Shown here: positions 1 through 32,000 of the stretch, one piece after another
How positions within the stretch are numbered: position 1 is the stretch's first letter
How the letters are laid out: the number at the start of each line of letters is the position of its first letter
Source: Trichlorobacter lovleyi SZ
GTDB lineage: Bacteria; Desulfobacterota; Desulfuromonadia; Geobacterales; Pseudopelobacteraceae
Assembly (NCBI RefSeq): GCF_000020385.1
Contig: NC_010814.1
Span: 60,001 to 92,000 of the forward strand
Reading direction: 5' to 3'
Length of the DNA: 32,000 bases
Program-made: the position numbers and the translations under genes
Notes under the pieces: generated by a model
Seen by the model: the letters and a program-made list of their open reading frames with translations, nothing else
Database searches by the model: none
Told to the model about the DNA's origin: nothing

Positions 1-541
1 CGATCCCCACATCCTCCAGTTCATCGGCTGTCAGTCCGAACACCTCGGCATGTACCAGCAACGAAAGGGAGGCAACATGCACACTGTGGGCAAAGGTATA
101 AAAATCGTGGTTAACAACCGCGTGCAGGGCCTCCAGCGGATTCGGGTTGCCGGCGATATACTGCATCAACTGGCGGACCAGATTGCGGCAGCGGTCCAGG
201 TTTGAGAGCTTGTCCGGCATCTCGAAGACATCCATGACGTAGTTCATGGCAACCTGGGAAAGCAGCTGACCCTTGACCGGCCCGGAGATTTCATCAGAGG
301 CCAGGATTTCCGAGATGCTTTCTTCAAGGAAATCGCAGACCTCTCTGATACTGCCGGCGTTTATATAGAGATGTTCCACCTGATTGTTGTGCAGCCGCTG
401 CAGGTCAGCCCTGGTGATTGGCCGGTCGGCCGGTTTATACAGCACCAGATTGGTGCCGCTCTGCATGTACAGGGCAACCTGCGGGAATTTTTCAGGATTG
501 ATACAGGCGGTATGGACCGGTCGATACTTTTCATCAAACAT
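1..541 (-). CDS. HD / HD-GYP-type phosphohydrolase, N-terminal part (3' end runs off the window start)
   Basis: Own minus-strand translation from ATG at 541-539 gives MFDEKYRPVHTACINPEKF...AVVNHDFYTFAHSVHVASLSLLVHAEVFGLTADELEDVGI, open to position 1. It carries an HD..T..HS..V motif. It is absent from the ORF track because no stop lies in the window. Confidence 0.7.
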   Translation of the reverse strand, partial: MFDEKYRPVHTACINPEKFPQVALYMQSGTNLVLYKPADRPITRADLQRLHNNQVEHLYINAGSIREVCDFLEESISEILASDEISGPVKGQLLSQVAMNYVMDVFEMPDKLSNLDRCRNLVRQLMQYIAGNPNPLEALHAVVNHDFYTFAHSVHVASLSLLVHAEVFGLTADELEDVGI

Positions 542-647
542 GGTAGCTGCTCCAAAGGTGGCTTTAAATGCCTTGTCTGGGCTGGACCAGGATTTCGGCT
601 GCCGGGTATTCTACATGAAATCAGACAGCCGGGCTGCAGATTTTTGG

Positions 648-1232
648 TTACTGCTGCTGCAGCTCCTGCCACCTGAAGCAGTCAACGGTATGGTCATTCA
701 CCATCCCCACCGCCTGCATCATGGCATAGCAGATGGTACTGCCCACAAAGCGGAAACCGTGCTTTTTCAGGTCACGGCTCAGGCTATCGGAAACCGCTGT
801 GCTGGCAGGCACCTCCTTGATGCTGCGCCAGCTGTTCTGGATCGGTCTGCCATCCACAAAACGCCACATATAGGCATCAAAGGAACCAAACTGCTCCTGC
901 ACCTGCAAAAAGGCGCGGGCATTGCTGATGGCTGATGCCACCTTCAGGCGGTTGCGTACAATACCGGGGTTTAGCAGCAGCTCTGCAACCTTCTGCTCAT
1001 CAAAGCGGGCCACCACAGTTGGATCAAAGTTCTCAAAAACAGTTCGATAGGCTGCCCGTTTACGCAGAATCGTGATCCAGGACAGTCCGGCCTGGGCCCC
1101 CTCCAGGATCAGGAACTCAAACAGCAGCCGGTCATCGTGCACCGGCACACCCCACTCAAGGTCGTGGTAGTCGCGGTAAAGCGGGTCACTGCCTGCCCAG
1201 GCGCAGCGGGTTGGTTGGCTGTTGGTGGTCAT
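648..1232 (-). CDS. tag: DNA-3-methyladenine glycosylase I
   Basis: 194-aa ORF with typical Tag signatures: YHD.EWG.P, ILEG.QAGLSW.TIL.KR, and a C-terminal CYAMMQAVGMVNDH..C. GAGG lies 5 nt upstream of the ATG. Confidence 0.93.
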   Translation of the reverse strand: MTTNSQPTRCAWAGSDPLYRDYHDLEWGVPVHDDRLLFEFLILEGAQAGLSWITILRKRAAYRTVFENFDPTVVARFDEQKVAELLLNPGIVRNRLKVASAISNARAFLQVQEQFGSFDAYMWRFVDGRPIQNSWRSIKEVPASTAVSDSLSRDLKKHGFRFVGSTICYAMMQAVGMVNDHTVDCFRWQELQQQ

Positions 1233-1252
1233 GGGAACCTCATGGGGGAACG

Positions 1253-1376
1253 GTTTAACGGGTTGCCGCTGAGCCGCGAGCGGTGTTGCTAGGCTAACCT
1301 GCCAACGGACGACCGAGAAACAGGTGAAATGCAGCGCACAGTACGCCGGTCCGAGTTGATTGAGCCGTTAGGGATT
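1253..1376 (-). repeat. Possible attC-like junction downstream of hicB (inverse-core-like CCCTAAC ... CCCGTTAAAC)
   Basis: Read on the minus strand, CCAATCCCTAACGG (rc of 1365-1378) begins 19-23 nt after the hicB stop. CCCGTTAAAC (rc of 1253-1262) lies just before the tag RBS. Only TAACGG/CCGTTA pair clearly and the internal pairing is poor. Confidence 0.3.
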
Positions 1377-1395
1377 GGATAGATTGAGTAGCTGA

Positions 1396-1722
1396 TTATG
1401 AAGCATGTGCCAGAACGTCAGACGCCCACTGGTTTATACTTACGCCATGAGCCTGCGCCATCATGGCTGCCCGAGCGTGGACTTCTGGTGGTACACGCAG
1501 CATGAGCTTGCCGGAGTACGGTTTTTGTGGTGCTCTTCCAACTCTTTCACAGGTTGCAAGATAGTCGTCAACTGCCTCCTCAAACGCTGCTCTCAGTTCT
1601 TTCACGGTTTCCGCATGGAAGCCGATAACATCTTTGATGCCGGCAATATGCCCGATAAAACATGCATCTTCGTCGCTATATTCAATTTTTGCAGCATAGC
1701 CCTTGAATGTCATTGTGCTCAT
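1396..1722 (-). CDS. hicB: HicB-family antitoxin
   Basis: 108 aa. N-terminal HicB fold pattern (FKGY.A.IEYSDED..F.G.I.GI.D.I.FH) and C-terminal RHH-like tail (L.LRVP.E.H..A...A...G.S.N.W). Its start overlaps the hicA stop as ATGA. Confidence 0.9.
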   Translation of the reverse strand: MSTMTFKGYAAKIEYSDEDACFIGHIAGIKDVIGFHAETVKELRAAFEEAVDDYLATCERVGRAPQKPYSGKLMLRVPPEVHARAAMMAQAHGVSINQWASDVLAHAS

Positions 1723-1973
1723 GGTTTTACTCCTGCGTTCTCCAGGAACGCCCTTGCATCTTTAACTTGATATGGTTTGGCCTCTTTTGCAGGGTGCGGG
1801 CGATGAAAAGTACCAATTATGCCGTTTAGCTCAAACCTGACCCTTGAACCGTTGCCTTCAATTGTTTGTGCACCGAGTGCAACGAACAATGATTCAATTT
1901 TTCTCCATTCCAAAGTTGCTGGAACAGGAAGTGAAAAAATAGCAAGCAGTGTGCTACGGTGAGATTTATTCAT
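1719..1973 (-). CDS. hicA: HicA-family mRNA-interferase toxin
   Basis: 84 aa with the pattern W..IE.L...LG......GS.V.F.....I..FHRPHP.KE. It lies upstream of and overlaps hicB by 4 nt, the canonical hicA-hicB order. Confidence 0.85.
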   Translation of the reverse strand: MNKSHRSTLLAIFSLPVPATLEWRKIESLFVALGAQTIEGNGSRVRFELNGIIGTFHRPHPAKEAKPYQVKDARAFLENAGVKP

Positions 1974-2007
1974 GAATTAAGGTTACCAAAGTGTCTATAG
2001 GAGTGCA

Positions 2008-2020
2008 ATCAAATATTGAT
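2008..2020 (-). promoter_or_regulatory. Candidate HicB operator palindrome ATCAAATATTGAT
   Basis: 13-bp palindrome (ATCAA-ATA-TTGAT) 35-47 nt upstream of the hicA ATG. The position suits antitoxin autoregulation. It is short and sits in AT-rich DNA. Confidence 0.3.
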
Positions 2021-2035
2021 ATCATTGTTTTGAAT

Positions 2036-2093
2036 CCCTAACGGGGCTGAGGCTGACCGGCATGTTTTAGGCCGGTCTTGGCGCAGGTTGGAC
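2036..2093 (-). repeat. 58-bp attC/59-be-like imperfect palindrome (element B) downstream of the AbiGi-like gene
   Basis: The minus strand reads GTCCAAC-ctgcgccaa-GACCGGC-ctaaaacat-GCCGGTC-agcctcag-CCCCGTTAGGG. GTCCAAC fits RYYYAAC exactly and starts 12 nt after the AbiGi stop. The 7-bp stem is 2055-2061/2071-2077. Confidence 0.55.
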
Positions 2094-2104
2094 AACATTC
2101 TTTT

Positions 2105-2902
2105 TTAAAAGTCTTTTCTTATTTGTTCCATCGTAATGATTCTAGTTGTTAATAAATCAATATCATCTTTGGAATATTTTGCTTTTATATATCTGAGCTT
2201 TTTTATAAAGTCTAAGACTTCTGTCTCACTGTCTAGGATGATATATTTTATGTCGCTTGGGGAAAATGATAGTTTGAATTGTTGTAGCTTTGTATTGTTA
2301 TAGTTTCGTATATCGTCGGCAGTAAATTCTTCTTTAGTCAATGAAGGTTTAAACTTATATTGCAGCATAGAATCAAGAGATGGTACATATCTCCACTCCC
2401 TTTCATCGTAAAACCTTACACCATCAACATATTTACCATTTCTCCACAGGGTTCCTTCATAAGGCTTGGACATAAATAAAAACAGTTCTAAATAAACCGC
2501 AATAAAGTCAAGAGTGGCTGGTTTTATTGAATTTAAATCTATGAGCTTACCAACGCTTTCATGATAGCTACCACGTAAATAGCCAGCAGTGGTGGCTTTT
2601 TCATAGGTATACAAAACAGGCGATATGCCTTTTGACTTCCCCCAATCTTTACTCAATCCAATGGCATAATTACCATAATTCTTTGCATGATTTCGTATGC
2701 TTGACAGTGGAATATCACAAAAACATACCATTGGTATTGCTCTTTCGCATAAATGAGGCAGACGATTGTGTTTAGAATTGAACATGGAATGATCTTCTAA
2801 GCAATATCGCGGATAAAACTCATTTACAAGTATACTCTCAAGGATTGATAAGCTGCTTGTGTAATGAAATAAGGTATCTGCACTTATAGGATTATAGTCC
2901 AT
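2105..2902 (-). CDS. AbiGi-family abortive-infection protein (solo, no AbiGii partner)
   Basis: 265 aa. N-terminus ...ADTLFHYTSSLSILESILVNEFYPRYCLED..., plus CFCDIPLS and YDEREWRY motifs as I recall for the AbiGi family. Very AT-rich (about 30-35% GC by eye) against about 60% in the flanks. Confidence 0.7.
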   Translation of the reverse strand: MDYNPISADTLFHYTSSLSILESILVNEFYPRYCLEDHSMFNSKHNRLPHLCERAIPMVCFCDIPLSSIRNHAKNYGNYAIGLSKDWGKSKGISPVLYTYEKATTAGYLRGSYHESVGKLIDLNSIKPATLDFIAVYLELFLFMSKPYEGTLWRNGKYVDGVRFYDEREWRYVPSLDSMLQYKFKPSLTKEEFTADDIRNYNNTKLQQFKLSFSPSDIKYIILDSETEVLDFIKKLRYIKAKYSKDDIDLLTTRIITMEQIRKDF

Positions 2903-2991
2903 TGGTAACCCACATAAATATTGATGATATTTTTGTATAATTTCGAAAAAGCAGTTTTATCAGTTGTTCAACTCGTTAATCTGCGGTTTCC

Positions 2992-3019
2992 CGATATGCG
3001 TAACTTGTTACCTATATCG
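2992..3019. repeat. 28-bp imperfect palindrome CGATAT-gc-GTAAC-tt-GTTAC-ct-ATATCG upstream of the AbiGi unit
   Basis: Read directly from the sequence. It lies 19 nt beyond the GTTCAAC box (2966-2972), the same relative position as the GC palindromes at the other two cargo genes. Confidence 0.4.
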
Positions 3020-3331
3020 GCTACTTGTTCCTCATATAAGTAACCACCCAGCCAGCTCAAAAATCCATCAGCGCTGCAAATATTCAATCGCAGAATCAGC
3101 GGGTTATCCGTGTTTATGTAAATTGTCAATTCAATTTACAATTTGCACAACAGGGTCAACTGCCGGTAAAAAAGTGAGAAAAACAGGGGTACCACACGTC
3201 TTTATCGAGGTTGTGCATCCCATTGATTCTACTCCCAGGTCTGGAACAGAGCTTCTCGGTTCAAAACCGCTCAGCCTTCATTCATCGGGGCAGAAACCGT
3301 ACTGGTAATCACTGGGGCACACTGCACAAAC

Positions 3332-3763
3332 CTAATCCGTGATTTCCACGTAGCCCCACCATTGGTCTGTGGTGGTGAATATGTTGCATTTGATGTTGGG
3401 CGGACAGGTACTGGTGGAAAATCTTACCGCAGGGGCAGAGGATTGCGTGCCTCCAAAGTAACGGCAGGTGCACTCGGGTGCCGTGCCGTGTTTAAACTTG
3501 AATGTGCCATTGCACATACCGGCAGTGGTCGTAAATTTAGTGTTTGCCTGACTGTTGGGGGGGATCGTGCAGGGGCCGTTTTCGCTGGTACATGCGCCAG
3601 TGAACCATACATTGCCATGACCGGCATCCACGGTAATAGTTACGGGCTGGCTTGAGCTGTTTTTAACCGCACGATTCCAGCTTTCACCCCAGGCATTGGA
3701 GAAGCTGATAAAGAAAAGGCTTAAAAACAGAAGCACTGTCCGCCGTTGCCATTGTGTATTCAT
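3332..3763 (-). CDS. Secreted Cys-rich small protein (143 aa) if translated from the internal ATG
   Basis: The ATG at 3763-3761 is preceded by AAGGAG (rc of 3772-3777) at 8-nt spacing. The N-terminus MNTQWQRRTVLLFLSLFFISFSNAWG is a classical Sec signal peptide. The mature part has 7 Cys and no family I recognise. Confidence 0.55.
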   Translation of the reverse strand: MNTQWQRRTVLLFLSLFFISFSNAWGESWNRAVKNSSSQPVTITVDAGHGNVWFTGACTSENGPCTIPPNSQANTKFTTTAGMCNGTFKFKHGTAPECTCRYFGGTQSSAPAVRFSTSTCPPNIKCNIFTTTDQWWGYVEITD

Positions 3764-5194
3764 CTTTAGATCTCCTTGCTGTATGGGATAACGAGCGACT
3801 GCTGAGATTCCACCTCTTGCATTGGCGTGTGAAATCTCCAGGTCATTGACCTGAACAAAGGCCGGTACCACGATCGCAGTGGGGTTACGGGCGCCATAAC
3901 TACTGGAGGTGTTACTGACGACCTGGGTTTGGGAGAGCCAGGCCAGCCTGTTACCAAATATATCCAGCAGGCTTTGGGTGATGCGCACATTGTAGGGCAC
4001 GACCACGGAGCCCTCTTTGGTGAGCAGCAACGCGCCAAAGCGCGAACTGGCCGTGATCAGCCCTGTGGAGGGGTTGACGATATTCAGGTAATGCAAGGAG
4101 GGAATGTACAGCAGGTCATTGCTGTGGGGCAGGTCAACCAGTTCTTTGAGCGTGCTGACCTGCGTGTTACCACCGGCCAGTACAAGGCTCTTGTGCATGA
4201 CCGTGTGCCCGGTGGGTGCGGTGCCAAACTCATCCGCATCATCCTGGGACCAGGTGAATGACCGGAACACCCCGTTGGCAAAGATCGGGAACGGTTTGCG
4301 CGGCATGCCCATGAAATCGCGCTGAAACGGGAATGTGTCCAGACAGGTGGGATCATCGCTCAGGGTAAACCGGCTTGATAAAACCTTTTGGCCGACCTGA
4401 TCCCCGGTTATGAAGGAAAACCCGCGTTTCATGGAGCCGCCGTCAAAACCGATGAAGTTCATAATGTCAATCAGTTCCGCAATGGCAGCAGAGCCGAACA
4501 CGACATCATACCTGCCCAGCGCTAGCTGACAGGGCGTATCCTGTTGGTACTGCTCCAGCAGGAAGGCCAGGTCACGGTGCAGCGCGGACGGGTCCAGGTC
4601 AGTTATTTGCCGGGCCGACTGCTCGGCCAGCAGTTCCCATTTGCGGGTGGCATGCGACAGGACAATGCTGATCTGCGCATCCGTGGTCTTGAAATACTGG
4701 CAGTGTTCCGAACGGGTGGTGATCTGCGCAAGGGTGGTCACACCAGTGGAAAAAATCCCGGAAAGCGTGATCTCATCCGCTTCAAGTCCTGCCACAGCCT
4801 GATTGAAAAACTCCAGGCGTGCCGCATTGGTGATCCCGGCCAGGCCGGCATCAAAGCCGCTTTCATCAATAAATGTTTCTGAAAAGGCCGGCATGGTGGG
4901 CTGGTAGTCCAGCGCCTGAGCATGCTTGACCATCTCTGCAGCACGATCCACCCCCTGCCTCATCTCCGCCATATTGCCCAAGGCGGTGATCAGTTCAAAG
5001 CTGGCCCGTTTGCGCCCTTCATAGGCGGTGATCTCCAGACGCAGAAGATGTTCGTTGGTGTTGAGCGAAATGGCCGAGTTGGCGCACCGCATCAGACAGC
5101 TCTCTTCCTCGTGCAGGAAGAACGCGGCATCAATCTGTTTTGCAAGCGCATAGGTGCGCAGGTCGTGCAAGGTTTGCAGAATCTGTTCCTTCAC
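3332..5194 (-). CDS. PmbA/TldE-family metallopeptidase-like protein whose ORF lacks a stop and continues in frame into a signal-peptide/Cys-rich module
   Basis: 620-aa ORF. GTG start at 5194 lies 2 nt after the tldD stop, with AGGAGAG upstream. Residues 1 to about 459 look like the TldD/PmbA family without HExxxH. An 18-aa linker (RGGISAVARYPIQQGDLK) and the module below follow. Confidence 0.8.
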   Translation of the reverse strand: MKEQILQTLHDLRTYALAKQIDAAFFLHEEESCLMRCANSAISLNTNEHLLRLEITAYEGRKRASFELITALGNMAEMRQGVDRAAEMVKHAQALDYQPTMPAFSETFIDESGFDAGLAGITNAARLEFFNQAVAGLEADEITLSGIFSTGVTTLAQITTRSEHCQYFKTTDAQISIVLSHATRKWELLAEQSARQITDLDPSALHRDLAFLLEQYQQDTPCQLALGRYDVVFGSAAIAELIDIMNFIGFDGGSMKRGFSFITGDQVGQKVLSSRFTLSDDPTCLDTFPFQRDFMGMPRKPFPIFANGVFRSFTWSQDDADEFGTAPTGHTVMHKSLVLAGGNTQVSTLKELVDLPHSNDLLYIPSLHYLNIVNPSTGLITASSRFGALLLTKEGSVVVPYNVRITQSLLDIFGNRLAWLSQTQVVSNTSSSYGARNPTAIVVPAFVQVNDLEISHANARGGISAVARYPIQQGDLKMNTQWQRRTVLLFLSLFFISFSNAWGESWNRAVKNSSSQPVTITVDAGHGNVWFTGACTSENGPCTIPPNSQANTKFTTTAGMCNGTFKFKHGTAPECTCRYFGGTQSSAPAVRFSTSTCPPNIKCNIFTTTDQWWGYVEITD

Positions 5195-5196
5195 CG

Positions 5197-6651
5197 CTAC
5201 TCTCCTATGGTCACCTGGTCAAAACGGCAGACCGGCACGCCATGCCCCAACTGCATGATCTGATTGGGTTGACCCTTGCCGCAGTTATTCACACTGAGCA
5301 GCTCCCAGGTGGAGCGGTCCCCCACGGCTGAAAGCGCATTGTAGAACGGGATAGTCTCCCCCCGGTAGGTGGCGTTCTTGACAACCCGGGTAATTGCGCC
5401 ATCTTCCACCAGCCAGCCGATATCAACCGCAAAATGGAACTGCTCACGGTTGGAGCCGATGGACCAGCTCTTGTCGCCATCCAGGATGATCCCTTTTTCA
5501 GTGTTCCTGACGATCTCATCCAGCGAACCATCAGTGCCAGGGTCGATGTTGATGTTGGTCATACGCTCGATCGGCGCCCGGTAAAAGGCAGTGGCACGGT
5601 TGGCGCCGCCGCTGCCCTTGAAGATGGTTTTTCCGGCGCGGGCGTTGGCCTCAGCCACCATCTGGCGCCCGGTAATAGCGCCCACCAGCAGGCCCTGGTC
5701 AATCAGCAGGTTGTCCTGTGCCGGCACGCCATCATCATCATAACCAAAACTGCCGGGGGAGTTGGGAAGCGTGGCATCGGCGCGGGCGGTCAACTTGGGG
5801 GAACCGTATTGCAGCGTGCCAAAATCTTCCAACCTGACGAACGAGCCGCCCGCATAGGCCAGCTCATAGCCCAGGATGCGGTCCAGTTCCAGCGCATGGC
5901 CGATGGTTTCGTGGGTTTGCAGGTACATGATGCCGGGCAACAGGATGACGGAACGTACGTCCGTGGGGCAGGTCTCCGCCACCCGCACCGCATTCATCTC
6001 CTGCACGATCCGCTCGGCCTGCTCGTTGAACAAGGCCGGATCAATGGTTTCCCAACCACGGGTCGTGCTGTCGAGCGTGGGGTGGAACGTCCGTGCATGG
6101 GTCTCTCCGTGGCTGTCCAGCCCCATGACCTGCATCGAGGGAAACACCTCGATAATGCGCTTCTCGATCTCGCTTCCCTCGGAATCCAGGTACACGATCT
6201 GCTTGCGCGTGAAACTCAGCTCACAGACTCGCTGGCTGACGCCCGGCTGGTTCAGACGGTCGTCCAACGCCTTCATGAACCCTACCTTGTCTGCCAGCGG
6301 GATGGAAAACGGGTCAATCCGGTTCGGGCTGGAGAAGGTACCCTGCACAGGTGCCTTATCTGCCAGGTGAACCGGAAAGGTACACCGCTGCGCTGCCACA
6401 CGGGCGTTATCCAGGGCTTTGTCAAAAAGCGCGCTGAGGTTGCCCGCATCAGACGAGGCAGAAAACCCCCACGCCCCCTGGTACAAGACACGGATACCCA
6501 CCCCGCTCTCGCGGGATGCGGCAGCATTCTTCAAATTGCCATTCCATATCATCAGATGCTCGGTTTCTTCAACCGGATACCAGCGTGCATCAACGTAGGA
6601 CGCACCCGCTGTCTTCAGCCGTTCGATCTGCTCTTGTAATTGCTTACGCAT
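5197..6651 (-). CDS. tldD: TldD-family zinc metalloprotease
   Basis: 484 aa with the HETIGHALELD (HExxxH) motif and a TldD-like overall pattern. AAGGAAGGA lies upstream of the ATG. It is translationally coupled to the PmbA-like gene. Confidence 0.9.
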   Translation of the reverse strand: MRKQLQEQIERLKTAGASYVDARWYPVEETEHLMIWNGNLKNAAASRESGVGIRVLYQGAWGFSASSDAGNLSALFDKALDNARVAAQRCTFPVHLADKAPVQGTFSSPNRIDPFSIPLADKVGFMKALDDRLNQPGVSQRVCELSFTRKQIVYLDSEGSEIEKRIIEVFPSMQVMGLDSHGETHARTFHPTLDSTTRGWETIDPALFNEQAERIVQEMNAVRVAETCPTDVRSVILLPGIMYLQTHETIGHALELDRILGYELAYAGGSFVRLEDFGTLQYGSPKLTARADATLPNSPGSFGYDDDGVPAQDNLLIDQGLLVGAITGRQMVAEANARAGKTIFKGSGGANRATAFYRAPIERMTNINIDPGTDGSLDEIVRNTEKGIILDGDKSWSIGSNREQFHFAVDIGWLVEDGAITRVVKNATYRGETIPFYNALSAVGDRSTWELLSVNNCGKGQPNQIMQLGHGVPVCRFDQVTIGE

Positions 6652-6710
6652 TGTTCCTTCCTTGGCACCTGCTTGGTCTGTTACTGCCTGGTTGGCAATA
6701 ATCCTTAGAG

Positions 6711-7340
6711 CTACAGATGCCGGGTATCGGAGCGAATCGGAGTGACGCCATCTGCCGAATCCAGGGTAATAGGTATATCCGGCAGATTTTGGTAAACTTC
6801 CTCCACCGTGGCATAACGGGTCAGTACCTGCAGCACCTGCGGCAGCGGTGAGAGCAATACCTCCAGCAGATCAGCTTCATCCGGCTGATCAGGATGAAAG
6901 GCCAGCTGTTCTTTTGGCGGGCAGAACTGGGCATCCACCCCCGGCTTGTTGCCGCGCGCATCGATCCGGTACCAGCCATGACCCTCCAGCCAGACCGCGT
7001 TCAGGCCATGCAGGCAAAAAGGGGCGCCGTTGCCTGTCTTGGACAGGCGCTGGTAACACAGCCCGGCCGGGATGCCGTTGGCCCGCAGCAGGGCTGCCAG
7101 CAGATGGCTCTTGGCATAGCAGTAACCGGTGCCATACTCCAACACATCCGAGGCCACGCAGGTGACCGGATTCTGACGGTAATCCCAACTGTGCCTGATC
7201 TGGTCCCGCACAAACTCGAAACAGCGCCGGGCGATCTCTGTCTTGTCTGTTGATCCTGCGGACAGCAGTTTGGCCTTGACCAGTATGGCCGGATGCTGCC
7301 AGTTGATCCAGCTGCTCTGCTCAAGATACTTTTTCATCAT
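6711..7340 (-). CDS. Transglutaminase-like cysteine peptidase family protein
   Basis: Cys-His-Asp core: GTGYCYAKSHLLAALLRANGIPAGL, HGLNAVWLEGHGWYRIDAR. I prefer the start at MMKKY (7340, AAGGAA upstream) to the track's 7373. Confidence 0.85.
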   Translation of the reverse strand: MMKKYLEQSSWINWQHPAILVKAKLLSAGSTDKTEIARRCFEFVRDQIRHSWDYRQNPVTCVASDVLEYGTGYCYAKSHLLAALLRANGIPAGLCYQRLSKTGNGAPFCLHGLNAVWLEGHGWYRIDARGNKPGVDAQFCPPKEQLAFHPDQPDEADLLEVLLSPLPQVLQVLTRYATVEEVYQNLPDIPITLDSADGVTPIRSDTRHL

Positions 7341-7384
7341 GTCGGTTCCTTGGTGATGCAAATATACACACAATACGTTGCTTT

Positions 7385-8578
7385 TTATGCAGGGCAGCCC
7401 ATTTCAGCGCCTGCAACAAACACCTGATCAAGCAGCCTCAGGCAGGTATCCACCTCATCCGCGCTTACATTCAGGGCCGGCATGAAGCGCAGGGTATCGG
7501 GCCGGGCGGCATTGATAATCAGGCCAAGCTCACGGGCGGCCTCGGTAACGGCATCCCCGTTATTGGCCGGAAGTGCCAGGGCCTGCAGCAGTCCGCTGCC
7601 CCGAACCTCGCCCAGGCCATGCCGTGTGGAGAGCTTCCGCAGCCCATTGGCCAGCTGCACCCCTCTCTCACGGACCTGTTCCAGAAAACCGGGCTGCAGC
7701 ATGGCTTCCAGCACAGCACAGCCAACCGCAGCCATCAGCGGATTACCATTGTAGGTGCCGCCCTGGTCACCCGGTTCAAAACAGCAGACCGCCTCCTTGG
7801 CCAGCAGGGCAGCCAAAGGGACCCCGCCGCCGATCCCCTTGCCCAGGCTCATGATATCCGGCTCTACTCCGGCCTGCTGGTATGCAAACAGTGAGCCGAG
7901 CCGCCCCATGCCGGTCTGGACCTCATCAAAGATCAGCAGCAGCTGGTGCTGATCAGCCAACTGCCGCAGACCCTGCAGAAAGAGTTGACTGGCCGGGATC
8001 ACCCCGGCCTCGCCCTGCACCGGTTCCAGCATGATCGCCACCGTACGCTCTGAAATGGCCGCTGTTACCGCCTCAAGGTCATTCAGTCCTACCTTGATGA
8101 AGCCGGGCACCTTGGGCTCGAACAGCCCCTGCCAGTGCGGCTTGCCCGAGGCGGACATGGTTGCCAGGGTACGGCCATGGAAGCCGTTGACCATGGTGAT
8201 GATCTCATAGGCGCCCTGCTTGTGCAGGCTGCCCCACTTGCGCGCCAGCTTGATGGCCCCTTCATTGGCCTCTGCCCCGCTGTTGGCAAAAAAGACCCGC
8301 TCAAAGCAGCTGTTGGCGGTCAGCAGGTCAGCCAGCCGGATGGCAGGCTGATTGTAAAAGGCCGGGCTGGGGCTGATCAACTGAGCTGCCTGCTGGCTGA
8401 GGGCCTGCGTGATCACGGCTGGCGCATGCCCCAGGCAGTTGACTGCCCAGCCCTGGATAAAATCCAGGTAGCGCTTGCCATTGCTGTCTGTCAGCCACGA
8501 GCCCTGGCCTGCCACCATTACAATCGGTGGCCGTTTGGTGATGGTCATCAACGAATCAAATGCGCTGCTTTCAGACAT
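7385..8578 (-). CDS. argD: Class-III PLP aminotransferase, acetylornithine aminotransferase-like
   Basis: Motifs [30 protein letters not shown] and SLGKGIGGG (PLP lysine). Start placed at MSESS (8578) behind GGAGGAGG. The track's 45-aa N-terminal extension to 8713 crosses a terminator hairpin. The symbol is tentative because this may be a paralogue. Confidence 0.85.
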
Positions 8579-8614
8579 GGTTCCTCCTCCTTGCTGTGCC
8601 GTCTGTGGAGGGGG

Positions 8615-8649
8615 AAATAAAAAAGCCCGCCTCCATGGGAGACGGGCTT
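8615..8649 (-). terminator. Rho-independent terminator-like hairpin just upstream of the aminotransferase RBS
   Basis: The minus-strand RNA reads AAGCCCGUCUCC-CAU-GGAGGCGGGCUU followed by UUUUAUUU. The single mismatch is G-U only on the minus-strand transcript, so it is strand-specific. Confidence 0.7.
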
Positions 8650-8847
8650 GGGTAATTGGCTGTGATGAATTAAACGGACGTACCTTACTCCATTGCACCG
8701 TGCATGGTGACACCTCTGTGCGCTATGAAGGAGTGACGTCGGATCATGGTCAAGAGCTTGCCTCAAAATTCGCAGCCCTGTCAATTGTTTTCAAGATTCT
8801 TTGGCAGATCAATCACGGTTACCCCTGCAACCGTAGCAAGCCATGTG

Positions 8848-8919
8848 CGATAACGGGGCTCGGCATGACCTGCGCGGCAAGTTCTTTTTGCCGCGTCAGC
8901 GTCTATGCCGGTGTTGGAA
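8848..8919 (-). repeat. 72-bp attC/59-be-like imperfect palindrome (element D) downstream of the TIR gene
   Basis: The minus strand reads TTCCAAC-ac-CGGCAT-agacgctga-CGCGGCAA-aaagaac-TTGCCGCG-caggtc-ATGCCG-agCCCCGTTATCG. There are two paired segments with asymmetric internal bulges. The TTCCAAC box begins 13 nt after the TIR stop. Confidence 0.6.
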
Positions 8920-8931
8920 ATCTAATTCATG

Positions 8932-10086
8932 TCATAAGTTATAAGAGGCTACCGCGTGTAGATGAGGTCCGTCTTCCCTGAGATAAGACAATAACTCATA
9001 AAATGACACATCTACGCTCCATCGCCCCATGGCATAACCACTGACTTGACCTGTTGGAAAGAGGAATGTGAAGCGGTCTGCGCTGACAGTGTATGTTTTG
9101 AAATGACTAGCATCTTCACCAGCACCGTTTTTAAATGATTCGATCTGAAAATCACTCGGTGTCTCTCCAGTTCGGTGCCAGTACTCTTTCGATAGCTCAT
9201 GGATGCATATTTCACTTATCCTTTTGATAGCACCTTGAGAATCTGAAAAGAAATCGGTTAGTTCAAGCTTGCGCACTTTGTCGACGTACTCAAAATTATA
9301 TGTTACGTAATAATAATTGGGGTGGGCCGCACCTGCATAGTACAGCCCAACATCATATGTGAGACTCAGGAATCGGTCAGTGGCATGGACAATCGCGAAA
9401 TTTTCCCAACAGCCATTTACCGCAGCAGCCCCTCTGGTTTTAAAAAATTCAGGCTCCTGTTCCCATGGCTTCTGCCTTGCGTCGATCAGGTCCGCGTATG
9501 CTCTCCCTACGAACAGGGCAGACAGTTCTTTAGCGACATCGGGCTTTGATGTGGACTGAAATCTTGGATACTCGATCTCGATATTGTGACCAGGCAAACC
9601 GTCCCAGTTATCTTCTATTCTTTCCGTAAAGACATTGAAAGGACCTGCAACTACACCATGTTCCAATTCGATTGATTGCTGCTCAGATGCCAGTCTGAGT
9701 GCTGCCTTGACCTGATCCCAAGCGCCTGGAACATTAAGGTCAACGTATTGTAGCCGAGCAGCTATGTGAGTCGGTACCTCGCAAGGCTCAAGCAGCAGCG
9801 GTATTACGTAAATATCTGTAAGTTGCTTATATCTTAGGCGTTCTATCGCATCATTAGCTTCTCTCTGCACAAAGCCTCGCTTTGTCACGCTTCGCTTGCT
9901 GAGCAAAAGCACTACTACATTTGCATCGCTAAAAGCCCGCTCTATTTCCGCTTCCCAGTTCTGGCCTGGCAATAGGTGCTTAGAATCAACCCACGGGGAA
10001 ACTCCCTCTTTAGCCAGAAGTTCATAATAGTGCTCGGCACTTTCGCGGTCCTCCTTGGCATAGCTAATAAAGACTTTCAGAGCCAC
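8932..10086 (-). CDS. TIR-domain protein fused to an RsiV/PdaC-like DUF4163-DUF3298 domain
   Basis: GTG start with GGAG 5 nt upstream. N-terminal TIR pattern: KVFISYAKEDRE.A......L...GV.PWVD......G..W...I..A....NVVVLLLSKRSV.....VQRE. The C-terminal part shows IEIEYPRF.S......ELS, YYAGAAHPNYYYVTYNF....K..EL.DFF and FLFPTGQVSGYAMGRWSVDVSFYEL, matching my memory of DUF4163/DUF3298. About 45% GC. Confidence 0.75.
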   Translation of the reverse strand: MALKVFISYAKEDRESAEHYYELLAKEGVSPWVDSKHLLPGQNWEAEIERAFSDANVVVLLLSKRSVTKRGFVQREANDAIERLRYKQLTDIYVIPLLLEPCEVPTHIAARLQYVDLNVPGAWDQVKAALRLASEQQSIELEHGVVAGPFNVFTERIEDNWDGLPGHNIEIEYPRFQSTSKPDVAKELSALFVGRAYADLIDARQKPWEQEPEFFKTRGAAAVNGCWENFAIVHATDRFLSLTYDVGLYYAGAAHPNYYYVTYNFEYVDKVRKLELTDFFSDSQGAIKRISEICIHELSKEYWHRTGETPSDFQIESFKNGAGEDASHFKTYTVSADRFTFLFPTGQVSGYAMGRWSVDVSFYELLSYLREDGPHLHAVASYNL

Positions 10087-10111
10087 ATTATCTCCATTTA
10101 TTACTTTTGTT

Positions 10112-10180
10112 TTCCAACTTGCTATTCACCGGTTCACGCGCGCGCGTGAACCGGTGAACCTCCCAAACGGAATATTTATC
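10112..10180. repeat. Conserved junction repeat, copy 1, containing a perfect 34-bp GC palindrome
   Basis: TTCCAAC-ttgctat-TTCACCGGTTCACGCGCGCGCGTGAACCGGTGAA-cctCCCAAACGGAATATTTATC. The segment 10125-10158 is its own reverse complement. It lies between the PIN stop and the TIR start and aligns with 31015-31087. Confidence 0.85.
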
Positions 10181-10592
10181 CCGCTGCTGCAAAATATCCT
10201 TCTGCCGTGACCACACGGATGCTGCTCTTACGGTAATGCCGGACATTACGGGTGATCAGCCCGGAGCAGCGTGCGCTGAGTGCGCAAAAATACTGCAGCG
10301 CATCTTCAAAGTCGGTAAACCCGGCATGCAGGGCCTGCTCAACAATGGTATCATCCACCGCAACCACACTGACCAACTGTTTGAAGGTGCGCAGCACTTG
10401 TTGGGCCTGCGGGCCAGAGTGCTGCTTTCTCAGCAGATAGAACAGATTGGCAAAGGTAAGTGAAGAAACGCACAAAGTCAGGTTGCCTGCCTCTGCCTCT
10501 GAAAAAAGCCGCGCAGCAGCGTCATAAAACGGCTCACGCCGCGCAAGCAGATCAAGCACAACATCCGTATCAACGAACAGATACGGCTTCAT
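10176..10592 (-). CDS. PIN-domain toxin (VapC-like)
   Basis: 138 aa with N-terminal FVDTDVVLDLL, acidic residues spaced as in PIN domains, and ...DFEDALQ.... It overlaps the upstream antitoxin gene by 4 nt. Confidence 0.85.
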   Translation of the reverse strand: MKPYLFVDTDVVLDLLARREPFYDAAARLFSEAEAGNLTLCVSSLTFANLFYLLRKQHSGPQAQQVLRTFKQLVSVVAVDDTIVEQALHAGFTDFEDALQYFCALSARCSGLITRNVRHYRKSSIRVVTAEGYFAAAG

Positions 10593-10834
10593 CGGTATTT
10601 ATCCGCCAGATAATCGGTATAGTCCCGCTTGTAATCTTTGACTTTGGCAGCATCAAGTACGCCGGAAAGCTGGGCCACCAGTGGCGTTACCGGCCTGGTC
10701 TGCTCTTTGGGCGCAGAAACCTGCCGCAGGTAGCCTTCAATCAGCTTTGAAAGGCTCTGGTGCTGCGATTGGGCAAAGCGTTTGGCCTGTTCAATTACAT
10801 CGTGATCAAGGCTTAAGGTAAGTTTTGTGTTCAT
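10589..10834 (-). CDS. DUF6364-type antitoxin partner of the PIN toxin
   Basis: 81 aa. MNTKLTLSLDHDVIEQAKRFAQSQHQSLSKLIEGYL matches the pattern I recall for DUF6364 antitoxins. AAGGAG lies upstream of the ATG. Confidence 0.75.
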   Translation of the reverse strand: MNTKLTLSLDHDVIEQAKRFAQSQHQSLSKLIEGYLRQVSAPKEQTRPVTPLVAQLSGVLDAAKVKDYKRDYTDYLADKYR

Positions 10835-10849
10835 GGCATCTCCTTGCTG

Positions 10850-10894
10850 TACGTATAGACAAAATAATTATACGTAAACATCAAGATAAAGCAA
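10850..10894 (-). promoter_or_regulatory. Candidate sigma-70 promoter with overlapping operator for the antitoxin-PIN operon
   Basis: On the minus strand: TTGCTT (rc of 10889-10894), 16 nt, then TATAAT (rc of 10867-10872). An 8-bp inverted repeat TACGTATA/TATACGTA (10850-10857 and 10869-10876) overlaps the -10 element. Confidence 0.5.
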
Positions 10895-10931
10895 GCACAG
10901 TATGCAGATTAAAAACCGCCTCATCAGCAGT

Positions 10932-12152
10932 CTACTCCCTCTTTCCCAGCGTATCAACCTGTGCCAGTTGCGGGAACAACCGTATCCAGAGCCCTACCAC
11001 CAGCAAGGTGCCAATCCCACCGACCAACACCGAGGGCACCGTGCCGAACAGGGCAGCTGTGGCGCCGGACTCAAACTCGCCCAGTTGGTTGGAGGTGCCG
11101 ATAAACAGGGAGTTGACCGCACTGACCCGGCCACGCATTGCATCCGGGGTCTCGATCTGCACCAGTGAGGAACGAATCACCACGCTGATCACATCAGCCG
11201 CACCCAATACCACCAAAGCCACCAGCGAGAGCCAGAACAGCCGCGACAGGGCAAATACGATGGTGGCAATGCCAAACAGGGCCACAGCCCGGAACATGGT
11301 GCGGCCCACCCGACGCTTGAGCGGCCTGCGGGCCAGCCAGAGCGACATACCTAGGGCGCCTGCTGCCGGTGCAGAACGCAGTAGGCCCAGACCCCAGGGG
11401 CCGGTGACCAGGATATCGCGGGCATAGATCGGCAAGAGCGCCGTGGCACCGCCCAGCAAGACCGCGAACAGGTCAAGGGAGATGGCACCCAGCACCACCG
11501 GGTGTTGTTTGATAAAGGAGATGCCGGCAAACAGGGAGCGGTCACCGGTTGCCTCTGTGGTGAGGGTGTCTGACGGCCGGATGCAGGAGATCAGGATGCA
11601 GGCAGCCAGAAACAGCACGCCAATGGTGCTATAGACCGTGGTCACGCCAGCAGCGTACAACAGCCCGCCAATGGCCGGGCCCACAATGGTGGCGGTCTGG
11701 TTGGCCGAGGCAGACAGCGCCAGGGCGCGGGGCAGGTGCTCGCGCGGGACCAGACGCGGCACCAGGGCATGCATGGTGGGGTACTCAAAGGCCCGCGCAC
11801 TGCCGATCACACACATGACCGCCAGCAGGGCCTCCTTGCCAAGCCAGTGGTAATGGCTGCCAAGCACCAGCGCTGCTGCTGCCAGGGCCTCGATAAACTG
11901 GCAGGTACGGGCGATGGTGCGGCGGTCGTAGCGGTCAGCCGCATGACCTGCCACCAGGGTCAGCAGGACCATTGGCAGAAACTGGGCCAGTCCCACCAGC
12001 CCCAGGTACCAGGCGCTGCTGGTCAGGGCATACATCTGCCAGCCCACAGCCACCCCCAGCATCTGAAAGGCGATGGAGGAACCCATCCGGCCGAACAGAA
12101 ACAGGACCAGCGGCTGGGCCAGCGGGCTTTTGGTGGTATGAGCAGGCGTCAT
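10932..12152 (-). CDS. MFS transporter
   Basis: 406 aa with about 12 hydrophobic segments and the DRYDRR loop motif after TM2 that is typical of MFS. Confidence 0.85.
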   Translation of the reverse strand: MTPAHTTKSPLAQPLVLFLFGRMGSSIAFQMLGVAVGWQMYALTSSAWYLGLVGLAQFLPMVLLTLVAGHAADRYDRRTIARTCQFIEALAAAALVLGSHYHWLGKEALLAVMCVIGSARAFEYPTMHALVPRLVPREHLPRALALSASANQTATIVGPAIGGLLYAAGVTTVYSTIGVLFLAACILISCIRPSDTLTTEATGDRSLFAGISFIKQHPVVLGAISLDLFAVLLGGATALLPIYARDILVTGPWGLGLLRSAPAAGALGMSLWLARRPLKRRVGRTMFRAVALFGIATIVFALSRLFWLSLVALVVLGAADVISVVIRSSLVQIETPDAMRGRVSAVNSLFIGTSNQLGEFESGATAALFGTVPSVLVGGIGTLLVVGLWIRLFPQLAQVDTLGKRE

Positions 12153-12283
12153 AACAGGTTGGGATTGGAGCGGGGCAGGCCGTTATGACCTGCCCGCTTA
12201 CCAGGGTTGAGAAAAACGTCAAGAGGAAGACCGGCAAGGCATAGCCCACGCAACGCCTCAAACAGTCTCCGCACTGGTATTTT

Positions 12284-13450
12284 TTAGTGCAGGAACAGCC
12301 GCAGCCCGGTGTGATACATGGTCATGCCGTACTGCTGGGCTGCCACGGTCACCTCTTCATCCCGCAGGGAGCTGCCGGCATGGGCCACAAATTGGACATT
12401 GCTGCGGTTGGCGCGGTCGATGTTGTCACGGAACGGGATATAGGCATCGGATGAGAGGCAGATCCCCTGGAAACGCTGCACCCATTCCAGCCGTTCCTGG
12501 CTGCTGACCGGTTCAGGCGCCCGGGTCAGGCCGGACAGCATCTGGGCCCGCTCCGGCTCGGAAAGCTGATCCCAGAGCAGGTACTGGTCAACGATGTTGG
12601 CCTTTTCAGGCTTCTTGAGCCCATCCTTGAATGCCAGCCCCAGCACCTTGGGATGTTGCTGCAGCAGCCATTTTTCCGCCTTGTCGCAGGCCAGACGGGT
12701 GCAGTGCACACGGGATTGTTGGCCAGCCCCCATGCCGATCACTTGGCCTTCCAGGGCCAGGCAGACCGAGTTGGACTGGGTGTATTTGAGGGCAATGGTG
12801 GCCACGATCAGGGTCTCCAGTACCTCGGGTGAGAGTTCCTTGCTGGTGGTGACCGCATTCTGGAACAGCGCCTCGGTGATCTTGGTGGTGTTGCGCTGCT
12901 GACGCAGACCAAAGCCGAACAGCTCGCGGTACTCGACCCCTTCGGCCTCATAGGTGGGATCGATCTGGAAGATCAGGTAGCCGCCACCCTTTTTGGCCTT
13001 GAGGATCTCCAGCGCCTCAGGCTCAAAGCCGGGTGCGATGATCAGGTCCGAGACCTCCGTCTTCAGGACCTTGGCCAGGGAGACATCCACCACGTCGCTG
13101 ACTGCGGCCACATCGCCAAAGGAACACATCCGGTCGCCGCCCCTGGCACGGATATAGGCGTTGGCAACCGGCGAGAGCTCGCCCACGGTCAGAAACTGCG
13201 AAGCGCAGTACTCCGCGGACAGCGGACCGGACACGGCAGCACCTGCCGGGCTGGTATGCTTGAACGAGGCAGCGCCCGGCTTGCCGGTGGCAGCCTTCAG
13301 CTCGCGGGCAAGCTGCCAGGCGCCCAGGGCATCCAGGATGTTGATGTAGCTGGGGGTGCCGTTCAGGACCTTGAAGCCGGCCTGCTCCGGCAGTTCCAGG
13401 CTGGCAGGCACCTGATGGGGGTTACAACCGTACTTGAGTTCAATGTTCAT
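12284..13450 (-). CDS. AICAR formyltransferase domain protein (PurH-like, lacking the IMP cyclohydrolase/MGS domain)
   Basis: 388 aa starting directly with LKYGCNPHQ. It also has SFKHTSPAG and a C-terminal ...HTGLRLFLH as in PurH AICARFT domains. AAAGGA RBS present. Confidence 0.85.
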   Translation of the reverse strand: MNIELKYGCNPHQVPASLELPEQAGFKVLNGTPSYINILDALGAWQLARELKAATGKPGAASFKHTSPAGAAVSGPLSAEYCASQFLTVGELSPVANAYIRARGGDRMCSFGDVAAVSDVVDVSLAKVLKTEVSDLIIAPGFEPEALEILKAKKGGGYLIFQIDPTYEAEGVEYRELFGFGLRQQRNTTKITEALFQNAVTTSKELSPEVLETLIVATIALKYTQSNSVCLALEGQVIGMGAGQQSRVHCTRLACDKAEKWLLQQHPKVLGLAFKDGLKKPEKANIVDQYLLWDQLSEPERAQMLSGLTRAPEPVSSQERLEWVQRFQGICLSSDAYIPFRDNIDRANRSNVQFVAHAGSSLRDEEVTVAAQQYGMTMYHTGLRLFLH

Positions 13451-13461
13451 TATTTATCCTT

Positions 13462-14640
13462 TCAATTTTCACCCTCGGCCTCCTTGGCCAGAGGTAGCAG
13501 AATGGTAAAGGTTGTGCCGACGCCGACTTCACTTTGCACATCGATCCGGCCGCCATGCTTGTTGACCACAATATCGTATGCGATGGCCAGGCCCAGCCCG
13601 GTCCCTGTGCCCACCTCTTTGGTGGTAAAAAACGGGTCGAATATCCGCTGCAGATGCTCCGGCGCAATACCGCAACCGGTATCGCTGATGCTGATCCGGA
13701 CCAAGCCGTCCTCTTCCCGGGTCGTCAGTCTGATTTCACCCTGCTCCGCAATGGCATGGGCCGCGTTTACCAGGATGTTCAAAAATACCTGATTGAGCTG
13801 CCCCAGGTTGCACCAGACAGGCGGCAGCTGACCATAATCCCTGATCACGTTCGTTTTGTACTTCAGCTCGTTAGCGGCGATGGAGAGGGTGCTCTCCAGC
13901 CCTTCGTGGATATCGGCAGCGGCAAACTCCCCGCCATCCACCCTGGAGAAGCTCTTCAGGTCCTGCACGATCTTACGGACGCGCTGCGCCCCCTCAGATG
14001 TTTCGGCAAGCAGGTCCGGCAGATCCTGGCGAATCCGGTCGATCTTATAGGTCTGGCGCTCCCGGGCCAGCAGCGCTCTGGTTGCCGGATCGCATCCGTT
14101 CAGAAGCCTTTCATCGGCATCCAGATACGCTGACAGCTTTTCCACGTATTTGCCGAGACTTGCCAGGTTGCTGATGATGAAACCGATCGGGTTGTTGATT
14201 TCGTGGGCCACTCCGGCAGCCAATTGGCCGACGGAGGCCATTTTGTCCTGCTGGAGGAGCTGGGTCTGGGCCAGCTTCAGGTCGTCATAGGCCCGTTGCA
14301 CCTCTGCATTCCGGTCGTTCAGCTCACTCGTCCGCTCCTGTACGCGCTGCTCAAGCCCTTCATTTATCTCCTTCAATTTCAACTGATCCGATTTCTGATG
14401 CAGGATTAACCTTCCTACAAAAATCACGACCAGCAGCACCAGTATGCTGACAATAAAACCCGGCACTTCGCTCTTTATACCAAAAAACCGCATGCTTTGC
14501 TGAAACGACATCAGCATGATCATCAGGGTCAGCAGACCCATCTTCCAGCTTCTAATCCGTATCACGAGCACAATTGACCAGAGCAATGCGATCACGCGAA
14601 TCGTGATTGATAGAATGAGTTGATCGTTATAATTGAACAT
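13462..14640 (-). CDS. Membrane-bound sensor histidine kinase (no adjacent response regulator)
   Basis: N-terminal TM segments, H-box AAGVAHEINNP, N-box NILVNAAHA and G-boxes DTGCGI / GTGLGL. Start preferred at ATG 14640 rather than the TTG at 14646. Confidence 0.88.
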   Translation of the reverse strand: MFNYNDQLILSITIRVIALLWSIVLVIRIRSWKMGLLTLMIMLMSFQQSMRFFGIKSEVPGFIVSILVLLVVIFVGRLILHQKSDQLKLKEINEGLEQRVQERTSELNDRNAEVQRAYDDLKLAQTQLLQQDKMASVGQLAAGVAHEINNPIGFIISNLASLGKYVEKLSAYLDADERLLNGCDPATRALLARERQTYKIDRIRQDLPDLLAETSEGAQRVRKIVQDLKSFSRVDGGEFAAADIHEGLESTLSIAANELKYKTNVIRDYGQLPPVWCNLGQLNQVFLNILVNAAHAIAEQGEIRLTTREEDGLVRISISDTGCGIAPEHLQRIFDPFFTTKEVGTGTGLGLAIAYDIVVNKHGGRIDVQSEVGVGTTFTILLPLAKEAEGEN

Positions 14641-14730
14641 GGGCAATGGTCATCCTGTGGCGTCCGTATAAAATCCCTGCAGAGGCAGACTACTTTCAGG
14701 CACCGCAGGTTCTGTTTTGGTCAAGGATTG

Positions 14731-15366
14731 TCAGTCTGACGGCTGTAAAGCTGGCGTCCGTCTGGTCTCCTTCCTGTTGAGCGTATAGAGCAAATAGGCC
14801 ACCACGCCAATGTTGCCGGCAAGCAGGATGACTTTCGGCCAGCTTACACCACGGGCGACCTCATAGAGTTCAACAGGGATATACATCCCGCCGGTCAGAA
14901 CGCCAAACCACTCCGCCCATTTTTTCCCGAGCCAGAGTCCTGCAGCTTCAAAGAAGCGTACACCTGAGTACATCAGGGCTGCAACGGCCAGTGCCCACAG
15001 CTCACTGTCGGTAACCCGTTCCGTTGCATCCAGGAAAATTCGCGGATAGTGCTTTGCCGGATTGAAATGCAGGTGTTCGACAAGCCGGACAGCCGTGGTG
15101 TGTATGTCTTTGTGGATAAACGAAAGCAGCCCGCAGCCTGCCAGGATGACGAGCATGCCTTTGGCCCCCTCAAAAAGGGCGACTGCCCGCAGCCCCTTTG
15201 TAACGGACGGTTTGGCACTCGTACGTTGGTGAGTGCGTGCATGCTGTTTTCTCTTGCGTGCGCTCATGGTTGACTCAGCTTCAAACATAGGGGTGGCAAC
15301 CGTTTGGTTGGTGCGGCTTTCTTCAGCCGGGTCATCCGGCTGATACGGCCCTGTCGCCGGTGTCAC
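14731..15366 (-). CDS. DUF2127-family membrane protein
   Basis: GLRAVALFEGAKGMLVILAGCGLLSF...HFNPAKHYP pattern with 4 TM segments. The start is uncertain: GTG at 15366 overlaps the upstream stop, and internal ATGs are possible. Confidence 0.65.
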   Translation of the reverse strand: MTPATGPYQPDDPAEESRTNQTVATPMFEAESTMSARKRKQHARTHQRTSAKPSVTKGLRAVALFEGAKGMLVILAGCGLLSFIHKDIHTTAVRLVEHLHFNPAKHYPRIFLDATERVTDSELWALAVAALMYSGVRFFEAAGLWLGKKWAEWFGVLTGGMYIPVELYEVARGVSWPKVILLAGNIGVVAYLLYTLNRKETRRTPALQPSD

Positions 15367-16067
15367 TACTCGGCGTCAACAACCTTTCCGTCCACAAAGA
15401 TCACCTTCAGGCGACTGTAGACAAAGACCTGCTTTGCCCCCAGCAGGACCTGTTTCTCGGGAGGCCCGAAGATTGCGGTCACCTGTTCAGGGGTCTGGCC
15501 CAGCTGGACGGTGCGGGTTGCCGTGGCTGCCTTGCGCGGTTTTGGTGCGGGGCGCGTTTCTTCCTCCGTATCAAACCAGTCGCTGATGTCGTCAAGCAGC
15601 TGGTCGGCGGTCAGCGCTGCCAGTCCGCTGTCATACTGGAAACGGACAGAGGCCTGCAGCGCCTGCGGTCCCCTCATGCCGGGCACAACATAGGTGGCAA
15701 CCGTGTACAGATCAAGCTGCAGATAGGTGTCGCCGGTGCTGACCTCGTACAGATAGAGCCGTTCGCCCGGTTTCAGCCTGTTGCCATGGCCATCGCCAAG
15801 GGGCAGATCACCGCCGCCAACCAAGACCAGCTGGCGGTTTTTCACCAGATTTGGCTTAAACAGGTTGCTGGGCCGGTTTACCCCCAACCCCTCCCGGCGT
15901 GGTATCAGCACGTTGCCAATGGCCTTGAAATTGCCGAAAAATCCGGGAATGGTGATCCGGTAGTTTGAGGTTACCGCCGAGGACAGTTCGTCAGGAGTGG
16001 CTGCGGAGGCCAGAGAAGCTGCCAACAGCAGCAGCAGGATGGTGAGGCAGCGGATCTGCGTGTGCAT
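15366..16067 (-). CDS. Exported hypothetical protein with a BamE/SmpA-like C-terminal segment
   Basis: Signal peptide MHTQIRCLTILLLLLAASLASAA, from ATG 16067 with AAAGGA upstream. C-terminus: LGQTPEQVTAIFGPPEKQ....KQVFVY. No firm family assignment. Confidence 0.6.
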   Translation of the reverse strand: MHTQIRCLTILLLLLAASLASAATPDELSSAVTSNYRITIPGFFGNFKAIGNVLIPRREGLGVNRPSNLFKPNLVKNRQLVLVGGGDLPLGDGHGNRLKPGERLYLYEVSTGDTYLQLDLYTVATYVVPGMRGPQALQASVRFQYDSGLAALTADQLLDDISDWFDTEEETRPAPKPRKAATATRTVQLGQTPEQVTAIFGPPEKQVLLGAKQVFVYSRLKVIFVDGKVVDAE

Positions 16068-16092
16068 CGGGTTGTCCTTTCTGTGTACTGCG

Positions 16093-16416
16093 TTAAGCAT
16101 GGGCCTGTCCCAGCAGGATACCGGCGGCCAGGGCGCAGATCACCACCAGGCAGAAGCAGGCAAAGCGCCAATCCTTTTGCCGCACAAAGATCAGTCCTGC
16201 GGTAATCACCCGCATGATCGGCGTGGCCAGCAGTGCCAGCAGACCGGCGGTAATCAGGCGGGTGGCAACGGCCTCCCTGCCCAGCAGCATGGTGGCGATA
16301 CCGGCGGCAATCAGCGCCGCGGCAACCAGCGAACCGATCCGCAGCAGACGGGCCAGGGTGATCTCAATCGGCTCGTGGGGTGAGGGAGCCTGCAGCTCTG
16401 GGTCATGGGTCGTCAT
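16093..16416 (-). CDS. DUF1634-family membrane protein
   Basis: 107 aa with three TM segments. It overlaps the TauE/SafE gene by 4 nt, which is the usual pairing. Confidence 0.7.
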   Translation of the reverse strand: MTTHDPELQAPSPHEPIEITLARLLRIGSLVAAALIAAGIATMLLGREAVATRLITAGLLALLATPIMRVITAGLIFVRQKDWRFACFCLVVICALAAGILLGQAHA

Positions 16417-17243
16417 TTCAGCCCCCGGTAGATCATTTCAAAGGCGGTGTAGATGATGATCGGAATAAACAGCTTGCGGATGGTGGAGGTCTTGAGCCTG
16501 ACCATCAGCTTGGCCCCCAGCACCGCCCCCAGCAGCACCCCCAACACCACCGGCCCGGTGATCATCGGCTTGACATCGCCACGGGCAAAGTAGACCACGG
16601 CCCCGGAGGCGGCAGTGACGCCGATCATGAAGTTTGAGGTGGCGGTGGAGGCCTTGAACGGTATCCGCATGATCTGGTCCATGGCCGGAACCTTGAAGAT
16701 ACCGGCCCCGATCCCCAGCAGGCCTGCTGCGATGCCGGAAAAATACATGATGATCAGCCCCGGCAGGGTGCCGGTCACCTGATAGTCGATCCTTTTGCCC
16801 AGCTGGCGGTCGACATAGGAACCTTGCAGCTGCAGCTTTTGGGAGAGCCGGTCCGGCAGCACCCCTTCCGGCAGCTCGTTCTTGCGGCTCTTGAACATGT
16901 TGTAGCCGGAATAGGCCAGCAGCAGCCCGAACAGGATATACAGGAAGCGTTGTTCAAGGTAACCGGCAATCAGTGCGCCGCTTAAGGCACCGGTGGCGGT
17001 CCCCATTTCCAGCCAGATCGCAACCCGGGTGTTGGTCAGGCGGTCCTGCAGAAAGGCCACTGCCGCGCCGGTGGAGGTGGCAATGATCGAGACCGTTGAG
17101 GCGGCAACCGCTGTCCGCATCGGCACCCCGAACAGCAGCGTCAGGACCGGCACAATGATGATGCCGCCCCCCAGCCCCAGCATGGAACCGAATACCCCGG
17201 CGGTAATCGCGATCAGAAAAATTTCAAGCGTCTGTACAAGCAT
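16413..17243 (-). CDS. TauE/SafE-family sulfite/anion exporter
   Basis: Typical GSMLGLGGGIIIVP and GAGIFKVPA repeat halves. Start placed at MLVQT (17243) behind GAGGAG. The track ORF extends 73 codons further to 17462. Confidence 0.85.
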   Translation of the reverse strand: MLVQTLEIFLIAITAGVFGSMLGLGGGIIIVPVLTLLFGVPMRTAVAASTVSIIATSTGAAVAFLQDRLTNTRVAIWLEMGTATGALSGALIAGYLEQRFLYILFGLLLAYSGYNMFKSRKNELPEGVLPDRLSQKLQLQGSYVDRQLGKRIDYQVTGTLPGLIIMYFSGIAAGLLGIGAGIFKVPAMDQIMRIPFKASTATSNFMIGVTAASGAVVYFARGDVKPMITGPVVLGVLLGAVLGAKLMVRLKTSTIRKLFIPIIIYTAFEMIYRGLK

Positions 17244-17495
17244 GCAGCTCCTCTGCCTCTGCCATACGGATGATCGTTCTGTCCTTTCAGATACTCCTGA
17301 AACAGTTCCTGATCGATGATTTTGGCACGCGCACGATACGACGCCAGAGAAAATGGCCCGGCCAAAGCTGATCATCTGCTGGTTCTGATAGAGGAACACC
17401 CCGGTGTGGCTGGCCTCAAAGGCCTGCTGATGGATCTCTGGCGCATAATGGGCCATGCCCACTTCCTGCAGGGTGCCTGCCAGCCGTTTTGTCCA

Positions 17496-18407
17496 TCACC
17501 TGACCCGCATGCCGCGCGTTGCATCCCAGTGTAGCGGTTTCGCGGCCCGGGGGAGCGGACTTTCCGGCAGCTGTCCGACCGACACGCCGTACAGCCAGTC
17601 CGGCGGGCAGATGGCAATATAACGCGCATAGCCCCCCAGGCCGCCCTGGAACTTGGGAAATCCGATGGTCACGAGCGCCCCTGCCTCGGGCACCTGGTCG
17701 AGATGGGCAACCCCTTCCGCCTGGGTATAGCCGTTTCTGAGCAGCCAGGCCTCTCCTTCAAGGGTGGGTGTACTGTCCGTGTCCAGCGGCTCATGGCCGT
17801 GGAACAGGATATGCCGTTGCTCATGCAGGAACTTCAGGGCTGCCAGCGAGACCCCCGGGAAGACCTGCCGGGTGGCGAGAGCGGGATTGGGCCACTCCTT
17901 TGACCAGTCGGAGCGGACAAACACCACGGAGCCCTCGGGAATCCGGCCATGCCTGGCCTCCCAGTTCTGAATGTCCGCCATTGTGAGGCTGTAGCCTGGA
18001 TTTTGTGCCACCTGCTCCACGATGGAGATCACCACCAGCGGCCGCACGGCAAAGGTGGGGGGCAGCTCGTCGATGGCTGGATAATCAGGGTTCCAATGGG
18101 CCGGGGGATCAAGCTGGGTGCCGAACTGATCGGTAGCGAGTTCGTAGCGGGTGGCCTCGAACCCGTCCTTTGACCAGGTGTAGGGGGCGCCGGTGGCGGG
18201 ATTCAGTGCAGGGCTGAAGCTGGAGGGGCCGAACCCTGCCCAGACCGGGATGGATGGGGTGATGGTGTGGGTCAGGTCAACGTATTTGGCCGCCTTCAAG
18301 CTGTTCTCATAGGTCTGCCAGAGGCTGGGTGCGGCAGTAATGCGCGACTGAGGCATGCATGCCGTACACAGAAACGCAACGCACAGCACAATCAGAGCGC
18401 GTTTCAT
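17496..18407 (-). CDS. Cyclase-family (kynurenine-formamidase-like) lipoprotein
   Basis: Lipobox MKRALIVLCVAFLCTAC. The GTQLDPPAHW motif resembles the HxGTHxDxPxH motif of PF04199. Start at 18407 behind AGGAGGAG. Confidence 0.8.
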   Translation of the reverse strand: MKRALIVLCVAFLCTACMPQSRITAAPSLWQTYENSLKAAKYVDLTHTITPSIPVWAGFGPSSFSPALNPATGAPYTWSKDGFEATRYELATDQFGTQLDPPAHWNPDYPAIDELPPTFAVRPLVVISIVEQVAQNPGYSLTMADIQNWEARHGRIPEGSVVFVRSDWSKEWPNPALATRQVFPGVSLAALKFLHEQRHILFHGHEPLDTDSTPTLEGEAWLLRNGYTQAEGVAHLDQVPEAGALVTIGFPKFQGGLGGYARYIAICPPDWLYGVSVGQLPESPLPRAAKPLHWDATRGMRVR

Positions 18408-18460
18408 GAGGCTCCTCCTGACGTTTGGTCTGTCGGGTGGTGCTGGGGGGGCAATCGATG

Positions 18461-19150
18461 TCATCCCCCCTGCTGCACCATCTGCCAGAACAGTTCATAC
18501 AACGGTTGCAACTGGCGGAACCCTTTAGCCAACTCATCAGAAAGCCCCTTCGAAAACAACAGCCCGTCAACCTCCCGGTTACAAACCAAGTAGATGTTCT
18601 TGCGGCAATGCCAGGCCTGCAGATCAGGTGGAAGTGCAGCATTCAGGGGGCGCTTGTAGCAGTCCCCCGCCAGCTCAAAGGCATCCTGTTGGGCAAGCCA
18701 GGCCACGGTTGCGCGGAAGCGGGCCGGTTTTGTCTCGATCAGGCGCCGCAGGTTGTCCATGGTCTGCCGTGAGGCGCTGTAGAAGCCCATGCCGTAGCGG
18801 TAGCTGTCGGCGGTGATCTCAAAGAAGAAGCAGGGGGCGGTCTTCCAGTCGGGGCTGTAACGCTTGAAGGTGATCCAGAGGCAGGTCTTGTAGGGCGATT
18901 TGTTATGGGAAAAACGGGTGTCGCGGTAGATGCGGGAGATGGTTTTATCCACCGCCGGGAGGGTGATCAGTGCAGGATCAAGGGCCAGCATGGTGTCGGC
19001 CAGCTCAGAGACCAGCAACTTGAGGGGTTCCAGCAGCAGTTCCTGATATTCGTCGCGATGGTTCTCAAACCAGGCCTTGGTGTTGTTGACAGCCAGCTGC
19101 TCAAAAAATGCCGGGGCCAGCGGTGAAAATCCGTTAAAGCGGTCAGCCAT
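18461..19150 (-). CDS. DUF2461 (TIGR02453) family protein
   Basis: FF..L..NN.K.WFE.HR.EY and SRIYRDTRFS..K.PYK motifs. Start at MADRFNGF (19150) behind GGAGGTG. Confidence 0.85.
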   Translation of the reverse strand: MADRFNGFSPLAPAFFEQLAVNNTKAWFENHRDEYQELLLEPLKLLVSELADTMLALDPALITLPAVDKTISRIYRDTRFSHNKSPYKTCLWITFKRYSPDWKTAPCFFFEITADSYRYGMGFYSASRQTMDNLRRLIETKPARFRATVAWLAQQDAFELAGDCYKRPLNAALPPDLQAWHCRKNIYLVCNREVDGLLFSKGLSDELAKGFRQLQPLYELFWQMVQQGG

Positions 19151-19187
19151 CTGCACCTCCAGGCAGGATCTGCCTGTCCTGCCGGAA

Positions 19188-19958
19188 CTACCGGACATAT
19201 CCGGCCGGGTTAAAGGGTGGTACCGGCCCGGTGCCCCGTTCAATACTGCTGTTGTGGCGTTGCATCGCCTTCAGATGCTGGGTGACTTCGTGGGGCAGCA
19301 GGATCCGTTCCTTGACAAAGTATTCACCCAGCCGGGGCTGGCTGTGGTGCTGGTGCCTGACCAGAAAGGCGGCCTGCTTGGGGGTCAGCAGTCCGAGGGT
19401 GACCGCCTTTTCACCGAACACGCCGGGGATATCGGTGGCTGCACGGACAATCTGGATATCCTTGTCGGTCAACCAGCCCCAGGCCTTGGCGATCTCGCCG
19501 TAGGGCGGCCGTTGATCCCGCTGCCAGCGCATGCCCCGCACCAGATCCTGCCAGGAGATCTCGGTGGCAAAATACAAAAACTGGCCGAATTTCAGTTTGT
19601 AGGTGGGAAAAACGCCTTTGTAATAGCGTTCGTGTTCTTTCTTGGGGATCTTCTCCACAACCGGGCGTACCGGTCTGACAACCGTTGGGCGGACATAGGT
19701 CGAGAAGGGGGTTGAAGGTCTGGCCGGTGCCGGTCCGGCAGCCTTTTTCTGGGCAGAGGCAAGGTGTTCGATCAGGATATCCCGCGCCGAAACCAGGGAA
19801 CTGACCGCCTCGCCGCAGTGCTGCGCCACACTCTGGGCCGAATCCGGGTGAAAGGTGCGCACCCGGCGTCTGAATGCCGATTTTACCTCGGCAGCGGTAA
19901 CCCGCTGCAGATCAGCGGCTTCGCCAAACAGTATCTTGACTGCGTCTGATGGATGCAT
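19188..19958 (-). CDS. J-domain (HPD motif) protein with an uncharacterised C-terminal domain
   Basis: N-terminus ...EVKSAFRRRVRTFHPDS... is J-domain-like. I do not recognise the remaining 170 aa or so. Confidence 0.6.
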   Translation of the reverse strand: MHPSDAVKILFGEAADLQRVTAAEVKSAFRRRVRTFHPDSAQSVAQHCGEAVSSLVSARDILIEHLASAQKKAAGPAPARPSTPFSTYVRPTVVRPVRPVVEKIPKKEHERYYKGVFPTYKLKFGQFLYFATEISWQDLVRGMRWQRDQRPPYGEIAKAWGWLTDKDIQIVRAATDIPGVFGEKAVTLGLLTPKQAAFLVRHQHHSQPRLGEYFVKERILLPHEVTQHLKAMQRHNSSIERGTGPVPPFNPAGYVR

Positions 19959-20161
19959 GGGCGCTTGTACTCCTCATCAGCAGGATTTCAGACAGCTTAC
20001 CCGGTGCTACAAAGCTACTGCCTTTTGACCATCCATTTGTACTCCGGTATCAGGCACCTGACAATAGCTGACATTACCTTTTGGTTCAACCGGAACTACC
20101 ATGAACAAGTCCGAACGACGCTTGCAACTGGTTGACTCTGCGGCAGCAAGGGGCCGGAGGC

Positions 20162-20635
20162 TTAGCGGTTGTTGCGCTGCTCGTAAAAAGCCTTTTCAAA
20201 GGTTGTGACCGTGGTCAGATCTTCGAGACGGCTGATCGTGACAATCACGGGGCGGCCGGTATCATCATCCTTTCCTTCCAGACGCAGGTAGGCGCCCTTT
20301 TCCTCCAGTGCCCTGAAGCCGTGCTGCTTCAGTCTGGCCAGCGTTGCTGTCGCTGTATTTCCCTTGAAGACCAGTGCAGTGCCTGCCAGGGCACGCTCAT
20401 GCTCATAGAACAGCCCGACGCTCAGCAGCGGGGCTGCGTCGTGTATCTGGTACAGCTCAACGGCCAGCCCTTCCAGCTCGGCCACCTTGTCAGGCGCCCC
20501 CAGGATGGCGACCACCTTTGTCTTAGGCATCAGCACGCTGACCCGGTCCAACGCGGCAAGTTCAATGGCAAAGGAGGCGGTTGTGCCGATAAGCAGCACC
20601 ATGCCGGAAAAGAGTAGGGTTAGACAGGCTTTCAT
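20162..20635 (-). CDS. Secreted hypothetical protein
   Basis: 157 aa with signal peptide MKACLTLLFSGMVLLIGTTASFA and AGGGAGA RBS. No family recognised. Confidence 0.6.
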   Translation of the reverse strand: MKACLTLLFSGMVLLIGTTASFAIELAALDRVSVLMPKTKVVAILGAPDKVAELEGLAVELYQIHDAAPLLSVGLFYEHERALAGTALVFKGNTATATLARLKQHGFRALEEKGAYLRLEGKDDDTGRPVIVTISRLEDLTTVTTFEKAFYEQRNNR

Positions 20636-20680
20636 GGGAATCTCCCTCTGTGGTTGTCAGATCTGCGTATTGCTACGGAG

Positions 20681-21406
20681 CTATTGGAAAAGGGTGTCAA
20701 GGACACCGATCAGGCCAGCCGGATTAACCTTGACCCCGACCGAGGTGGTGGTCTTTTCCTGTACGCGGGTGCCGTCGGAGGTGACATAGTTCCGTGACGA
20801 GCTTGAGGAGGTCTCTTTCCCGATCGGCGCTGTTTGCGAAAGGGCCGCACCGGCTCCCATCTTGAGCAGCTCCTTGGTCATCTCACCCTGCCCCATGGCA
20901 GCGTTGCGGTCTGATTCAGGGTAGGCTGCTGTGGCAGTTGGCGCCTGAAGCGAGGCTGCCGCAGCTGAGCCGGACAGCGGCATCAGGCTGACGGAAACCG
21001 CCGGTGGAGTAAGAATATACGCCTCGCCGGTCTCCTCCTGGTTTGAGATGGAGTTCATGCCGCTGCCCATCCCCATTGAGGCGTTTTTGAAGAACAGGCC
21101 CGAGTTGATGCCGGACTGGATCGCCTTGAGATAGACCCGTTCCTTTTGATACTGATTCGTAATGACCACATCTGCCTGACGATAGTTCTCTTTGACCAGC
21201 GTCAGGATATGGCTGCGATTCCGTTCAAGGGAGACCCGCGCCGGGGTGACACCGGCGAACTGCCCGTCGGCGTAGATCCGGGCGCCGACCGGGTTGGTTG
21301 AAACCGGGATGTCCTGCTTCAGAACCGGCATGCTGCAGCCTGTTGCAAGGATACTCAGCAACGAGCCGAGCAACAGCATTAAAAGGTGATGCATTGTTCT
21401 GGTCAT
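20681..21406 (-). CDS. PEGA-domain lipoprotein
   Basis: Lipobox LLSILATGCS. PEGA-like segment VSTNPVGARIYADGQFAGVTPARVSL. Start at ATG 21406 behind AGGGAGA, rather than the track's GTG at 21421. Confidence 0.75.
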   Translation of the reverse strand: MTRTMHHLLMLLLGSLLSILATGCSMPVLKQDIPVSTNPVGARIYADGQFAGVTPARVSLERNRSHILTLVKENYRQADVVITNQYQKERVYLKAIQSGINSGLFFKNASMGMGSGMNSISNQEETGEAYILTPPAVSVSLMPLSGSAAAASLQAPTATAAYPESDRNAAMGQGEMTKELLKMGAGAALSQTAPIGKETSSSSSRNYVTSDGTRVQEKTTTSVGVKVNPAGLIGVLDTLFQ

Positions 21407-21681
21407 GGTGTTCTCCCTCACATAGAGCTGATACGATCTGTTCTTTATAGCGTACTTGCGGCTGTATACAAGCTAAGACAATGACAAAGGTTGATATACA
21501 CTGCATAGAGCGGCCAAACGGCTGTTGCAGGATAGATGCTGCACTGGAGCTTTTGTAACTTCAAGAGTATAACGATATCCTTTGAAGCGGGTTAAAAGGG
21601 GCTGAGCGCCTGGTTCGAGATGCGCCGTAGGGAGTTGGGGCACCACCGGGAGGTCTGCCGGAATGCAGCTGTAGAAACTGA

Positions 21682-22773
21682 ATGGAAGATAATCAGATGT
21701 CAACTCAACAGATAAAGCTTGAACAACTGGGCTGGAACCCCTGGTTTGACGGCCTGCTGGCACTGCAGGGACAGCCGCTGGAGAGCGCGGCGCGGGTGGC
21801 GGCCGTAGACCGTGAGCAACTGCTGTTGATGAACAGCACTGGCCTGTTCCGGGCCAGGCTGTCCGGCAGTTACCTGCACCATAACCGCCGCCCCGAGGCG
21901 TTCCCCTGCGTGGGTGACTGGGTCTGCGTGGAAAAGGGGCCGCAGGATGAGGTTGGCCTGATCCACAGCCTGCTCGACCGCAGGACCAGCCTGCAGCGCA
22001 AGGCCGTGGGCAGTGCTGGTGAGGCGCAGATGATTGCGGCCAACCTGGATTACGTGATCATTGTGCAGTCCTGCCACTTTGATTTCAACCTGAACCGCCT
22101 GGAACGCTATCTGGTTATGGTGATGCAGGGCGGGGCCGAGCCGGTCATCCTGCTGACCAAGACCGACCTGATCGAGCCTGGTCAGCTGGCCGAACTGCGC
22201 AGCCGCATCGATAACGCCGGGATTGTGGCACCGGTGCTGACCCTCAGCACCATCACCGGCCAAGGAATCGACGAGTTGAAGCAGTTGCTGGTACCGGGCA
22301 AGACCTACTGTTTTGTCGGCTCATCCGGGGTGGGCAAAAGCACGCTCATCAACGCCTTGGCTGGCGGCAGCCGGCTGGCAACCCAGACGGTCAGCGCCAG
22401 CGGCGAGGGACGCCACACCACGGTCCGGCGGGAGCTGCTGCTGCTGGACAATGGCGCACTGGTGATCGACAATCCTGGCATGCGCGAGTTCGGTATCCTG
22501 GATGCAGCAGATGGCATGGCCAGCGGTTTCAGCGACATAACCGGGCATGCTGCCCAATGCCGCTACCGGGATTGCAGCCATACCAGTGAGCCGGGTTGTG
22601 CCGTGCTCGCAGCCCTGGCCACAGGTGAGATCAACCAGGCACATTACGACAACTTTCTTAAGCTGCAGAGCGAATCCGCGTTTTACCAGCTATCCCACGC
22701 TGAAAAACGCAAAAAGGACCGTGACTTCGGCAAGTTTATCAAGTCGGTTAAAAAAGATCTGGTACGGGAGTAA
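21682..22773 (+). CDS. rsgA: Ribosome small-subunit-dependent GTPase A
   Basis: Circularly permuted GTPase motifs (LTKTDL, GSSGVGKSTLINAL) and a zinc knuckle C.YRDCSH..EPGCAV. The start may be ATG 21682 or 21697. Confidence 0.92.
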   Translation: MEDNQMSTQQIKLEQLGWNPWFDGLLALQGQPLESAARVAAVDREQLLLMNSTGLFRARLSGSYLHHNRRPEAFPCVGDWVCVEKGPQDEVGLIHSLLDRRTSLQRKAVGSAGEAQMIAANLDYVIIVQSCHFDFNLNRLERYLVMVMQGGAEPVILLTKTDLIEPGQLAELRSRIDNAGIVAPVLTLSTITGQGIDELKQLLVPGKTYCFVGSSGVGKSTLINALAGGSRLATQTVSASGEGRHTTVRRELLLLDNGALVIDNPGMREFGILDAADGMASGFSDITGHAAQCRYRDCSHTSEPGCAVLAALATGEINQAHYDNFLKLQSESAFYQLSHAEKRKKDRDFGKFIKSVKKDLVRE

Positions 22774-22778
22774 ACAAG

Positions 22779-23261
22779 ATGCAGGGCATGATCGTTATAC
22801 CGGCAACAGCGGAGGATGCAGCAGCTATCCTGGCATTGCAGCAGGCTGCCTACCAGAGCGAGGCTGAACTGTACCAGGACTGGTCCATTCCACCCTTAAC
22901 CCAGAGCTTGTCTGAGCTGCAGCAGGAGATTGCCACCATCACCGTGCTGAAGGCCTGTCAGGGCACTCGTTTGGTCGGTTCGGTCAGGGCAGTACAGCAG
23001 GAAGACAACAGTGTGGCAATCGGCCGCCTGATCGTGTTGCCTGATCTGCAGGGCCAGGGGATCGGCAGCAGCCTGATGGCTGCGATTGAGGCTGCCTTCC
23101 CAACGGCATCGCGCTTTGAGCTGTTTACCGGCAGTCTCAGTCTGCGCAACATCCGTTTGTACGAACGGCTGGGCTATACGGTATTTGCCCGCAAACAGCT
23201 CTCGCCACAGGTTGAGTTGGTGTTTATGGAAAAACGTGTCAGCAGCAAAAAAGAAAGGTAA
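22779..23261 (+). CDS. GNAT-family N-acetyltransferase
   Basis: 160 aa with the acetyl-CoA loop motif LIVLPDLQGQGIGSSLM. GGGAG RBS lies within the rsgA end. Confidence 0.85.
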   Translation: MQGMIVIPATAEDAAAILALQQAAYQSEAELYQDWSIPPLTQSLSELQQEIATITVLKACQGTRLVGSVRAVQQEDNSVAIGRLIVLPDLQGQGIGSSLMAAIEAAFPTASRFELFTGSLSLRNIRLYERLGYTVFARKQLSPQVELVFMEKRVSSKKER

Positions 23262-23263
23262 TC

Positions 23264-23854
23264 ATGCAACGAATCTGCGTATTTTGCGGTTCCAGTCCCG
23301 GCACACGACCGGAATATAGTGCAGCAGCCCGGGCACTGGGACAGGCCTTGGTGGCCCAGGGGATCGAGCTGGTCTATGGCGGCGCCAGCGTGGGGCTGAT
23401 GGGGATCGTGGCCCGCACCGTACTGGAAGGGGGCGGCCGGGTGACCGGGGTCATTCCCCGCCTGCTGGCTGAAAAAGAGGTGGCCCTGACCAGCCTGGAT
23501 GACCTGCGGATTGTGGACTCCATGCATGAGCGCAAGGCCTTGATGGCAGAGTTGTCAGACGGCTTCATTGCCCTGCCGGGCGGAATCGGCACTATTGAGG
23601 AGTTTGTGGAGGTGCTGACCTGGGCCCAGCTGGGCATCCACACCAAGCCCTGCGGCCTGTTGAACAGTGCTGGCTATTATGACCGCCTGCTGGGGTTCTT
23701 TGACCAGATGCTGGCGGAAGGTTTTATCCGGCCAGCCTGCCGCAGCACCATCCTGGTTGAGCAGGACCCGCTCAACCTGCTGGAGGCCATGGGCAGTTAT
23801 TGTTCTCCCACAGAGGACAAGGCTGCCTGGGCATTAAAGCTGAGCAACAGCTAA
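23264..23854 (+). CDS. LOG-family (TIGR00730) nucleotide phosphoribohydrolase
   Basis: VFCGSS, LVYGG...GLMG and ALPGGIGTIEE motifs. Confidence 0.9.
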   Translation: MQRICVFCGSSPGTRPEYSAAARALGQALVAQGIELVYGGASVGLMGIVARTVLEGGGRVTGVIPRLLAEKEVALTSLDDLRIVDSMHERKALMAELSDGFIALPGGIGTIEEFVEVLTWAQLGIHTKPCGLLNSAGYYDRLLGFFDQMLAEGFIRPACRSTILVEQDPLNLLEAMGSYCSPTEDKAAWALKLSNS

Positions 23855-23875
23855 GTAAACACAAGGGGATCACCA

Positions 23876-24586
23876 ATGCAGAACTGGCTCTTTAACGAAT
23901 ATGCCCATTGCGGGGTTGATTACAGCGATGCCCGCCGGGCAGCCCGGTATGATGACCAGCACCGGAAGTTTCGCAATTACGAGCACGAGTTTCAGCAGAT
24001 GCTGGCATTTCTGGAGCTGGGCAATACCACGGACAAGACCATGATCGACCTGGGCTGCGGCACCGCTACCACCGCCTTGCTGGCAGCACAGCAGTTCAAG
24101 CAGGTCTATGCCGTGGATGTGTCCGAGGCCATGCTTAGCCAGGCCCGGTCCAAGAACCTGCAGCAGTTACCGAACCTGAGCCTGATCCAGGCCGGCTTTC
24201 TCAGTTACCAGCATGCAGCCCAGCCCGTTGATCTGGTGATCACCAAGGCAGCCCTGCATCACCTGCCTGATTTCTGGAAACAGGTGGCCCTGCAGCGGAT
24301 CAACCGCATGCTCAAACCCGGTGGGCTGCTGTATATCCATGATGTGGTTTTTCAGTTTGAACCACAGCAGTACCAGGACAGGATTGTGGCCTGGATCGAT
24401 ACCCTGCACAAGGCGGCTGGTGAGCAGATCAAGGCAGAGGTGGAAACCCATCTGCGGGATGAATACAGCACCTTTGGCTGGGTCCTGGAAGGGATGCTGG
24501 AGCGGGCCGGTTTCACGGTTGAAAAGCTACGCTGTAATGATGGGTTTGTGGCAGAATACGCCTGCTGCAAGACCCAGGATATCTAA
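23876..24586 (+). CDS. Class I SAM-dependent methyltransferase
   Basis: Motif I MIDLGCGTA, then LKPGGLLYIHD. AAGGGG RBS. Confidence 0.85.
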   Translation: MQNWLFNEYAHCGVDYSDARRAARYDDQHRKFRNYEHEFQQMLAFLELGNTTDKTMIDLGCGTATTALLAAQQFKQVYAVDVSEAMLSQARSKNLQQLPNLSLIQAGFLSYQHAAQPVDLVITKAALHHLPDFWKQVALQRINRMLKPGGLLYIHDVVFQFEPQQYQDRIVAWIDTLHKAAGEQIKAEVETHLRDEYSTFGWVLEGMLERAGFTVEKLRCNDGFVAEYACCKTQDI

Positions 24587-24640
24587 ACAAACAGACGCAC
24601 ACGAACAACAACCACAGCGGTTGTTGCACAGGAGAATACC

Positions 24641-25255
24641 ATGGTTACTACCCAGTTTCTGCTCACCTCTTTGATCGTTGCCCTGGTGCCCGGCACCGGG
24701 GTGATCTTCACCGTATCAACCGGCCTGATGCAGGGACGCAGGGCAGCGCTCTTTGCCGCCCTGGGTTGCACTGTTGGGATCATCCCGCACCTGCTGGCCA
24801 CCATCCTTGGCCTGGCAGCCCTGATGCACACCAGCGCCCTGGCCTTTCAGACCCTCAAGTACGCCGGGGTGGCCTATCTGCTCTACCTGGCCTATGCCAC
24901 CTGGCAGGATACCAGCACCTTCCAGCTGGATACCAGCTCCTCCCGCAGCACCGCCCGCGGCCTGATGCTCAAGGCCGTGCTGCTCAACCTGCTCAACCCC
25001 AAGCTGACCATCTTCTTTCTGGCCTTTTTGCCCCAGTTCATCAGCCCCACCACAGCCAGCCCGCTGACGCAGATGCTCCTGCTGTCCGGCCTGTTCATGG
25101 CCATGACCCTGGTGGTGTTTGTTGCCTACGGTCTGCTGGCCCACACCTTCCGCACCAGGGTAATCGCCTCGGAGCGGGTACAGACCTGGCTGCGCCGCAG
25201 CTTTGCTGCTGCCTTTGCTGCCTTGGGGATCAGGCTGGCCTGCTCGGAGCGATAA
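24641..25255 (+). CDS. LysE-family amino-acid translocator
   Basis: 204 aa. N-terminal ...PGTGVIFTVSTGL.... pattern and LNP.. motifs, with 6 TM segments. AGGAGA RBS. Confidence 0.88.
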   Translation: MVTTQFLLTSLIVALVPGTGVIFTVSTGLMQGRRAALFAALGCTVGIIPHLLATILGLAALMHTSALAFQTLKYAGVAYLLYLAYATWQDTSTFQLDTSSSRSTARGLMLKAVLLNLLNPKLTIFFLAFLPQFISPTTASPLTQMLLLSGLFMAMTLVVFVAYGLLAHTFRTRVIASERVQTWLRRSFAAAFAALGIRLACSER

Positions 25256-25389
25256 AACGGTGGATGGCAGTGGCCGGTCAAGGGCCGGCTGCAACAGTCG
25301 GCAGGATTGACTTGAAGGAGTTTCTAGATGGCGTCAGCGGTAAATAGTGACCGTCAAACTTCAAGGACTGTCGGCATTGTTTGCAGGCG

Positions 25390-25854
25390 CTAGCGCCGTG
25401 CCTTGCCGCAGATGGTATCGATACTAATCTTAAAGACCCTGGTCCTGGCTGCATCGCTGGCAATATACTGCAGTCCTTTTTCACGATACTCAGGGCAGTA
25501 TTTGTCCGTCAGCCCTTCCAGGCCGCGCTGTTTCTCTGCATCAAGCGCCTCGTTGACCCGGCCGGAGACAATCACGCTTTCATAGCGGGTGGAGAACTTT
25601 TCCGGCACCACCTCCGTGGCACCCACCACACAGAATGAGGCCTGGTTGTTATCTGCCAGCAGAGCCAGCTTGCGTCCTTCCAGGGCACAGTGGAAGTAGA
25701 TCGCATTATCCAGCACGCAGTAACTGAGCGGCAGACCGTACGGTTCGCCATCAGCGCCACAGAGGGAAAGCACGCCGTACTCCCCCTGCTGAAGCAGTGC
25801 CCTGGCCTCTGTTTCAGCGATCCCCCGGTCTTTTCGACGTAATTCGTGTTGCAT
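25390..25854 (-). CDS. Pyridoxamine 5'-phosphate oxidase-family (NimA-like) flavoprotein
   Basis: 154 aa. MQHELRRKDR....E....LL..GEYGVLSL....GEPYGLPLSY......IYFH.A.EG.K pattern. Confidence 0.8.
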   Translation of the reverse strand: MQHELRRKDRGIAETEARALLQQGEYGVLSLCGADGEPYGLPLSYCVLDNAIYFHCALEGRKLALLADNNQASFCVVGATEVVPEKFSTRYESVIVSGRVNEALDAEKQRGLEGLTDKYCPEYREKGLQYIASDAARTRVFKISIDTICGKARR

Positions 25855-25930
25855 GGGATATCTCCCTGTCTCCCGCCATCAAAGGCCTCTCATACCTGTG
25901 GCTGTCCGGCAGAGCGGCAGTACCGTCAGG

Positions 25931-27439
25931 TCAGCGTCTTCCGCCAAACAGGCTGCCCAGTACGCCACGGATTATTGAACGACCGATCTGGCTGCCCATG
26001 GCGCGGGCCGCTGATTTTGTCAGGGCTTCAACCGCGCTTTCGCGTCCTCTGCTGTGGCCACTGCCGCCACCCAGCATATCTGCCAGCACACCGCCCAGGC
26101 CGCTGCTGCCGGAAGACGACGCAGCACCTGTCTGCGTCTGTGTATCAACTGCGTCGGCTGACTGTTTGGCTCGGGCCTTGAGGATTTCATAGGCTGATTC
26201 ACGATCAACGAGTGTATCGTAGGCACCGGCAACAAGCGACGTCTGGAGTAACCGGCTGCGCTGGTCAGCGCTGATCGGGCCGATCTGCCCCCGGGGCGGC
26301 ACCATGTAGGCACGCTCCACCACACCCGGGCGCCCTTTTTCATCAAGGCAGGAAACCAGCGCTTCTCCCACCCCCAGTTCAGTGATTACTGCAGCTTCAT
26401 CCAGGGCCGGATTGTCGCGCATGGTTTCAGCGGCAGCCTTGACCCCTTTCTGGTCGCGCACCGAGAAGGCGCGTAAGGCATGCTGGATCCGGTTGCCAAG
26501 CTGTGACAGGATTTTATCCGGCACATCAGCCGGATTCTGGGTAACAAAATAGACTCCCACCCCTTTTGAGCGGATCAACCGCACGACCTGCTCGATTTTT
26601 TCCACCAGTACCGGCGGGGCATCGCTAAACAGCAAGTGGGCTTCGTCAAAAAAGAAGACCAGCTTCGGTTTGTCAAGGTCGCCGACTTCGGGCAGATTTT
26701 CAAACAACTCAGACAGCAGCCAGAGCAACAGCGTGGCGTAAAGTTTTGGCGACTGCATCAGCTTTTCAGATGAAAGGATGTTGATGACCCCAAGCCCGCG
26801 GTCAGTCTGGAGCAGATCGGCACTATTAAGCATCGGTTCGCCGAAGATCTGCTCACCGCCTTGTGCCTCCAGGGTCAGCAGGCCGCGCTGGATGGCGCCG
26901 ATTGAGGCCGTTGATACATTGCCGTAGTCGGTGGTGAACTGTTTGGCGTTTTCACCGACAAAAGCGAGCATGGCCCGCAGATCCTTCAGGTCCAACAGTA
27001 ACAGGCCATTGTCGTCAGCCACCTTGAACACCAGGTTCAGGACGCCGCTCTGGGTTTCGTTGAGATCGAGCATACGCCCAAGCAGAAGTGGTCCCATGTC
27101 AGAGATGGTGGCCCGCACCGGATGACCATTTAAGCCGAACGGGTCCCACAGGGTAACCGGGTAGCCCTGGTGGGCAAACCCTTCAAGCTTCAAGGCCTTG
27201 ACCCGCTCGGTAACCTTGGCATTGCCGCCGCCGGGCTGTGATACGCCCGCAAGGTCACCCTTCACATCCGCCATGAAACAGGGCACGCCGAGGCTGGAGA
27301 AATGCTCGGCAAGCATCTGCAGGGTAACCGTTTTGCCGGTGCCGGTGGCGCCGGTGATCAGGCCGTGGCGGTTGGCCATCTGCGGCAGCAGCAGGATATC
27401 TGTGGTGCTGTTTTTGGCAATGAGAAGAGGTTCGGTCAT
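25931..27439 (-). CDS. HerA-like DUF853 (YjgR-type) P-loop NTPase
   Basis: Walker A GATGTGKT and Walker [12 protein letters not shown]. Gly/Ser-rich C-terminal tail typical of DUF853 proteins. Confidence 0.85.
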
Positions 27440-27449
27440 GGCAGCTCCC

Positions 27450-27740
27450 TTATAGTTTCAGAAACCAGGCATATTCAGGGCCGGTCCGGTTCGGTTCAAA
27501 CTCGGTCACTTCGTAGCTGGCAACCCCATGCTGGTTGAACGGGTCCTCCAGCAGTATTTCTGCAAGCTGTTCCTTGCTTACGCCGGTGGCCAGGATGATT
27601 CCGCCGGTGCGGGGTACCTTGCGGCCCGAGGCGATGAAGGTGCCCTGGCTAAAGTAGCGGTCAAGAAAGGCAAGATGGGCTGGCAGGTGATGATCCACCA
27701 CCTCCAGCTGCTGTTGGTAGGTTACGGATACGATGAACAT
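27450..27740 (-). CDS. YciI-family protein
   Basis: 96 aa from MFIVSVTY (27740, GGGAG upstream), with H..H..FL......G.....G pattern. The track's 22-codon N-terminal extension is unsupported. Confidence 0.75.
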
Positions 27741-27812
27741 GGCTGACTCCCTGGCGCCTGGTGTTGTTTTTATGCTTGGCGCTGGCAAGTATAGCCGATC
27801 TGGCAAAAATGG

Positions 27813-28574
27813 CTAGTTACTGCTGTGGTGCAGCAGCTCCGCCTGCAGGGCAGCTCCCAGGGCACCGACAATGGAGGGGTGGTCAGGCACCAGTACCGGT
27901 ACCCCTAGTTCCTGTGCAAGCAGGCTCACCATAATCGGGCTGTTGGCAACCCCGCCGCTAAAGACCAGATGATCGCCATACCCCACCTTGCGGACCATGG
28001 TGGCCAAGCGGTTGGCAACGGCCAGATGCACGGCCCTGGCGATCTCGGCCGGCGGCATGCCGCTGTTTTTCAGGGAGACCACCTCTGATTCCGCAAAGAC
28101 CGCGCACATGCTGTTGATCGGCGTGGCATGGTCGATGCTGGCCGCAGCAGCGCCAAACTCGGCCATGGTGTAGCCCAGCGACACCGCCATCATCTCCAGA
28201 AAACGGCCGGTGCCGGCCGCGCACTTGTCATTCATCTGGAAATTCTGGACCTTGCCCTCTGCGGTCAGGCTGATCACCTTGGAATCCTGTCCCCCCACAT
28301 CCAGAATGGTGCGGCATTGGGGAAAGAAATAGCGGGCTCCCATGGCATGGGCCTTTATCTCGGTGATGACATCCACCTCGGCATGTTGTTGCACCAGGTG
28401 GCGGCCATAGCCGGTGGCAACAGCCCTGACCGGTGCATGCTGCTCCAGAAAGGCCAGCGCCTGTCGGTGCGGTTCAAAGCTGCTTTCCACCACGGTATGA
28501 AAACTGATGGCGCCCTGTGTGAGCGCCACCAGTTTGATGGTACGTGATCCCAGATCAATCCCTACTTTCACCAC
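27813..28574 (-). CDS. Acyl-CoA dehydratase activase / BcrAD-BadFG-type ATPase
   Basis: VGIDLGSRTIK, DVGGQDSK and KCAAGTGRFLE motifs. The GTG start is coupled to the upstream stop (TAA-AT-GTG). Confidence 0.9.
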   Translation of the reverse strand: MVKVGIDLGSRTIKLVALTQGAISFHTVVESSFEPHRQALAFLEQHAPVRAVATGYGRHLVQQHAEVDVITEIKAHAMGARYFFPQCRTILDVGGQDSKVISLTAEGKVQNFQMNDKCAAGTGRFLEMMAVSLGYTMAEFGAAAASIDHATPINSMCAVFAESEVVSLKNSGMPPAEIARAVHLAVANRLATMVRKVGYGDHLVFSGGVANSPIMVSLLAQELGVPVLVPDHPSIVGALGAALQAELLHHSSN

Positions 28575-28576
28575 AT

Positions 28577-29866
28577 TTACCCCTTGATCTGCTCGATAAA
28601 TGCCTCAACACGGGTCTTGAGCTGGCCCACATCATCGGGCGAATAATCAGACTCAATCGCCATGAACGGGATGCCCCGCTCTTCGCAGGCCTTACGCAGC
28701 TTGACCGCCTCAATGTTGTAGGTGTGGCAGAACTGCAGGCAGTAGTCGATGATCCCCTCTGCGCCGGATTCTTCGTACTCCTTCAGCACCTGATCGATCC
28801 GCTCGGTGTTGGGGGTAAAGCAGGAACAGTCGATCTTCATGTAGCGCTCGGTCAGGCGTTCCAGCTGCTGCTCCAGCGTGGTGGAACTTTCATCGATCAG
28901 ATCCTTGTAGTAACGGGTGCCGATACAGCTCTCCTCGTTCACCACAATCCCGCCAGAGGTCTCGATGATGTTGTGCAGCTTCCAGTTGGGCAGCGCCATC
29001 GGCGTGCCGGAAACCATGATGCGTGGCGTTGTAGCCGGTGCAACAGCGACCCCCTGCTTGATCCGCTCCTCCAGCTCATCACAGAGTGCATTGACGTTTT
29101 CCACAAAGCGGTTCGGCTCGTCATAAAAGGCGATCTGCTCGATCAACAGCATATCCTTGCCGCTGATCGGGGACGGGGTGTGGTGGCGCAGGTTGTTCAG
29201 GCGCTGCAACGCCCTGCGTTTGGCATTGATGGTCACAATCGCCTGGGAAAGCTCGTCAAAGCCGGTTTCCGTGCCGGTGATCTTGTCCACCGCCACCTTG
29301 AACTCCTTGACCTCATCCAGCCAGAGCGCCTTGTCCTTGTCCCGCTTCATCTGCGGGATCTCCATCACATGGGTCGGCACATACTCGTCCAGCAGCTCCC
29401 AGGTCTTTTTCTTGGCATCGCAGGTGGTCTCGCCATAGACAAAATCCACGGCCTGGAAATAGGGGCAGATCTTGCCCACCTTGAAGCCAAAGGCAGACTT
29501 GACCATCGGGCAGATATTGCGGGGCAGCACCTTTTCCGCATCGGCAATCGAGCCCTGGGCGCCGCCGCACAGGCCGACACAGACACCACCGGCTGCCACC
29601 ACCACCTCTTCCGGGATATAGACACAGAAGGTGCCGATCACCGGCTTGCCAGCCTCTTTGGCCTCCATCAGCTCATGGATGCGGCCGGTGTGGATGTTCT
29701 CCACCATGCCGTCAAAATAGGCCATTCTGTCCGGACGGTTCTGTTGTGCCAGGAAGATGTTGGTATAGGCCTGGGTCAGCATGGCCGGCATGCCGGTAAA
29801 GCGGGCCACGTCCATGCCCAGTTTTTCCCACAGCTGCGGATCGGATTTCACCTCAAAAGCGCTCAT
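28577..29866 (-). CDS. 2-hydroxyacyl-CoA dehydratase-family / double-cubane-cluster-type anaerobic reductase
   Basis: 429 aa with multiple conserved Cys (FCVYIPEE, CGG, CPMVKS, TCDAKKK, CxG) and immediate pairing with an activase ATPase. GAGGGAGA RBS. Confidence 0.8.
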   Translation of the reverse strand: MSAFEVKSDPQLWEKLGMDVARFTGMPAMLTQAYTNIFLAQQNRPDRMAYFDGMVENIHTGRIHELMEAKEAGKPVIGTFCVYIPEEVVVAAGGVCVGLCGGAQGSIADAEKVLPRNICPMVKSAFGFKVGKICPYFQAVDFVYGETTCDAKKKTWELLDEYVPTHVMEIPQMKRDKDKALWLDEVKEFKVAVDKITGTETGFDELSQAIVTINAKRRALQRLNNLRHHTPSPISGKDMLLIEQIAFYDEPNRFVENVNALCDELEERIKQGVAVAPATTPRIMVSGTPMALPNWKLHNIIETSGGIVVNEESCIGTRYYKDLIDESSTTLEQQLERLTERYMKIDCSCFTPNTERIDQVLKEYEESGAEGIIDYCLQFCHTYNIEAVKLRKACEERGIPFMAIESDYSPDDVGQLKTRVEAFIEQIKG

Positions 29867-29986
29867 GAACGGTTCTCCCTCAATTGAAATAATGGAGACC
29901 GAACATAAAAGTGGGTGGAGGGGAAGTCAAACAGGTAATATCGATAATGGCGGACGAGAGTATTTGATAAATGGATAGCAAGAAGA

Positions 29987-30062
29987 GGGTAACGGGGTGC
30001 CCGGTTGACCTGCCGGGGGCGGTCTTTATGCCCCCGGTCACGGTCTGACCGGCTTGTTGGGA
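29987..30062 (-). repeat. 76-bp attC/59-be-like imperfect palindrome (element E) downstream of the 290-aa gene
   Basis: The minus strand reads TCCCAAC-aagccggtcagaccgtga-CCGGGGGC-ataaagacc-GCCCCCGG-caggtcaaccgggcaCCCCGTTACCC. The perfect 8-bp inner stem is 30013-30020/30030-30037, and the outer GACCGG/CCGGT(T)GACC pairing has bulges. Confidence 0.55.
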
Positions 30063-30118
30063 TGTCTCTTAAGTTCCATTTTCAAGGTCTGCCCCCTCAT
30101 CTTGTTCTTCCAAGAGAG

Positions 30119-30991
30119 TTAACAATCAGTTACGACATGTTCTTGTATTTCCTCAATTGCATTTCTTGGGTTGTAAATTTCCGAATTAAATGGCCATAGA
30201 GGGTGCATCAGGGGAAATCTTGATATGTTGATTTGGGAAGGGTAGGAAGCACTTCTGAATGAAAGGTGGTTGTCGTACTGAGCTGACAAATAGTATCCTT
30301 CGTGCCCTTTCATCGCAGCAGCCTGGATATTCCCACCGACAAGTAAGTTTTGAGGATCCTCGATTTCTCTTCTTATTGCTCTTACACAAGCAATTTCCAA
30401 TGCAGTCTCGATCGGCATTCGTGGCTTACAAATCAATAACTTATTAACCTCACATAGAATAATACCCTTTATTTCGTTTTTTCTATCGCCAATAACTCCG
30501 AAATAGACACCGTGTTCATTCGGAACTTCCTCTAACGGGTATACTTCTCTAGGAGTTCCAATTTTTTCAAAAATCCTGGTTCGTCCTGAGTCATCTGCAA
30601 GCATAAATAAGTATTCAATTTCTTTGTCATAAGCAGTCCGCCAGAAGTTGTCTATAGTTTCGTCTATTATTTCGATCAGTTGATCAAATTTTGCTCCACC
30701 AAGCAATCCGATTATGACAGCTTCTAAATGTATTATGCTTTGAAGTCCAAGGGAGACTGCTCCTGCAACAGATGCAACAATGTCTCGGCGACCTCGTTTT
30801 CTATCCGACTTCATGACGTGCAGTTTGATTCCAAAATCATTTTGATGACATATTTCTGTATCTGATGGGATGTTGACAAAACCATTCTCGACATTCTTAT
30901 TCCTCACTACTGTCAGTCTTGAATCTGAGAGTGCCATGGCTTGATCATATGCTTCTCTATTAAAATGTCTGTATGAAATACAAAGCGTCAT
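30119..30991 (-). CDS. Hypothetical protein, possibly an HslV/proteasome-beta-like Ntn hydrolase (by-eye similarity only)
   Basis: 290 aa, about 40% GC. MTLCISYRH...AMALSDSRLT...IVASVAGAVSLGL...YLFMLADDSGRTRIF...VYFGVIGDRKNEIKG...EDPQNLLVGGNIQAAAM loosely parallels blocks of E. coli HslV and 20S beta subunits recalled from memory. The SD is weak. Confidence 0.6.
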   Translation of the reverse strand: MTLCISYRHFNREAYDQAMALSDSRLTVVRNKNVENGFVNIPSDTEICHQNDFGIKLHVMKSDRKRGRRDIVASVAGAVSLGLQSIIHLEAVIIGLLGGAKFDQLIEIIDETIDNFWRTAYDKEIEYLFMLADDSGRTRIFEKIGTPREVYPLEEVPNEHGVYFGVIGDRKNEIKGIILCEVNKLLICKPRMPIETALEIACVRAIRREIEDPQNLLVGGNIQAAAMKGHEGYYLSAQYDNHLSFRSASYPSQINISRFPLMHPLWPFNSEIYNPRNAIEEIQEHVVTDC

Positions 30992-31014
30992 AGTATTGTC
31001 GAGTTCCCTGAAGT

Positions 31015-31087
31015 GACCAACTAGTTATTGACCGGTTAACGCGCGCACGCGCGTGAACCGGTGATCTACCCAAATGGAATGTTTATC
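31015..31087. repeat. Conserved junction repeat, copy 2 (imperfect 34-bp GC palindrome)
   Basis: GACCAAC-tagttatt-GACCGGTTAACGCGCGCACGCGCGTGAACCGGTG-atctaCCCAAATGGAATGTTTATC. It aligns along its length with 10112-10180, with one 4-nt indel and a few substitutions. It lies between the Fic stop and the 290-aa gene start. Confidence 0.85.
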
Positions 31088-31104
31088 AATTGCGCCAGCC
31101 AGTG

Positions 31105-32000
31105 CTACCCAAGGCTTGCCTCAACTCCCTCGGGATACAGGCGCGGAAAATAATATCCTGCCAGCTCTGCTGGAAAACCAAGCCTGACCGGGCCTTTTTC
31201 AGAATCTGAAACCAGATAGCCTTTGCCTACAAGCGCGCTGATCACCCGGCGGGCCGAGCGTTCCGGCATGCCGATAATTTTGGGTATTTCTCCCCGTGGC
31301 AGTTCTCCCCGCAGGAAGATATCCCGCAGCAGATGACCGGCTTCTGGCTTCAGTTCACCCAGCAAAACCTGACGGTCAACCACCGCCTGTATCCGTTGCT
31401 GCATGCCATCCAGCTCCAGCAGGCCTGCCATAAAATCAATCTGGTCAATGGCGGTTTTTAGAAAGAAGCTGCAGAATGCCAACAGACCGGCTTGGGTCAG
31501 GTTTCCCCGGCCATCCAGATCACCCCGCCGGGGCTGATCAGCCCCGGCCAGGGCCGTAAGGTATGCCTCGCGATTTCTGGCAAATCCCCGGGAGACAGTC
31601 CATAAGCCATGCCCGTCCAGTCCGGCCTTTTTCAGGTAGGCATGGGTCATCAGACGGGTAACACGGCCGTTGCCATCAAGAAACGGGTGGATCCAGGCGA
31701 GGCGATGATGTGAGGCTGCCACGGCAATAACCTGTTGCTGGCTGTTGAGTATGCCGGGGTTGTAGACCTCTTCAAATCTTTGCATAAATGCGGACAGGCA
31801 GGCCGATTTGGGCGGCAGATGCCGTCCTACCTTAACCTCAGAGGTCCTGAGTAGGCCGGGAATCACTCGTTCTACGTTTCCGTCGGCATGCTGGACAACG
31901 CGGAACTCTTCCGGCATCCGTTCATAAAACTCGCTATGTATCCAGCAGAGAAAGTCCTTCGCAGTAATGATGGTTTCCGGGGCGGCCTCAAGCCGGGCTT
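31105..32000 (-). CDS. Fic-family protein (N-terminus beyond the window end)
   Basis: HPFLDGNGRVTR Fic motif and a C-terminal winged-helix-like tail. My translation upstream of the track's Met stays open to position 32000 (...APETIITAKDFLCWIHSEFYERMPEEFR), so the gene is 5'-truncated by the window. Confidence 0.88.
   Translation of the reverse strand, partial: ARLEAAPETIITAKDFLCWIHSEFYERMPEEFRVVQHADGNVERVIPGLLRTSEVKVGRHLPPKSACLSAFMQRFEEVYNPGILNSQQQVIAVAASHHRLAWIHPFLDGNGRVTRLMTHAYLKKAGLDGHGLWTVSRGFARNREAYLTALAGADQPRRGDLDGRGNLTQAGLLAFCSFFLKTAIDQIDFMAGLLELDGMQQRIQAVVDRQVLLGELKPEAGHLLRDIFLRGELPRGEIPKIIGMPERSARRVISALVGKGYLVSDSEKGPVRLGFPAELAGYYFPRLYPEGVEASLG

Follow-up and report, generated by a model that had tools for sequence, protein, structure and literature searches.

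The genes for AbiGi, a TIR-DUF3298 protein and a 290-residue protein in the window (the whole stretch of 32,000 nucleotides of Trichlorobacter lovleyi SZ that was analysed), and probably also the hicA/hicB pair, are likely to be integron cassettes. The same reading takes an element of about 85 nt, which we call A, to be the docking point for the TIR and 290-residue cassettes and a conserved docking element for cassettes across Geobacter-like bacteria; it is apparently undescribed, no description having been found in the literature searched. The features are compiled in Table 1.

Table 1. Cassettes, attC-type sites and anchor elements in the window.
Feature	Position	Strand	Remarks
hicA/hicB unit	1253..2041	-	ORFs 1719-1973 and 1396-1722; 3' end decayed
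3' end of hicAB unit	1367-1373; 1253-1294		CCCTAAC at 1367-1373; attC-like remnant at 1253-1294
AbiGi cassette attC-type site	2036..2093	-	GTCCAAC, hairpin, CCCCG|TTAGGG; CCCCGTTAGGG end
AbiGi cassette	2042..2971	-	GTTGAAC at 2972-2966; ORF 2105-2902
Possible decayed anchor upstream of AbiGi	2972..3035	-	palindrome CCGATAT..ATATCGG, then GAAACCGCAGATTAACGAG|
TIR cassette attC-type site	8848..8919	-	TTCCAAC, bulged hairpin, CCCCG|TTATCG; CCCCGTTATCG end
TIR-DUF3298 cassette	8854..10117	-	GTTGGAA at 10118-10112; from TT of G|TTGGAA to G of CCCCG|TT; ORF 8932-10086
Anchor element A1	10118..10182	-	GGATAAATATTCCGTTTGGGAGGT, palindrome TCACCGGTTCACGCGCG/CGCGTGAACCGGTGA, then ATAGCAAG|
PIN (VapC-like) and DUF6364 toxin-antitoxin pair	10176..10834	-	Pfam; directly upstream of A1
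290-residue cassette attC-type site	29987..30062	-	TCCCAAC, bulged hairpin, CCCCG|TTACCC; CCCCGTTACCC end
Cassette for 290-residue protein, no family assigned	29993..31020	-	GTTGGTC at 31021-31015; ORF 30119-30991
Anchor element A2	31021..31087	-	25 nt downstream of the stop codon of a Fic gene

For each of the three genes the earlier note had read, on the minus strand, a GTTG-type box, the ORF, a box ending in CAAC and a hairpin, and all of these lie where they were claimed. The GC content of the cargo is 0.34–0.47 (AbiGi cassette 0.34, 290-residue cassette 0.39) as against 0.59 in the remaining window. The sequence CCCCGTTA occurs four times in the window where 0.54 copies are expected, a count reached in 0 of 100 shuffles, and three of the four copies are on the minus strand directly 3' of cargo ORFs. 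The cargo had been described as toxin-antitoxin modules and phage-defence genes, and the annotations bear this out for the AbiGi ORF (AbiGi in Pfam, 6.8e-82, and in PADLOC, 4e-56), the TIR ORF (TIR_2 and DUF3298 in Pfam, with TIR models matching in PADLOC as well) and the hicAB unit (HicA and HicB in Pfam); the 290-residue protein has no match in Pfam, NCBIfam, PADLOC or PDB sequences. The PIN/DUF6364 toxin-antitoxin pair and the Fic gene, which lie upstream of two of the cassettes, had been missed in the earlier note.

Folding of the three hairpins on the better-folding strand gave z-scores of -3.0 for AbiGi (obtained on the bottom strand), -5.0 for TIR and -3.8 for the 290-residue gene, and bulges are present on the AAC-box arm of the latter two. 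For a covariance model (R2), 27 cassette ends were taken from other Desulfuromonadales genomes and the window was left out of the training; the stem of the model shows compensatory changes at 7 of 9 pairs, and the family consensus has unpaired columns 17 and 20–21 on the 5' arm. The three best matches of R2 in the window are exactly the three hairpins singled out from the letters alone, at 34.0 bits for the TIR site (E 1.1e-5), 33.1 bits for the AbiGi site (E 1.7e-5) and 23.8 bits for the 290-residue site (E 2.2e-3), all others having E > 0.4. The ends of the 290-residue site closely resemble those of the L071 site. Every one of the three window sites and the 27 training sites has AAC and GTT. 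The attC geometry of the window sites is unusual: the first R'' base is T and no purine in two of the three, the spacer from the AAC box to the stem is 2–3 nt in the TIR and 290-residue sites and 9 nt in AbiGi, and the spacer on the GTT side is 6–12 nt, compared with 5 and 6 in class 1 sites. A second model (R1), made from 14 class 1 integron attC sites, leaves all three window sites unscored, its best matches in the window having E >= 0.33 and lying elsewhere. The earlier note would have counted silence of an attC model against its reading; this applies to the three window sites, but R1 does match four sister sites of the same family with E 2e-4 to 3e-3, as well as held-out class 1 sites; the end of the first cassette behind A, in L074 and in L013, is among these sister sites.

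If each unit is circularised at G|TT, a recount of the matches between the reconstituted core and its inverse core gives the same 7/7 (TIR), 6/7 (AbiGi) and 5/7 (290-residue gene) as before. Across the family, in a set of 51 sites from about 35 genomes, R'' matches the start of its own cassette perfectly at all four variable positions in 20 of the 51, whereas 5000 swaps gave a mean of 1.8 perfect matches and a maximum of 8; the mean match at the variable positions is 2.84 as against 1.58 +/- 0.13 in the swap control. The complementarity of core and inverse core across the family is thus highly significant. For hicAB the case is weaker. The box CCCTAAC does directly follow hicB (1373-1367), but the 120-nt tail folds no better than shuffles (z = +0.5), and the tail yields a marginal R2 match at the remnant (13.5 bits, E 0.47). 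As a cassette the hicAB unit is weakly supported.

Two conserved palindromic elements, A1 and A2, end in the GTTGG boxes at 10118 and 31021. The upstream GTTGRNN box had been seen before, and the whole element behind it had gone unnoticed. A1 and A2 match the A profile in nhmmer with E 2e-20 and 6.5e-21, respectively, and are 80–86% identical to each other; the fold of A1 has a z-score of -4.9. Element A was found at 68 loci, about 65 of them in Desulfuromonadales (Geobacter, Trichlorobacter and Pelobacter genomes); a genome carries several copies, and as many as 4 loci were counted in a single MAG. The last bases of the consensus are GTTRRRY; in 57 of 66 copies the GTT stands exactly 5 nt past AAT, and AT-shifted DNA lies downstream in 43 of 55 copies. 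The genes upstream of A are mutually unrelated core genes. Upstream of AbiGi, a palindrome other than that of A, followed by GAAACCGCAGATTAACGAG, may be a decayed anchor: the GAAACCGCAGATTAACGAG region agrees with the 3' flank of the A consensus at 18 of 25 positions, as compared by eye and by motif search, and the A profile does not detect the element. The assignment is weak.

Comparison between genomes places the cassette boundaries at the same cores. The TIR cassette recurs in metagenome contig L199, 92% identical over 1254 nt, with the homology beginning at the G of G|TT; upstream of it stands A in the window and the attC of a foreign cassette in L199, and in L198 it sits behind another copy of A. 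At orthologous A loci homology is lost within 2–3 nt of the G|TT of A, and orthologous copies carry different cassettes. One copy (L049) is empty, while its ortholog L045 holds about 2.9 kb of cassettes past the same G|TT, the left junction being exact and the right junction falling within about 15 nt. Breakpoints at G|TT in related genomes, as the earlier note had anticipated, are therefore seen on the left side and to within about 15 nt on the right. No empty cassette site was found among strains of the window's own species. All of these strains carry the same cassettes, so that nothing points to recent activity at these loci. No attC could be detected at the distant TIR homologs of Methyloversatilis and Azonexus.

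That the downstream hairpins belong to a REP or terminator family, with the complementarity of the boxes a coincidence, is an explanation so improbable as to be negligible. The hairpins are GC-rich and stand behind stop codons, and transcription termination may well be one of their side effects. They contain no T-run, however, and terminator prediction over window positions 8700-11000 made no call at the TIR attC or at A1. AT-shifted DNA precedes 52 of 53 sites (p = 3e-10) and the end of a same-strand ORF precedes 45 of 53, and there is no significant R2 match (E < 0.4) behind the core genes of the window; the elements follow AT-rich ORFs rather than ordinary GC-rich genes and so do not form a REP or terminator family. 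With the complementarity statistic far outside its control and cassette junctions exact between genomes, this candidate was rejected.

The R2 matches, the complementarity, the G|TT junctions and the R1 matches of sister sites together lead us to read the units as integron cassettes without a nearby integrase, of the CALIN/SALIN type. The main proposal of the earlier note, integron-type cassettes bounded by G|TT, each with its own attC, in islands of one or two without intI, draws support from the same R2, complementarity and junction results and from the AT-rich placement. The search for an integron integrase, which covered the window and about 45 kb of the source contig, found none, in agreement with the statement that no intI is visible, so that attC-type sites are present here without an integron integrase nearby. 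A homolog search with IntI1 listed mainly IntI1-like proteins.

Could A itself be an attC? On this account it would be an atypical, highly conserved attC of the units upstream, toxin-antitoxin cassettes such as PIN/DUF6364 or MazEF, and the islands would be ordinary small CALINs without a docking site. Toxin-antitoxin modules do directly precede A in the window, L053, L045, L049 and L026, the pair in L053 being homologous to that in the window, where the stop codon of the PIN gene is the TAA within GGATAAAT of A1. A unit of MazEF and A (L026) and A alone (L030) are bounded on the left by the G|TT of an attC, as if A were part of a cassette; a GTTRRRY end and a hairpin are present, and GTTCCAT in the 5' flank of A could pair with GTTGAAC at 6/7 positions (consensus read by eye). 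On the other hand, neither R1 nor R2 scores A1 or any other copy, even at E<=10. The hairpin of A forms a nearly perfect palindrome that has no extrahelical bases, and A lacks the conserved R'' AAC, there being no AAC box at the expected 5' position. The upstream neighbours are mostly large GC-rich core genes, orthologous between species over >5 kb, and in at least seven loci it is a core gene that is terminated by the TAA of A; a consistent G|TT left boundary is not visible. We consider this account rather unlikely.

A further account takes each copy of A for the relic of a complete integron, namely attI with the intI promoter region after loss of intI, so that the loci would be decayed integrons and no functional platform. 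In other integrons, intI promoters are accompanied by LexA boxes as part of SOS regulation. The palindrome of A, GGTT-N(10-18)-AACC, resembles the LexA motif of G. sulfurreducens, GGTT-N10-AACC (PMC8565304), but the N10 spacing occurs in only 5 of 66 copies. A does come first in the array and end in a crossover core, like attI, and a subgroup that reaches 20 nt further, to TTTTCATGTG, reads ATGAAAA on the other strand, possibly a start codon stub. Searches with tblastn nevertheless found integrase fragments near A in 0 of ~65 loci, A is present in several copies per genome, as noted above for the MAG with 4 loci, and dozens of independent complete deletions of intI, all ending at one base, are implausible. 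Such an origin is very unlikely.

We favour A as an attI-like primary site, occupying dozens of fixed positions in Geobacter, Trichlorobacter and Pelobacter at which cassettes would accumulate. Each cassette would have entered as a circle, with the crossover at G|TT, those of TIR and the 290-residue gene at the GTTRRRY end of A, and transcription may be supplied by upstream genes such as the PIN toxin-antitoxin operon or Fic. An integron integrase that is encoded elsewhere and acts in trans would be the recombinase. For Geobacter species, the presence of at least two intI genes has been reported (PMC2426708), and IntI activity is established as a source of isolated cassettes in the form of SALINs and small CALINs (bioRxiv 10.1101/2022.09.11.507474). 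It is highly improbable that mobility of A and the cassettes instead depends on another hairpin-dependent system, for example a Y1/HUH transposase or a tyrosine recombinase dedicated to them. The absence of IntI from the window, about 45 kb of the source contig and the A loci would fit such a system, as would the departure of the window attC geometry from class 1 sites, and the strongly conserved single-stranded flanks of A hint at a sequence-specific protein dedicated to it. Around the ~65 A loci, however, there is no recurrent recombinase or transposase family, all integron hallmarks are present at the cassette ends, some of which the class 1 attC model recognises, and crossover at G|TT is the integron signature. 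The different system put forward as an alternative in the earlier note is not needed for the cassettes, though it might still apply to the anchor.

Compared with class 1 attC sites (59-base elements), the window sites share the RYYYAAC ... GTTRRRY ends, the imperfect palindrome, the unpaired bases on the R''-L'' arm and an R'' complementary to the 5' end of the cassette itself, whereas they differ in spacer length and in how the bulges are spaced. In sedentary chromosomal integrons, homogeneous attC repeats such as the Vibrio cholerae repeats come after each cassette of a single large array adjoining intI. Element A is likewise lineage-specific, highly conserved and cassette-associated, with toxin-antitoxin cassettes nearby, but each locus has a single copy, placed at the head of the array, and the cassettes' own attC sites are heterogeneous. 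With attI it has in common that it is conserved in the lineage, heads the array, has a GTTRRRY end with a G|TT crossover, receives different cassettes and can be empty. The described attI is a single site adjoining intI (PMC3146285), whereas A is multi-copy and dispersed, was never beside an integrase in the loci examined (0 of ~65) and holds a long GC-rich perfect palindrome. An account of Delta-attI-type cassettes in mobile integrons (PMC12901181) describes attI-derived sites in cassette-like array positions, comparable to A in L030 and L026; those are truncated attI in class 1 arrays beside intI1, whereas A is a dispersed chromosomal family. In overall layout the islands resemble CALINs and SALINs, attC clusters and solitary attC sites that lack an integron integrase (Cury et al. 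2016, PMC4889954; Loot et al., bioRxiv 10.1101/2022.09.11.507474), which similarly form islands of one or two cassettes among core genes with no nearby intI and consist of cassettes with attC sites and defence or toxin-antitoxin cargo. SALINs have been explained by insertion at attG sites, for which the sole consensus is GWT (bioRxiv 10.1101/2022.09.11.507474), whereas a single specific, conserved 85-nt element is the location of two of the three islands here and of about 65 loci in related genomes.

The window has a GC content of about 59% and bears most of its genes on the minus strand, and its runs of housekeeping genes are broken by three AT-rich islands, whose coordinates are collected in the table together with those of the other features discussed here. 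Searches of Pfam, NCBIfam, PADLOC and the PDB sequences returned nothing for the 290-aa protein of island 3. Its gene occupies the same kind of slot as those for TIR and AbiGi, both of them defence genes, and is therefore a candidate for a new one.

Coordinates of the cargo islands, hairpins, A elements and compared loci
Feature	Location	Strand	Flanks or details
Island 1, AbiGi	window 2105-2902		TldD-like peptidase gene; 3-methyladenine glycosylase gene
Island 1, hicA/hicB	window 1396-1973		as for AbiGi
Island 2, DUF6364/PIN toxin-antitoxin pair	window 10176-10834		MFS transporter gene; class III aminotransferase gene
Island 2, TIR-DUF3298 gene	window 8932-10086		as for DUF6364/PIN
Island 3, 290-aa ORF	window 30119-30991	minus	Fic gene; 2-hydroxyglutaryl-CoA dehydratase gene
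Hairpin after TIR gene	window 8848-8919	minus	R2, E 1e-5
Hairpin after AbiGi	window 2036-2093	minus	R2, E 2e-5
Hairpin after 290-aa ORF	window 29987-30062	minus	R2, E 2e-3
hicAB tail, first match	window 1292-1373	plus	R1, E 0.35
hicAB tail, second match	window 1253-1294	minus	R2, E 0.47
Element A1	window 10118-10182		GTTGG box at 10118
Palindrome of A1	window 10128-10155		N14
Element A2	window 31021-31087		GTTGG box at 31021
Palindrome of A2	window 31031-31062		N18
Gap between transglutaminase-like and TldD-like genes	window 6652-6710		60 bp
Gene in the same gap, close relative	L079:1900-3966		about 2 kb
Insert in sister strain	L004:2570-3480		A, 246-aa cassette, MarR gene
Locus compared with the insert	L001:4051-4140
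Repeats at Fic promoter	L001:7385-7545		just past the window end
Double A	L052:6561-6695
Double A	L058:814-886, 2106-2178
Double A	L031:6838-6904, 7629-7694

The earlier note had described a GTT box before each of the three cargo ORFs and an AAC box with an imperfect palindrome behind it, and every one of these boxes was found where it had been placed. The sequence CCCCGTTA occurs four times in the window against 0.54 expected, three times directly after cargo ORFs on the coding strand. Folding of all three downstream hairpins is significantly stronger than that of shuffled sequences; those of the TIR and 290-aa genes have bulges on the AAC-box arm. The proposal that these are attC sites was examined with R1, a covariance model trained on 14 authentic attC sites of plasmid-borne class 1 integron arrays, R'' being paired with R' and L'' with L' in the textbook manner: it gave the window hairpins no score, but among related Desulfuromonadales sequences totalling 520 kb it detected four sister cassette ends with E-values of 2e-4 to 3e-3, two of which close the first cassette behind an A element, the conserved repeat of about 85 nt described below. 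A second model, R2, was trained on 27 Desulfuromonadales cassette ends, all from other genomes; in its consensus stem 7 of 9 pairs show compensatory changes, and the unpaired positions lie on the 5' arm. With all filters off, the three best R2 matches in the window coincide exactly with the limits proposed for the three hairpins. From the results with both models, the window elements are therefore members of a family that overlaps the range of the clinical attC model. The fourth-best R2 match lies in the tail of the hicAB unit, which had also been read as a cassette; there the expected CCCTAAC box was found, yet folding of the 120-nt tail does not exceed the chance level, and the marginal R1 and R2 matches may represent two decayed attC remnants.

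The hairpins could alternatively belong to a REP or terminator family that follows ordinary GC-rich genes. Of the 53 family members, however, 52 are preceded by DNA of higher AT content than their own locus (GC 0.435 before the hairpin versus 0.537 for the locus, p = 3e-10), 45 are at most 90 nt away from an ORF end on the same strand, and R2 found no significant match (E < 0.4) behind any core gene of the window, so this alternative is rejected. The assignment to attC is also borne out by the boxes themselves. A cassette excised at the crossover point G|TT carries its own 5' TTRRRY, and for this reason its inverse core is expected to complement its own first bases. For each R2 match downstream of A, the four variable bases of R'' were compared with the junction immediately upstream, junctions swapped between loci serving as the control. 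Complementarity at all four bases was observed in 20 of 51 sites, whereas swapped junctions gave 1.8 such sites on average and never more than 8; averaged over sites, the match was 2.84 as compared with 1.58 ± 0.13 in the control. The same rule holds from cassette to cassette inside arrays (for example in L027, L024, L066 and L071), and the complementarity claimed for the window is confirmed over these bases, at 4/4 for TIR, 3/4 for AbiGi and 2/4 for the 290-aa gene. Two cruder tests, one taking the best 7-mer in a 3.5-kb range and the other a structure-only attC finder, were too noisy, and the model-based chain test was used instead.

Evidence for mobility comes from L199, a contig among those with the closest relatives of the TIR protein, in which the same TIR cassette is present with 92% nucleotide identity over 1254 nt. 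Its homology with the window starts at the G of G|TTGGAAAAC, which is the breakpoint that the cassette reading had predicted, and the DNA 5' of the cassette is element A in the window versus the attC of another cassette in L199 (GCCCAAC...CACACCG|). In contig L198 the TIR cassette, 85% identical, stands behind another A, and the chromosomal surroundings differ from those in the window. Distant TIR homologs of Methyloversatilis and Azonexus are found in small islands with no attC by either model, and the TIR gene family therefore also moves by other routes. One of the settings of TIR-DUF3298 homologs with 60–72% identity (L191-L193 and L194-L196) is a TrwC-relaxase conjugative element beside restriction-modification genes.

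The window corresponds to contig JBNLSA010000038.1 of assembly GCA_050171295.1, and Geobacteraceae MAGs are its nearest relatives among the DNA compared. Within the species no empty sites were found, the same cassettes being present in every contig with the flanking core proteins. A metagenome scan with the aminotransferase gave one close relative only, L079, which does not extend to island 1 and which excludes island 2 because it begins within the aminotransferase gene. Between its transglutaminase-like and TldD-like genes, in flanks with 95% amino-acid identity to the window, L079 carries a GC-normal gene in place of the short gap in the window; the product is repeat-rich and probably surface-exposed, and the gene shows no features of A or of attC and has no relation to the cassettes. 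Four independent short-read metagenome contigs of the same species (L160, L162, L165 and L167) stop 10–47 bp past the PIN stop codon, at or within element A1, which fits either an assembly broken off because the repeat is multi-copy or a population that is heterogeneous downstream of A. In the sister strain L004, a beta-lactamase-family gene and an aldo-keto reductase gene are separated by three items that L001 lacks there: an extra A, a 246-aa cassette whose end resembles an attC (..AAACG|TTATGCG), and a MarR gene. This pair was rejected as a clean empty-site comparison, as the flanks are divergent alleles and the event is not reconstructable. The Fic gene, cut by the window end, encodes 404 aa in L001, and in its promoter region ATCGGCCAAAA(C/T) is present four times, arranged about an AT-rich core, in what looks like an operator array.

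The GTTGG boxes upstream of the TIR and 290-aa genes are the final bases of A, a second repeat, of which a third copy precedes the 246-aa cassette of the sister strain. With the palindrome alone as query and one genome per species, a census returned 68 loci, about 65 of them in Geobacter, Trichlorobacter, Pelobacter and other Desulfuromonadales, with the consensus GGATAAATGTTCCATTTGGGnAGATCA-CCGGTTCACGCG(4-12 nt, always an even number)AACCGGTsAAT-nnnnn-G|TTRRRY. Isolates whose genomes bear A include Geobacter sp. OR-1, Trichlorobacter thiogenes ATCC BAA-34 and Geobacter hydrogenophilus DSM 13691. Conservation of the unpaired 5' flank equals that of the stem, and GTT lies exactly 5 nt past AAT in 57 of 66 copies. 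There is usually one copy per 8-kb locus and at most four loci per genome; double-A loci, tandem or 0.8–1.3 kb apart, were also seen (Table). The genes upstream of A, about 50 in number, are unrelated and mostly GC-rich, and in at least 7 cases the TAA of A is their stop codon. Composition shifts towards AT after A in 43 of 55 assessable copies (GC 0.553 upstream, 0.442 downstream), and the DNA that follows is typically an ORF ending in an R2-type attC.

Orthologous A loci of different species share the flank to within 2–3 nt of G|TT and then diverge completely. At the cobT-cobS locus, A is followed directly by cobS in L049; in L045 cassettes amounting to about 2.9 kb are inserted at this same G|TT, and L053 has a single cassette there. 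The module before A in this intergenic region is MazEF-like in L045 and L049 and DUF6364/PIN in L053, which suggests that the toxin-antitoxin module adjoining A is itself exchangeable; such modules precede A in several further loci, including island 2 of the window. Together, the results show that the cargo genes are integron-type cassettes, that A stays at fixed chromosomal positions while the cassettes vary, and that the GTT of A and the GTT of attC are interchangeable crossover points.

A itself is scored by neither attC model, is without bulged bases and has no AAC box at the R'' position. It is not a known RNA family (an Rfam scan of the window gave nothing at the gathering threshold and noise only at A), and no promoter or terminator was predicted in A1, the copy scanned. 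It is absent from the viral contigs and plasmids searched, and neither the motif nor any dispersed attI-like site was found described in the searchable literature. No protein family, recombinases and transposases included, recurs beside A, and no divergent gene adjoins it; an extra 20 nt conserved in one subgroup does not extend into an ORF. Searching with IntI1 as query, checked against NCBIfam, we found no integrase in any A locus or in about 45 kb of source contig, and the matches listed in a search for Desulfuromonadales intI were saturated by IntI1-like proteins. Two or more intI genes have been reported in Geobacter metallireducens and G. lovleyi (PMC2426708).

On the preferred reading, recombination of attC with A would be catalysed in trans by an integron integrase encoded elsewhere, with A acting as a primary, attI-like site and cassette transcription presumably entering from the resident upstream gene. 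This simple attI-like reading is complicated by L030, in which A alone lies between the G|TT of an attC and its own G|TT, and by L026, in which a MazEF-like module and A do; these boundaries put A in a cassette-like position there. A tentative and somewhat doubtful extension is that Desulfuromonadales run a distributed integron, in which the many chromosomal copies of A are satellite primary sites for one remote integrase. A single integrase could then assemble and rearrange numerous mini-arrays of defence and toxin-antitoxin cassettes across the chromosome; each would be expressed from its resident upstream gene, perhaps with SOS or LexA control acting through the palindrome. That palindrome is GGTT-N(10-18)-AACC, its inner spacer always varying by two nucleotides at a time, in the manner of (CG)n, and the LexA-binding motif of G. 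sulfurreducens is GGTT-N10-AACC (PMC8565304); the link to LexA is a lead only, because the N10 spacing occurs in 5 of 66 copies and the window copies have wider spacers.

Two explanations are current for integron cassettes that stand alone, namely that they are left over from decayed integrons or that they were inserted almost at random at GWT sites, and cassettes are placed outside integrons by IntI (Loot et al., bioRxiv 10.1101/2022.09.11.507474). The window and about 65 related loci present a third situation, in which a specific, conserved, multi-copy chromosomal site gathers cassettes with no integrase in the vicinity. If an integrase uses A in trans, an integron platform need not be one locus, which would alter how integrons are searched for; tools of the IntegronFinder type would list the A loci as single attC sites or as CALINs with no relation to one another, and the anchor would escape them. 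Such use in trans would also account for the phage-defence genes TIR and AbiGi and the toxin-antitoxin modules scattered among housekeeping genes in Geobacter-like bacteria. A provides a defined sequence for recombination assays and a handle for collecting what the cassettes carry, the uncharacterised 290-aa protein being one example.

The cassettes themselves are of the CALIN or SALIN type (attC clusters or single attC sites without an integrase), a kind already known, whereas the anchor A matches no described category. The attG sites, at which IntI inserts cassettes outside integrons, have a GWT-only consensus, whereas A is a specific conserved element. The attI site is single and adjoins intI, in contrast to A, which is multi-copy, its loci being without an integrase. 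In chromosomal integrons an attC repeat stands behind every cassette, and A is unlike that pattern.

Follow-up and report, generated by a model that had tools for sequence, protein, structure and literature searches.

Positions 1249–3062 of the window, the 32-kb stretch of DNA analysed as a whole, very probably hold a small cluster of integron cassettes without a neighbouring integrase (CALIN), in which two cassettes abut the gene tag of a Trichlorobacter lovleyi-type genome. This assignment is built on the anatomy of the cassettes, the homology of their attC sites, their boundaries and the presence elsewhere in the assembly of an IntI with the same attC family, all of which were established by sequence comparison. 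Read along the minus strand, the locus comprises a 90-nt leader ending in G↓TTGAAC (the arrow marks the crossover point), an AbiGi-like gene, a 58-nt attC, the join G↓TTAGGG, the hicA-hicB pair, an attC of about 125 nt and finally tag (Table 1). The locus represents a known kind of element and not a new system; the sole unusual feature of this CALIN is its integrase-less, attI-like leader. The sequence-only reading had proposed two consecutive cassette-like units abutting tag, with the right arm of a 12-bp inverted repeat forming the 3' end of the AbiGi unit's element, and comparison with real cassette arrays bore out both proposals.

Table 1. Features of the cassette cluster and its borders, in window positions.
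Feature	Position	Strand	Basis or remark
tag (DNA-3-methyladenine glycosylase I)	648..1232	-	Pfam Adenine_glyco 1.5e-83; conserved chromosomal gene abutted by the array
Residual GTT of hicAB attC	1251..1249	-	junction with chromosomal DNA
hicAB-cassette attC, decayed member of the 132-nt Trichlorobacter family	1249..1373	-	nhmmer family profile and alignments
hicAB gene cassette	1251..2041	-	TT of G↓TTAGGG to G of residual R'
L' CCCGTTAA of hicAB attC (contains GTTAAAC)	1262..1255	-	family alignment
L'' AATCAACTCGG of hicAB attC	1361..1351	-	family alignment
R'' CCCTAAC of hicAB attC	1373..1367	-	core-box alignment
hicB antitoxin	1396..1722	-	Pfam HicB 6e-22
hicA toxin	1719..1973	-	Pfam HicA_toxin 2e-11; 4-nt overlap with hicB (1719-1722)
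AbiGi-cassette attC, 58 nt	2036..2093	-	homologous to L091 1172-1229; stem fold
R'' GTCCAAC of AbiGi attC	2093..2087	-	
Stem GACCGGC/GCCGGTC of AbiGi attC		-	
R' GTTAGGG of AbiGi attC	2042..2036	-	
AbiGi gene cassette	2042..2971	-	TT of G↓TTGAAC to G of R'; unit also in L091-L094
AbiGi-like gene, 265 aa, single-gene cassette	2105..2902	-	Pfam AbiGi 6.8e-82; PADLOC AbiGi 4.4e-56
Core site G↓TTGAAC, AbiGi cassette-leader join	2966..2972	-	motif and L091 comparison
attI-like array-proximal leader, conserved	2973..3062	-	same element heads different first genes in L091, L156, L206
Palindrome TGTAAATTGAATTGACAATTTACA	3117..3140	.	last stretch common to L011 before the inserted DNA (alignment)

An integron integrase folds attC as its bottom strand, and the strand exchange falls after the G and before the TT of the R' box (GTTRRRY). 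A linear cassette therefore begins with the final six bases of its own R', which are complementary to the RYYYAAC box, R'', located after the gene. We identified this complementarity between own start and own R'' in both units, at 7/7 positions within the box and 12/12 overall for hicAB, and at 6/7 within the box and 9/11 overall for AbiGi (GTTGAACAACT at the first bases of the cassette and TGTTGTCCAAC around its R''). In the array as it now stands, R'' and R' of the AbiGi attC form four Watson-Crick pairs and one wobble out of seven. The five core motifs that the sequence-only reading had listed on the minus strand were all found where it had placed them, namely GTTGAAC, GTCCAAC, GTTAGGG and CCCTAAC (Table 1) and GTTAAAC (1259..1253). 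The core boxes follow the consensus with two departures: GTTAGGG ends in G rather than Y, and CCCTAAC starts with C rather than R. The attC lengths of 58 nt and about 125 nt lie within the approximate 57–141 nt range of attC sites. CALINs are clusters that contain two or more attC sites with no nearby intI, and here two such sites, one of them decayed, lie 662 nt apart; the combination of intI, adjacent attI and array that makes a complete integron is absent from the locus. Rfam matched no family in 1000–3900. The G+C content is 35–45% over 1500–3000, 54–58% on the tag side and about 52–65% in most of the remaining window.

The hicAB cassette is predicted from the sequence of its genes to encode a type II toxin-antitoxin of the HicAB kind, with the toxin upstream and an overlapping antitoxin with a DNA-binding C-terminus (besides its HicB domain, hicB shows a weak RHH match). 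Homologues of hicB that are more than 90% identical are present in many taxa. The hicAB unit (95%) was found behind an integron integrase in L099 and in L299–L301. Against TIGR02249 “integron integrase” (cut-off 265), the recombinase preceding hicAB in L099 reaches 477.6 bits, and the arrays in L299–L301 follow a 324-aa recombinase with the same domain pair, Phage_int_SAM_4 and Phage_integrase, as the L099 IntI. Homology of the unit starts exactly at G↓TTAGGG in L099, L102, L097, L098, L100 and L096 and ends in six loci at the R' of a conserved 132-nt attC, both boundaries falling at G↓TT; the sequence upstream is of four different kinds across seven loci, window included. The conserved 5' leader of the cassette, TTAGGGATTCAAAACAATGATATCAATATTTGATTGCAC, probably carries its own promoter and operator, and hicAB would be transcribed from this promoter. 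A promoter scan returned fewer consensus sites than shuffled sequences did and none upstream of the genes of either cassette.

The attC of the hicAB cassette is a decayed copy. An nhmmer profile of 13 attCs of the 132-nt family had its sole match in the 32-kb window at 1372..1256 on the minus strand (E = 1.4e-22), covering model positions 2–115 of 132; the last 17 positions, corresponding to the spacer and R', were unmatched. In the family, R' lies 9 nt beyond L'. The corresponding stretch of the window is 6 nt shorter and only the GTT at 1251-1249 is left. The motif GTTAAAC, which the sequence-only reading had taken as the last core site, aligns with the L' box (GGTTAT) and not with R'. Pairing of L'' (AT-C-AAC-T-CGG) with L' (CCG-GTT-AT) in the family leaves bases extrahelical. 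Counted on a hand-specified structure (for the 132-nt family, RNAalifold found the R box and missed the L box), the window site keeps 9 of the 19 diagnostic pairs, compared with 17–19 of 19 in the 13 relatives, and the fold of the site is no better than that of shuffles (z = +0.83). The decay therefore explains why 1253–1376 had folded poorly by eye, and one fully convincing attC remains at the locus. With the 3' end of its attC decayed, the hicAB cassette would be fixed in place.

The AbiGi-like gene forms a stand-alone cassette. Its product scores 87.9 bits against the NCBIfam equivalog, below the 300-bit cut-off. The closest comparison is contig L091, where P0001 (93% amino acid identity to AbiGi) is the first of eight same-strand units. 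Seven of the units are complete, and after each comes a 51–63-nt site of the form RYYYAAC...GTTRRRY; the eighth runs off the contig end. In five of these units R'' matches exactly the reverse complement of the GTTRRRY in front of the gene, as the cassette rule predicts; the rule also holds in L293. Homology between the AbiGi attC of the window and that of L091 stops at R', which reads GTTAGGG in the window and GTTATAC in L091, and the 3' boundary of the unit is at R' throughout L091–L094. The 5' boundary was placed from the core site, as homology there continues into the common leader; at the place equivalent to G↓TTGAAC, L091 reads GTTAGAC, and L156 and L206 both read GTTATGC. The AbiGi attC folds into a 7-bp central stem with an asymmetric internal loop, with z only -1.6 to -3.0 relative to shuffles. 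In a set of 10 short attCs, MAFFT mis-registered the stems and RNAalifold gave no consensus fold. The AbiGi cassette may still be excisable, and this intact-looking attC beside a naturally decayed one provides a pair for probing the attC features that IntI needs.

The outer borders of the cluster were defined by comparison with the syntenic relative L011, in which tag is likewise accompanied by pmbA upstream and an HD-domain gene downstream, and a DUF4143 ATPase gene replaces both units. Homology between the window and L011 is lost right after the palindrome, at 3117, and is regained at CCCCCAYGAGG directly after the residual GTT. Inheritance of the two units by vertical descent with no boundary, which the sequence-only reading had named as evidence against itself, is not what this relative shows, since it lacks both. 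The right-hand border is informed by L011 only, the region upstream of tag in the more distant L012–L017 being non-homologous.

No intI was found in the 32-kb window (the best tblastn match with IntI had E = 0.41), and the genes called in the roughly 10 kb flanking the locus on each side include no recombinase or intI. In the window's own assembly (GCA_050171295.1), IntI is encoded on a different contig, JBNLSA010000030.1 (L227). The attI of this resident integron ends in ...TAATAAAC followed by GTTAGGG, and the first attC of that integron is, like the hicAB attC, a member of the 132-nt family. IntI would have placed the cassettes at the locus; hicAB may have been inserted first and AbiGi later, at the leader-proximal position.

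How the array arose is a matter separate from the identity of its units, and the leader bears on it. This element consists of direct and inverted copies of GTTACTTATAT(N)AG and a hairpin, CCGATATAGGTAAC-AA-GTTACGCATATCGG, followed by GGGAAACCG..GATTAAC-GA-G↓TT. Its first gene is AbiGi both in the window and in L091; L156, at the pmbA locus like the window, has an HNH gene in this place, and L206 has a small ORF. A loose pattern scan of metagenomes gave 120 matches, of which only L156 and L206 proved real after blastn, and a scan of viral contigs gave only chance matches of 18–26 nt. The leader could be a working attI-like docking site, with the pmbA-tag region acting as a second, integrase-less platform that is served in trans by an IntI encoded elsewhere and at which cassettes are gained and lost. 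In each of the four contexts the leader ends in a GTTRRRY core followed by the first gene, and this end resembles an L/R simple site, (G)ATTAAC-NA-GTTRRRY. The different first gene at the pmbA locus in L156 implies in situ turnover, the order leader-AbiGi-hicAB is compatible with cassettes entering one after another at an attI, and an IntI is present in the genome. However, the leader is unlike the resident integron's attI in sequence, integrases being usually specific for their own attI, and all four contexts lack an adjacent integrase. These four are the only instances found, with none from the viral contigs; the leader could equally be a promoter/operator region, and the turnover could come from homologous recombination between the conserved flanks after DNA uptake. 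We therefore consider a docking site possible but rather doubtful. If the leader is a true integration site, it bears on how integrase-less cassette clusters arise. A hypothetical “empty” allele of the pmbA-tag interval would read leader-GTTCCCCC-tag.

The cluster could also have been split from the main array by chromosomal rearrangement or illegitimate recombination, a route named by Cury et al (PMC4889954), and not have formed by site-specific insertion at this position. In the related strains L299–L301, hicAB is near the distal end of the main array. A block comprising a sigma-54 activator, radical SAM, GSP_synth and DUF350 genes lies beyond the array in these strains and on the other side of intI in the window's genome, which suggests rearrangement around the integron. 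The shortened 3' end of the hicAB attC is likewise the remnant expected of a junction that was not site-specific. However, the right junction still reads GTT followed by chromosomal DNA, the leader at the left end is common to L156, which has a different cassette at the same locus, and no IS element or recombinase was seen nearby. On balance, we regard an origin by rearrangement as unlikely.

Whichever way the array formed, its AbiGi lacks the usual partner, as the sequence-only reading had noted. AbiGii families are absent within about 10 kb of the locus on both sides, and the ORFs in 2903–3331, where an AbiGii-like gene might have been overlooked, have no Pfam match. AbiGii was also not found in the six genomic contexts examined for this AbiGi subfamily, and the neighbours of the AbiGi homologues (DUF5677, a 225-aa ORF and others) include none. 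The adjacency of the two units, considered alongside lactococcal AbiGi, which functions with a partner (PMC13064643), could be taken to mean that AbiGi and HicAB form one functional system in which HicAB regulates AbiGi or stands in for the missing AbiGii. Nothing was found to support the functional cooperation suggested earlier, and a single system is very improbable, because each unit has its own attC and each occurs without the other in other arrays: AbiGi adjoins DUF5677 in L091 and unrelated genes in L095, L292 and L295 and is part of another integron in L293, and hicAB sits elsewhere among many different cassettes.

AbiGi may instead act alone as a defence or abortive-infection protein. 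AbiGi-like genes occur as single-gene cassettes in three different attC families, and their products are therefore good candidates for one-gene phage defence, as far as sequence can indicate. Searches with the AbiGi structure in Foldseek gave no match at E <= 0.001 in PDB or BFVD and only weak matches to DarT and Tpt1, and sequence-profile searches with AbiGi against PDB and Pfam gave nothing. The Pfam label “antitoxin” for AbiGi merits a test. A wider proposal would combine a new kind of attI-like docking site without a neighbouring integrase, with the pmbA-tag region and the unrelated loci L091 and L206 as satellite platforms served in trans, and solo AbiGi-like proteins as stand-alone effectors, possibly with an ADP-ribosyltransferase-like fold rather than “antitoxins”; taken as a whole, this appears improbable to us.

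The cassette structure also accounts for the inverted repeat. We found CCGTTAGGGATT at 1365-1376 on the plus strand and its exact reverse complement at 2033-2044, so that both arms enclose hicB and hicA, as the sequence-only reading had described. Gapless extension of the 12-bp pair gave 23 nt with 78% complementarity (1365-1387 / 2022-2044). A second copy of this exact 12-mer would not be expected by chance: the 12-mer had 0.12 matches per shuffle, and 1 of 100 shuffles reached two. Perfect inverted repeats of 12 nt with both arms inside 1 kb are, taken generally, not unusual in the window, where we counted three spaced pairs and about 1.9 are expected by simple arithmetic (32000 x 1000 / 4^12). 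The significance of this repeat is its location and homology, not its length. It is the R'/R'' box pair of the hicAB attC, split by the crossover: TTAGGGATT at the start of the hicAB cassette would pair with AATCCCTAA at the cassette's attC. The pair is divided between cassette start and attC because IntI crosses over between G and TT, and the extra CCG/CGG of the repeat comes from the CCCG with which each of the two neighbouring attCs ends. In its right arm, the left 7 nt are the R' of the AbiGi attC. The mechanics of cassette recombination in this way account for an inverted repeat that was puzzling in its perfection. That it is instead the terminal repeat of a small transposon or MITE-like carrier of hicAB, or a chance repeat in an ordinary defence islet, is barely credible despite the neat enclosure of a two-gene module and a number of 12-nt pairs close to chance, as target-site duplication and transposase are both absent, the arms fall on the R' and R'' boxes, other genomes have the module, bordered at G↓TT, within attC arrays that follow IntI, and the AbiGi unit has a like complementarity between start and R''.

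As an integron cassette cluster, the locus shares with described CALINs two attC sites less than 1 kb apart, no intI nearby and non-resistance cassettes (PMC4889954). In about half of these the genome encodes IntI elsewhere, as is the case here (PMC4889954). It differs from them in being of minimum size, with two sites of which one is decayed at the 3' end, in having two attCs from different length and sequence families, and in starting with a conserved attI-like leader, which is unmentioned in the CALIN descriptions compared. With respect to the two-gene AbiG system, defined by AbiGi and an adjacent AbiGii, the Pfam AbiGi domain is common to both and the AbiGii partner is missing here. According to the available text of the reports on anti-phage integron cassettes (Darracq et al, 2024, 10.1101/2024.07.02.601686; 10.1101/2024.07.02.601719), these too consist of a small, single-gene, defence-associated ORF carried as a cassette, and there is a trend towards streamlined one-gene defence systems. 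AbiGi-like cassettes are not mentioned in the available portions of 10.1101/2024.07.02.601686 and of “Mobile integrons encode phage defense systems” (10.1101/2024.07.02.601719). A literature search joining AbiG with integron phage-defense cassettes matched only a 2020 phage-therapy review, the title of which is not on integron cassettes.

The hicAB cassette resembles the toxin-antitoxin cassettes of sedentary chromosomal integrons such as those of Vibrio which, in the available text of the sources, likewise carry a two-gene type II system in one cassette with its own conserved 5' leader (PMC13108822; 10.1101/2024.07.02.601686). Like them, hicAB is widespread, nearly identical across hosts and expected to have an array-stabilising role (PMC13108822). 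Toxin-antitoxin cassettes stabilise cassette arrays in other systems (PMC13108822); by analogy, array stabilisation by hicAB is plausible here, where it may stabilise the locus by addiction. The family is HicAB here, whereas the commonest toxin-antitoxin family reported from integrons is PfiAT. Further differences are the host, Trichlorobacter (Desulfuromonadales), and the position of the cassette, which is outside the main array; this organohalide-respiring lineage would move toxin-antitoxin and defence genes as cassettes both in its main integron and at a second site.

Comparison with a syntenic relative, the Trichlorobacter MAG contig L011, delimited the insertion beside tag. L011 has pmbA, tag, and the HD gene in the same order as the window, but a DUF4143 ATPase gene stands where the window has AbiGi and hicAB, and both units are absent from it. 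Homology between the window and L011 stops just past a shared palindrome and returns at CCCCCAYGAGG, 12–15 nt upstream of the tag start codon, so the DNA from ~3116 to 1249 is entirely inserted. The G+C content is 35–45% over 1500–3000 versus 54–58% on the tag side and ~52–65% over most of the remaining window. Sixteen public contigs, including JBNLSA010000038.1 of GCA_050171295.1, encode an identical Tag protein. The 2.2-kb region is 99.8–100% identical in the five other contigs compared, and HicB has a 100% match in a protein named Trichlorobacter lovleyi. The perfect palindrome TGTAAATTGAATTGACAATTTACA, 100% conserved and located just before the divergence point, looks operator-like. The 620-aa “pmbA” ORF is a read-through fusion of pmbA, which alone is 461 aa in comparison loci L003, L005, and L156, with a 143-aa ORF that has a hydrophobic N-terminus; L003 and L005 carry this ORF as a gene of its own, and L011 and L156 lack it.

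Features of the locus, its comparison contigs, and the wider window
Feature	Contig	Position	Strand	Remark
tag	window	648–1232	minus	Pfam/PADLOC annotation
hicB	window	1396–1722	minus	Pfam/PADLOC annotation
hicA	window	1719–1973	minus	Pfam/PADLOC annotation
AbiGi-like gene	window	2105–2902	minus	Pfam/PADLOC annotation
12-bp repeat, left arm	window	1365–1376		CCGTTAGGGATT
12-bp repeat, right arm	window	2033–2044		exact reverse complement
AbiGi attC	window	2093..2036	minus	GTCCAAC-CTGCGCCAAGACCGGCCTAAAACATGCCGGTCAGCCTCAGCCCC-GTTAGGG
Leader	window	2973–3062	minus	
Leader	L091	170–290		
Leader	L156	1197–1285	minus	
Leader	L206	285–400		
Palindrome	window	3117–3140		
Palindrome	L011	~686–710		
“pmbA” ORF	window	3332–5194		620 aa
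143-aa ORF	window	3332–3766		
~75-nt element, copy 1	window	10105–10180		
TIR gene	window	8932–10086	minus	TIR_2+DUF3298; downstream of copy 1
~75-nt element, copy 2	window	31010–31087		
290-aa gene	window	30119–30991	minus	no Pfam match; downstream of copy 2
Toxin–antitoxin pair	window	10176–10834		DUF6364/PIN

The sequence-only reading had regarded the AbiGi-like gene as a cassette-like unit, and a homologous unit with its attC was found in an array. Metagenome contigs L091–L094 encode the closest AbiGi homologue (P0001, 93% identity). L091 shows a classic cassette array, with eight genes on one strand, in which all seven complete units (the eighth runs off the contig end) are followed by a 51–63-nt site that starts with RYYYAAC and ends with GTTRRRY. 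In five units, the GTTRRRY ahead of the gene and the R'' after it are exact reverse complements (GTTATAC/GTATAAC, GTTAGCG/CGCTAAC, GTTGGGC/GCCCAAC, GTTATGC/GCATAAC, and GTTGGCT/AGCCAAC). The AbiGi attC of the window is homologous to the site following AbiGi in L091; this homology stops at R', which reads GTTAGGG in the window and GTTATAC in L091. The start of the AbiGi unit (G↓TTGAACAACT, the arrow marking the border) is complementary in 9 of 11 positions to TGTTGTCCAAC, the stretch surrounding the unit's R''. Together, these comparisons identify the AbiGi unit as an integron cassette.

The same status, also proposed earlier, can be assigned by sequence comparison to hicAB. HicB homologues with >90% identity occur in contigs labelled Trichlorobacter, Dehalococcoidales, Desulfocapsaceae, and Desulfomonilaceae. 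In L099, hicAB belongs to an array behind a recombinase scoring 477.6 bits on the TIGR02249 “integron integrase” model (cut-off 265), and in L299–L301 it is near the distal end of an array headed by a 324-aa recombinase that has the domain pair of the L099 enzyme. At the DNA level, homology to the window begins exactly at G↓TTAGGGATTCAAAACAATGATATC in six loci, four different upstream sequences precede the unit across the seven loci compared, and homology extends across a conserved attC, a member of a homogeneous 132-nt family, as far as its R'.

The 12-bp inverted repeat around hicAB has exact arms and, with gaps ignored, comprises 23 nt at 78% complementarity. A second copy of the 12-mer is unexpected (0.12 per shuffle). 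Spaced perfect 12-nt inverted repeats ≤1 kb apart are not rare in the window (three pairs versus ~1.9 expected by arithmetic), so the repeat is meaningful by position only. In established integron biology, IntI strand exchange falls between G and TT of R', and in a linear cassette the final six bases of its R' box consequently come first; they pair with the R'' located 3' of its gene (PMC4889954). The hicAB cassette start TTAGGGATT accordingly pairs with AATCCCTAA at its attC, producing the 12-bp repeat; the extra CCG/CGG is present because both attCs terminate in CCCG. The right arm, correctly noted before as shared with the AbiGi unit, is half AbiGi attC (through G) and half hicAB cassette.

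The attC of hicAB is a fossil. A profile of 13 family sites matches 1372..1256 (E = 1.4e-22), covering only model positions 2–115 of 132, and has no second match anywhere in the window. In alignments with 13 family members, GTTAAAC (1259–1253), previously taken as the last core site, corresponds to the L' box GGTTAT and not to R'. The family continues past L' as CTCGTAAAC-GTTAGGN; the window copy has a 6-nt deletion here and reads ACC-GTT, with chromosomal DNA directly after. Of the 19 diagnostic pairs in a hand-specified attC structure (a 6-bp R box, an 8-bp L box with extrahelical bases, and a 5-bp extension), 17–19 form in relatives versus 9 in the window. With such a site, hicAB has probably lost the ability to be excised.

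As anticipated, AbiGi is without AbiGii, none being found in 2903–3331 or nearby. AbiGii is likewise absent from all six genomic contexts examined for this subfamily, a 44%-identical homologue in L293 is the only gene of its cassette, in an integron whose attCs form a third family, and the protein scores far under the lactococcal AbiGI equivalog cut-off. Together these show that solo AbiGi is the norm for this subfamily and that its adjacency to hicAB is incidental; the suggested AbiGi–HicAB cooperation finds no support. The L293 array (1–8783 of a 4.5-Mb genome contig) has ~115-nt attCs of the form GCCTAAC ... GTTAGGC. The AbiGi AlphaFold model (pLDDT 88) has no significant structural match in PDB or BFVD, and a 2026 review likewise found none for AbiGi (PMC13064643). 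The top weak matches in both databases are the ADP-ribosyltransferase-fold proteins DarT (E = 0.13) and Tpt1, and the family invariants are H13-x-T15, Y76/G77/Y79, and E167-R-E169-W-R171. As a lead only, this hints that AbiGi acts as an effector enzyme and not as an “antitoxin”.

Upstream of the AbiGi unit border, G↓TTGAAC, a ~90-nt leader is shared with L091, L156 (the same pmbA locus), and L206. Within it, GTTACTTATAT(N)AG is repeated in direct and in inverted orientation; the leader has one or two hairpins and ends in ...GGGAAACCG..(G)ATTAAC-NA-G↓TTRRRY. Different first genes follow it: in the window and L091 this is AbiGi, in L156 an HNH gene, and in L206 a further ORF. In none of the four contexts does an integrase lie next to the leader, and it shows no resemblance to the attI of the integron resident in GCA_050171295.1. 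It is a candidate attI-like site, which we consider possible but rather doubtful, or else a promoter/operator leader. After the HNH gene of L156, TGCATAAAAAATAGTTATGCA (205–235, minus strand) has R''-like and R'-like boxes only 6 nt apart, repeats TAGTTATGCA from the HNH gene start, and may be a minimal or collapsed attC.

Elsewhere in the window, two copies of a ~75-nt element with the palindrome TCACCGGTTCACGCGC/GCGCGTGAACCGGTGA each lie just upstream of a low-G+C minus-strand gene; the element may serve both genes as an operator or mark the edge of a different type of inserted module. The 290-aa gene adjoins a Fic/DOC gene and the TIR gene adjoins the DUF6364/PIN pair; with AbiGi, hicAB, and Fic, this pair makes the 32-kb stretch rich in defence and toxin–antitoxin genes.

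No integron integrase was found in the window or within ~10 kb on either side. GCA_050171295.1 encodes an IntI (P0249, contig JBNLSA010000030.1) that is 89% identical to the L099 enzyme; the attI of its integron reads ...TTTAGGACGTCTAATAAAC↓GTTAGGG, and the attC of its first cassette falls into the 132-nt family to which the hicAB attC belongs. A block of sigma-54 activator, radical SAM, GSP_synth, and DUF350 genes is located past the end of the cassette array in related strains (L299–L301) and on the far side of intI in L227, the intI locus of GCA_050171295.1, a difference in position that suggests rearrangement around the main integron. The sequence-only reading is supported overall: the two cassette-like units at tag stand, and the last core-site assignment does not. 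With no integrase nearby and IntI elsewhere in the assembly, the locus fits the definition of a CALIN, a cluster of integron cassettes without a neighbouring integrase, in a genome that also holds a complete integron (PMC4889954). The leader is the sole feature not assignable to known biology; the locus itself is a two-cassette CALIN, a further case of an already known element type.

Follow-up and report, generated by a model that had tools for sequence, protein, structure and literature searches.

A probable integron-type cassette with a TIR-domain gene, a divergent attC-like hairpin and a conserved docking site in the chromosome of Trichlorobacter lovleyi

Integron cassettes, whether in mobile class 1 integrons or in sedentary chromosomal arrays such as that of Vibrio cholerae, pair a promoterless gene with attC, an imperfect hairpin 57-141 nt long with the layout ...AAC-stem with bulges-GTT.... 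Crossover takes place at G|TT, each cassette start complements its own inverse core, and the stems vary in sequence while keeping their structure. Toxin-antitoxin genes occur in the arrays, and the cargo is mostly without known function. All of these traits recur in the DNA described below. CALIN and SALIN, as IntegronFinder terms them, are clusters of attC sites and single attC sites without an integron integrase, a CALIN having at least two attC within 4 kb. The attG sites for cassette insertion into genomes, attributed to Loot et al., are reportedly loosely defined. That integron cassettes act as a reservoir of anti-phage genes is a recent insight, and phage-defence genes have been described in them (Kieffer et al., bioRxiv 10.1101/2024.07.02.601719; PMC12614218).

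We analysed a window of 32,000 nt from the chromosome of Trichlorobacter (Geobacter) lovleyi SZ (NC_010814.1, positions 60,001-92,000). Positions 8854-10117 on the minus strand very probably form an integron-type cassette, made up of a promoterless TIR-domain gene and its own attC-like recombination hairpin. This class of element is already known, but its hairpin diverges and an unusual conserved docking site, P, adjoins the cassette.

Boundaries, slot and cargo of the TIR cassette

The features of the locus are the following.

8854-10117, minus strand: TIR gene cassette, 1264 bp, 46.7% GC, opening with TTGGAAAAC..., followed by leader, gene and hairpin, and closing on the G of the 3' core
10111-10118, minus strand: left junction, where G (10118) closes the upstream site P and TTGGAAA (10117-10111) opens the cassette and complements the inverse core at 8913-8920
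8932-10086, minus strand: TIR gene with a GTG start, encoding 384 aa with an N-terminal TIR domain (E76 invariant) and a C-terminal RsiV/DUF3298-like domain
8848-8920, minus strand: attC-like site D, composed of inverse core TTTCCAAC (8920-8913), AC, an imperfect 20-bp stem (8910-8861), AGCCCC and core G|TTATCG (8854-8848)
10112-10194, minus strand: site P1, a conserved element of about 83 nt with a perfect 34-nt palindrome (10125-10158), ending in ...AATAGCAA-GTT (nhmmer E 5e-22)
10176-10834, minus strand: vapBC-type toxin-antitoxin pair, resident upstream of P, with a DUF6364 antitoxin (10589-10834) and a PIN toxin (10176-10592), both from Pfam
8623-8649, minus strand: intrinsic terminator downstream of the slot, conserved where strain sequence reaches (L110, L111 and L115)

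The cassette comprises a 31-nt leader, one 384-aa gene and the 73-nt attC-like hairpin (8848-8920). A sequence-only reading of the window had proposed this unit, with D as an attC-like element. That interpretation is essentially right, and comparison with other strains, as well as with a copy in a second location, confirmed both boundaries to the base. Homology breaks at G|TT, on the right side against L110, L111 and L099 and on the left side against L136 and L099; discrete boundaries at the repeats, a check which that reading had itself named, are present. Its description of a low-GC gene in a GC-richer setting also holds, the unit having 46.7% GC, whereas its flanking genes reach 59.9% and 64.0% and the window overall 56.2%.

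Four different cargoes were found in one slot with breakpoints at G|TT. Several strains or assemblies share identical flanks here, between which SZ carries the TIR gene, L110 a 206-aa ORF, L099 a phosphatidylserine decarboxylase gene with a 102-aa ORF, and L111 and L115 other DNA. Each insert closes with a hairpin of its own, of the same architecture and a different stem sequence, which finishes as ...CCCC-G|TTATCGCACATGG (TTAGGC in L099). The insert begins directly after the G|TT of P in SZ, L110 and L099; P is cut mid-palindrome in L111 and L115. A different context for the same gene and 3' element, which the sequence-only reading had suggested seeking, was found in L136-138, where the encoded protein is 93% identical and G|TTGGAAAACAAAACTTATAAATGGAGATAATGTG comes after the hairpin of another cassette rather than after P, the join again being at G|TTGGAAAAC. 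A related cassette (85% identical) lies behind another P copy in L139, giving a third context, and the homologue P0009 (68% identical; start GTTGGGCGTC, inverse core GACGCCCAAC) is situated between two canonical attCs. An empty-site search of the genome collection, using the neighbouring aminotransferase as query, returned distant relatives only (at most 67% identity).

Flanks conserved in SZ, L110, L111 and L115 could mediate allelic exchange, and the hairpin lies 11 nt past the stop codon. The slot might thus be a defence hot spot that varies by homologous recombination alone between its flanks (P and TTATCGCACATGG...), with the hairpin acting as a terminator or as a REP-like transcript stabiliser. 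We regard this explanation as highly improbable, given that every alternative insert has its own hairpin of shared architecture and different stem sequence, that the TIR cassette also occurs with unrelated flanks, from which it is set off precisely at GTT, and that the complementarity between cassette start and inverse core described below would be left unexplained. Hairpin D lacks a T-run, and a true intrinsic terminator stands 200 nt further on, at 8623-8649, which rules D out as the terminator of the TIR gene.

The product of the TIR gene matched Pfam TIR_2 (E 1.8e-24) and DUF3298 (E 4.3e-9), and E76 of the TIR domain is invariant in 12 homologues (60-72% identity). Its AlphaFold model (pLDDT 76) matched RsiV (5jen_A) at a TM of 0.70, and structural matches to SPARTA, TLR and plant TIRs were also obtained. 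The 384-aa protein thus has both the TIR fold and the conserved catalytic glutamate of TIR-domain NADase defence proteins, and the TIR and RsiV-like combination is kept at 60-93% across many Proteobacteria. PADLOC holds no full-length model for the TIR plus RsiV/DUF3298 architecture, which the searchable literature never mentions together with "TIR domain"; one cassette of the slot encodes an uncharacterised TIR and RsiV-like protein. We infer that the cargo is most likely a one-protein abortive-infection defence, in which a TIR NAD+-hydrolase, with E76 as its predicted catalytic glutamate, would be governed by the RsiV-like domain as sensor. The RsiV-like domain might sense phage lysozyme or endolysin and so switch on the TIR NADase, an idea separate from the reading of P given below.

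Upstream of the gene lies the 31-nt leader with a GGAGA ribosome-binding site, and no convincing promoter of its own was found. Hairpin D starts 11 nt past the TGA stop, and gene and attC-like site have the same orientation, as in integron cassettes. The lack of a promoter, the 31-nt leader and the low GC content are cassette-like traits that count for the integron cassette reading. The vapBC pair was present in every strain locus retrieved for the slot region and is likely the source of transcription for the cassette; since the cassette lies between vapC-P and the terminator of the operon, it is probably transcribed by vapBC read-through.

Hairpin D and its family

Two further cassettes and a second copy of P were found in the window.

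2042-2971, minus strand: AbiGi cassette, 34.8% GC, with the AbiGi gene (2105-2902) and a short attC-like site B (2036-2094)
29993-31020, minus strand: third cassette, 41.9% GC, with a 290-aa gene without known function (30119-30991, Glov_0092) and attC-like site E (29987-30063)
31015-31093, minus strand: site P2, the second P copy, behind a Fic-family gene and ending in ...AATAACTA-GTT|GGTCAC (nhmmer 3.5e-23)

The cargo of neighbouring cassettes is mostly without known function. D lies 1.2 kb from P1, B 0.75 kb from a weak site A (1253-1295, scoring only E 1.7-4.4) and E 1 kb from P2, P not being a standard attC; according to how P is counted, each locus of the window could be a SALIN with one attC rather than a CALIN. 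For AbiGi, a long upstream "P-prime" attC (2965-3112) was rejected, as it folds no better than shuffles (z -0.75); this region has only the junction motif ...TAACGAG|TTGAAC in common with P.

The stem of D (8861-8910) folds as DNA at -23.7 kcal/mol (z -4.65), with none of 200 shuffles folding as well, and the site in circular form reaches -24.8 kcal/mol (z -7.3). D had been described from the sequence as two helices separated by asymmetric bulges of 6 versus 9 nt. The hairpin is real, but the presumed bulges pair as GAC/GTC and CTG/CAG. Left unpaired are three single bases, T8896, C8900 and T8904, which all bulge from the one arm expected for attC; on the minus strand this is the 5' arm, and the bulged bases are A, G and A. 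In E, L111, L099 and L136 the coding strand likewise has every bulge on its 5' arm, and this polarity is the same as in the class-1 attCs of aadA, catB3 and aacA4. Over five family members, 96.5% of cells are paired and double changes occur at 7 of 17 pairs (0/500 shuffles). D shows what is characteristic of attC, namely a structure conserved over sequence and unpaired bases confined to one arm, the feature by which strand choice is set in attC sites.

In the family consensus, an inner GTT+bulge ... AAC pair resembles the attC L box. The AAC and GTT triplets never vary in the five-site alignment, and the 22 best family members keep them at 90% or more. D carries TTCCAAC ... GTTATCG within the array and, in circular form, GTTGGAA; in the array its cores fit GTTRRRY/RYYYAAC at the GTT/AAC triplets only, the purine/pyrimidine flanks fitting in part, and the 3' cores across the D-type family mostly fit GTTRRRY.

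Two covariance models were used to score these sites. R1, a small model of seven canonical attC sites, detected held-out class-1 attCs (lnuF 3e-5, arr-3 2e-4, IMP-1 0.015) and scored the two attCs around P0009, both training sequences, at 2e-17 and 2e-14. In the window it left D, B and E unmatched even at E-values up to 10 with filters off. Its best match there, 20546-20626, was judged spurious, as it sits within a signal-peptide coding region. R2, built from the D-type family, scored D at 1.5e-17 and E at 9.2e-18, both being training sequences, and B weakly (E-value 0.53); reciprocally, it left the class-1 attCs unmatched in class-1 arrays. On contigs picked solely for containing P, R2 identified 27 further sites, and 27/27 were downstream of P in the same orientation. 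The spacer from the inner helix to GTT on the 3' side is 9-10 nt in D versus the canonical 6. Rfam gave no match at the gathering threshold in the window and no relevant match at E up to 5 in 8780-10260. Comparison with the attC structural rules, which the sequence-only reading had called for, thus yielded the AAC...GTT cores, an L-box-like pair in the family consensus, 5'-arm bulges and a length of 73 nt, but no score from R1. Since R1 detects held-out class-1 attCs yet not D, these data place D in a divergent attC sub-family. A sub-family of this kind can be missed by a model trained on canonical attCs, which bears on the completeness of cassette surveys in Deltaproteobacteria-type genomes.

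The 8-bp repeats that had drawn attention to the locus, GTTGGAAA at 8913-8920 and TTTCCAAC at 10111-10118 on the plus strand, are positioned as claimed. Their distances from the gene needed correction, from 13 nt past the stop and 26 nt before the start to 11 nt past the TGA and 24 nt before the GTG. A third copy of GTTGGAAA occurs inside the TIR gene at 9053. The count of this 8-mer in the window alone is not significant (13/100 shuffles give at least 3 copies) and the pair is one among 66 inverted-repeat pairs in a 2.3-kb region, as would be expected if an 8-bp inverted repeat and a stable hairpin flanked a horizontally acquired gene by chance. This is hardly credible, as both boundaries are independent homology breakpoints to the base, and the chance reading is already contradicted by a complementarity rule that holds across 19 cassettes of the D-type family. 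In these, 68 of 95 cells showed a match between the five variable start positions and the inverse core of the hairpin in the same cassette; 8 of the 19 cassettes matched perfectly, and 0/20000 permutations reached the observed total. The match is 8/8 for the TIR cassette and 7/8 for the AbiGi cassette (start GTTGAACA, inverse core TGTCCAAC), in keeping with integron cassettes. The 8-bp inverted repeat is an instance of this family rule, by which a cassette start complements the inverse core of its own hairpin. Exchange at G|TT followed by circularisation would lead the first bases of a cassette to complement its own inverse core.

Proposed mechanism and site P

In the mechanism that we propose, one strand of the hairpin (the plus strand of the window) would fold, and its bulges and AAC/GTT cores would present D to an IntI whose gene lies elsewhere in the T. 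lovleyi genome. The unit would leave as a circle through strand exchange between G and TT; in this circle core GTTGGAAA would pair with inverse core TTTCCAAC, and this pairing would account for the 8-bp inverted repeat of the linear cassette. The predicted circle junction is ...GTCATGCCGAGCCCCG|TTGGAAAACAAAAG... and the predicted empty slot ...AATAGCAAG|TTATCGCACATGG.... The circle would re-insert at another GTT core, the acceptor here being the conserved P behind vapBC. A survey in the literature (PMC2426708) reports at least two intI genes for G. lovleyi. In the paper on the G. lovleyi genome (PMC3403914), neither integrons nor these repeats are mentioned. A tblastn search with IntI1 against the window and 246 loci revealed no integron integrase. 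One match, in L187, was discarded as a 27%-identical fragment of a generic phage-type integrase without integron-specific features.

P1 overlaps the vapC stop codon, and strain homology breaks directly after its GTT; P1 is probably the upstream recombination partner of the TIR cassette. P was carried by 107 metagenome contigs and was absent from viral contigs and plasmids. It is always nearest the array start, and it follows the 3' end of an expressed gene, in many cases one of a toxin-antitoxin pair or of the Fic family. It has neither an AAC inverse core nor bulges and is thus not a standard attC, nor is it a known attI, and its perfect palindrome of 28-34 nt is homologous to the D-type stem. 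No gene was found in conserved divergent orientation beside P, as intI is beside attI. The possibility that P is an ordinary attC was rejected, upstream starts complementary to its GGATAAAT not being enriched (12 vs 11 in the control).

The whole system could instead be a hairpin-dependent unit moved by an agent other than IntI, either an IS200/IS605-type single-strand transposase acting in trans on a palindrome-associated passenger element or another tyrosine recombinase using P and D-type hairpins. Such an agent would fit the lack of any R1 score for D, a P that is a perfect palindrome without bulges or AAC core, arrays that are tiny and scattered rather than one large array, and the absence of IntI near any of about 100 P-containing contigs. 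We nevertheless consider it improbable. Crossover occurs at GTT in sites reading ...AAC-stem-...GTTRRRY, the cassette start complements the inverse core of the same cassette, as is typical of exchange at G|TT followed by circularisation, and the bulges have attC polarity. Moreover, a homologous gene resides in a canonical cassette, the TIR cassette also occurs behind a D-type site without P, so that P is not its "left end", and neither an HUH transposase gene nor a conserved target tetranucleotide was seen. These observations are consistent with the integron cassette reading, in which IntI would be the recombinase.

P is the least explained part of the system. As a tentative proposal, which we hold to be possible and rather less than even in probability, P may be a portable, integrase-independent landing pad, that is, a bulge-less local derivative of attC with only the GTTRRRY core. 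It would play the part of attI and promoter for a distant IntI acting in trans and would seed "satellite integrons" of one or two cassettes with defence genes around Desulfuromonadales-type chromosomes. Should P turn out to be an attI-like docking site in dispersed form, the work of an integron could be shared by one integrase and numerous distant insertion points that provide promoters.

Comparison with known systems

The TIR unit resembles the palindrome-associated passenger elements of IS200/IS605 in having hairpins at both ends of a passenger gene, with single-strand folding implied. It differs from them in that no hairpin pair is shared between left and right ends, no transposase or conserved target tetranucleotide is present, and the left hairpin is part of the neighbouring unit. 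P behaves like attI or an attG insertion point in being an acceptor, cassettes being joined right after its G, and its end, AAC-NN-GTTRRRY, presumably resembles the inverted L/R simple site of attI1. Unlike attI, P does not lie beside an integrase gene, and it includes a perfect palindrome (28-34 nt) with homology to the D-type stem; unlike attG, it shows high conservation across more than 100 contexts.

As in CALIN and SALIN, the attC-like cassettes of the window lie far from an integrase, in a genome that reportedly encodes IntI elsewhere. Each mini-array here starts at a conserved non-attC P after an expressed gene, whereas CALINs as defined have no such site. Compared with other integron cassettes, the sites of the window have a 3' spacer of 9-10 nt rather than 6, carry A/G rather than C/A bulges on the coding strand and are not scored by the small canonical covariance model, and the arrays consist of one or two cassettes scattered among ordinary chromosomal genes with no integrase nearby. 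The TIR + RsiV/DUF3298 cargo, which has no full-length PADLOC model, differs from described cassette-borne defence genes in that its defence role is a candidate one; like them, it is a small single-gene candidate system (a TIR effector) carried as a cassette, and a neighbouring cassette carries AbiGi. With one slot and strain-specific cassettes, the locus offers a clean natural example of integron-type cassettes beyond the usual Vibrio, Pseudomonas and clinical integrons.

Exchange of cargo in the TIR cassette slot

The unit at 8854-10117 is an integron-type cassette with a candidate TIR defence gene and is the sole cassette in its slot, which follows a toxin-antitoxin pair. The sequence-only reading had proposed a cassette bounded by 8-bp inverted repeats and ending in an attC-like element (D), and the comparative evidence overall supports it. 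Both repeats lie where it placed them on the plus strand (GTTGGAAA at 8913-8920, TTTCCAAC at 10111-10118) with a single GTG-start gene between them, although the stop and start are 11 and 24 nt from the repeats rather than the 13 and 26 nt claimed. In Pfam, the 384-aa product hits TIR_2 (E 1.8e-24) and DUF3298 (E 4.3e-9), and the low GC content of the unit was confirmed (46.7% vs 59.9% and 64.0% in the flanking genes). A third GTTGGAAA copy was found at 9053 within the TIR gene, the TIR region holds 66 inverted-repeat pairs, and in a shuffle test the 8-mer alone was not significant in the window (13/100 shuffles).

Features of the window
ACD93799 to ACD93829: window genes, exact protein matches in T. 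lovleyi SZ
1253-1295, minus: site A, weak attC-like site after hicAB
2042-2971: AbiGi cassette, 34.8% GC, with attC-like site B; AbiGi gene 2105-2902, minus
3332-8713, minus: aminotransferase, transglutaminase-like and two TldD/PmbA-like genes
8623-8649, minus: canonical intrinsic terminator
8848-8920: D, attC-like hairpin site of the TIR cassette
8932-10086, minus: TIR gene
10112-10194, minus: P1, palindromic element P upstream of the TIR gene
29993-31020: cassette behind Fic-P2, 41.9% GC, with attC-like site E; 290-aa gene Glov_0092 30119-30991, minus
31015-31093, minus: P2, palindromic element P upstream of Glov_0092

The evidence that we regard as decisive for this unit came from comparing the slot among contigs with near-identical vapB proteins.

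The slot in SZ and related contigs, read on the gene's strand (bar, junction)
SZ: left P...AATAGCAA-G|TTGGAAAAC; cargo TIR gene; right TTTCCAAC-stem-AGCCCC-G|TTATCGCACATGGCTTGC
L110: left P...AATAAGA-G|TTGAACATATCC; cargo 206-aa ORF; right GACCCAAC-...-CAGCCCC-G|TTATCGCACATGGCTTGC
L111, L115: P cut mid-palindrome; cargo other DNA; right GCCTAAC-stem-GCACCCC-G|TTATCGCACATGGCTTAC
L099 (CP058409): left P...AATAACGA-G|TTATGCTGAG; phosphatidylserine decarboxylase with own hairpin, then G|TTAGGC and 102-aa ORF

The inserts differ between strains, and each comes with a hairpin of its own. SZ, L110, L111 and L115 have a constant right flank in common, and SZ, L110 and L099 share the left site. The breakpoints between strains fall at G|TT (8854|8853 and 10118|10117) and delimit precisely the unit that the sequence-only reading had implied. 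In L111 (7690-8100) and L115, the break in P falls within the palindrome (...GACCGGTTCA|ATCGC...) and unrelated DNA comes next; this insert carries an oppositely oriented 65-aa ORF, and at its end a D-type hairpin still joins it to the usual right flank. A simple G|TT exchange does not explain that event.

The 3332-8713 block has a housekeeping-like look (~60% GC). It is missing from CP058409, where only two small cassettes lie between vapBC-P and hicAB, and is present in L110, L111 and L115 together with a further Ig-like gene of 615 aa; the block may serve as an accessory module for peptide maturation. Its mechanically called ORF at 7385-8713 (442 aa) runs past the terminator; in related contigs the gene is called at 392-397 aa, which puts the true start near 8578.

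A search for the same TIR gene and 3' element in another context was successful: a 93% identical protein (P0001) is encoded on L136-138 with the cassette leader conserved (G|TTGGAAAACAAAACTTATAAATGGAGATAATGTG), and upstream lies a different cassette's hairpin (TGCCCAAC-AAG-stem-GCACACC-G), not P. An 85%-identical gene (L139) stands behind another P copy in an unrelated context, and a homologue at 68% identity (P0009, L015) is flanked by two textbook attC sites, its cassette starting GTTGGGCGTC with inverse core GACGCCCAAC. Not all homologues are in cassettes: some sit elsewhere, such as on a TrwC-bearing element, which means that the gene family uses several routes to spread. On L136 (1826-1927) and L137 the hairpin of the second TIR cassette is decaying, with a mutated inverse core (TTTCCTTC); AGGTCACAATG is duplicated in tandem there, in a copy number that varies between samples.

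Ordinary chromosomal genes make up most of the window, which also contains three islands of low GC. In each island a lone minus-strand gene is followed by an element of one common type, which reads YYCCAAC - stem-loop - CCCC-GTTA on the gene's strand. No AbiGii partner was seen adjoining the AbiGi gene, whose cassette has the left junction ...ATTAACGAG|TTGAACA, with the 3' motif of P in common, and adjoins a different small palindrome (~2996-3025). Glov_0092 has no Pfam or PADLOC match and is a candidate defence gene.

Structure and attC status of hairpin D

Folding the 8848-8920 region showed a real hairpin (stem 8861-8910, -23.7 kcal/mol as DNA, z -4.65), none of 200 shuffles being equally stable. 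The asymmetry that had been claimed is present as three single-base bulges, all on one arm (T8896, C8900, T8904), whereas the segments of "6 versus 9 nt" described as unpaired do pair. Folded as a circle junction, D gives an 8-bp R helix, a 2x6 internal loop and the bulged stem (-24.8 kcal/mol, z -7.3). Across five well-folded family members, from which the scored structure was itself derived, 96.5% of cells are paired and 7/17 pairs show compensatory double changes; 0/500 shuffles reached the observed value and slid controls gave 26-42%. All bulges lie on the coding-strand 5' arm, which gives them the same polarity as the extrahelical bases of the aadA, catB3 and aacA4 attCs from class-1 arrays. 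The 22 best family members give the consensus YYCCYAAC-CAG-CCGGTT-[G]-GAC-[R]-CCG...CGG-GTC-AACCGG-GCACCCC-GTTRRRY, in which an inner GTT+bulge...AAC pair resembles the attC L box.

A covariance model of seven canonical attCs (R1) recovered held-out attCs (lnuF, E 3e-5; arr-3, E 2e-4; IMP-1, E 0.015) and, with filters off and E up to 10, reported none of D, B or E in the window. Conversely, the model of D-type hairpins (R2) matched no class-1 attC. Geometry is the likely reason, as the 3' spacer from the inner helix to GTT is 9-10 nt in D-type sites vs 6 nt in canonical ones. The attC-like claim for D thus largely held for structure (covariation, bulge polarity, L-box-like pair) but not for the formal score of R1, a small model, and D is therefore filed in a divergent attC sub-family, with this one defining feature lacking. 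Site A (CCTAGCAAC-AC-stem-GCAACCC-GTTAAAC), conserved in CP058409, gets marginal scores from the two models (E 4.4 and 1.7) and may represent a terminal site of the variable region that has decayed.

Element P and the cassette start

P is a conserved element of ~83 nt. The palindrome of P1 is perfect over 34 nt (10125-10158), and copies of P hold 28-34 nt of perfect palindrome. The window copies follow a vapBC-type toxin-antitoxin pair or a Fic gene, and a metagenome scan with the palindrome returned 107 contigs (L140-L246). The consensus of 82 distinct copies is CACAGGATAAATGTTCCATTTGGGAAGATC-ACCGGTTCACGCGC(0-4)GCGCGTGAACCGGT-SAATAACGA-GTTRRRY; P ends in AAC-NN-GTTRRRY, and the sequence diverges on either flank. 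Judged from translated sequence, the upstream genes appear to include putative PIN toxins, Fic, RelE-like and HipA-like genes, as well as UbiX-, TauE- and xanthine-dehydrogenase-like ones. For eight upstream ORFs the stop is the TAA in GGATAAAT, 20 nt short of the palindrome, a position confirmed on the sequence of vapC-type copies. P shares its stem core with some D-type stems (CCGGTT-CAC...GTG-AACCGG), lacks the bulges and carries GGGAAG in place of the inverse core CCCAAC. It was absent from the viral contigs, plasmids and Rfam searched, and no integrase was found beside it on the P contigs. Short-read assemblies of T. lovleyi break within P.

On P contigs, R2 detected 27 further sites where the orientation of P was clear, all 27 downstream of P on the same strand, with comparable amounts of sequence sampled upstream (162 kb) and downstream (194 kb). 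For cassettes of up to 1.1 kb on 12 contigs, the first eight bases after the G of P were compared with the next hairpin's inverse core, and were complementary at 8/8 bases in six contigs and 7/8 in two. With the window and strain loci added (19 cassettes), 68/95 variable positions match, a total reached in 0/20000 permutations. The 8-bp repeat is a family rule and no accident. This match is what G|TT exchange with circularisation predicts: in a circular unit, the opening TTRRRY would be the half-core pairing with the same cassette's own inverse core. P behaves as an array-proximal acceptor and is the most interesting loose end of the locus.

Expression, cargo and mobility

Within its 31-nt leader, the TIR cassette has a ribosome-binding site (GGAGA) but lacks a convincing promoter. 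The terminator is in the conserved flank, 200 nt past the D hairpin, which leaves the cassette enclosed by vapC-P on one side and the terminator on the other; transcription from the vapBC promoter is therefore probable.

Proteins 60-72% identical to the TIR protein occur in Methyloversatilis, Burkholderia, Pseudomonas, Azonexus and others, and E76 (motif GFVQRE) is invariant in 12 homologues. The AlphaFold model (pLDDT 76) has a TIR fold at the N-terminus, and its C-terminal domain matches RsiV, a lysozyme-binding anti-sigma factor, and DUF3298 structures (5jen_A, 3cyg, 3s5t; TM ~0.7); the PADLOC match is limited to the TIR part. Database relatives with this architecture number 371 (E <= 1e-5) and occur in Beta-, Gamma- and Deltaproteobacteria, with 60-93% identity among the 120 matches listed (P0001-P0120). 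Many relatives lie on very short contigs, typical of repeat-flanked cassettes. The literature searched does not mention DUF3298 and "TIR domain" together, and the combination appears undescribed as a defence system; its role is most likely sensor-plus-NADase abortive infection.

No integrase was found in the window or any comparison locus. According to a published survey (PMC2426708), at least two intI genes are present in G. lovleyi; its genome paper does not discuss integrons (PMC3403914). That an IntI moves these cassettes is therefore what we infer. What is new is this member, together with its attC sub-family; elements of this kind are already known.

Follow-up and report, generated by a model that had tools for sequence, protein, structure and literature searches.

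The gene at positions 8932-10086 on the minus strand of the window, by which we mean the whole 32,000-nt stretch of Trichlorobacter lovleyi SZ DNA analysed here, encodes a protein of 384 aa in which an N-terminal TIR domain is joined to a C-terminal DUF4163-DUF3298 module. Its most likely function, to which we would give about an even chance, would be that of a stand-alone, single-chain cytoplasmic sensor-effector NADase acting through abortive infection. The gene and its product have the following features.

8932..10086, minus strand: coding sequence of the TIR-DUF4163-DUF3298 protein, 384 aa, with GTG start and TGA stop
9679..10086, minus strand: aa 1-136, the TIR domain together with its C-terminal helix (Pfam TIR_2, Foldseek, PDB profile matches to TIR-APAZ)
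9859..9861, minus strand: codon GAA of E76, putative catalytic Glu of the GFVQRE motif (invariance and alignment to E77)
9313..9654, minus strand: DUF4163/PdaC-like half of the module, aa 145-258 (sub-cutoff Pfam PdaC; profile matches to 3cyg, RsiV and Mpt64; Foldseek)
8962..9303, minus strand: DUF3298 half of the module, aa 262-375 (Pfam DUF3298 above cutoff; profile and Foldseek matches)
9316..9333, minus strand: G-A-A-H-P-N motif, aa 252-257, a loop conserved across the superfamily, at the position of the RsiV lysozyme-contact loop
9025..9060, minus strand: F-P-T-G-Q-V-S-G-Y-A-M-G, aa 343-354, the other conserved loop on the putative ligand face (family alignment)

How could such a protein act? 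In the model that we infer, with its NADase activity, oligomerisation-driven activation and defence phenotype, the TIR domain would be an NAD+ glycohydrolase without activity as long as the protein is a monomer or autoinhibited, and the DUF4163-DUF3298 module would be the RsiV/Mpt64/PdaC ligand-binding fold in an intracellular form. The GAAHPN loop and the (P)YQV-x2-Y-x2-G loop would together make up the face that recognises an infection-associated ligand. Binding of this ligand would make the TIR domains associate with one another and complete composite active sites around E76; NAD+ would then be depleted, and the infected cell would no longer support phage replication. If this model is true, the protein would be a compact, mobile, single-gene TIR immune protein of only 384 aa with a previously unrecognised sensor fold, and the RsiV/Mpt64/PdaC module, which to date has been known from extracytoplasmic proteins alone, would have been recruited as an intracellular sensor for at least two effectors, TIR and HNH. 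Members of the family are widespread, and the small size of the protein lends itself directly to structural and genetic dissection. Identification of the trigger would, for the first time, hint at the function of the GAAH/YQV site that is conserved in the large DUF3298 superfamily.

The coordinates and strand of the open reading frame agree exactly with the preliminary description of this DNA. A Shine-Dalgarno sequence, GGAG, lies 5 nt upstream of the GTG start, and an identical 384-aa product is called for this frame in public assemblies. The maximum hydropathy along the protein is 1.18 (Kyte-Doolittle, 19-residue window), and the N-terminus is the first strand of the TIR domain. Since neither a signal peptide nor a TM segment was found by the hydropathy scan and inspection of the N-terminus, as had also been claimed earlier, the protein is predicted to be cytoplasmic. 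The AF2 model has a pLDDT of 82.7 and a pTM of 0.61, so that the orientation of the TIR domain relative to the C-terminal module is only moderately defined.

The TIR domain was recognised by Pfam at aa 5-119 (TIR_2, PF13676; E=1.8e-24, 87 bits against a cutoff of 28), and Foldseek with the AF2 model matched the TIR folds of TRR-2 (target-normalised TM-score 0.81), MyD88 (0.75), SARM1 (0.66-0.69) and the SPARTA TIRs. Both results bear out the earlier assignment of roughly the first 135 aa to a bacterial TIR domain. The residues F72-V73-Q74-R75-E76 of the GFVQRE motif are unchanged in 54 of 54 homologues, and E76 is aligned to E77 of CrtSPARTA TIR-APAZ in the PDB profile alignment. Mutation E77A in the latter protein abolished its NADase activity (PMC9097488). 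The Glu of GFVQRE, already singled out in the preliminary description, thus stands as the candidate catalytic residue. Among the defence TIRs in PADLOC, the nearest by profile were Aga_TIR of short pAgo systems and SAVED_TIR (both 3e-12), while the best ThsB match was weaker (4.9e-8). Judged by these profile comparisons, the TIR domain is nearest to the NAD+-depleting effector TIRs of the SPARTA / TIR-SAVED type, and it probably degrades NAD+.

SPARTA TIR-APAZ and CBASS TIR-SAVED proteins are the closest in both sequence and structure of the TIR domain. They have the same layout, with TIR at the N-terminus and a sensing or adaptor domain at the C-terminus, and the predicted output, NAD+ depletion after oligomerisation, would be the same. 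However, our protein has neither APAZ nor SAVED, and its C-terminal fold is different. The PADLOC Aga_TIR matches end at about profile position 118-147 with no APAZ beyond, no pAgo gene is adjacent, and a cyclase partner gene is not conserved near the gene in 29 loci. The proposed logic also resembles that of the DSR2-type (SIR2) single-chain systems, in which an N-terminal NAD+-degrading domain and a C-terminal sensor of a phage component bring about abortive infection. Here, the NADase fold would be TIR rather than SIR2, the protein is far smaller, and the sensor fold is unrelated.

Thoeris offers a different reading of the output; ThsB is likewise a TIR protein of the kind proposed here, an infection sensor. 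In a ThsB-like signal generator, sensing by the C-terminal module would cause the TIR domain to make a cyclic ADPR isomer or a His-ADPR-type nucleotide for an effector encoded elsewhere. Weak similarity to ThsB and Thoeris TIRs was detected in PADLOC, NCBIfam and Pfam, and on one plasmid-like element (P0088) the family gene lies beside a trio of SLATT, ThsB_TIR and TPR-S genes. Against this, the Pfam ThsB_TIR score of the 384-aa protein is 12.6 bits and its cutoff 21.2, the closest TIRs are the NAD+-depleting SPARTA / TIR-SAVED effectors, and the protein carries an additional 250-aa module. In the T. lovleyi locus the gene is flanked by a PIN/DUF6364 pair and an aminotransferase gene, with no ThsA-type effector (SIR2/SLOG or Macro/TM). 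Clustering of the ORFs at 29 loci revealed no conserved neighbour gene at all, every flanking gene cluster being different; no ThsA is adjacent at any of these loci, and SLOG, Macro or SLATT partners are not conserved. The earlier view of the gene as stand-alone is thereby upheld, and a two-gene, Thoeris-like system was rejected. Single mobile genes that cross phyla are also unlikely to need an unlinked partner. We consider a ThsB-like function unlikely.

The second part of the protein needs a more qualified description. DUF3298 (PF11738) was identified by Pfam at aa 278-362 (E=4.3e-9, 37.6 bits against a cutoff of 24.1), as the preliminary description had proposed. For the T. lovleyi protein alone the accompanying DUF4163 assignment (PdaC, PF13739) fell short in Pfam, with 19.8 bits at aa 168-258 against a cutoff of 29.1, but it was recovered by the family-wide profile A3 and by Foldseek. 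Two relatives, P0165 and P0236, exceed the Pfam PdaC cutoff. Profile A3 matched 3cyg (1e-24), 3s5t (5e-22), RsiV 5jen (7e-16) and Mpt64 2hhi (9e-16) over both halves, and from profile position 46-57 onward it was aligned to residues 62-264 of RsiV, 10-213 of 3cyg and 21-203 of Mpt64. With the AF2 model, Foldseek matched the C-terminal module to 3cyg (target-normalised TM-score 0.73), 3s5t, the RsiV-lysozyme structure 5jen (0.63) and 4e72. Because the A3 matches span both halves and the Foldseek matches agree, we regard the two-domain module as established by profile and model comparison, despite the sub-cutoff PdaC score.

The C-terminal 240 aa are thus homologous over both sub-domains to RsiV, Mpt64, the N-terminal region of PdaC and 3cyg/3s5t/4e72, with a common fold. 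These relatives are extracytoplasmic, held by a TM anchor or exported by a signal peptide or lipoprotein signal, whereas our protein is cytoplasmic and fused to TIR; a hydrophobic N-terminus was present in 62 of 150 representatives. The domain with which RsiV binds sigma-V, its TM helix and its site-1 cleavage site are all absent from the 384-aa protein.

The same module is also found behind another effector. In at least four clusters at 50% identity (P0193, P0220, P0243, P0248), an HNH endonuclease domain is followed by this module in proteins of similar size that have no signal peptide, are cytoplasmic and are likewise uncharacterised. Here, the N-terminal "killing" domain is a nuclease, in place of the putative NADase of the TIR fusions. 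A variant with TIR, DUF3298 and a beta-helix was detected too. The NJ tree suggests that TIR- and HNH-fused modules are mutual closest relatives, and it sets these two forms and the short one apart from the secreted modules; however, pairwise identities (0.23-0.27 throughout) show no such separation, and we do not claim a robust "cytoplasmic clade" of the module. Neither PADLOC-DB v2.0 nor NCBIfam r20 holds a model for the full-length TIR-DUF4163-DUF3298 architecture, only the TIR part being matched, and a literature search that included other names of the architecture found no work linking TIR with DUF3298, DUF4163 or RsiV.

If the module is a sensor, then we can ask: What would it recognise? 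RsiV binds and inhibits C-type lysozyme through its DUF4163-DUF3298 pair, with contacts in the E163-T171 loop, including S169, and at Y255, P259 and Y261 (PMC5014341). From this homology the preliminary description had speculated that the module binds a phage muramidase. More broadly, the ligand of the RsiV-like module could be a phage muramidase, some other lysis protein or muropeptides, and its binding would switch the TIR domain on. Some prophage loci are in accordance with this suggestion: the gene lies between Q and the holin and GH24-lysozyme genes in L049/L051, and it abuts an Rz-like spanin gene in L050. The Q-holin (Q-lysis) junction is a generic moron hotspot, and the end of the tail-fibre region is likewise a generic prophage accessory position. 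Because the sites are generic in this way, the adjacency to lysis genes, seen in two of three phage types, is only a weak hint at a lysis-machinery trigger. At the chromosomal loci no lysin neighbour was found (29 loci clustered; +/-3 genes of 28 loci).

Comparison at the residue level also speaks against lysozyme. The main contact loop of RsiV, ETTQASSYT, is aligned where the T. lovleyi protein and the rest of the superfamily keep Y-x-G-A-A-H-P, so that RsiV has no GAAH motif and touches lysozyme by the very loop that replaces it, whereas our protein retains GAAHPN. The 384-aa protein does not have the contact residues of RsiV: its loop is Y-A-G-A-A-H-P-N, and Gly346 takes the place of Y255, the equivalent of the Tyr of the superfamily "PYQV", as it also does in relatives with at least 70% identity. 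The putative ligand face is remodelled in the sub-clade of the T. lovleyi protein. Mpt64, which has the canonical GAAH motif and the same fold, does not bind lysozyme, and in the RsiV precedent the lysozyme is an animal C-type enzyme and not a GH24 enzyme of phages. Since RsiV lacks the motif and the motif-keeping Mpt64 is a non-binder, the muramidase speculation finds no backing at the level of residues, and a lysis-sensing function is improbable. We give an equally slim chance to the wider proposal that the cytoplasmic module is a new class of intracellular pattern recognition, an inward-facing counterpart of RsiV that would perceive a GH24-type endolysin, holin, spanin or released muropeptides and be interchangeable on TIR, for NAD+ depletion, or on HNH, for DNA cleavage.

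The TIR-DUF4163-DUF3298 family comprises at least 52 clusters at 50% identity in several phyla, annotated only as "TIR domain-containing protein". Its hosts include Pseudomonas, Burkholderiales, Rhodocyclales, Geobacterales, Aggregatibacter, Bacteroidota and Acidobacteriota, mostly environmental bacteria, and homologues from Beta-, Gamma- and Deltaproteobacteria have 60-66% identity. The GC content of the gene is below that of its flanks in 25 of 27 loci, with a mean difference of -8.4 points. Decayed copies were also found: the gene of G. luticola is truncated after about aa 173, and that of Acidovorax is cut by IS3. Besides the plasmid-like element with the SLATT trio, family genes are carried at accessory positions of three prophage types, on one ICE, on a TrwC element together with XhoI/Eco57I R-M and an MTase-Mrr fusion, and on Agrobacterium pAt between genes for a HEPN protein and a GIY-YIG nuclease. 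IetAS lies near the gene in L011, and TA genes adjoin it in the T. lovleyi locus and in P0090. The family is horizontally mobile, with signs of being dispensable.

For some bacterial proteins in which TIR comes first and the C-terminal part is uncharacterised, a role as host-directed effectors has been described. This precedent suggests that our protein could be an exported TIR toxin or virulence effector directed at other bacteria or at a host, as proposed for BtpA, TcpC and PumA. Such a role is very improbable in view of the mostly environmental hosts, the lack of a signal peptide or TM segment, and the absence of an adjacent immunity gene, secretion-system gene or PAAR/Rhs-type carrier at any locus examined.

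The sensor-effector defence reading has circumstantial backing in the exchange of TIR for HNH, the SPARTA/TIR-SAVED-like TIR, the low GC and the mobile or conflict-gene contexts. Strong enrichment in defence islands was rejected: the neighbours within +/-3 genes of 28 genomic loci are mostly housekeeping genes, and 74 of the 110 families with PADLOC hits came from one RT, which is that of a group II intron. For this reason we grade the association with defence islands as modest. No family member was detected among the 50,697 deposited phage genomes of INPHARED, nor in BFVD, and this absence, together with the housekeeping-rich surroundings, weighs against defence. The gene of L049/L051 lies inside the late operon and might be expressed in the phage's own lytic cycle, which is awkward for a constitutive abortive-infection switch.

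Conservation of the module raises a further question. Within the family, pairwise identity is 0.77 for the TIR (effector) half and 0.61 for the C-terminal (sensor) half. The greater conservation of the effector half and the remodelled ligand face speak for the sensor-effector model. For a domain that senses proteins, the sensor half is fairly conserved, and this counts against that model. H255 of GAAHPN is 96-100% conserved in cytoplasmic and secreted members alike, and GAAH, F280, G321 and F343-x2-Y-x-x-x-x-x-x-x-G354 are equally conserved in both. A relatively conserved sensor half with a motif common to secreted homologues could mean that it binds a small, conserved ligand or that its role is structural or enzymatic. 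A shared site, as this pattern suggests, would also suit a non-immune regulator or enzyme, in which the DUF3298 module has a conserved activity, for example esterase-like, or an endogenous metabolite ligand, and TIR takes part in NAD-linked stress signalling. The many loci with housekeeping neighbours only are consistent with this, as is a match to NCBIfam Rv3036c, described as an exported esterase (PMC10865251). However, the latter match (E=2e-5, 24 bits) is far below the cutoff of 200, and patchy distribution, low GC, carriage on plasmids, ICE and prophages, decay and TIR-HNH exchange fit an accessory conflict gene better. We regard a non-immune role as improbable too, to about the same degree as lysis sensing.

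The surroundings of the T. lovleyi gene have their own peculiarities.

10176-10592, minus strand: PIN_3 toxin gene, upstream neighbour (Pfam)
10589-10834, minus strand: DUF6364 antitoxin gene (Pfam)
10090..10175, minus strand: spacer element from the PIN stop to the TIR start codon, around a perfect 34-nt palindrome at 10125-10158 (sequence, RNA fold)
8623..8649, minus strand: hairpin resembling an intrinsic terminator, with a T-run after its 12-bp stem; it lies about 285 nt past the TIR stop and before the aminotransferase start (8578)

The PIN_3/DUF6364 pair is specific to the T. lovleyi genome and is not conserved at other loci. Together with the TIR gene it forms an islet of low GC: 0.487, whereas the remainder of the window has 0.568. 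The TIR gene is followed by a gap of 353 nt that is not conserved at other loci. Six-frame translation of this gap revealed no convincing ORF or gene remnant, and a known RNA was rejected, as the Rfam match reached only 27.7 bits where the gathering score is 100. The spacer element has a second copy at 31017-31085 of the window. The element lacks the R''/R' (RYYYAAC/GTTRRRY) cores, and such islets are scattered among housekeeping genes; because of this the integron cassette, or attC, interpretation was rejected, and a REP-like repeated extragenic element is favoured. The RNA of the spacer folds with -35.9 kcal/mol (z=-6.45), its outer stem pairing with the Shine-Dalgarno sequence of the TIR gene, and just 3' of the element homology to the TIR gene of G. 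luticola sets in.

The fusion of a TIR domain to an RsiV/PdaC-like domain pair, proposed in the preliminary description, was borne out for the following gene.

8932-10086, minus strand: TIR-DUF4163-DUF3298 coding sequence, 384 aa, GTG start, GGAG 5 nt upstream

Gene callers gave the same 384-aa product in two NCBI assemblies syntenic with the window. Pfam places TIR_2 on aa 5-119 (E=1.8e-24). In the C-terminal part DUF3298 was confirmed on aa 278-362 (37.6 bits vs cutoff 24.1), whereas PdaC/DUF4163 on aa 168-258 reached 19.8 bits and stayed below its cutoff of 29.1. Beyond Pfam, the predicted two-domain C-terminal module is secured by a family-wide profile and by a structural model. The profile, of 67 diverse family members, matches across both module halves 3cyg (1e-24), 3s5t (5e-22), RsiV 5jen (7e-16), Mpt64 2hhi (9e-16) and 4e72 (4e-7). 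With Foldseek, the AlphaFold2 model (pLDDT 82.7, pTM 0.61) matched 3cyg (E=1.5e-9, target-normalised TM-score 0.73), 3s5t, 4e72 and, as the proposed kinship would have it, the RsiV-lysozyme structure 5jen (4.7e-8, 0.63 on the same scale); its N-terminal half resembles the TIR domains of SPARTA TIR-APAZ, MyD88, SARM1 and TRR-2. The protein is also weakly similar to the Rv3036c esterase, at a score far short of the threshold; this would favour a non-immune regulator or enzyme, a role which we find improbable. With a maximum 19-residue hydropathy of only 1.18, the protein lacks both a signal peptide and a TM helix, in line with the initial view. The protein is cytoplasmic, and its being an exported TIR toxin is very improbable indeed.

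Among 54 homologues (60-93% identity) the stretch K69-R70-G71-F72-V73-Q74-R75-E76-A77-N78 is nearly invariant. The putative catalytic Glu of GFVQRE is present here as E76, which in the profile alignment lines up with E77 of CrtSPARTA TIR-APAZ; the E77A substitution in SPARTA abolished NADase activity (PMC9097488). Judged by these residues, the TIR domain looks catalytically competent. For the window protein and distant family members, the nearest PADLOC TIRs are the short-pAgo-associated TIR and that of TIR-SAVED, both NAD+-depleting effectors. The ThsB matches are weaker, and a ThsB-like signal generator acting via an unlinked effector seems unlikely. We give about an even chance to a stand-alone cytoplasmic sensor-effector, a putative NADase that aborts infection. 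For its ligand, activation by oligomerisation, enzymatic activity and phenotype we infer the following steps: the C-terminal module would bind an infection-derived ligand, the TIR domains would then self-associate, and these would hydrolyse NAD+ and abort the infection. Single-chain proteins of the 'NADase + sensor' kind are established (TIR-SAVED, TIR-APAZ, DSR2), and the window protein is proposed to be alike, but its sensor module is unusual in being normally extracytoplasmic. Neither PADLOC v2.0 nor NCBIfam has a model spanning the full architecture, which agrees with the initial view that it is uncatalogued as a defence system, and among papers available without subscription we found none joining TIR to DUF3298, DUF4163 or RsiV. 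The protein is a clean, testable candidate, obtained entirely by computation.

A word-indexed search gave 373 relatives. The best 120 of these are all full length with identical architecture, and the few with a name are labelled just 'TIR domain-containing protein' or 'hypothetical protein'. Searched exhaustively against 1.84 billion representatives, the C-terminal 249 aa by themselves gave 984 matches at E<=1e-3. Among the best 150 of these, 52 are TIR fusions (hence 52 or more clusters at 50% identity), 62 have the signal-peptide, lipoprotein or TM N-terminus of the classical extracytoplasmic form, and the remainder are short or have other N-termini; in one protein the module is the extracellular part of a TM Ser/Thr kinase. 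Four proteins with other N-termini (P0193, P0220, P0243 and P0248, ~320-335 aa) begin with an HNH endonuclease domain and lack an export signal. For this HNH-DUF4163-DUF3298 architecture, a sister to the TIR design, PADLOC has no model. The module has exchanged effectors, and two cell-killing domains, TIR and HNH, on one module make the sensor-domain pattern expected in conflict systems. P0159 is also of the HNH type and probably a fragment, while P0250 (653 aa) is a TIR-DUF3298 protein with an extra C-terminal right-handed beta-helix domain. A robust clade of cytoplasmic modules was suggested by the NJ tree, yet pairwise identities do not discriminate it and we do not claim it.

RsiV binds lysozyme by three loops, with key contacts in E163-T171 (S169 critical) and at Y255, P259 and Y261; Mpt64, with the same domain pair, does not bind lysozyme (PMC5014341). 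In the profile alignment the E163-T171 loop (ETTQASSYT) takes the exact position of the superfamily motif Y-x-G-[AG]-A-H-P, and Y255 is the Tyr of the superfamily 'PYQV' motif. The former motif, lost in RsiV, is kept in 3cyg, 3s5t, 4e72 and Mpt64 and, unlike in RsiV, in the window protein, as Y249-A-G-A-A-H-P-N257. H255, F280, G321, F343, the Tyr at position 346 and G354 are equally conserved in cytoplasmic and secreted members. We read both loops as together making the fold's putative general ligand face, and RsiV as a probable derived specialist; homology would therefore be no ground for expecting lysozyme binding by the window protein. At residue level the muramidase trigger first suggested is thus not supported, since the contact loop is replaced by the GAAHPN motif and Mpt64 has that motif without binding. 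The putative ligand face of the window protein, and of relatives at >=70% identity, is changed from 'YGAGAAHPNSHFE' to 'YYAGAAHPNYYYV' and from 'APYQVS' to 'PTGQVS', a remodelling consistent with a shift of specificity in this group.

Thirty full-length loci came from reference genomes of Beta-, Gamma- and Deltaproteobacteria, Bacteroidota, Acidobacteriota and Aggregatibacter. ORF calling and clustering found no flanking gene common across 29 loci, which upholds the absence of an adjacent partner such as ThsA; the TIR gene is a stand-alone unit. In 25 of 27 loci it is poorer in GC than its flanks (mean difference 8.4 points; 0.467 vs 0.568 in the window, where a PIN_3/DUF6364 toxin-antitoxin pair lies in the same small low-GC islet), a sign of horizontal transfer. 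The gene is mobile. One member lies on an ICE, another on Agrobacterium pAt with a HEPN protein, a GIY-YIG nuclease, an integrase and an ATPase + S8 peptidase pair, and a third on a TrwC element with XhoI/Eco57I R-M and an MTase-Mrr fusion. The P0088 contexts (L058-L065) are a small ParA/Rep/resolvase plasmid-like element present in many metagenomes, where the gene adjoins an integrase fragment and a SLATT + ThsB_TIR + TPR-S trio, a predicted TIR-signal/pore-effector system. IetAS occurs in locus L011 and a MazE antitoxin adjoins P0090. The surroundings are thus mixed: these are plainly mobile or defensive, but plain housekeeping genes flank many loci. Overall the defence-island association is only modest, because one group II intron RT accounted for the majority of families counted in the bulk PADLOC scan. 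In the P0070 sub-lineage (L069-L071) three different contigs have, 26 nt upstream of the gene, a 193-aa ORF without Pfam matches. The other loci lack it, and it could act as an accessory partner confined to this lineage.

The TIR gene also occurs on four IMG/VR contigs that represent genuine temperate phages, in each case at an accessory position. It lies between the small terminase and primase in L048; between antiterminator Q and the holin and endolysin (a GH24 lysozyme) genes in L049/L051 (7034-10075), on the same strand and within the late operon; and, in L050 (1930-3734), beside an Rz-like spanin where the tail-fibre region ends. Two of the three prophage types therefore place it beside the lysis cassette, as might be expected if phage lysis components triggered the C-terminal module, but these junctions are generic moron hotspots and we accord this reading little probability. 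No family member was found among 50,697 deposited phage genomes, and no structural relative in BFVD. Two copies have decayed independently. In Geomobilimonas luticola (L018, 7941-8519) a copy 94% identical at the nucleotide level retains only the TIR part, stops right after '...HNIEIE' (~residue 173) and continues into unrelated sequence; its homology to the window starts at 10119, directly 3' of the palindrome-centred element. The other, on the Acidovorax sp. DW039 plasmid pACDW039_1 (L053, 6001-7610), keeps only the TIR part (83% identity over aa 1-114) and is cut by, and abuts, an IS3-family transposase.

Around the gene, in two further low-GC islets (second, 1396-2902, minus strand, GC 0.35-0.40; third, 30119-31917, minus strand) and elsewhere, the window has these features.

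10090-10175: palindrome-centred element, copy 1, between PIN stop and TIR start, with a perfect 34-nt palindrome at 10125-10158
31017-31085: palindrome-centred element, copy 2, between Fic/DOC stop and the start of the 290-aa ORF
8649-8623: strong terminator
1396-1722, minus strand: HicB, second islet
1719-1973, minus strand: HicA, second islet
2105-2902, minus strand: AbiGi-family protein, second islet
31105-31917, minus strand: Fic/DOC-domain protein, third islet
30119-30991, minus strand: 290-aa ORF after Fic/DOC, third islet, no Pfam or PADLOC match
25931-27439, minus strand: HerA-like helicase (HerA_C, E=6e-221)

The two copies of the ~75-nt element are 77% identical, both at junctions within low-GC accessory islets. 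It contains no attC cores and looks like a REP-like extragenic repeat. The spacer RNA (10087-10178, minus strand) has a predicted fold of -35.9 kcal/mol (z=-6.45), in whose outer stem UUCCGUUUG, 5' of the palindrome, would pair with AAAUGGAG in the Shine-Dalgarno region of the TIR gene; such a fold could block translation of the TIR gene when transcription reads through from the TA operon. Downstream, the terminator lies in a 353-nt non-coding gap (8579-8931) from the TIR stop to the aminotransferase start, whose first ~285 nt have no convincing ORF, above-threshold Rfam match or counterpart at related loci. No AbiGii partner ORF was seen near the AbiGi-family gene. The Fic/DOC gene and the 290-aa ORF could form another toxin or defence cassette.

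Follow-up and report, generated by a model that had tools for sequence, protein, structure and literature searches.

A conserved GC-hairpin element of Geobacteraceae and Desulfuromonadales is a probable docking site for integron cassettes away from integrase genes

A conserved, low-copy element of Geobacteraceae/Desulfuromonadales probably serves as a docking or recombination site for integron cassettes away from integrase genes. We give this reading a probability of roughly 0.7. The element is present twice in the window, which is the whole stretch of 32,000 nucleotides of Trichlorobacter lovleyi SZ that was analysed (contig NC_010814.1, positions 60,001 to 92,000). The analysis establishes the family with its boundaries, that the inserts are cassettes, where the junction lies, that cassettes turn over at orthologous sites, that some sites are empty and that toxin-antitoxin (TA) genes are associated with the element. 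According to the proposed mechanism, cassettes consisting of TTRRRY, gene and attC would be joined exactly at the G|TT of the element (the bar marks the crossover) and could be replaced by others or lost, the element itself remaining next to its upstream flank, which is commonly a TA operon co-oriented with the cassettes. The relevant features of the window are as follows.

1298 to 2041, minus strand, HicAB cassette (hicA 1719-1973, hicB 1396-1722; attC at about 1292-1373, weak or degenerate)
2042 to 2971, minus strand, AbiGi cassette (gene 2105-2902; attC 2036-2093)
2970 to 3041, minus strand, candidate docking site of a second family, family B: TTACTTATATGAGGAA, AT-rich palindrome (2992-3019), GGGAAACCGCAGATTAACGAG|TT
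8848 to 8919, minus strand, attC of cassette 1: R'' TTCCAAC, bulged hairpin, R' GTTATCG; fold -21.1 kcal/mol, z = -5.3
8854 to 10117, minus strand, integron cassette 1: TTGGAA..., TIR-domain/DUF3298 gene (8932-10086), attC; it ends at the G of ...GAGCCCCG|TTATCG
10116 to 10182, minus strand, element copy 1: left box GGGATAAAT, small TTCC..GGAA inverted repeat, GC hairpin, spacer AATAGCAA, G|TT
10125 to 10158, no strand, palindrome of copy 1, perfect over 34 bp: TTCACCGGTTCACGCGCGCGCGTGAACCGGTGAA, core GGTT-N14-AACC
10176 to 10834, minus strand, vapBC-type TA operon directly 5' of copy 1 (DUF6364 antitoxin 10589-10834, PIN toxin VapC 10176-10592)
29987 to 30062, minus strand, attC of cassette 2: R'' TCCCAAC ... 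R' GTTACCC; fold -20.2 kcal/mol, z = -4.1
29993 to 31020, minus strand, integron cassette 2: TTGGTC..., 290-aa gene (30119-30991), attC; it ends at ...GCACCCCG|TTACCC
31019 to 31088, minus strand, element copy 2, with an imperfect 36-nt palindrome at 31029-31064
31105 to 32000, minus strand, Fic-domain gene 5' of copy 2, truncated by the window end

The genes and the element are all read on the minus strand, on which the two copies, about 67-70 nt long, have the form GATAAAYATTCCRTTTGGG-NNNN-TCACCGGTTCACGCGCG...AACCGGTSAATARCWAG|TTGG. An earlier note on this DNA had described two copies of a repeat, the first with a perfect 34-bp palindrome and the second with a 4-nt indel and two mismatches in the arms, each between an upstream gene and an AT-rich gene. 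All of this is confirmed: the (CG)n centre of copy 2 is 4 nt longer, the upstream genes are those of VapC (PIN) and the Fic protein, and the AT-rich genes are those of the TIR protein and the 290-aa protein. The crossover is located between 10118 and 10117 in copy 1 and between 31021 and 31020 in copy 2. The stop codon of vapC is the TAA within the left box of copy 1, and the palindrome of this copy folds as DNA with -20.5 kcal/mol (z = -5.2). A 40-nt degenerate pattern representing the left half of the element matches the window exactly twice, at copies 1 and 2, and has no match in 100 dinucleotide-preserving shuffles of the window. A hidden Markov model (HMM) built from 104 copies found elsewhere likewise matches the window only at these two copies.

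The genome scan yields 44 loci in about 35 genomes, all of them Geobacteraceae/Desulfuromonadales, with 1-3 copies each, and the metagenome scan yields at least 119 further copies; because both search patterns demanded parts of the hairpin, these numbers under-represent diverged copies and fall short of the true copy number per genome. At least 150 unique copies are present in public data, and every named host belongs to Geobacteraceae/Desulfuromonadales. Searches with the element in plasmid, phage and viral-contig collections give no match, Rfam gives nothing relevant either at gathering thresholds over the window or at permissive ones over the locus, and a string search of the searchable literature for the arm or core sequence gives no paper. 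No sigma-70 promoter is predicted within the element, the lone weak match being inside the cassette leader.

In gene sense, the element is about 67-75 nt long and consists of a left box GGATAAAT (also given as GGATAAATGTTCC), GTTCCATTTGGGAAG, the GC hairpin TCACCGGTTCACGCG-(CG)n-CGCGTGAACCGGTSA, the spacer AYAACGA and G|TT. Its sequence is about 85-95% conserved across genera. The information content is high from GGATAAAT through GTT(R) and near zero beyond either limit. The conservation noticed earlier on both sides of the palindrome is real and extends from the left box to G|TT. The left box is separated from the stem by 16-17 nt, and the stem from G|TT by 7-9 nt. The junction is G|TT in 129 of 150 copies among the matches listed, and most copies, as well as family B, have the arrangement ...AAC-N2-3-GTT.

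The GC hairpin is 27-36 nt long. Its stem is nearly perfect and its arms are almost invariant, while the (CG)n centre changes in length by 2 nt at a time; the one irregularity that recurs is at the outermost stem pair, where 61 of 104 copies have a C.C mismatch. When both strands are folded, the central hairpin is the only structure obtained (about -20 kcal/mol as DNA). The arms are too invariant for covariation to bear on their pairing; only one compensated arm change is seen, in copy B of L079, and the changes in the right arm show no clear preference for one strand, with 18 (G.T) versus 13 (C.A). Variation of the centre in 2-nt steps between fixed arms agrees better with a folded structure or a cruciform than with a double-stranded operator that has a spacer. 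Another view is that the palindrome is an operator for neighbouring genes, such as a LexA box, and that its association with cassettes is secondary. The LexA motif of G. sulfurreducens is GGTT-N10-AACC (PMC8565304), which the shortest variant of the element, GGTTCACGCGCGTGAACC, fits, and integron recombination is under SOS control in other bacteria (PMC3108266). However, the spacing between GGTT and AACC is N10 in only 6 of 104 copies and N12-N18 in the others (N18 in 40 of them; N14 and N18 in the window), which would put the half-sites for a dimer out of register. An operator also leaves the conserved left box and the spacer up to G|TT unexplained, and we consider this view highly improbable.

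Each AT-rich "cargo" gene belongs to an integron gene cassette, which starts with TTRRRY right after the element and has a canonical attC site at its end. In cassette 1, the start box GTTGGAA is complementary to R'' TTCCAAC at 7/7 positions. The AbiGi cassette (R'' GTCCAAC, start box GTTGAAC) reaches 6/7 and the HicAB cassette (R'' CCCTAAC, start box GTTAGGG) 7/7, the 3' limit of the latter being approximate because its attC folds no better than shuffles (z = 0.13). Across the family, the exact reverse complement of the 7-nt box after the element opens a downstream AAC...GTT hairpin in 21 of 118 copies, as compared to a mean of 2.05 and a maximum of 4 in 20 permutations. When one mismatch is allowed, the corresponding numbers are 48 observed and 23.3 permuted (maximum 28). 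The attC sites found have the form RYYYAAC ... bulged stem ... GTTRRRY and are diverse in neighbouring cassettes. RNAalifold predicts no pairs for a MAFFT alignment of 26 of them, in which the 5' ends are misaligned. AAC...GTT hairpins up- and downstream amount to 0.26 versus 0.16 per kb, a count that is uninformative because the motif reads alike on both strands and GC-rich DNA produces false matches. Attribution of the repeat to a hairpin-ended, non-autonomous element of the IS200/IS605 or PATE type, as had been suggested, is not supported. Such an element would be bounded on each side by a subterminal hairpin and served by a Y1 transposase in cis or in trans; the far end of the insert is a canonical attC site whose R'' complements the cassette start, and the window contains no transposase gene. 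An attC-type hairpin follows every AT-rich gene and had been missed in the earlier note.

The inserts also differ from their surroundings in composition. The mean GC content is 52.8% upstream and 43.7% downstream of the element, and the downstream value is below the upstream one in 93 of 106 copies (Wilcoxon p = 6e-16); cassette 2 of the window has 39-44% GC. The first downstream ORFs (n=109) match 105 Pfam families, including TIR, Mrr, PD-(D/E)XK, HNH and AbiTii, and many cassettes at the element carry phage-defence genes. The gene of cassette 1 has TIR matches in both Pfam and PADLOC; the 290-aa protein of cassette 2 has no family match.

Comparison of orthologous sites shows that the cassettes turn over. 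Among 20 groups of loci whose upstream flanks are orthologous, 19 have different DNA from G|TT onward. Both junctions of cassette 1 are identical in L105 (...G|TT... and ...CCCCG|TTATCGCACATGG), where a different cassette lies between them, and in L180 this site is occupied by two other cassettes. In L180, the TA genes are deleted, leaving a 20-nt remnant. Copies without adjacent cargo, for which the earlier note had proposed to search, exist: three copies are empty and are followed by cobS (L043), gatB (L046) and uvrA (L051). L040, the ortholog of the empty L043, has an insert of 2.9 kb with 42% GC at the same point. About 97% of the scorable copies are occupied, always at the same nucleotide. 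The suggestion that the repeat is a preferred hairpin target for insertion is supported as far as the target is concerned, since the element is the fixed 5' boundary of unrelated cassettes and also exists empty. The hairpin itself may be what is recognised, but a palindrome-free family-B site ends in the same ...TAACGAG|TT.

This family-B site is that of L185, which has no palindrome at all. Family-B sites are common to L185, L186 and L148, where they are followed by other cassettes than in the window. The crossover of the window site is located between 2972 and 2971. The palindrome at 2992-3019 had been taken for an AT-richer analogue of the GC palindrome; it does share the terminal 9 nt, ATTAACGAG|TT (...TAACGAG|TT), but these are the only nucleotides in common, and it belongs to a different sequence family.

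The strong hairpin (about -20 kcal/mol as DNA) located directly after co-oriented genes also raises the question of whether the element is a REP-like palindrome or a stabiliser of mRNA 3' ends without any role in recombination, with the cassettes using any GTT in an AT-rich, non-essential spacer as attG. IntI1-3 insert cassettes at loose GWT sites genome-wide (bioRxiv 10.1101/2022.09.11.507474), and the family-B site without a palindrome in L185 agrees with such a view. Occupation of nearly all scorable copies at one and the same nucleotide does not, nor does the fact that the conserved block reaches precisely G|TT and includes the ...AAC-N2-3 spacer that is also present in the unrelated family B. 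REP and BIME sequences resemble the element in being GC-rich palindromes just past genes, but the element has low copy number (1-3 per genome with the strict pattern), its stem lies between two long stretches of conserved single-copy sequence, and its junction at one end is fixed. A high-copy REP unrelated to AT-rich inserts, which the earlier note had set against its own proposals, is thus not what is found. No T-run follows the hairpin, no terminator is predicted and no Rfam family matches. Such a role is therefore very unlikely to account for the element. An intrinsic terminator was considered separately and rejected: a scan gives 0 terminator-like sites, and the sequence after the stem is AATAACGAGTTG, without a T-run.

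A co-oriented ORF ends less than 200 nt upstream in 96 of 112 copies. At least 30 of the 58 small upstream ORFs encode TA components, PIN, ParE, PemK, Fic, DUF5615, HEPN/MNT, Phd and YafQ being dominant among the small ORFs. The vapBC operon of the window recurs together with the element, but with other cassettes, in L090, L105, L153 and L177. An upstream 'TTTTMATGWKCACAG' extension was considered as the start of a divergent intI gene and rejected, the upstream genes there being unrelated (lpxC and others).

The abundance of TA genes is also the basis of an alternative, already suggested in the earlier note, that the element is the attC of TA gene cassettes. Later cassettes would then have arrived by attC x attC recombination, and each locus would be a small CALIN array that began with a TA cassette. 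The position of the element lends partial support to this. In at least one third of the copies it is found where a co-oriented TA operon ends, two direct copies flank a TA operon in L029, L062, L079 and L130, and the copy of L028 comes after an attC junction within a real cassette array. Like attC, the element has a hairpin, can separate consecutive units and has its G|TT crossover 7-9 nt past the stem. Two copies (copy B of L079 and that of L053) even have GGCCAAC, the canonical inverse core, in place of the GGATAAA of most copies. However, the consensus left box is GGATAAAT and not RYYYAAC, and it is 16-17 nt away from the stem as compared to 7-9 nt on the other side; the earlier note was right that a recognisable inverse core is lacking. 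Neither strand forms a closing R''/R' helix, and the left box and the right flank show no covariation or compensatory changes across copies. Where the 5' start of a TA unit is known, in four cases, its start box agrees with the left box at only 4-5 of 7 positions. The nearly perfect stem is not bulged, and conservation across genera is that of sequence instead of structure alone, unlike that of attC sites. Many copies follow housekeeping genes, although L180 shows that TA genes are deletable. We therefore regard an origin as TA-cassette attC as unlikely, but as the most serious of the alternatives. The element-TA-element arrays could also result from homologous recombination between copies instead of site-specific recombination.

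The element fits no known class of att sites cleanly. Like attI, it is a fixed, sequence-conserved and lineage-specific site that borders the cassettes on their 5' side, the first cassette being variable, and it has a G|TT crossover after which TTRRRY is part of the first cassette. Its ...AAC-N2-3-GTT resembles what we take to be the L/R 'simple site' of attI1, and its upstream ATGTTCC box resembles what are presumably the direct repeats of attI1. An attI site is bound in double-stranded form by its cognate IntI. Unlike attI, which is adjacent to intI, it is not located beside this gene in any of about 190 loci; several copies occur per genome, at chromosomal sites unrelated to each other, and the element contains a GC hairpin and is sometimes arranged in tandem with a TA operon in between. 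The loci resemble attG insertions, SALINs and small CALINs in having one or two attC cassettes far from an integrase with a G-W-T junction. In contrast, attG consists of GWT with weak flanking preferences at hundreds of thousands of positions (bioRxiv 10.1101/2022.09.11.507474), whereas a conserved element of about 70 nt marks the site here, is kept at orthologous loci across species and is reused. As with the TA cassettes of sedentary chromosomal integrons (PMC13108822), TA genes are tied to arrays and plausibly protect them from loss, but here the TA operon is located upstream of the docking site, outside a classical array.

If the element is a docking site, the integron integrase IntI of the host would probably catalyse the reaction in trans. 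At least two intI genes are described for G. lovleyi (PMC2426708), and the ArgD protein encoded in the window has 100% identity to one of T. lovleyi. Neither a transposase nor an integrase gene is present in the window, and tblastn with IntI1, a validated query, gives no integron integrase match in the window or in any of the about 190 fetched loci. The best 120 matches in a search for a Geobacteraceae IntI among IntI1 homologues are all IntI1-like proteins with at least 74% identity. The substrate of IntI would be the attI-like core ...AAC-N2-3-G|TTRRRY, in which the element ends on its 3' side, and the GC hairpin may have a role in this recombination. The TA operon may provide transcription that reads through into the cassettes and may stabilise the locus, and units of TA operon plus element may themselves be able to insert at a further copy of the element.

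The current view places integron cassettes in a single array beside intI, and the rare, nearly sequence-independent insertion at attG is a recent exception. Here, a whole bacterial family has a conserved, reusable landing site with no adjacent integrase, which is typically coupled to a TA operon. If IntI uses this element, environmental integrons are more distributed than array-centred surveys (IntegronFinder classes integron, CALIN and SALIN) suggest, the known range of DNA substrates of IntI widens, and the element provides a simple marker for cassette-borne defence genes in Geobacteraceae genomes and metagenomes. More tentatively, the TA operon and the element may together constitute an integrase-less 'satellite platform', that is, a new class of integron site that is neither attI, attC nor attG. 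Its copies, dispersed around Geobacteraceae chromosomes, would all rely on one IntI acting in trans. Expression of the cassettes would come from the TA promoter, addiction from the TA pair, and the hairpin or cruciform would make the site a far better target than an ordinary GTT. Defence cassettes would then be spread over many loci instead of one array.

Logan contigs break off within copy 1, probably because a perfect palindrome affects k-mer assembly; this is no evidence of repeats or variants. Look-ups of identical proteins (VapC, ArgD and HGD-D) show that all near-identical strains have the same cassettes as the window, and the Fic protein truncated by the window end is 404 aa long in these strains.

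The repeat, hereafter the element, occurs twice in the window, and all the relevant genes lie on the - strand. The window features of the analysis are as follows.

10116-10182, - strand: element copy 1, aligned with copy 2
31019-31088, - strand: element copy 2, aligned with copy 1
2970-3041, - strand: family-B site at the AbiGi junction, with a body unrelated to the element

The alignment of both copies is GATAAAYATTCCRTTTGGG-NNNN-TCACCGGTTCACGCGCG...AACCGGTSAATARCWAG|TTGG. The 34-bp palindrome claimed for copy 1 is indeed perfect and is located at 10125-10158, and copy 2 (palindrome at 31029-31064) differs from it, as the earlier note had described, by four additional nucleotides in the centre and by two differences in the arms. 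The left half, as a degenerate pattern of 40 nt, matches the window at copies 1 and 2 and nowhere else, and has no match in 100 window shuffles. At about 58% GC overall, the window has AT-rich islands in three places: 1.5-3.0 kb, 8.5-10.1 kb and 30.0-31.0 kb. Each copy lies, as claimed, between a toxin-type gene and an AT-rich gene, with vapBC (PIN toxin) or Fic on the 5' side and a TIR-domain gene or a 290-aa gene on the 3' side. A search for a family match to the 290-aa gene 3' of copy 2 gives none. Neither an integrase nor a transposase is found in the window, and the remaining window DNA is ordinary chromosomal DNA. Six Logan short-read contigs (L003-L008) stop within the perfect palindrome of copy 1, probably because a palindrome that exceeds k in length affects the de Bruijn graph. 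Such contig ends could be mistaken for strain variation. Contigs read through the imperfect copy 2 without a break.

Each AT-rich gene of the window has on its 3' side a hairpin with RYYYAAC at its start and GTT at its end. The 7-nt box at the 5' end of each insert, directly after the repeat, is the reverse complement of the first box of its own hairpin, as listed below.

attC sites of the window inserts, and match between the 5' box and the first hairpin box
TIR gene: TTCCAAC...GAGCCCCG|TTATCG; GTTGGAA/TTCCAAC, 7/7
HicAB: CCCTAAC..., a weak site; GTTAGGG/CCCTAAC, 7/7
AbiGi gene: GTCCAAC...CAGCCCCG|TTAGGG; GTTGAAC/GTCCAAC, 6/7
290-aa gene: TCCCAAC...GCACCCCG|TTACCC; GTTGGTC/TCCCAAC, 5/7

This complementarity is what marks an integron cassette in circularly permuted form, TTRRRY-gene-attC-G. 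Therefore, the 'GTTGG box of the inserted gene' is real, but is identified by this complementarity as the core site of a cassette, and the repeat stops exactly at the crossover point G|TT. The proposal that the repeat is the second end of an IS200/IS605-like element is not retained, because each insert has an attC as its other end.

A scan of the genome collection with the hairpin pattern gives 44 loci in about 35 genomes, all of them from Geobacteraceae/Desulfuromonadales (Geobacter, Trichlorobacter thiogenes and many MAGs). With one to three copies per genome, the copy number is too low for a high-copy REP. A metagenome scan with the left-half pattern gives at least 119 further copies, and at least 150 distinct copies remain after removal of duplicates. 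When the limits are taken from copies with the flank unconstrained by the search pattern, which avoids search bias, the conserved block extends from GGATAAAT, which lies 24 nt before the stem on the 5' side, to GTT plus a weak R, and the flanks beyond are unrelated. Among the copies listed, the post-element box has a GTTRRRY-like form (GTTGAAC in 18, GTTATAC in 9, GTTGGTC in 8, and others) and the commonest spacer is AATAACGA. The element has no match in plasmid, phage and viral-contig collections or in Rfam, and is not found as a string in the searchable literature.

Among the copies listed, 118 have at least 400 nt downstream. In 21 of these 118, an AAC...GTT hairpin opens with the exact reverse complement of the box that follows the element, as compared with a mean of 2.05 (maximum 4) when the boxes are permuted among loci; when one mismatch is allowed, these numbers are 48 and 23.3 (maximum 28). 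The recovered sites look like textbook attC, for example AAC-CA-GGCCCTTG-G-AC...GTC-AAGGGC-GCAGGCC-GTT with an extrahelical G. The AT-rich nature of the inserts holds across the family: GC content is 43.7% downstream and 52.8% upstream, and is lower downstream in 93 of 106 copies (p = 6e-16). The first downstream ORFs are very diverse (105 Pfam families among 109 ORFs), and downstream products include TIR, Mrr, PD-(D/E)XK, HNH and AbiTii proteins and PADLOC candidates. This content matches the view of integron cassettes as defence reservoirs, as given in two preprints (bioRxiv 10.1101/2024.07.02.601686; 10.1101/2024.07.02.601719).

When the copies are clustered by their 250 nt of upstream sequence, 20 orthologous groups of sites result, and members diverge directly after G|TT in 19 of them. 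At L105 (L-numbers denote other genomic or metagenomic loci fetched for comparison), the left side AICARFT-MFS-vapBC-element and the right side ...CCCCG|TTATCGCACATGGCTTGC... are the same as in the window, and the single cassette between them is different. The window-orthologous site carries three more cassettes in L090, L153 and L177, and two other cassettes in L180, the first with a 7/7 box match; vapC in L180 is a 20-nt remnant only. Empty targets, proposed earlier as worth looking for, do exist. The copy in L043 runs directly into native DNA and cobS, and its ortholog L040 has at that point an insert of 2.9 kb with 42% GC and four genes. Other empty copies are followed by gatB (L046) and uvrA (L051), and occupancy is about 97% of the scorable copies. 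Because cassettes differ at orthologous sites and empty copies exist, the element does not belong to the cassettes. It is a conserved site at which integron cassettes are joined at G|TT and exchanged, and which is sometimes empty.

A close relative of the window TIR cassette (compared at window 10060-10117), with 85% protein identity and the same leader GGAGATAATGTGGC, is located in L157 (- strand) behind another element copy, the upstream flank of which is unrelated to that of the window. Therefore, the same cassette is docked at two different elements. The AICARFT-MFS-vapBC-element-cassette block (compared at window 10900-14650) is absent from the T. lovleyi-like strains L181-L184 (ArgD 90% identical), in which a HisKA/HATPase gene adjoins argD. 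The variation between HisKA/HATPase and argD therefore involves more than single cassettes.

The element is usually located 3' of a co-oriented toxin-antitoxin (TA) operon. A co-oriented ORF ends 200 nt or less from the element in 96 of 112 copies. Recognised toxin or antitoxin domains are present in at least 30 of 58 small upstream ORFs (PIN 11, ParE 5-8, DUF5615 3, PemK 2, Gp49 2, and further HEPN, MNT, Phd, YafQ, Fic and HTH antitoxins). The larger upstream ORFs include Fic (5) and RhuM (3), and the remainder are assorted housekeeping genes. The TAA within GGATAAAT is the stop codon of the upstream ORF in 15 of 112 copies, including the window vapC (10176-10178), which suggests that gene 3' ends adjoin the element or are replaced by it. 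Such stop-codon sharing at the left box is far above expectation for random gene ends nearby. Two direct copies are present at five loci, and in L029 (AbrB/PIN), L062 (vapBC), L079 and L130 (Phd/ParE-like) exactly one TA operon, of 0.75-0.9 kb, lies between them. L028 (1-3600) is a true array of cassettes, with four or more attC junctions, and includes the element 27 nt after an attC junction, the 27-nt leader remnant being TTAGACTTCAAAAAGTGACAAAA. A later small-gene cassette of this array has the same leader at its start and, at its 3' end, a half-element (2540-2580) that lacks the hairpin. The L028 small-gene cassette may therefore once have had the element as its 3' end. Thus, as judged from the direct-copy loci and L028, TA-plus-element behaves like a unit able to sit behind another copy.

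The earlier note had considered the element as the attC of the preceding TA cassette. The presence of TA operons 5' of the element and between copies agrees with this proposal, but the hallmarks of a canonical attC do not. The consensus contains no RYYYAAC, so that the inverse core is indeed not recognisable; the left box is 16-17 nt from the stem, versus 7-9 nt for the right side; apart from a possible 4-bp TTCC/GGAA stem, neither strand folds as DNA into anything but the central hairpin; the left box and right flank show no compensatory variation; and the element sequence itself is about 90% conserved. A classical attI is rejected because no integrase is found in about 190 loci searched, and an intrinsic terminator because no T-run follows the hairpin. 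Two or more intI genes are reported for T. lovleyi (PMC2426708), and the window ArgD is 100% identical to the NCBI protein of this species.

The family-B site is a second type of docking site, with the pattern TTACTTATAT(A/G)(G)GGAAACCGNAGATTAACG(A/T)G|TT. It is also present in L185 (7664-7715), L186 (7641-7692), L028 (1185-1260) and L148 (about 740, - strand). Its cassettes differ by genome (AbiGi and HicAB in the window, a TIR_2 gene in L185/L186), and L181-L184 have neither site nor cassette, TldD being followed directly by an adenine glycosylase gene. In the window copy an AT-rich palindrome is inserted between short direct repeats, and this palindrome is lacking from the site in L185/L186. 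It had been regarded as an analogue of the GC element, but the two types have in common only the terminal ATTAACGAG|TT. Because both types share this end, their common denominator is the core ...(A/T)TAAC-GA-G|TTRRRY, which has a possible likeness to attI1, at its inverted L/R 'simple site'. A putative recombination function is placed in the 3' end of the element, with the rest as accessory, because the unrelated family B shares that core and takes differing cassettes.

Upstream of the family-B site, the second PmbA/TldD-type ORF of the window (3332-5194, - strand) encodes 620 aa, and its extra C-terminal part is located just upstream of the site. The related strains L180, L185 and L186 have a PmbA/TldD-type ORF of 461 aa and, after it, a separate 143-aa ORF, which is missing from L181-L184.

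Host integron integrase (IntI) would act in trans on two partners, the attC of an incoming cassette as a folded bottom strand and the attI-like core of the element, and would recombine them in a reaction that may be likened to attI x attC insertion. The TA operon may supply read-through transcription into the cassettes as a stand-in for Pc, and may guard the locus against deletion. TA-plus-element units could move to new places or other copies, with either IntI or homologous recombination of one copy with another as the route. Already known are isolated cassettes (SALIN, small CALIN), attG insertion mediated by an integrase (bioRxiv 10.1101/2022.09.11.507474) and TA cassettes within chromosomal integrons (PMC13108822). 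In the literature searched, we found no description of the following features in combination: a docking element of neither attI, attC nor attG type that is conserved, multi-copy and lineage-wide, is reused at orthologous loci by many cassettes, and is coupled to TA operons.

In 61 of 104 copies a C.C mismatch forms the outermost pair of the hairpin, the arms of which are nearly invariant. The (CG)n centre changes in steps of 2 nt, with a stem-loop segment of 27, 29, 31, 33 or 35 nt and a palindrome core of GGTT-N(10,12,14,16,18)-AACC. A hairpin or cruciform keeps its base whatever the length of the centre, whereas in a double-stranded operator the half-sites would fall out of register. The variation thus speaks for the hairpin or cruciform form, or else for the lack of a spacing constraint. 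The diverged copy B of L079 has a compensated change (CCGG>CCAG / CCGG>CTGG) in this one copy, and the remaining right-arm changes clearly favour neither strand. The LexA motif of G. sulfurreducens is GGTT-N10-AACC (PMC8565304), which is identical to the shortest hairpin variant. This identity is a lead, not an explanation, because the N10 spacing is found in only 6 of 104 copies. The alternating CG tract of the hairpin is prone to Z-DNA formation and slippage.

Follow-up and report, generated by a model that had tools for sequence, protein, structure and literature searches.

The window, that is, the whole stretch of 32,000 nucleotides of Trichlorobacter lovleyi DNA that was analysed, carries on its minus strand the gene Glov_0092 (ACD93829.1, UniProt B3E9G3), whose features are collected in Table 1. 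Both the extent of this 290-aa open reading frame and its AT-richness (39.4 % GC, GC3 33 %) had been read correctly from the bare sequence in the original prediction. Directly upstream on the same strand, as had also been described, lies a gene (31105..>32000) whose product is matched by both Pfam Fic (3e-14) and PADLOC SoFic (1.7e-27), with a gap of 113 bp between the two genes. The other neighbours in T. lovleyi are metabolic (HGD-D, BcrAD and YCII), the HGD-D gene lying downstream, and the arrangement with Fic is stable across T. lovleyi contigs. Glov_0092 is a real gene: it has approximately 30 homologues (31 were found) and is under purifying selection, with a dN/dS of 0.17 against the nearest of them (L031).

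The original GenBank call for Glov_0092 is of 290 aa, and the RefSeq call (WP_041242810.1) is of 272 aa and starts at Met19. The alignments identify M1 as the true start, since the N-terminal MTLCI is kept in 29/29 sequences of alignment A1, Met19 is not conserved, and nucleotide homology to the nearest relative reaches 36 nt upstream of M1. Initiation at Met19, which would take away the N-terminal Thr and had been raised as an objection in the original prediction, is ruled out by these observations.

Table 1. Features of Glov_0092 and its upstream region, in coordinates of the window
Feature	Position	Strand	Basis or remark
Glov_0092, complete gene, 290 aa	30119..30991	-	ATG-initiated ORF, homologues, dN/dS, AF2 model, Foldseek
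Stop codon	30119-30121	-	
C-terminal region beyond S10, residues 240-290	30122..30274	-	Three short strands and a helix; DSSP of model
Val218-Gly219-Gly220, putative Ser169-Gly170-Gly171	30332..30340	-	Both models: 3-4 residues ahead of S9
Gly168-Asp169, putative Gly128-Ser129	30485..30490	-	G168 in 20/20, D169 in 18/20; end of S8
Gly77, probable oxyanion-hole Gly47	30761..30763	-	G in 20/20; end of S5
Lys56, putative Lys33 of triad	30824..30826	-	K in 20/20; residue directly before S4 in both models
Family-specific S3/S4 insertion, residues 32-51	30839..30898	-	Disordered loop and extra strand; model, alignment
Asp23, putative Asp/Glu17 of triad	30923..30925	-	D in 20/20; last residue of S2 in both models
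Start codon and Thr2 codon	30986..30991	-	Predicted N-terminal nucleophile after Met1 removal
Conserved 36-nt leader upstream of ATG	30992..31027	-	blastn against L031
GC-rich imperfect palindrome between Fic stop codon and leader	31031..31062	-	RNA fold

Predicted fold and isolation in sequence space

An AF2 model of Glov_0092 (pLDDT 85.6, pTM 0.86) predicts a proteasome-type alpha-beta-beta-alpha Ntn fold, in agreement with what had been proposed from the sequence. A Foldseek search of the PDB with this model gave 523 matches at E <= 1e-3, and the best 50 of these 523 were all Anbu or 20S alpha or beta subunits, the best of them with an E of 4.7e-9, a probability of 1.0 and a TM of ~0.62; in BFVD, phage proteasome-like proteins ranked first (6e-8). 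The order of elements, S1-S10 and H1-H4, with H1 and H2 at residues 79-93 and 102-117, is identical to that in an AF2 control model of a canonical beta subunit. Of the proposed likeness to HslV and 20S beta subunits, the 20S half stood in the Foldseek comparison and the HslV half did not, the best relatives being Anbu and 20S and profile similarity to HslV or beta not being found; as modelled, the fold is closer to Anbu than to HslV.

The model also has the insertions and the C-terminal extension of ~50 aa that had been noted. The insertion between S3 and S4 has a pLDDT < 50 at residues 35-43, followed by an extra strand at 45-51 that bears a conserved LPSNxEIxHQxD motif just before Lys56, and it is deleted in three divergent members of the family (P0031, P0043 and P0046; alignment A2). 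DSSP places the C-terminal strands at 242-245, 248-251 and 265-267 and the helix at 279-285, and R246 in this region is near-invariant (18/20 sequences).

This structural likeness had no counterpart in sequence searches. With Glov_0092 alone, nothing relevant was found in Pfam (best match Y_phosphatase, E 0.19), in NCBIfam, in PHROGs or, by phmmer, in the PDB, and no family of PADLOC-DB v2 was matched at E <= 10. Pfam PF00227 was matched neither by Glov_0092 at E <= 10 nor by 28 other members at E <= 1, a Pfam search with all 29 family members returned noise only, and hmmsearch of the PDB, Anbu chains included, with the family profile returned noise at E ~0.6-0.8 and no proteasome match at E <= 10. 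Since no sequence or profile link to T1 was found in these searches, homology rests on a predicted structure that was itself built from only 29 sequences. The original prediction had staked its reading on structural or profile similarity to family T1; the former was found, in Foldseek (E 4.7e-9), and the latter was not.

The blocks that had been matched by eye to HslV and beta subunits correspond to S1/Thr1, S2/Asp17, Lys33, S5/Gly47, S6-S7, S8/Gly128 and the GG before S9, and each falls on its canonical element in the secondary-structure register of the two AlphaFold models. Taken as sequence similarity, the same blocks are statistically insignificant. hhalign of alignment A1 against E. coli HslV gave a probability of 1.3 % with an E of 0.042 (a single comparison), in an insignificant local alignment that pairs the same S6-S8 blocks, and against a 19-sequence archaeal beta profile it gave 0.2 %, with global or forced alignments being meaningless; this profile was narrow (Neff 2.2) because the homologue search gave only Thermoplasmatota-like sequences. 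After these failed comparisons the similarity seen by eye is statistically undemonstrable with the profiles used.

Predicted active site

Catalytic positions were transferred from the canonical beta model by DSSP element boundaries rather than by 3D superposition. Thr2 directly precedes strand S1, like Thr1 in the beta-subunit control, and position 2 is T in 16/19 and S in 3/19 full-length sequences of alignment A2, in which M1 is invariant and Thr to Ser is the sole substitution tolerated at this position. Such an alternation of Thr and Ser is as would be expected of an Ntn nucleophile. Anbu Thr1 is exposed by removal of Met, with no propeptide (PMC5666114), and by analogy Met1 of Glov_0092 would be removed and Thr2 exposed as Thr1 of the mature enzyme. 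For five of the canonical positions the transfer hits T/S2, D23, K56, G168 and G219, and for Gly47 it falls on A78, one residue from the invariant G77. The N-terminal Thr behind Met and the Lys33 equivalent that had been suggested by eye are both upheld, with Thr or Ser directly after Met and conserved equivalents of Asp17, Lys33 and Gly47; Thr1/Ser1, Asp17, Lys33 and Gly47 are the residues common to all proteasome-like homologues (PMC8665760). The invariant positions of the family persist at ~28 % pairwise identity, and only 25/290 alignment columns are at least 90 % identical. With so few conserved columns, it is very unlikely that invariant residues landed on catalytic positions by chance.

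The remainder of the site departs from the canonical one. Asp takes the place of Ser129, and Val or Ile (position 218, 10 sequences each) that of Ser169; G219 and G220 are each G in 20/20. The Ser129/Asp166/Ser169 network is absent as a set, since position 166 is Asp in only 14/20 sequences, position 129 is Asp in 18/20 and position 169 is Val/Ile. In work by Huber et al. 2016, Ser129 and Ser169 reportedly help to position Thr1 in the 20S proteasome, and as both are lost here, activity could be altered or lost. None of Ser129, Asp166 and Ser169 is counted by Fuchs et al. among the residues shared throughout the superfamily (PMC8665760).

The loss of these two serines is also a reason to ask whether Glov_0092 might be a catalytically dead scaffold or decoy of the proteasome fold, similar to a 20S alpha subunit, that binds a partner without cleaving it. 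The fact that no profile similarity to active T1 peptidases was detectable, and that alpha and beta subunits score about equally well in Foldseek, would be consistent with this. We nevertheless regard it as improbable, as the predicted triad and oxyanion residues T/S2, D23, K56 and G77 are strictly kept at the low pairwise identity given above, position 2 tolerates nothing beyond the exchange of Thr for Ser, and the putative nucleophile stands at position 2 with no N-terminal extension, whereas inactive alpha subunits have N-terminal helical extensions (PMC8665760).

The alpha-beta-beta-alpha sandwich is common to all Ntn hydrolases, and a different Ntn class acting on a small-molecule amide was also considered, such as a linear-amide C-N hydrolase or choloylglycine hydrolase, a class II glutamine amidotransferase or an asparaginase-type enzyme. 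One 'linear amide C-N hydrolase' ranks eighth among the BFVD matches (E 9e-3), and two features are unusual for T1, namely a conserved Cys4 and Asp in place of Ser129. However, choloylglycine-hydrolase and amidotransferase classes use a Cys nucleophile, whereas the putative nucleophile here is Thr or Ser; the invariant Asp and Lys map to T1 triad positions, which would differ from the sites typical of other Ntn classes; and the best 50 of the 523 PDB matches are exclusively proteasome-family chains. An assignment to one of these classes is accordingly very hard to credit. The preferred reading is that of a proteasome-like enzyme of the T1 type.

Relationship to known proteasome-like proteins

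Anbu (PDB 5NYG, 5NYJ, 5NYW, 5LOX) is the best structural match of Glov_0092, with E values of 4.7e-9 to 1e-7 and a TM of ~0.6, target-normalised. Anbu and Glov_0092 are alike in lacking a propeptide and an associated AAA+ ATPase, and both have C-terminal elements beyond S10. In contrast, identity in the Foldseek alignments is only 12-17 % and no HMM-level link was found by PDB hmmsearch or in the exhaustive search described below; Anbu is widespread with > 3000 sequences (PMC8665760), compared with 27 representatives of the Glov_0092 family; and the S3/S4 insertion, Asp at 129 and Val/Ile at 169 are features of the Glov_0092 family. Gene families of the Anbu context were absent among the 25 most frequent Pfam families in 85 neighbour ORFs of 11 loci, and also from the gene tables of individual loci, T. 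lovleyi included.

With 20S beta subunits (PF00227; T. acidophilum 1PMA / 3C91) Glov_0092 shares the element order S1-S10 and H1-H4, and equivalents of Thr1, Asp/Glu17, Lys33, Gly47, Gly128 and Gly170 are conserved in its family. It differs from them in having no PF00227 match and an hhalign probability of 0.2 %, in lacking a propeptide, an alpha-subunit partner and Ser129/Ser169, and in its extra S3/S4 insertion and ~50-aa C-terminal region. HslV (ClpQ) is likewise a bacterial Thr1 peptidase of the proteasome fold, and the blocks found by eye follow its elements in the correct order. Unlike Glov_0092, which no hslU or AAA+ gene adjoins, HslV pairs with HslU; it is also compact (176 aa in E. 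coli) and without S12/H5 C-terminal elements (PMC8665760), its hhalign probability is 1.3 %, and no HslV structure is among the best 50 of the 523 Foldseek matches.

That a stand-alone homologue with no ATPase could not be placed in any described system, as was held originally, is no longer tenable, as Anbu, BPH and 22 further families have already been described (PMC8665760), and such homologues are well documented as a general phenomenon. The 22 orphan families of Fuchs, Alva & Lupas 2021 are DPH, RPC, PPH, CPH, AAH, PHI, WPH, ACC, PMI-1 to PMI-6, PHD, FC1 to FC5, DAH and GPH (PMC8665760). Like Glov_0092, these are divergent, uncharacterised prokaryotic homologues that are recognisable only by fold prediction together with Thr1/Ser1, Asp17, Lys33 and Gly47, and they often have insertions (in S3/S4 too), C-terminal extensions, a patchy distribution and links to phage or horizontal transfer (PMC8665760). 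Their listed representative accessions match none of those of the Glov_0092 family, and each had at least 17 nr90 sequences in 2020 (PMC8665760), compared with the four clusters that the Glov_0092 family has in nr. Going by their descriptions, CPH is set apart from Glov_0092 by being compact with no insertions, RPC and PPH by lacking H2, and PMI-5 and PMI-6 by an H3/H4 insertion that is absent in Glov_0092 (PMC8665760). Connectase, an archaeal proteasome-like protein ligase (PDB 6ZVZ), resembles Glov_0092 in its proteasome fold, N-terminal Thr, independence of an ATPase and S3/S4 insertion by the active site, which in connectase gives sequence specificity (PMC8665760, PMC7980362). However, connectase lacks H1 and H2 (PMC8665760), both of which Glov_0092 has, its insertion is two-helical whereas that of Glov_0092 is a disordered loop and a strand, it is restricted to methanogenic archaea, and it is not among the top Foldseek matches to Glov_0092.

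Exhaustive hmmsearch of 1.84e9 representative proteins returned 27 representatives, all within the Glov_0092 family, with no bridge to other families. Together with the differing accessions and features, this small size and isolation speak indirectly against its belonging to one of the 22 catalogued families. The family comprises ~30 clusters from Desulfuromonadota, Cyanobacteria and a Bacteroidota-type conjugative element, and a metagenome scan with alignment A1 added only 11 short contigs of cyanobacterial type. As dated from the accession series, the T. lovleyi cluster would be the only one of the four in nr that clearly predates the 2020 catalogue search. Given the predicted proteasome fold and the kept catalytic Thr, Asp and Lys, Glov_0092 appears to found a very rare, mobile new family within the known and diverse proteasome-like superfamily, the 22 catalogued families having been compared by description and accession.

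Mobility of the gene and the Fic neighbour

In T. lovleyi the GC content of Glov_0092 is 19 points below that of its flanks, and the GC of the homologue is lower than that of its flanks in 9/11 loci. Glov_0092 itself has 39.4 % GC, whereas Fic has 56.7 % and HGD-D, on the downstream side, 57.8 %. Nucleotide homology with the nearest relative in blastn spans 31027..30135 at 86.6 % identity, and the flanks beyond are unrelated. As the leader is the only flanking DNA in common with this relative, it can be taken as the 5' edge of the transferred unit. What moves is Glov_0092 by itself. The proposal of a horizontally acquired unit of about 40 % GC is therefore correct for this gene and incorrect for Fic, which has a host-like composition.

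These observations also bear on whether Glov_0092 and the Fic AMPylase form a two-gene module, in which Glov_0092 would be a target of Fic, its antitoxin or a processing protease. The two genes are adjacent on one strand with a short gap, the Fic protein resembles the defence-listed SoFic, and their arrangement is stable within the species. However, in none of 23 other loci was Fic seen next to the homologue, the two genes differ strongly in GC, and the sequence shared with the nearest relative reaches no further upstream than the 36-nt leader. In addition, a stable GC-rich hairpin lies between them (-23.7 kcal/mol, z = -3.3 vs shuffles); it has no U-tract after it and was not called as an intrinsic terminator, and it is probably a terminator or operator of Fic that separates Fic from Glov_0092. 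Such a module is largely refuted by these data, and we give it almost no weight. Since the adjacency is restricted to T. lovleyi and no neighbour family recurs beyond the synteny of close relatives, the Fic-linked defence cassette of the original prediction is unsupported, and the position of Fic beside Glov_0092 in T. lovleyi is incidental.

Neither HslU nor any other AAA+ gene adjoins Glov_0092 in the window and the T. lovleyi contigs, and none recurs in 11 larger loci, so that in this respect the earlier reading was right. More generally, no recurring partner gene or ATPase was found in the 23 other loci beyond the synteny of close relatives. A HerA_C/DUF87 ATPase at 25931-27439 was considered as an unfoldase partner and rejected, as it has host GC, lies at a distance of three genes and does not occur in other loci; a conserved upstream partner was likewise rejected, as the upstream neighbours in loci L004 and L008 are unrelated.

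In most of the larger loci, going by occurrence uncorrected for background, the homologue has defence, toxin-antitoxin or mobile-element genes in its vicinity, the T. lovleyi locus being mostly metabolic. In L001 Thoeris ThsA/ThsB and a restriction-modification system of the DpnII type lie within 10 kb of the homologue, and a TPR-CHAT protease is encoded convergently to it; in L004 the homologue belongs to a CTnDOT-like element and has a PDC-S51/DUF3800 gene (6e-118) directly downstream; in L008 it adjoins relaxase and T4CP genes; in L003 it is near an integrase; and in cyanobacterial loci it adjoins PIN or HicB modules and Uma2 genes. It could be envisaged from these contexts that Glov_0092 is a single-gene conflict effector, either an anti-phage or abortive-infection Thr-protease or a counter-defence or addiction factor, whose activity would be turned against a target in the host or the phage when infection or transfer takes place. 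Its foreign composition, its mobility as a single gene, the mobile or defence-type surroundings in L001, L003, L004, L008 and cyanobacteria, and the phage-encoded proteasome-like proteins among its structural neighbours in BFVD all point in this direction. Against it, Glov_0092 has no PADLOC model match, tblastn against 50,697 phage and 72,556 plasmid records gave no match, the defence-type neighbours vary by locus, many PADLOC matches among neighbours are to generic ATPase or TPR domains, and the neighbours in T. lovleyi besides Fic are metabolic. A literature search found nothing on Glov_0092 and nothing linking proteasome homologues to defence. On balance we judge a role as conflict effector unlikely, while noting that it is compatible with the enzymology proposed below.

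Proposed enzyme

We consider it likely, from the modelled fold and the conserved residues, that Glov_0092 is an N-terminal-threonine hydrolase of the proteasome-like superfamily (MEROPS T1 / Ntn), that it lacks a propeptide and is probably catalytically competent, and that it stands alone, with no conserved partner. In the mechanism we propose, methionine aminopeptidase would cut off Met1 and Thr2 would serve as nucleophile and general base, with Asp23 and Lys56 completing a triad equivalent to Thr1-Asp17-Lys33 and Gly77 contributing the oxyanion hole. Asp169 and Val/Ile218 would stand in for Ser129 and Ser169, the usual braces of the Thr1 amine. The S3/S4 insertion by the active-site Lys, together with a conserved FWxDAxDxxIEY loop, probably serves substrate specificity or assembly, and the enzyme would work with no dedicated ATPase. 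The removal of Met1, the activity, its independence of ATP and the class of substrate are what we infer for Glov_0092; proteasome subunits on their own generally show no activity before assembly (PMC8665760). The S3/S4 insertion and the C-terminal region may either allow or block stacking into the hexameric or heptameric rings of self-compartmentalising complexes. The gene itself is the single-gene cargo of variable, mobile regions of the genome.

A more specific proposal is that the family represents a 23rd, uncatalogued proteasome-like clade. Its members would act on their own as sequence-specific Thr1 peptidases or as transpeptidases of the connectase kind, with specificity conferred by the S3/S4 insertion and chemistry altered by Asp129, and mobile elements would spread the gene from phylum to phylum as a single-gene conflict module. 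We put this forward as speculative and doubtful in its full form. In its conflict-module variant the function would be anti-phage, anti-defence or addiction, and the enzyme would not work as a chamber for bulk degradation.

Implications

The 272-aa RefSeq annotation strips Glov_0092 of its predicted catalytic N-terminus and so renders it unrecognisable as an Ntn hydrolase, and no label for the family was found in Pfam, NCBIfam or PHROGs. Its recognition would add a rare and sharply delimited clade to the proteasome-like superfamily, the unusual features of which are the replacement of Ser129 by Asp and of Ser169 by Val/Ile and a conserved insertion at the site that determines specificity in connectase. 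Orphan proteasome homologues have already yielded the ligase connectase, so that there would be practical interest in a Thr1 peptidase or ligase that is both monomeric and specific. As single-gene cargo that has crossed phyla and that is present in mobile or defence-rich regions, Glov_0092 and its homologues also make a role in genetic conflict directly testable.

Predicted fold and active site

Searches of Pfam, NCBIfam, PHROGs and PADLOC with Glov_0092 alone, and of Pfam with all 29 aligned family members, returned nothing relevant, and the whole PDB sequence set yielded only noise, both to phmmer with the single protein and to hmmsearch with the family profile. The original prediction had matched blocks of the protein by eye to HslV and the 20S beta subunit. 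This likeness was not statistically demonstrable with the profiles that we built: hhalign gave the family profile a probability of 1.3 % against E. coli HslV and 0.2 % against a narrow archaeal beta-subunit profile (Neff 2.2; centred on the T. acidophilum sequence, checked to be identical to PDB 3C91_H), and forced global alignments were meaningless. An AlphaFold2 model from the 29-sequence alignment was confident (mean pLDDT 85.6, pTM 0.86). Foldseek of this model against the PDB, as originally proposed, returned 523 matches at E <= 1e-3, the best 50 of which were proteasome-family chains only, led by Anbu (5NYG, 5NYJ, 5NYW and 5LOX; E 4.7e-9 to 1e-7, probability 1.0, TM approximately 0.6 on the target), with 20S alpha and beta subunits next. 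Among predicted viral structures, phage proteasome-like proteins ranked top (6e-8). Of the proposed divergent HslV/proteasome-beta identity, the proteasome fold is thus upheld as a prediction but the HslV likeness is not: no HslV chain was among the best 50 of the 523 PDB matches, and 'Anbu-like' therefore fits Glov_0092 better than 'HslV-like'.

Catalytic positions were carried over from a canonical beta subunit, using the offset from DSSP element boundaries; this reference, P0054 (98 % identity to the beta subunit of T. acidophilum), was modelled with AlphaFold2 in the same pipeline. Since only 25 of the 290 columns reach 90 % identity in the family, five exact landings with the correct residue type are far beyond chance. 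Fuchs et al. (PMC8665760) describe Thr1/Ser1, Asp17, Lys33 and Gly47 as shared by every proteasome-like homologue, and by this model-based transfer all four are predicted to be present in the Glov_0092 family, Gly47 being represented one residue off. That Glov_0092 is a dead scaffold retaining only the proteasome fold is unlikely, because the residues mapped to catalytic positions are among its strictly invariant ones. The family has no propeptide. In Anbu the nucleophile is exposed by methionine aminopeptidase (PMC5666114), and by analogy this enzyme would remove Met1 of Glov_0092, baring the nucleophile at position 2.

Model-based residue transfer from the canonical beta subunit and family features of Glov_0092 (counts from the broader alignment of 20 sequences, 19 full-length)
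Beta-subunit residue	Glov_0092 position or feature	Conservation or description
Thr1	T/S2	T in 16, S in 3
Asp/Glu17	D23	20/20
Lys33	K56	20/20
Gly47	A78	invariant G77 one residue away
Gly128	G168	20/20
Ser129	D169	D in 18/20; Asp family-specific
Asp166	D212	D in 14/20
Ser169	V/I218	V in 10, I in 10; Val/Ile family-specific
Gly170	G219	20/20
	Cys4	nearly invariant
	FWxDAxDxxIEY segment, after helix H2	strongly conserved
	Insertion, residues 32-51, between strands S3 and S4	partly disordered; conserved LPSNxEIxHQxD motif; missing in three divergent members
	C-terminal region, residues 240-290	three short strands and a helix

Start codon and genomic setting

Glov_0092 (UniProt B3E9G3; annotated 'hypothetical protein' in Trichlorobacter (Geobacter) lovleyi) is a 290-codon ORF with an ATG start, placed as originally described. 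RefSeq WP_041242810.1 (272 aa) starts at Met19 and drops the N-terminus, an outcome that the original prediction had named as refuting it. This start is wrong, because the MTLCI pentapeptide is invariant in 29/29 aligned sequences, Met19 is not conserved across them, and nucleotide homology with the nearest relative starts 36 nt before M1. The true start is M1, as in the first GenBank annotation (ACD93829.1, 290 aa), which is correct, and the Thr-bearing N-terminus stands. Relative to this nearest relative (87 % amino-acid, 86.5 % nucleotide identity) dN/dS is 0.17, indicating purifying selection on Glov_0092.

The gene order in T. lovleyi is MFS transporter, 310-aa unknown protein, Fic, Glov_0092, 2-hydroxyacyl-CoA dehydratase (HGD-D), BcrAD activase, YCII and HerA_C/DUF87 ATPase. 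Glov_0092 (39.4 % GC, GC3 33 %) is the sole strongly AT-rich element at its end of the window and is compositionally foreign, whereas its neighbours are not (Fic 56.7 %, HGD-D 57.8 % GC). Homology with the nearest relative is confined to 31027..30135, with unrelated flanks. A palindrome follows Fic; its RNA hairpin is stable (approximately 13 pairs, -23.7 kcal/mol, z = -3.3 against shuffles), has no U-tract after it, and could be a terminator or protein-binding site. The foreign composition of this ORF only, the GC-rich hairpin after Fic and the limits of homology are evidence that Glov_0092 travels alone. The horizontally acquired unit of about 40% GC therefore survives for Glov_0092 but does not include Fic, and the idea of a Fic-linked cassette is not supported; among the 24 loci compared, Fic lies beside a homologue in T. 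lovleyi only, and its adjacency is read as incidental. The Fic protein itself (Pfam Fic 3e-14; PADLOC SoFic 1.7e-27; 404 aa at full length in T. lovleyi contigs) is SoFic-like, with the Fic motif in its canonical form, HPFLDGNGRVTR, and a winged-helix-like region at the C-terminus. The 310-aa protein preceding it lies outside the window and has no Pfam match.

The HerA_C/DUF87 ATPase is unlikely to be a partner unfoldase, as it has host-like GC, is separated by three genes and is not near homologues elsewhere. At the other end of the window, a second AT-rich patch is a small defence/toxin-antitoxin islet of AbiGi, HicA and HicB, unrelated to Glov_0092; the ORFs close by include no evident AbiGii partner.

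Coordinates of features in the T. lovleyi window and in homologue loci (L numbers denote contigs)
Feature	DNA	Coordinates	Strand	Remark
Glov_0092	window	30119..30991	-	
MTLCI N-terminus dropped by RefSeq	window	30938-30991	-	
Homology with nearest relative	window	31027..30135		
GC-rich imperfect palindrome	window	31031-31062	-	between Fic and Glov_0092, just downstream of Fic stop codon
Fic ORF	window	31105..>32000	-	upstream of Glov_0092; open to window edge
HerA_C/DUF87 (YjgR-like) P-loop ATPase	window	25931-27439	-	502 aa; PF05872, E 6e-221; 2.7 kb from Glov_0092
Second AT-rich patch	window	~1500-3500		GC 0.35-0.40; three genes within 1396-2902 (-)
AbiGi abortive-infection gene	window	2105..2902	-	PF10899, E 6.8e-82
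HicA toxin	window	1719..1973	-	2e-11
HicB antitoxin	window	1396..1722	-	6e-22
TPR-CHAT protease	L001	10940-13624	-	
TPR-CHAT protease	L002	1045-4482	-	
PDC-S51 (DUF3800) gene	L004	7812-8933	+	full-length match, E 6e-118
369-aa ORF	L031	1136-2245	+	no Pfam family on record

Homologue loci and family distribution

In 9 of 11 loci the homologue gene is poorer in GC than the flanking DNA. Among the larger loci, L001 has Thoeris, a restriction-modification system and a TPR-CHAT protease convergent with the homologue, L003 has an integrase, L008 has genes for a relaxase and T4CP, and the cyanobacterial loci (L005/L016, L006 and L014) have PIN, HicB or Uma2 genes. This company makes a role for Glov_0092 in genetic conflict plausible, although we regard such a role as rather doubtful. 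No recurrent neighbour family was found among 85 neighbour ORFs from 11 loci, and when 92 neighbour ORFs of 24 loci were compared all against all by BLAST, no family occurred in more than three loci; those that recur are common to closely related loci, such as two Nodularia loci, and are read as synteny of close relatives. In line with the original remark that HslU or another ATPase is lacking, no ATPase of the AAA+ or HslU type recurs across the homologue loci scanned.

Individual loci show further features. Both contigs with the homologue P0004 carry a large TPR-CHAT (caspase-like) protease gene convergent with it, and L001 also has Thoeris ThsA/ThsB and a DpnII-type restriction-modification system no more than 10 kb away. 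In the CTnDOT-like conjugative element of L004, the gene directly downstream of the homologue P0009 matches PDC-S51, a candidate defence gene. No other locus retrieved has a counterpart of the 369-aa ORF that follows P0002, the nearest homologue (87 % identical).

Among 5.8 billion proteins searched there were 31 homologous clusters; 1.84 billion representatives, searched exhaustively with a profile, gave only 27, all of the same family. These searches indicate that the family is real and very rare, and that it is sharply set apart from others in sequence. No homologue was found in phage and plasmid collections, and a literature search found no mention of Glov_0092.

Relation to known systems and proposed function

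The original prediction could not place a proteasome-like protein without an ATPase in a described system. Stand-alone homologues of this kind are in fact well established, comprising Anbu, BPH, connectase and 22 further families catalogued in 2021 (PMC8665760). The Glov_0092 family differs from the Pfam PF00227 sequence definition, from HslV, which is defined by adjacent HslU, and from Anbu, which is defined by a transglutaminase/ATP-grasp/Alpha-E operon. It appears to fall outside the 22 catalogued families, because their listed representative accessions differ from its own, because it has four clusters in nr only (one clearly predating the August 2020 search of Fuchs et al.) whereas each catalogued family had at least 17 nr90 sequences (PMC8665760), and because the features of CPH, RPC, PPH, PMI-5 and PMI-6 do not fit. 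Judged by accessions, size and described features, the family appears to be new, though of a kind already known.

The best-supported reading, resting on the structural model, places Glov_0092 in the proteasome-like superfamily as a probably catalytically competent Thr1 hydrolase, belonging to a small unlabelled family and carried as single-gene cargo. In connectase the specificity element is found at the S3/S4 insertion site (PMC8665760). As the insertion beside Lys56 sits at this site, it is worth considering, as speculation by analogy, that Glov_0092 may be a specific peptidase or transpeptidase.
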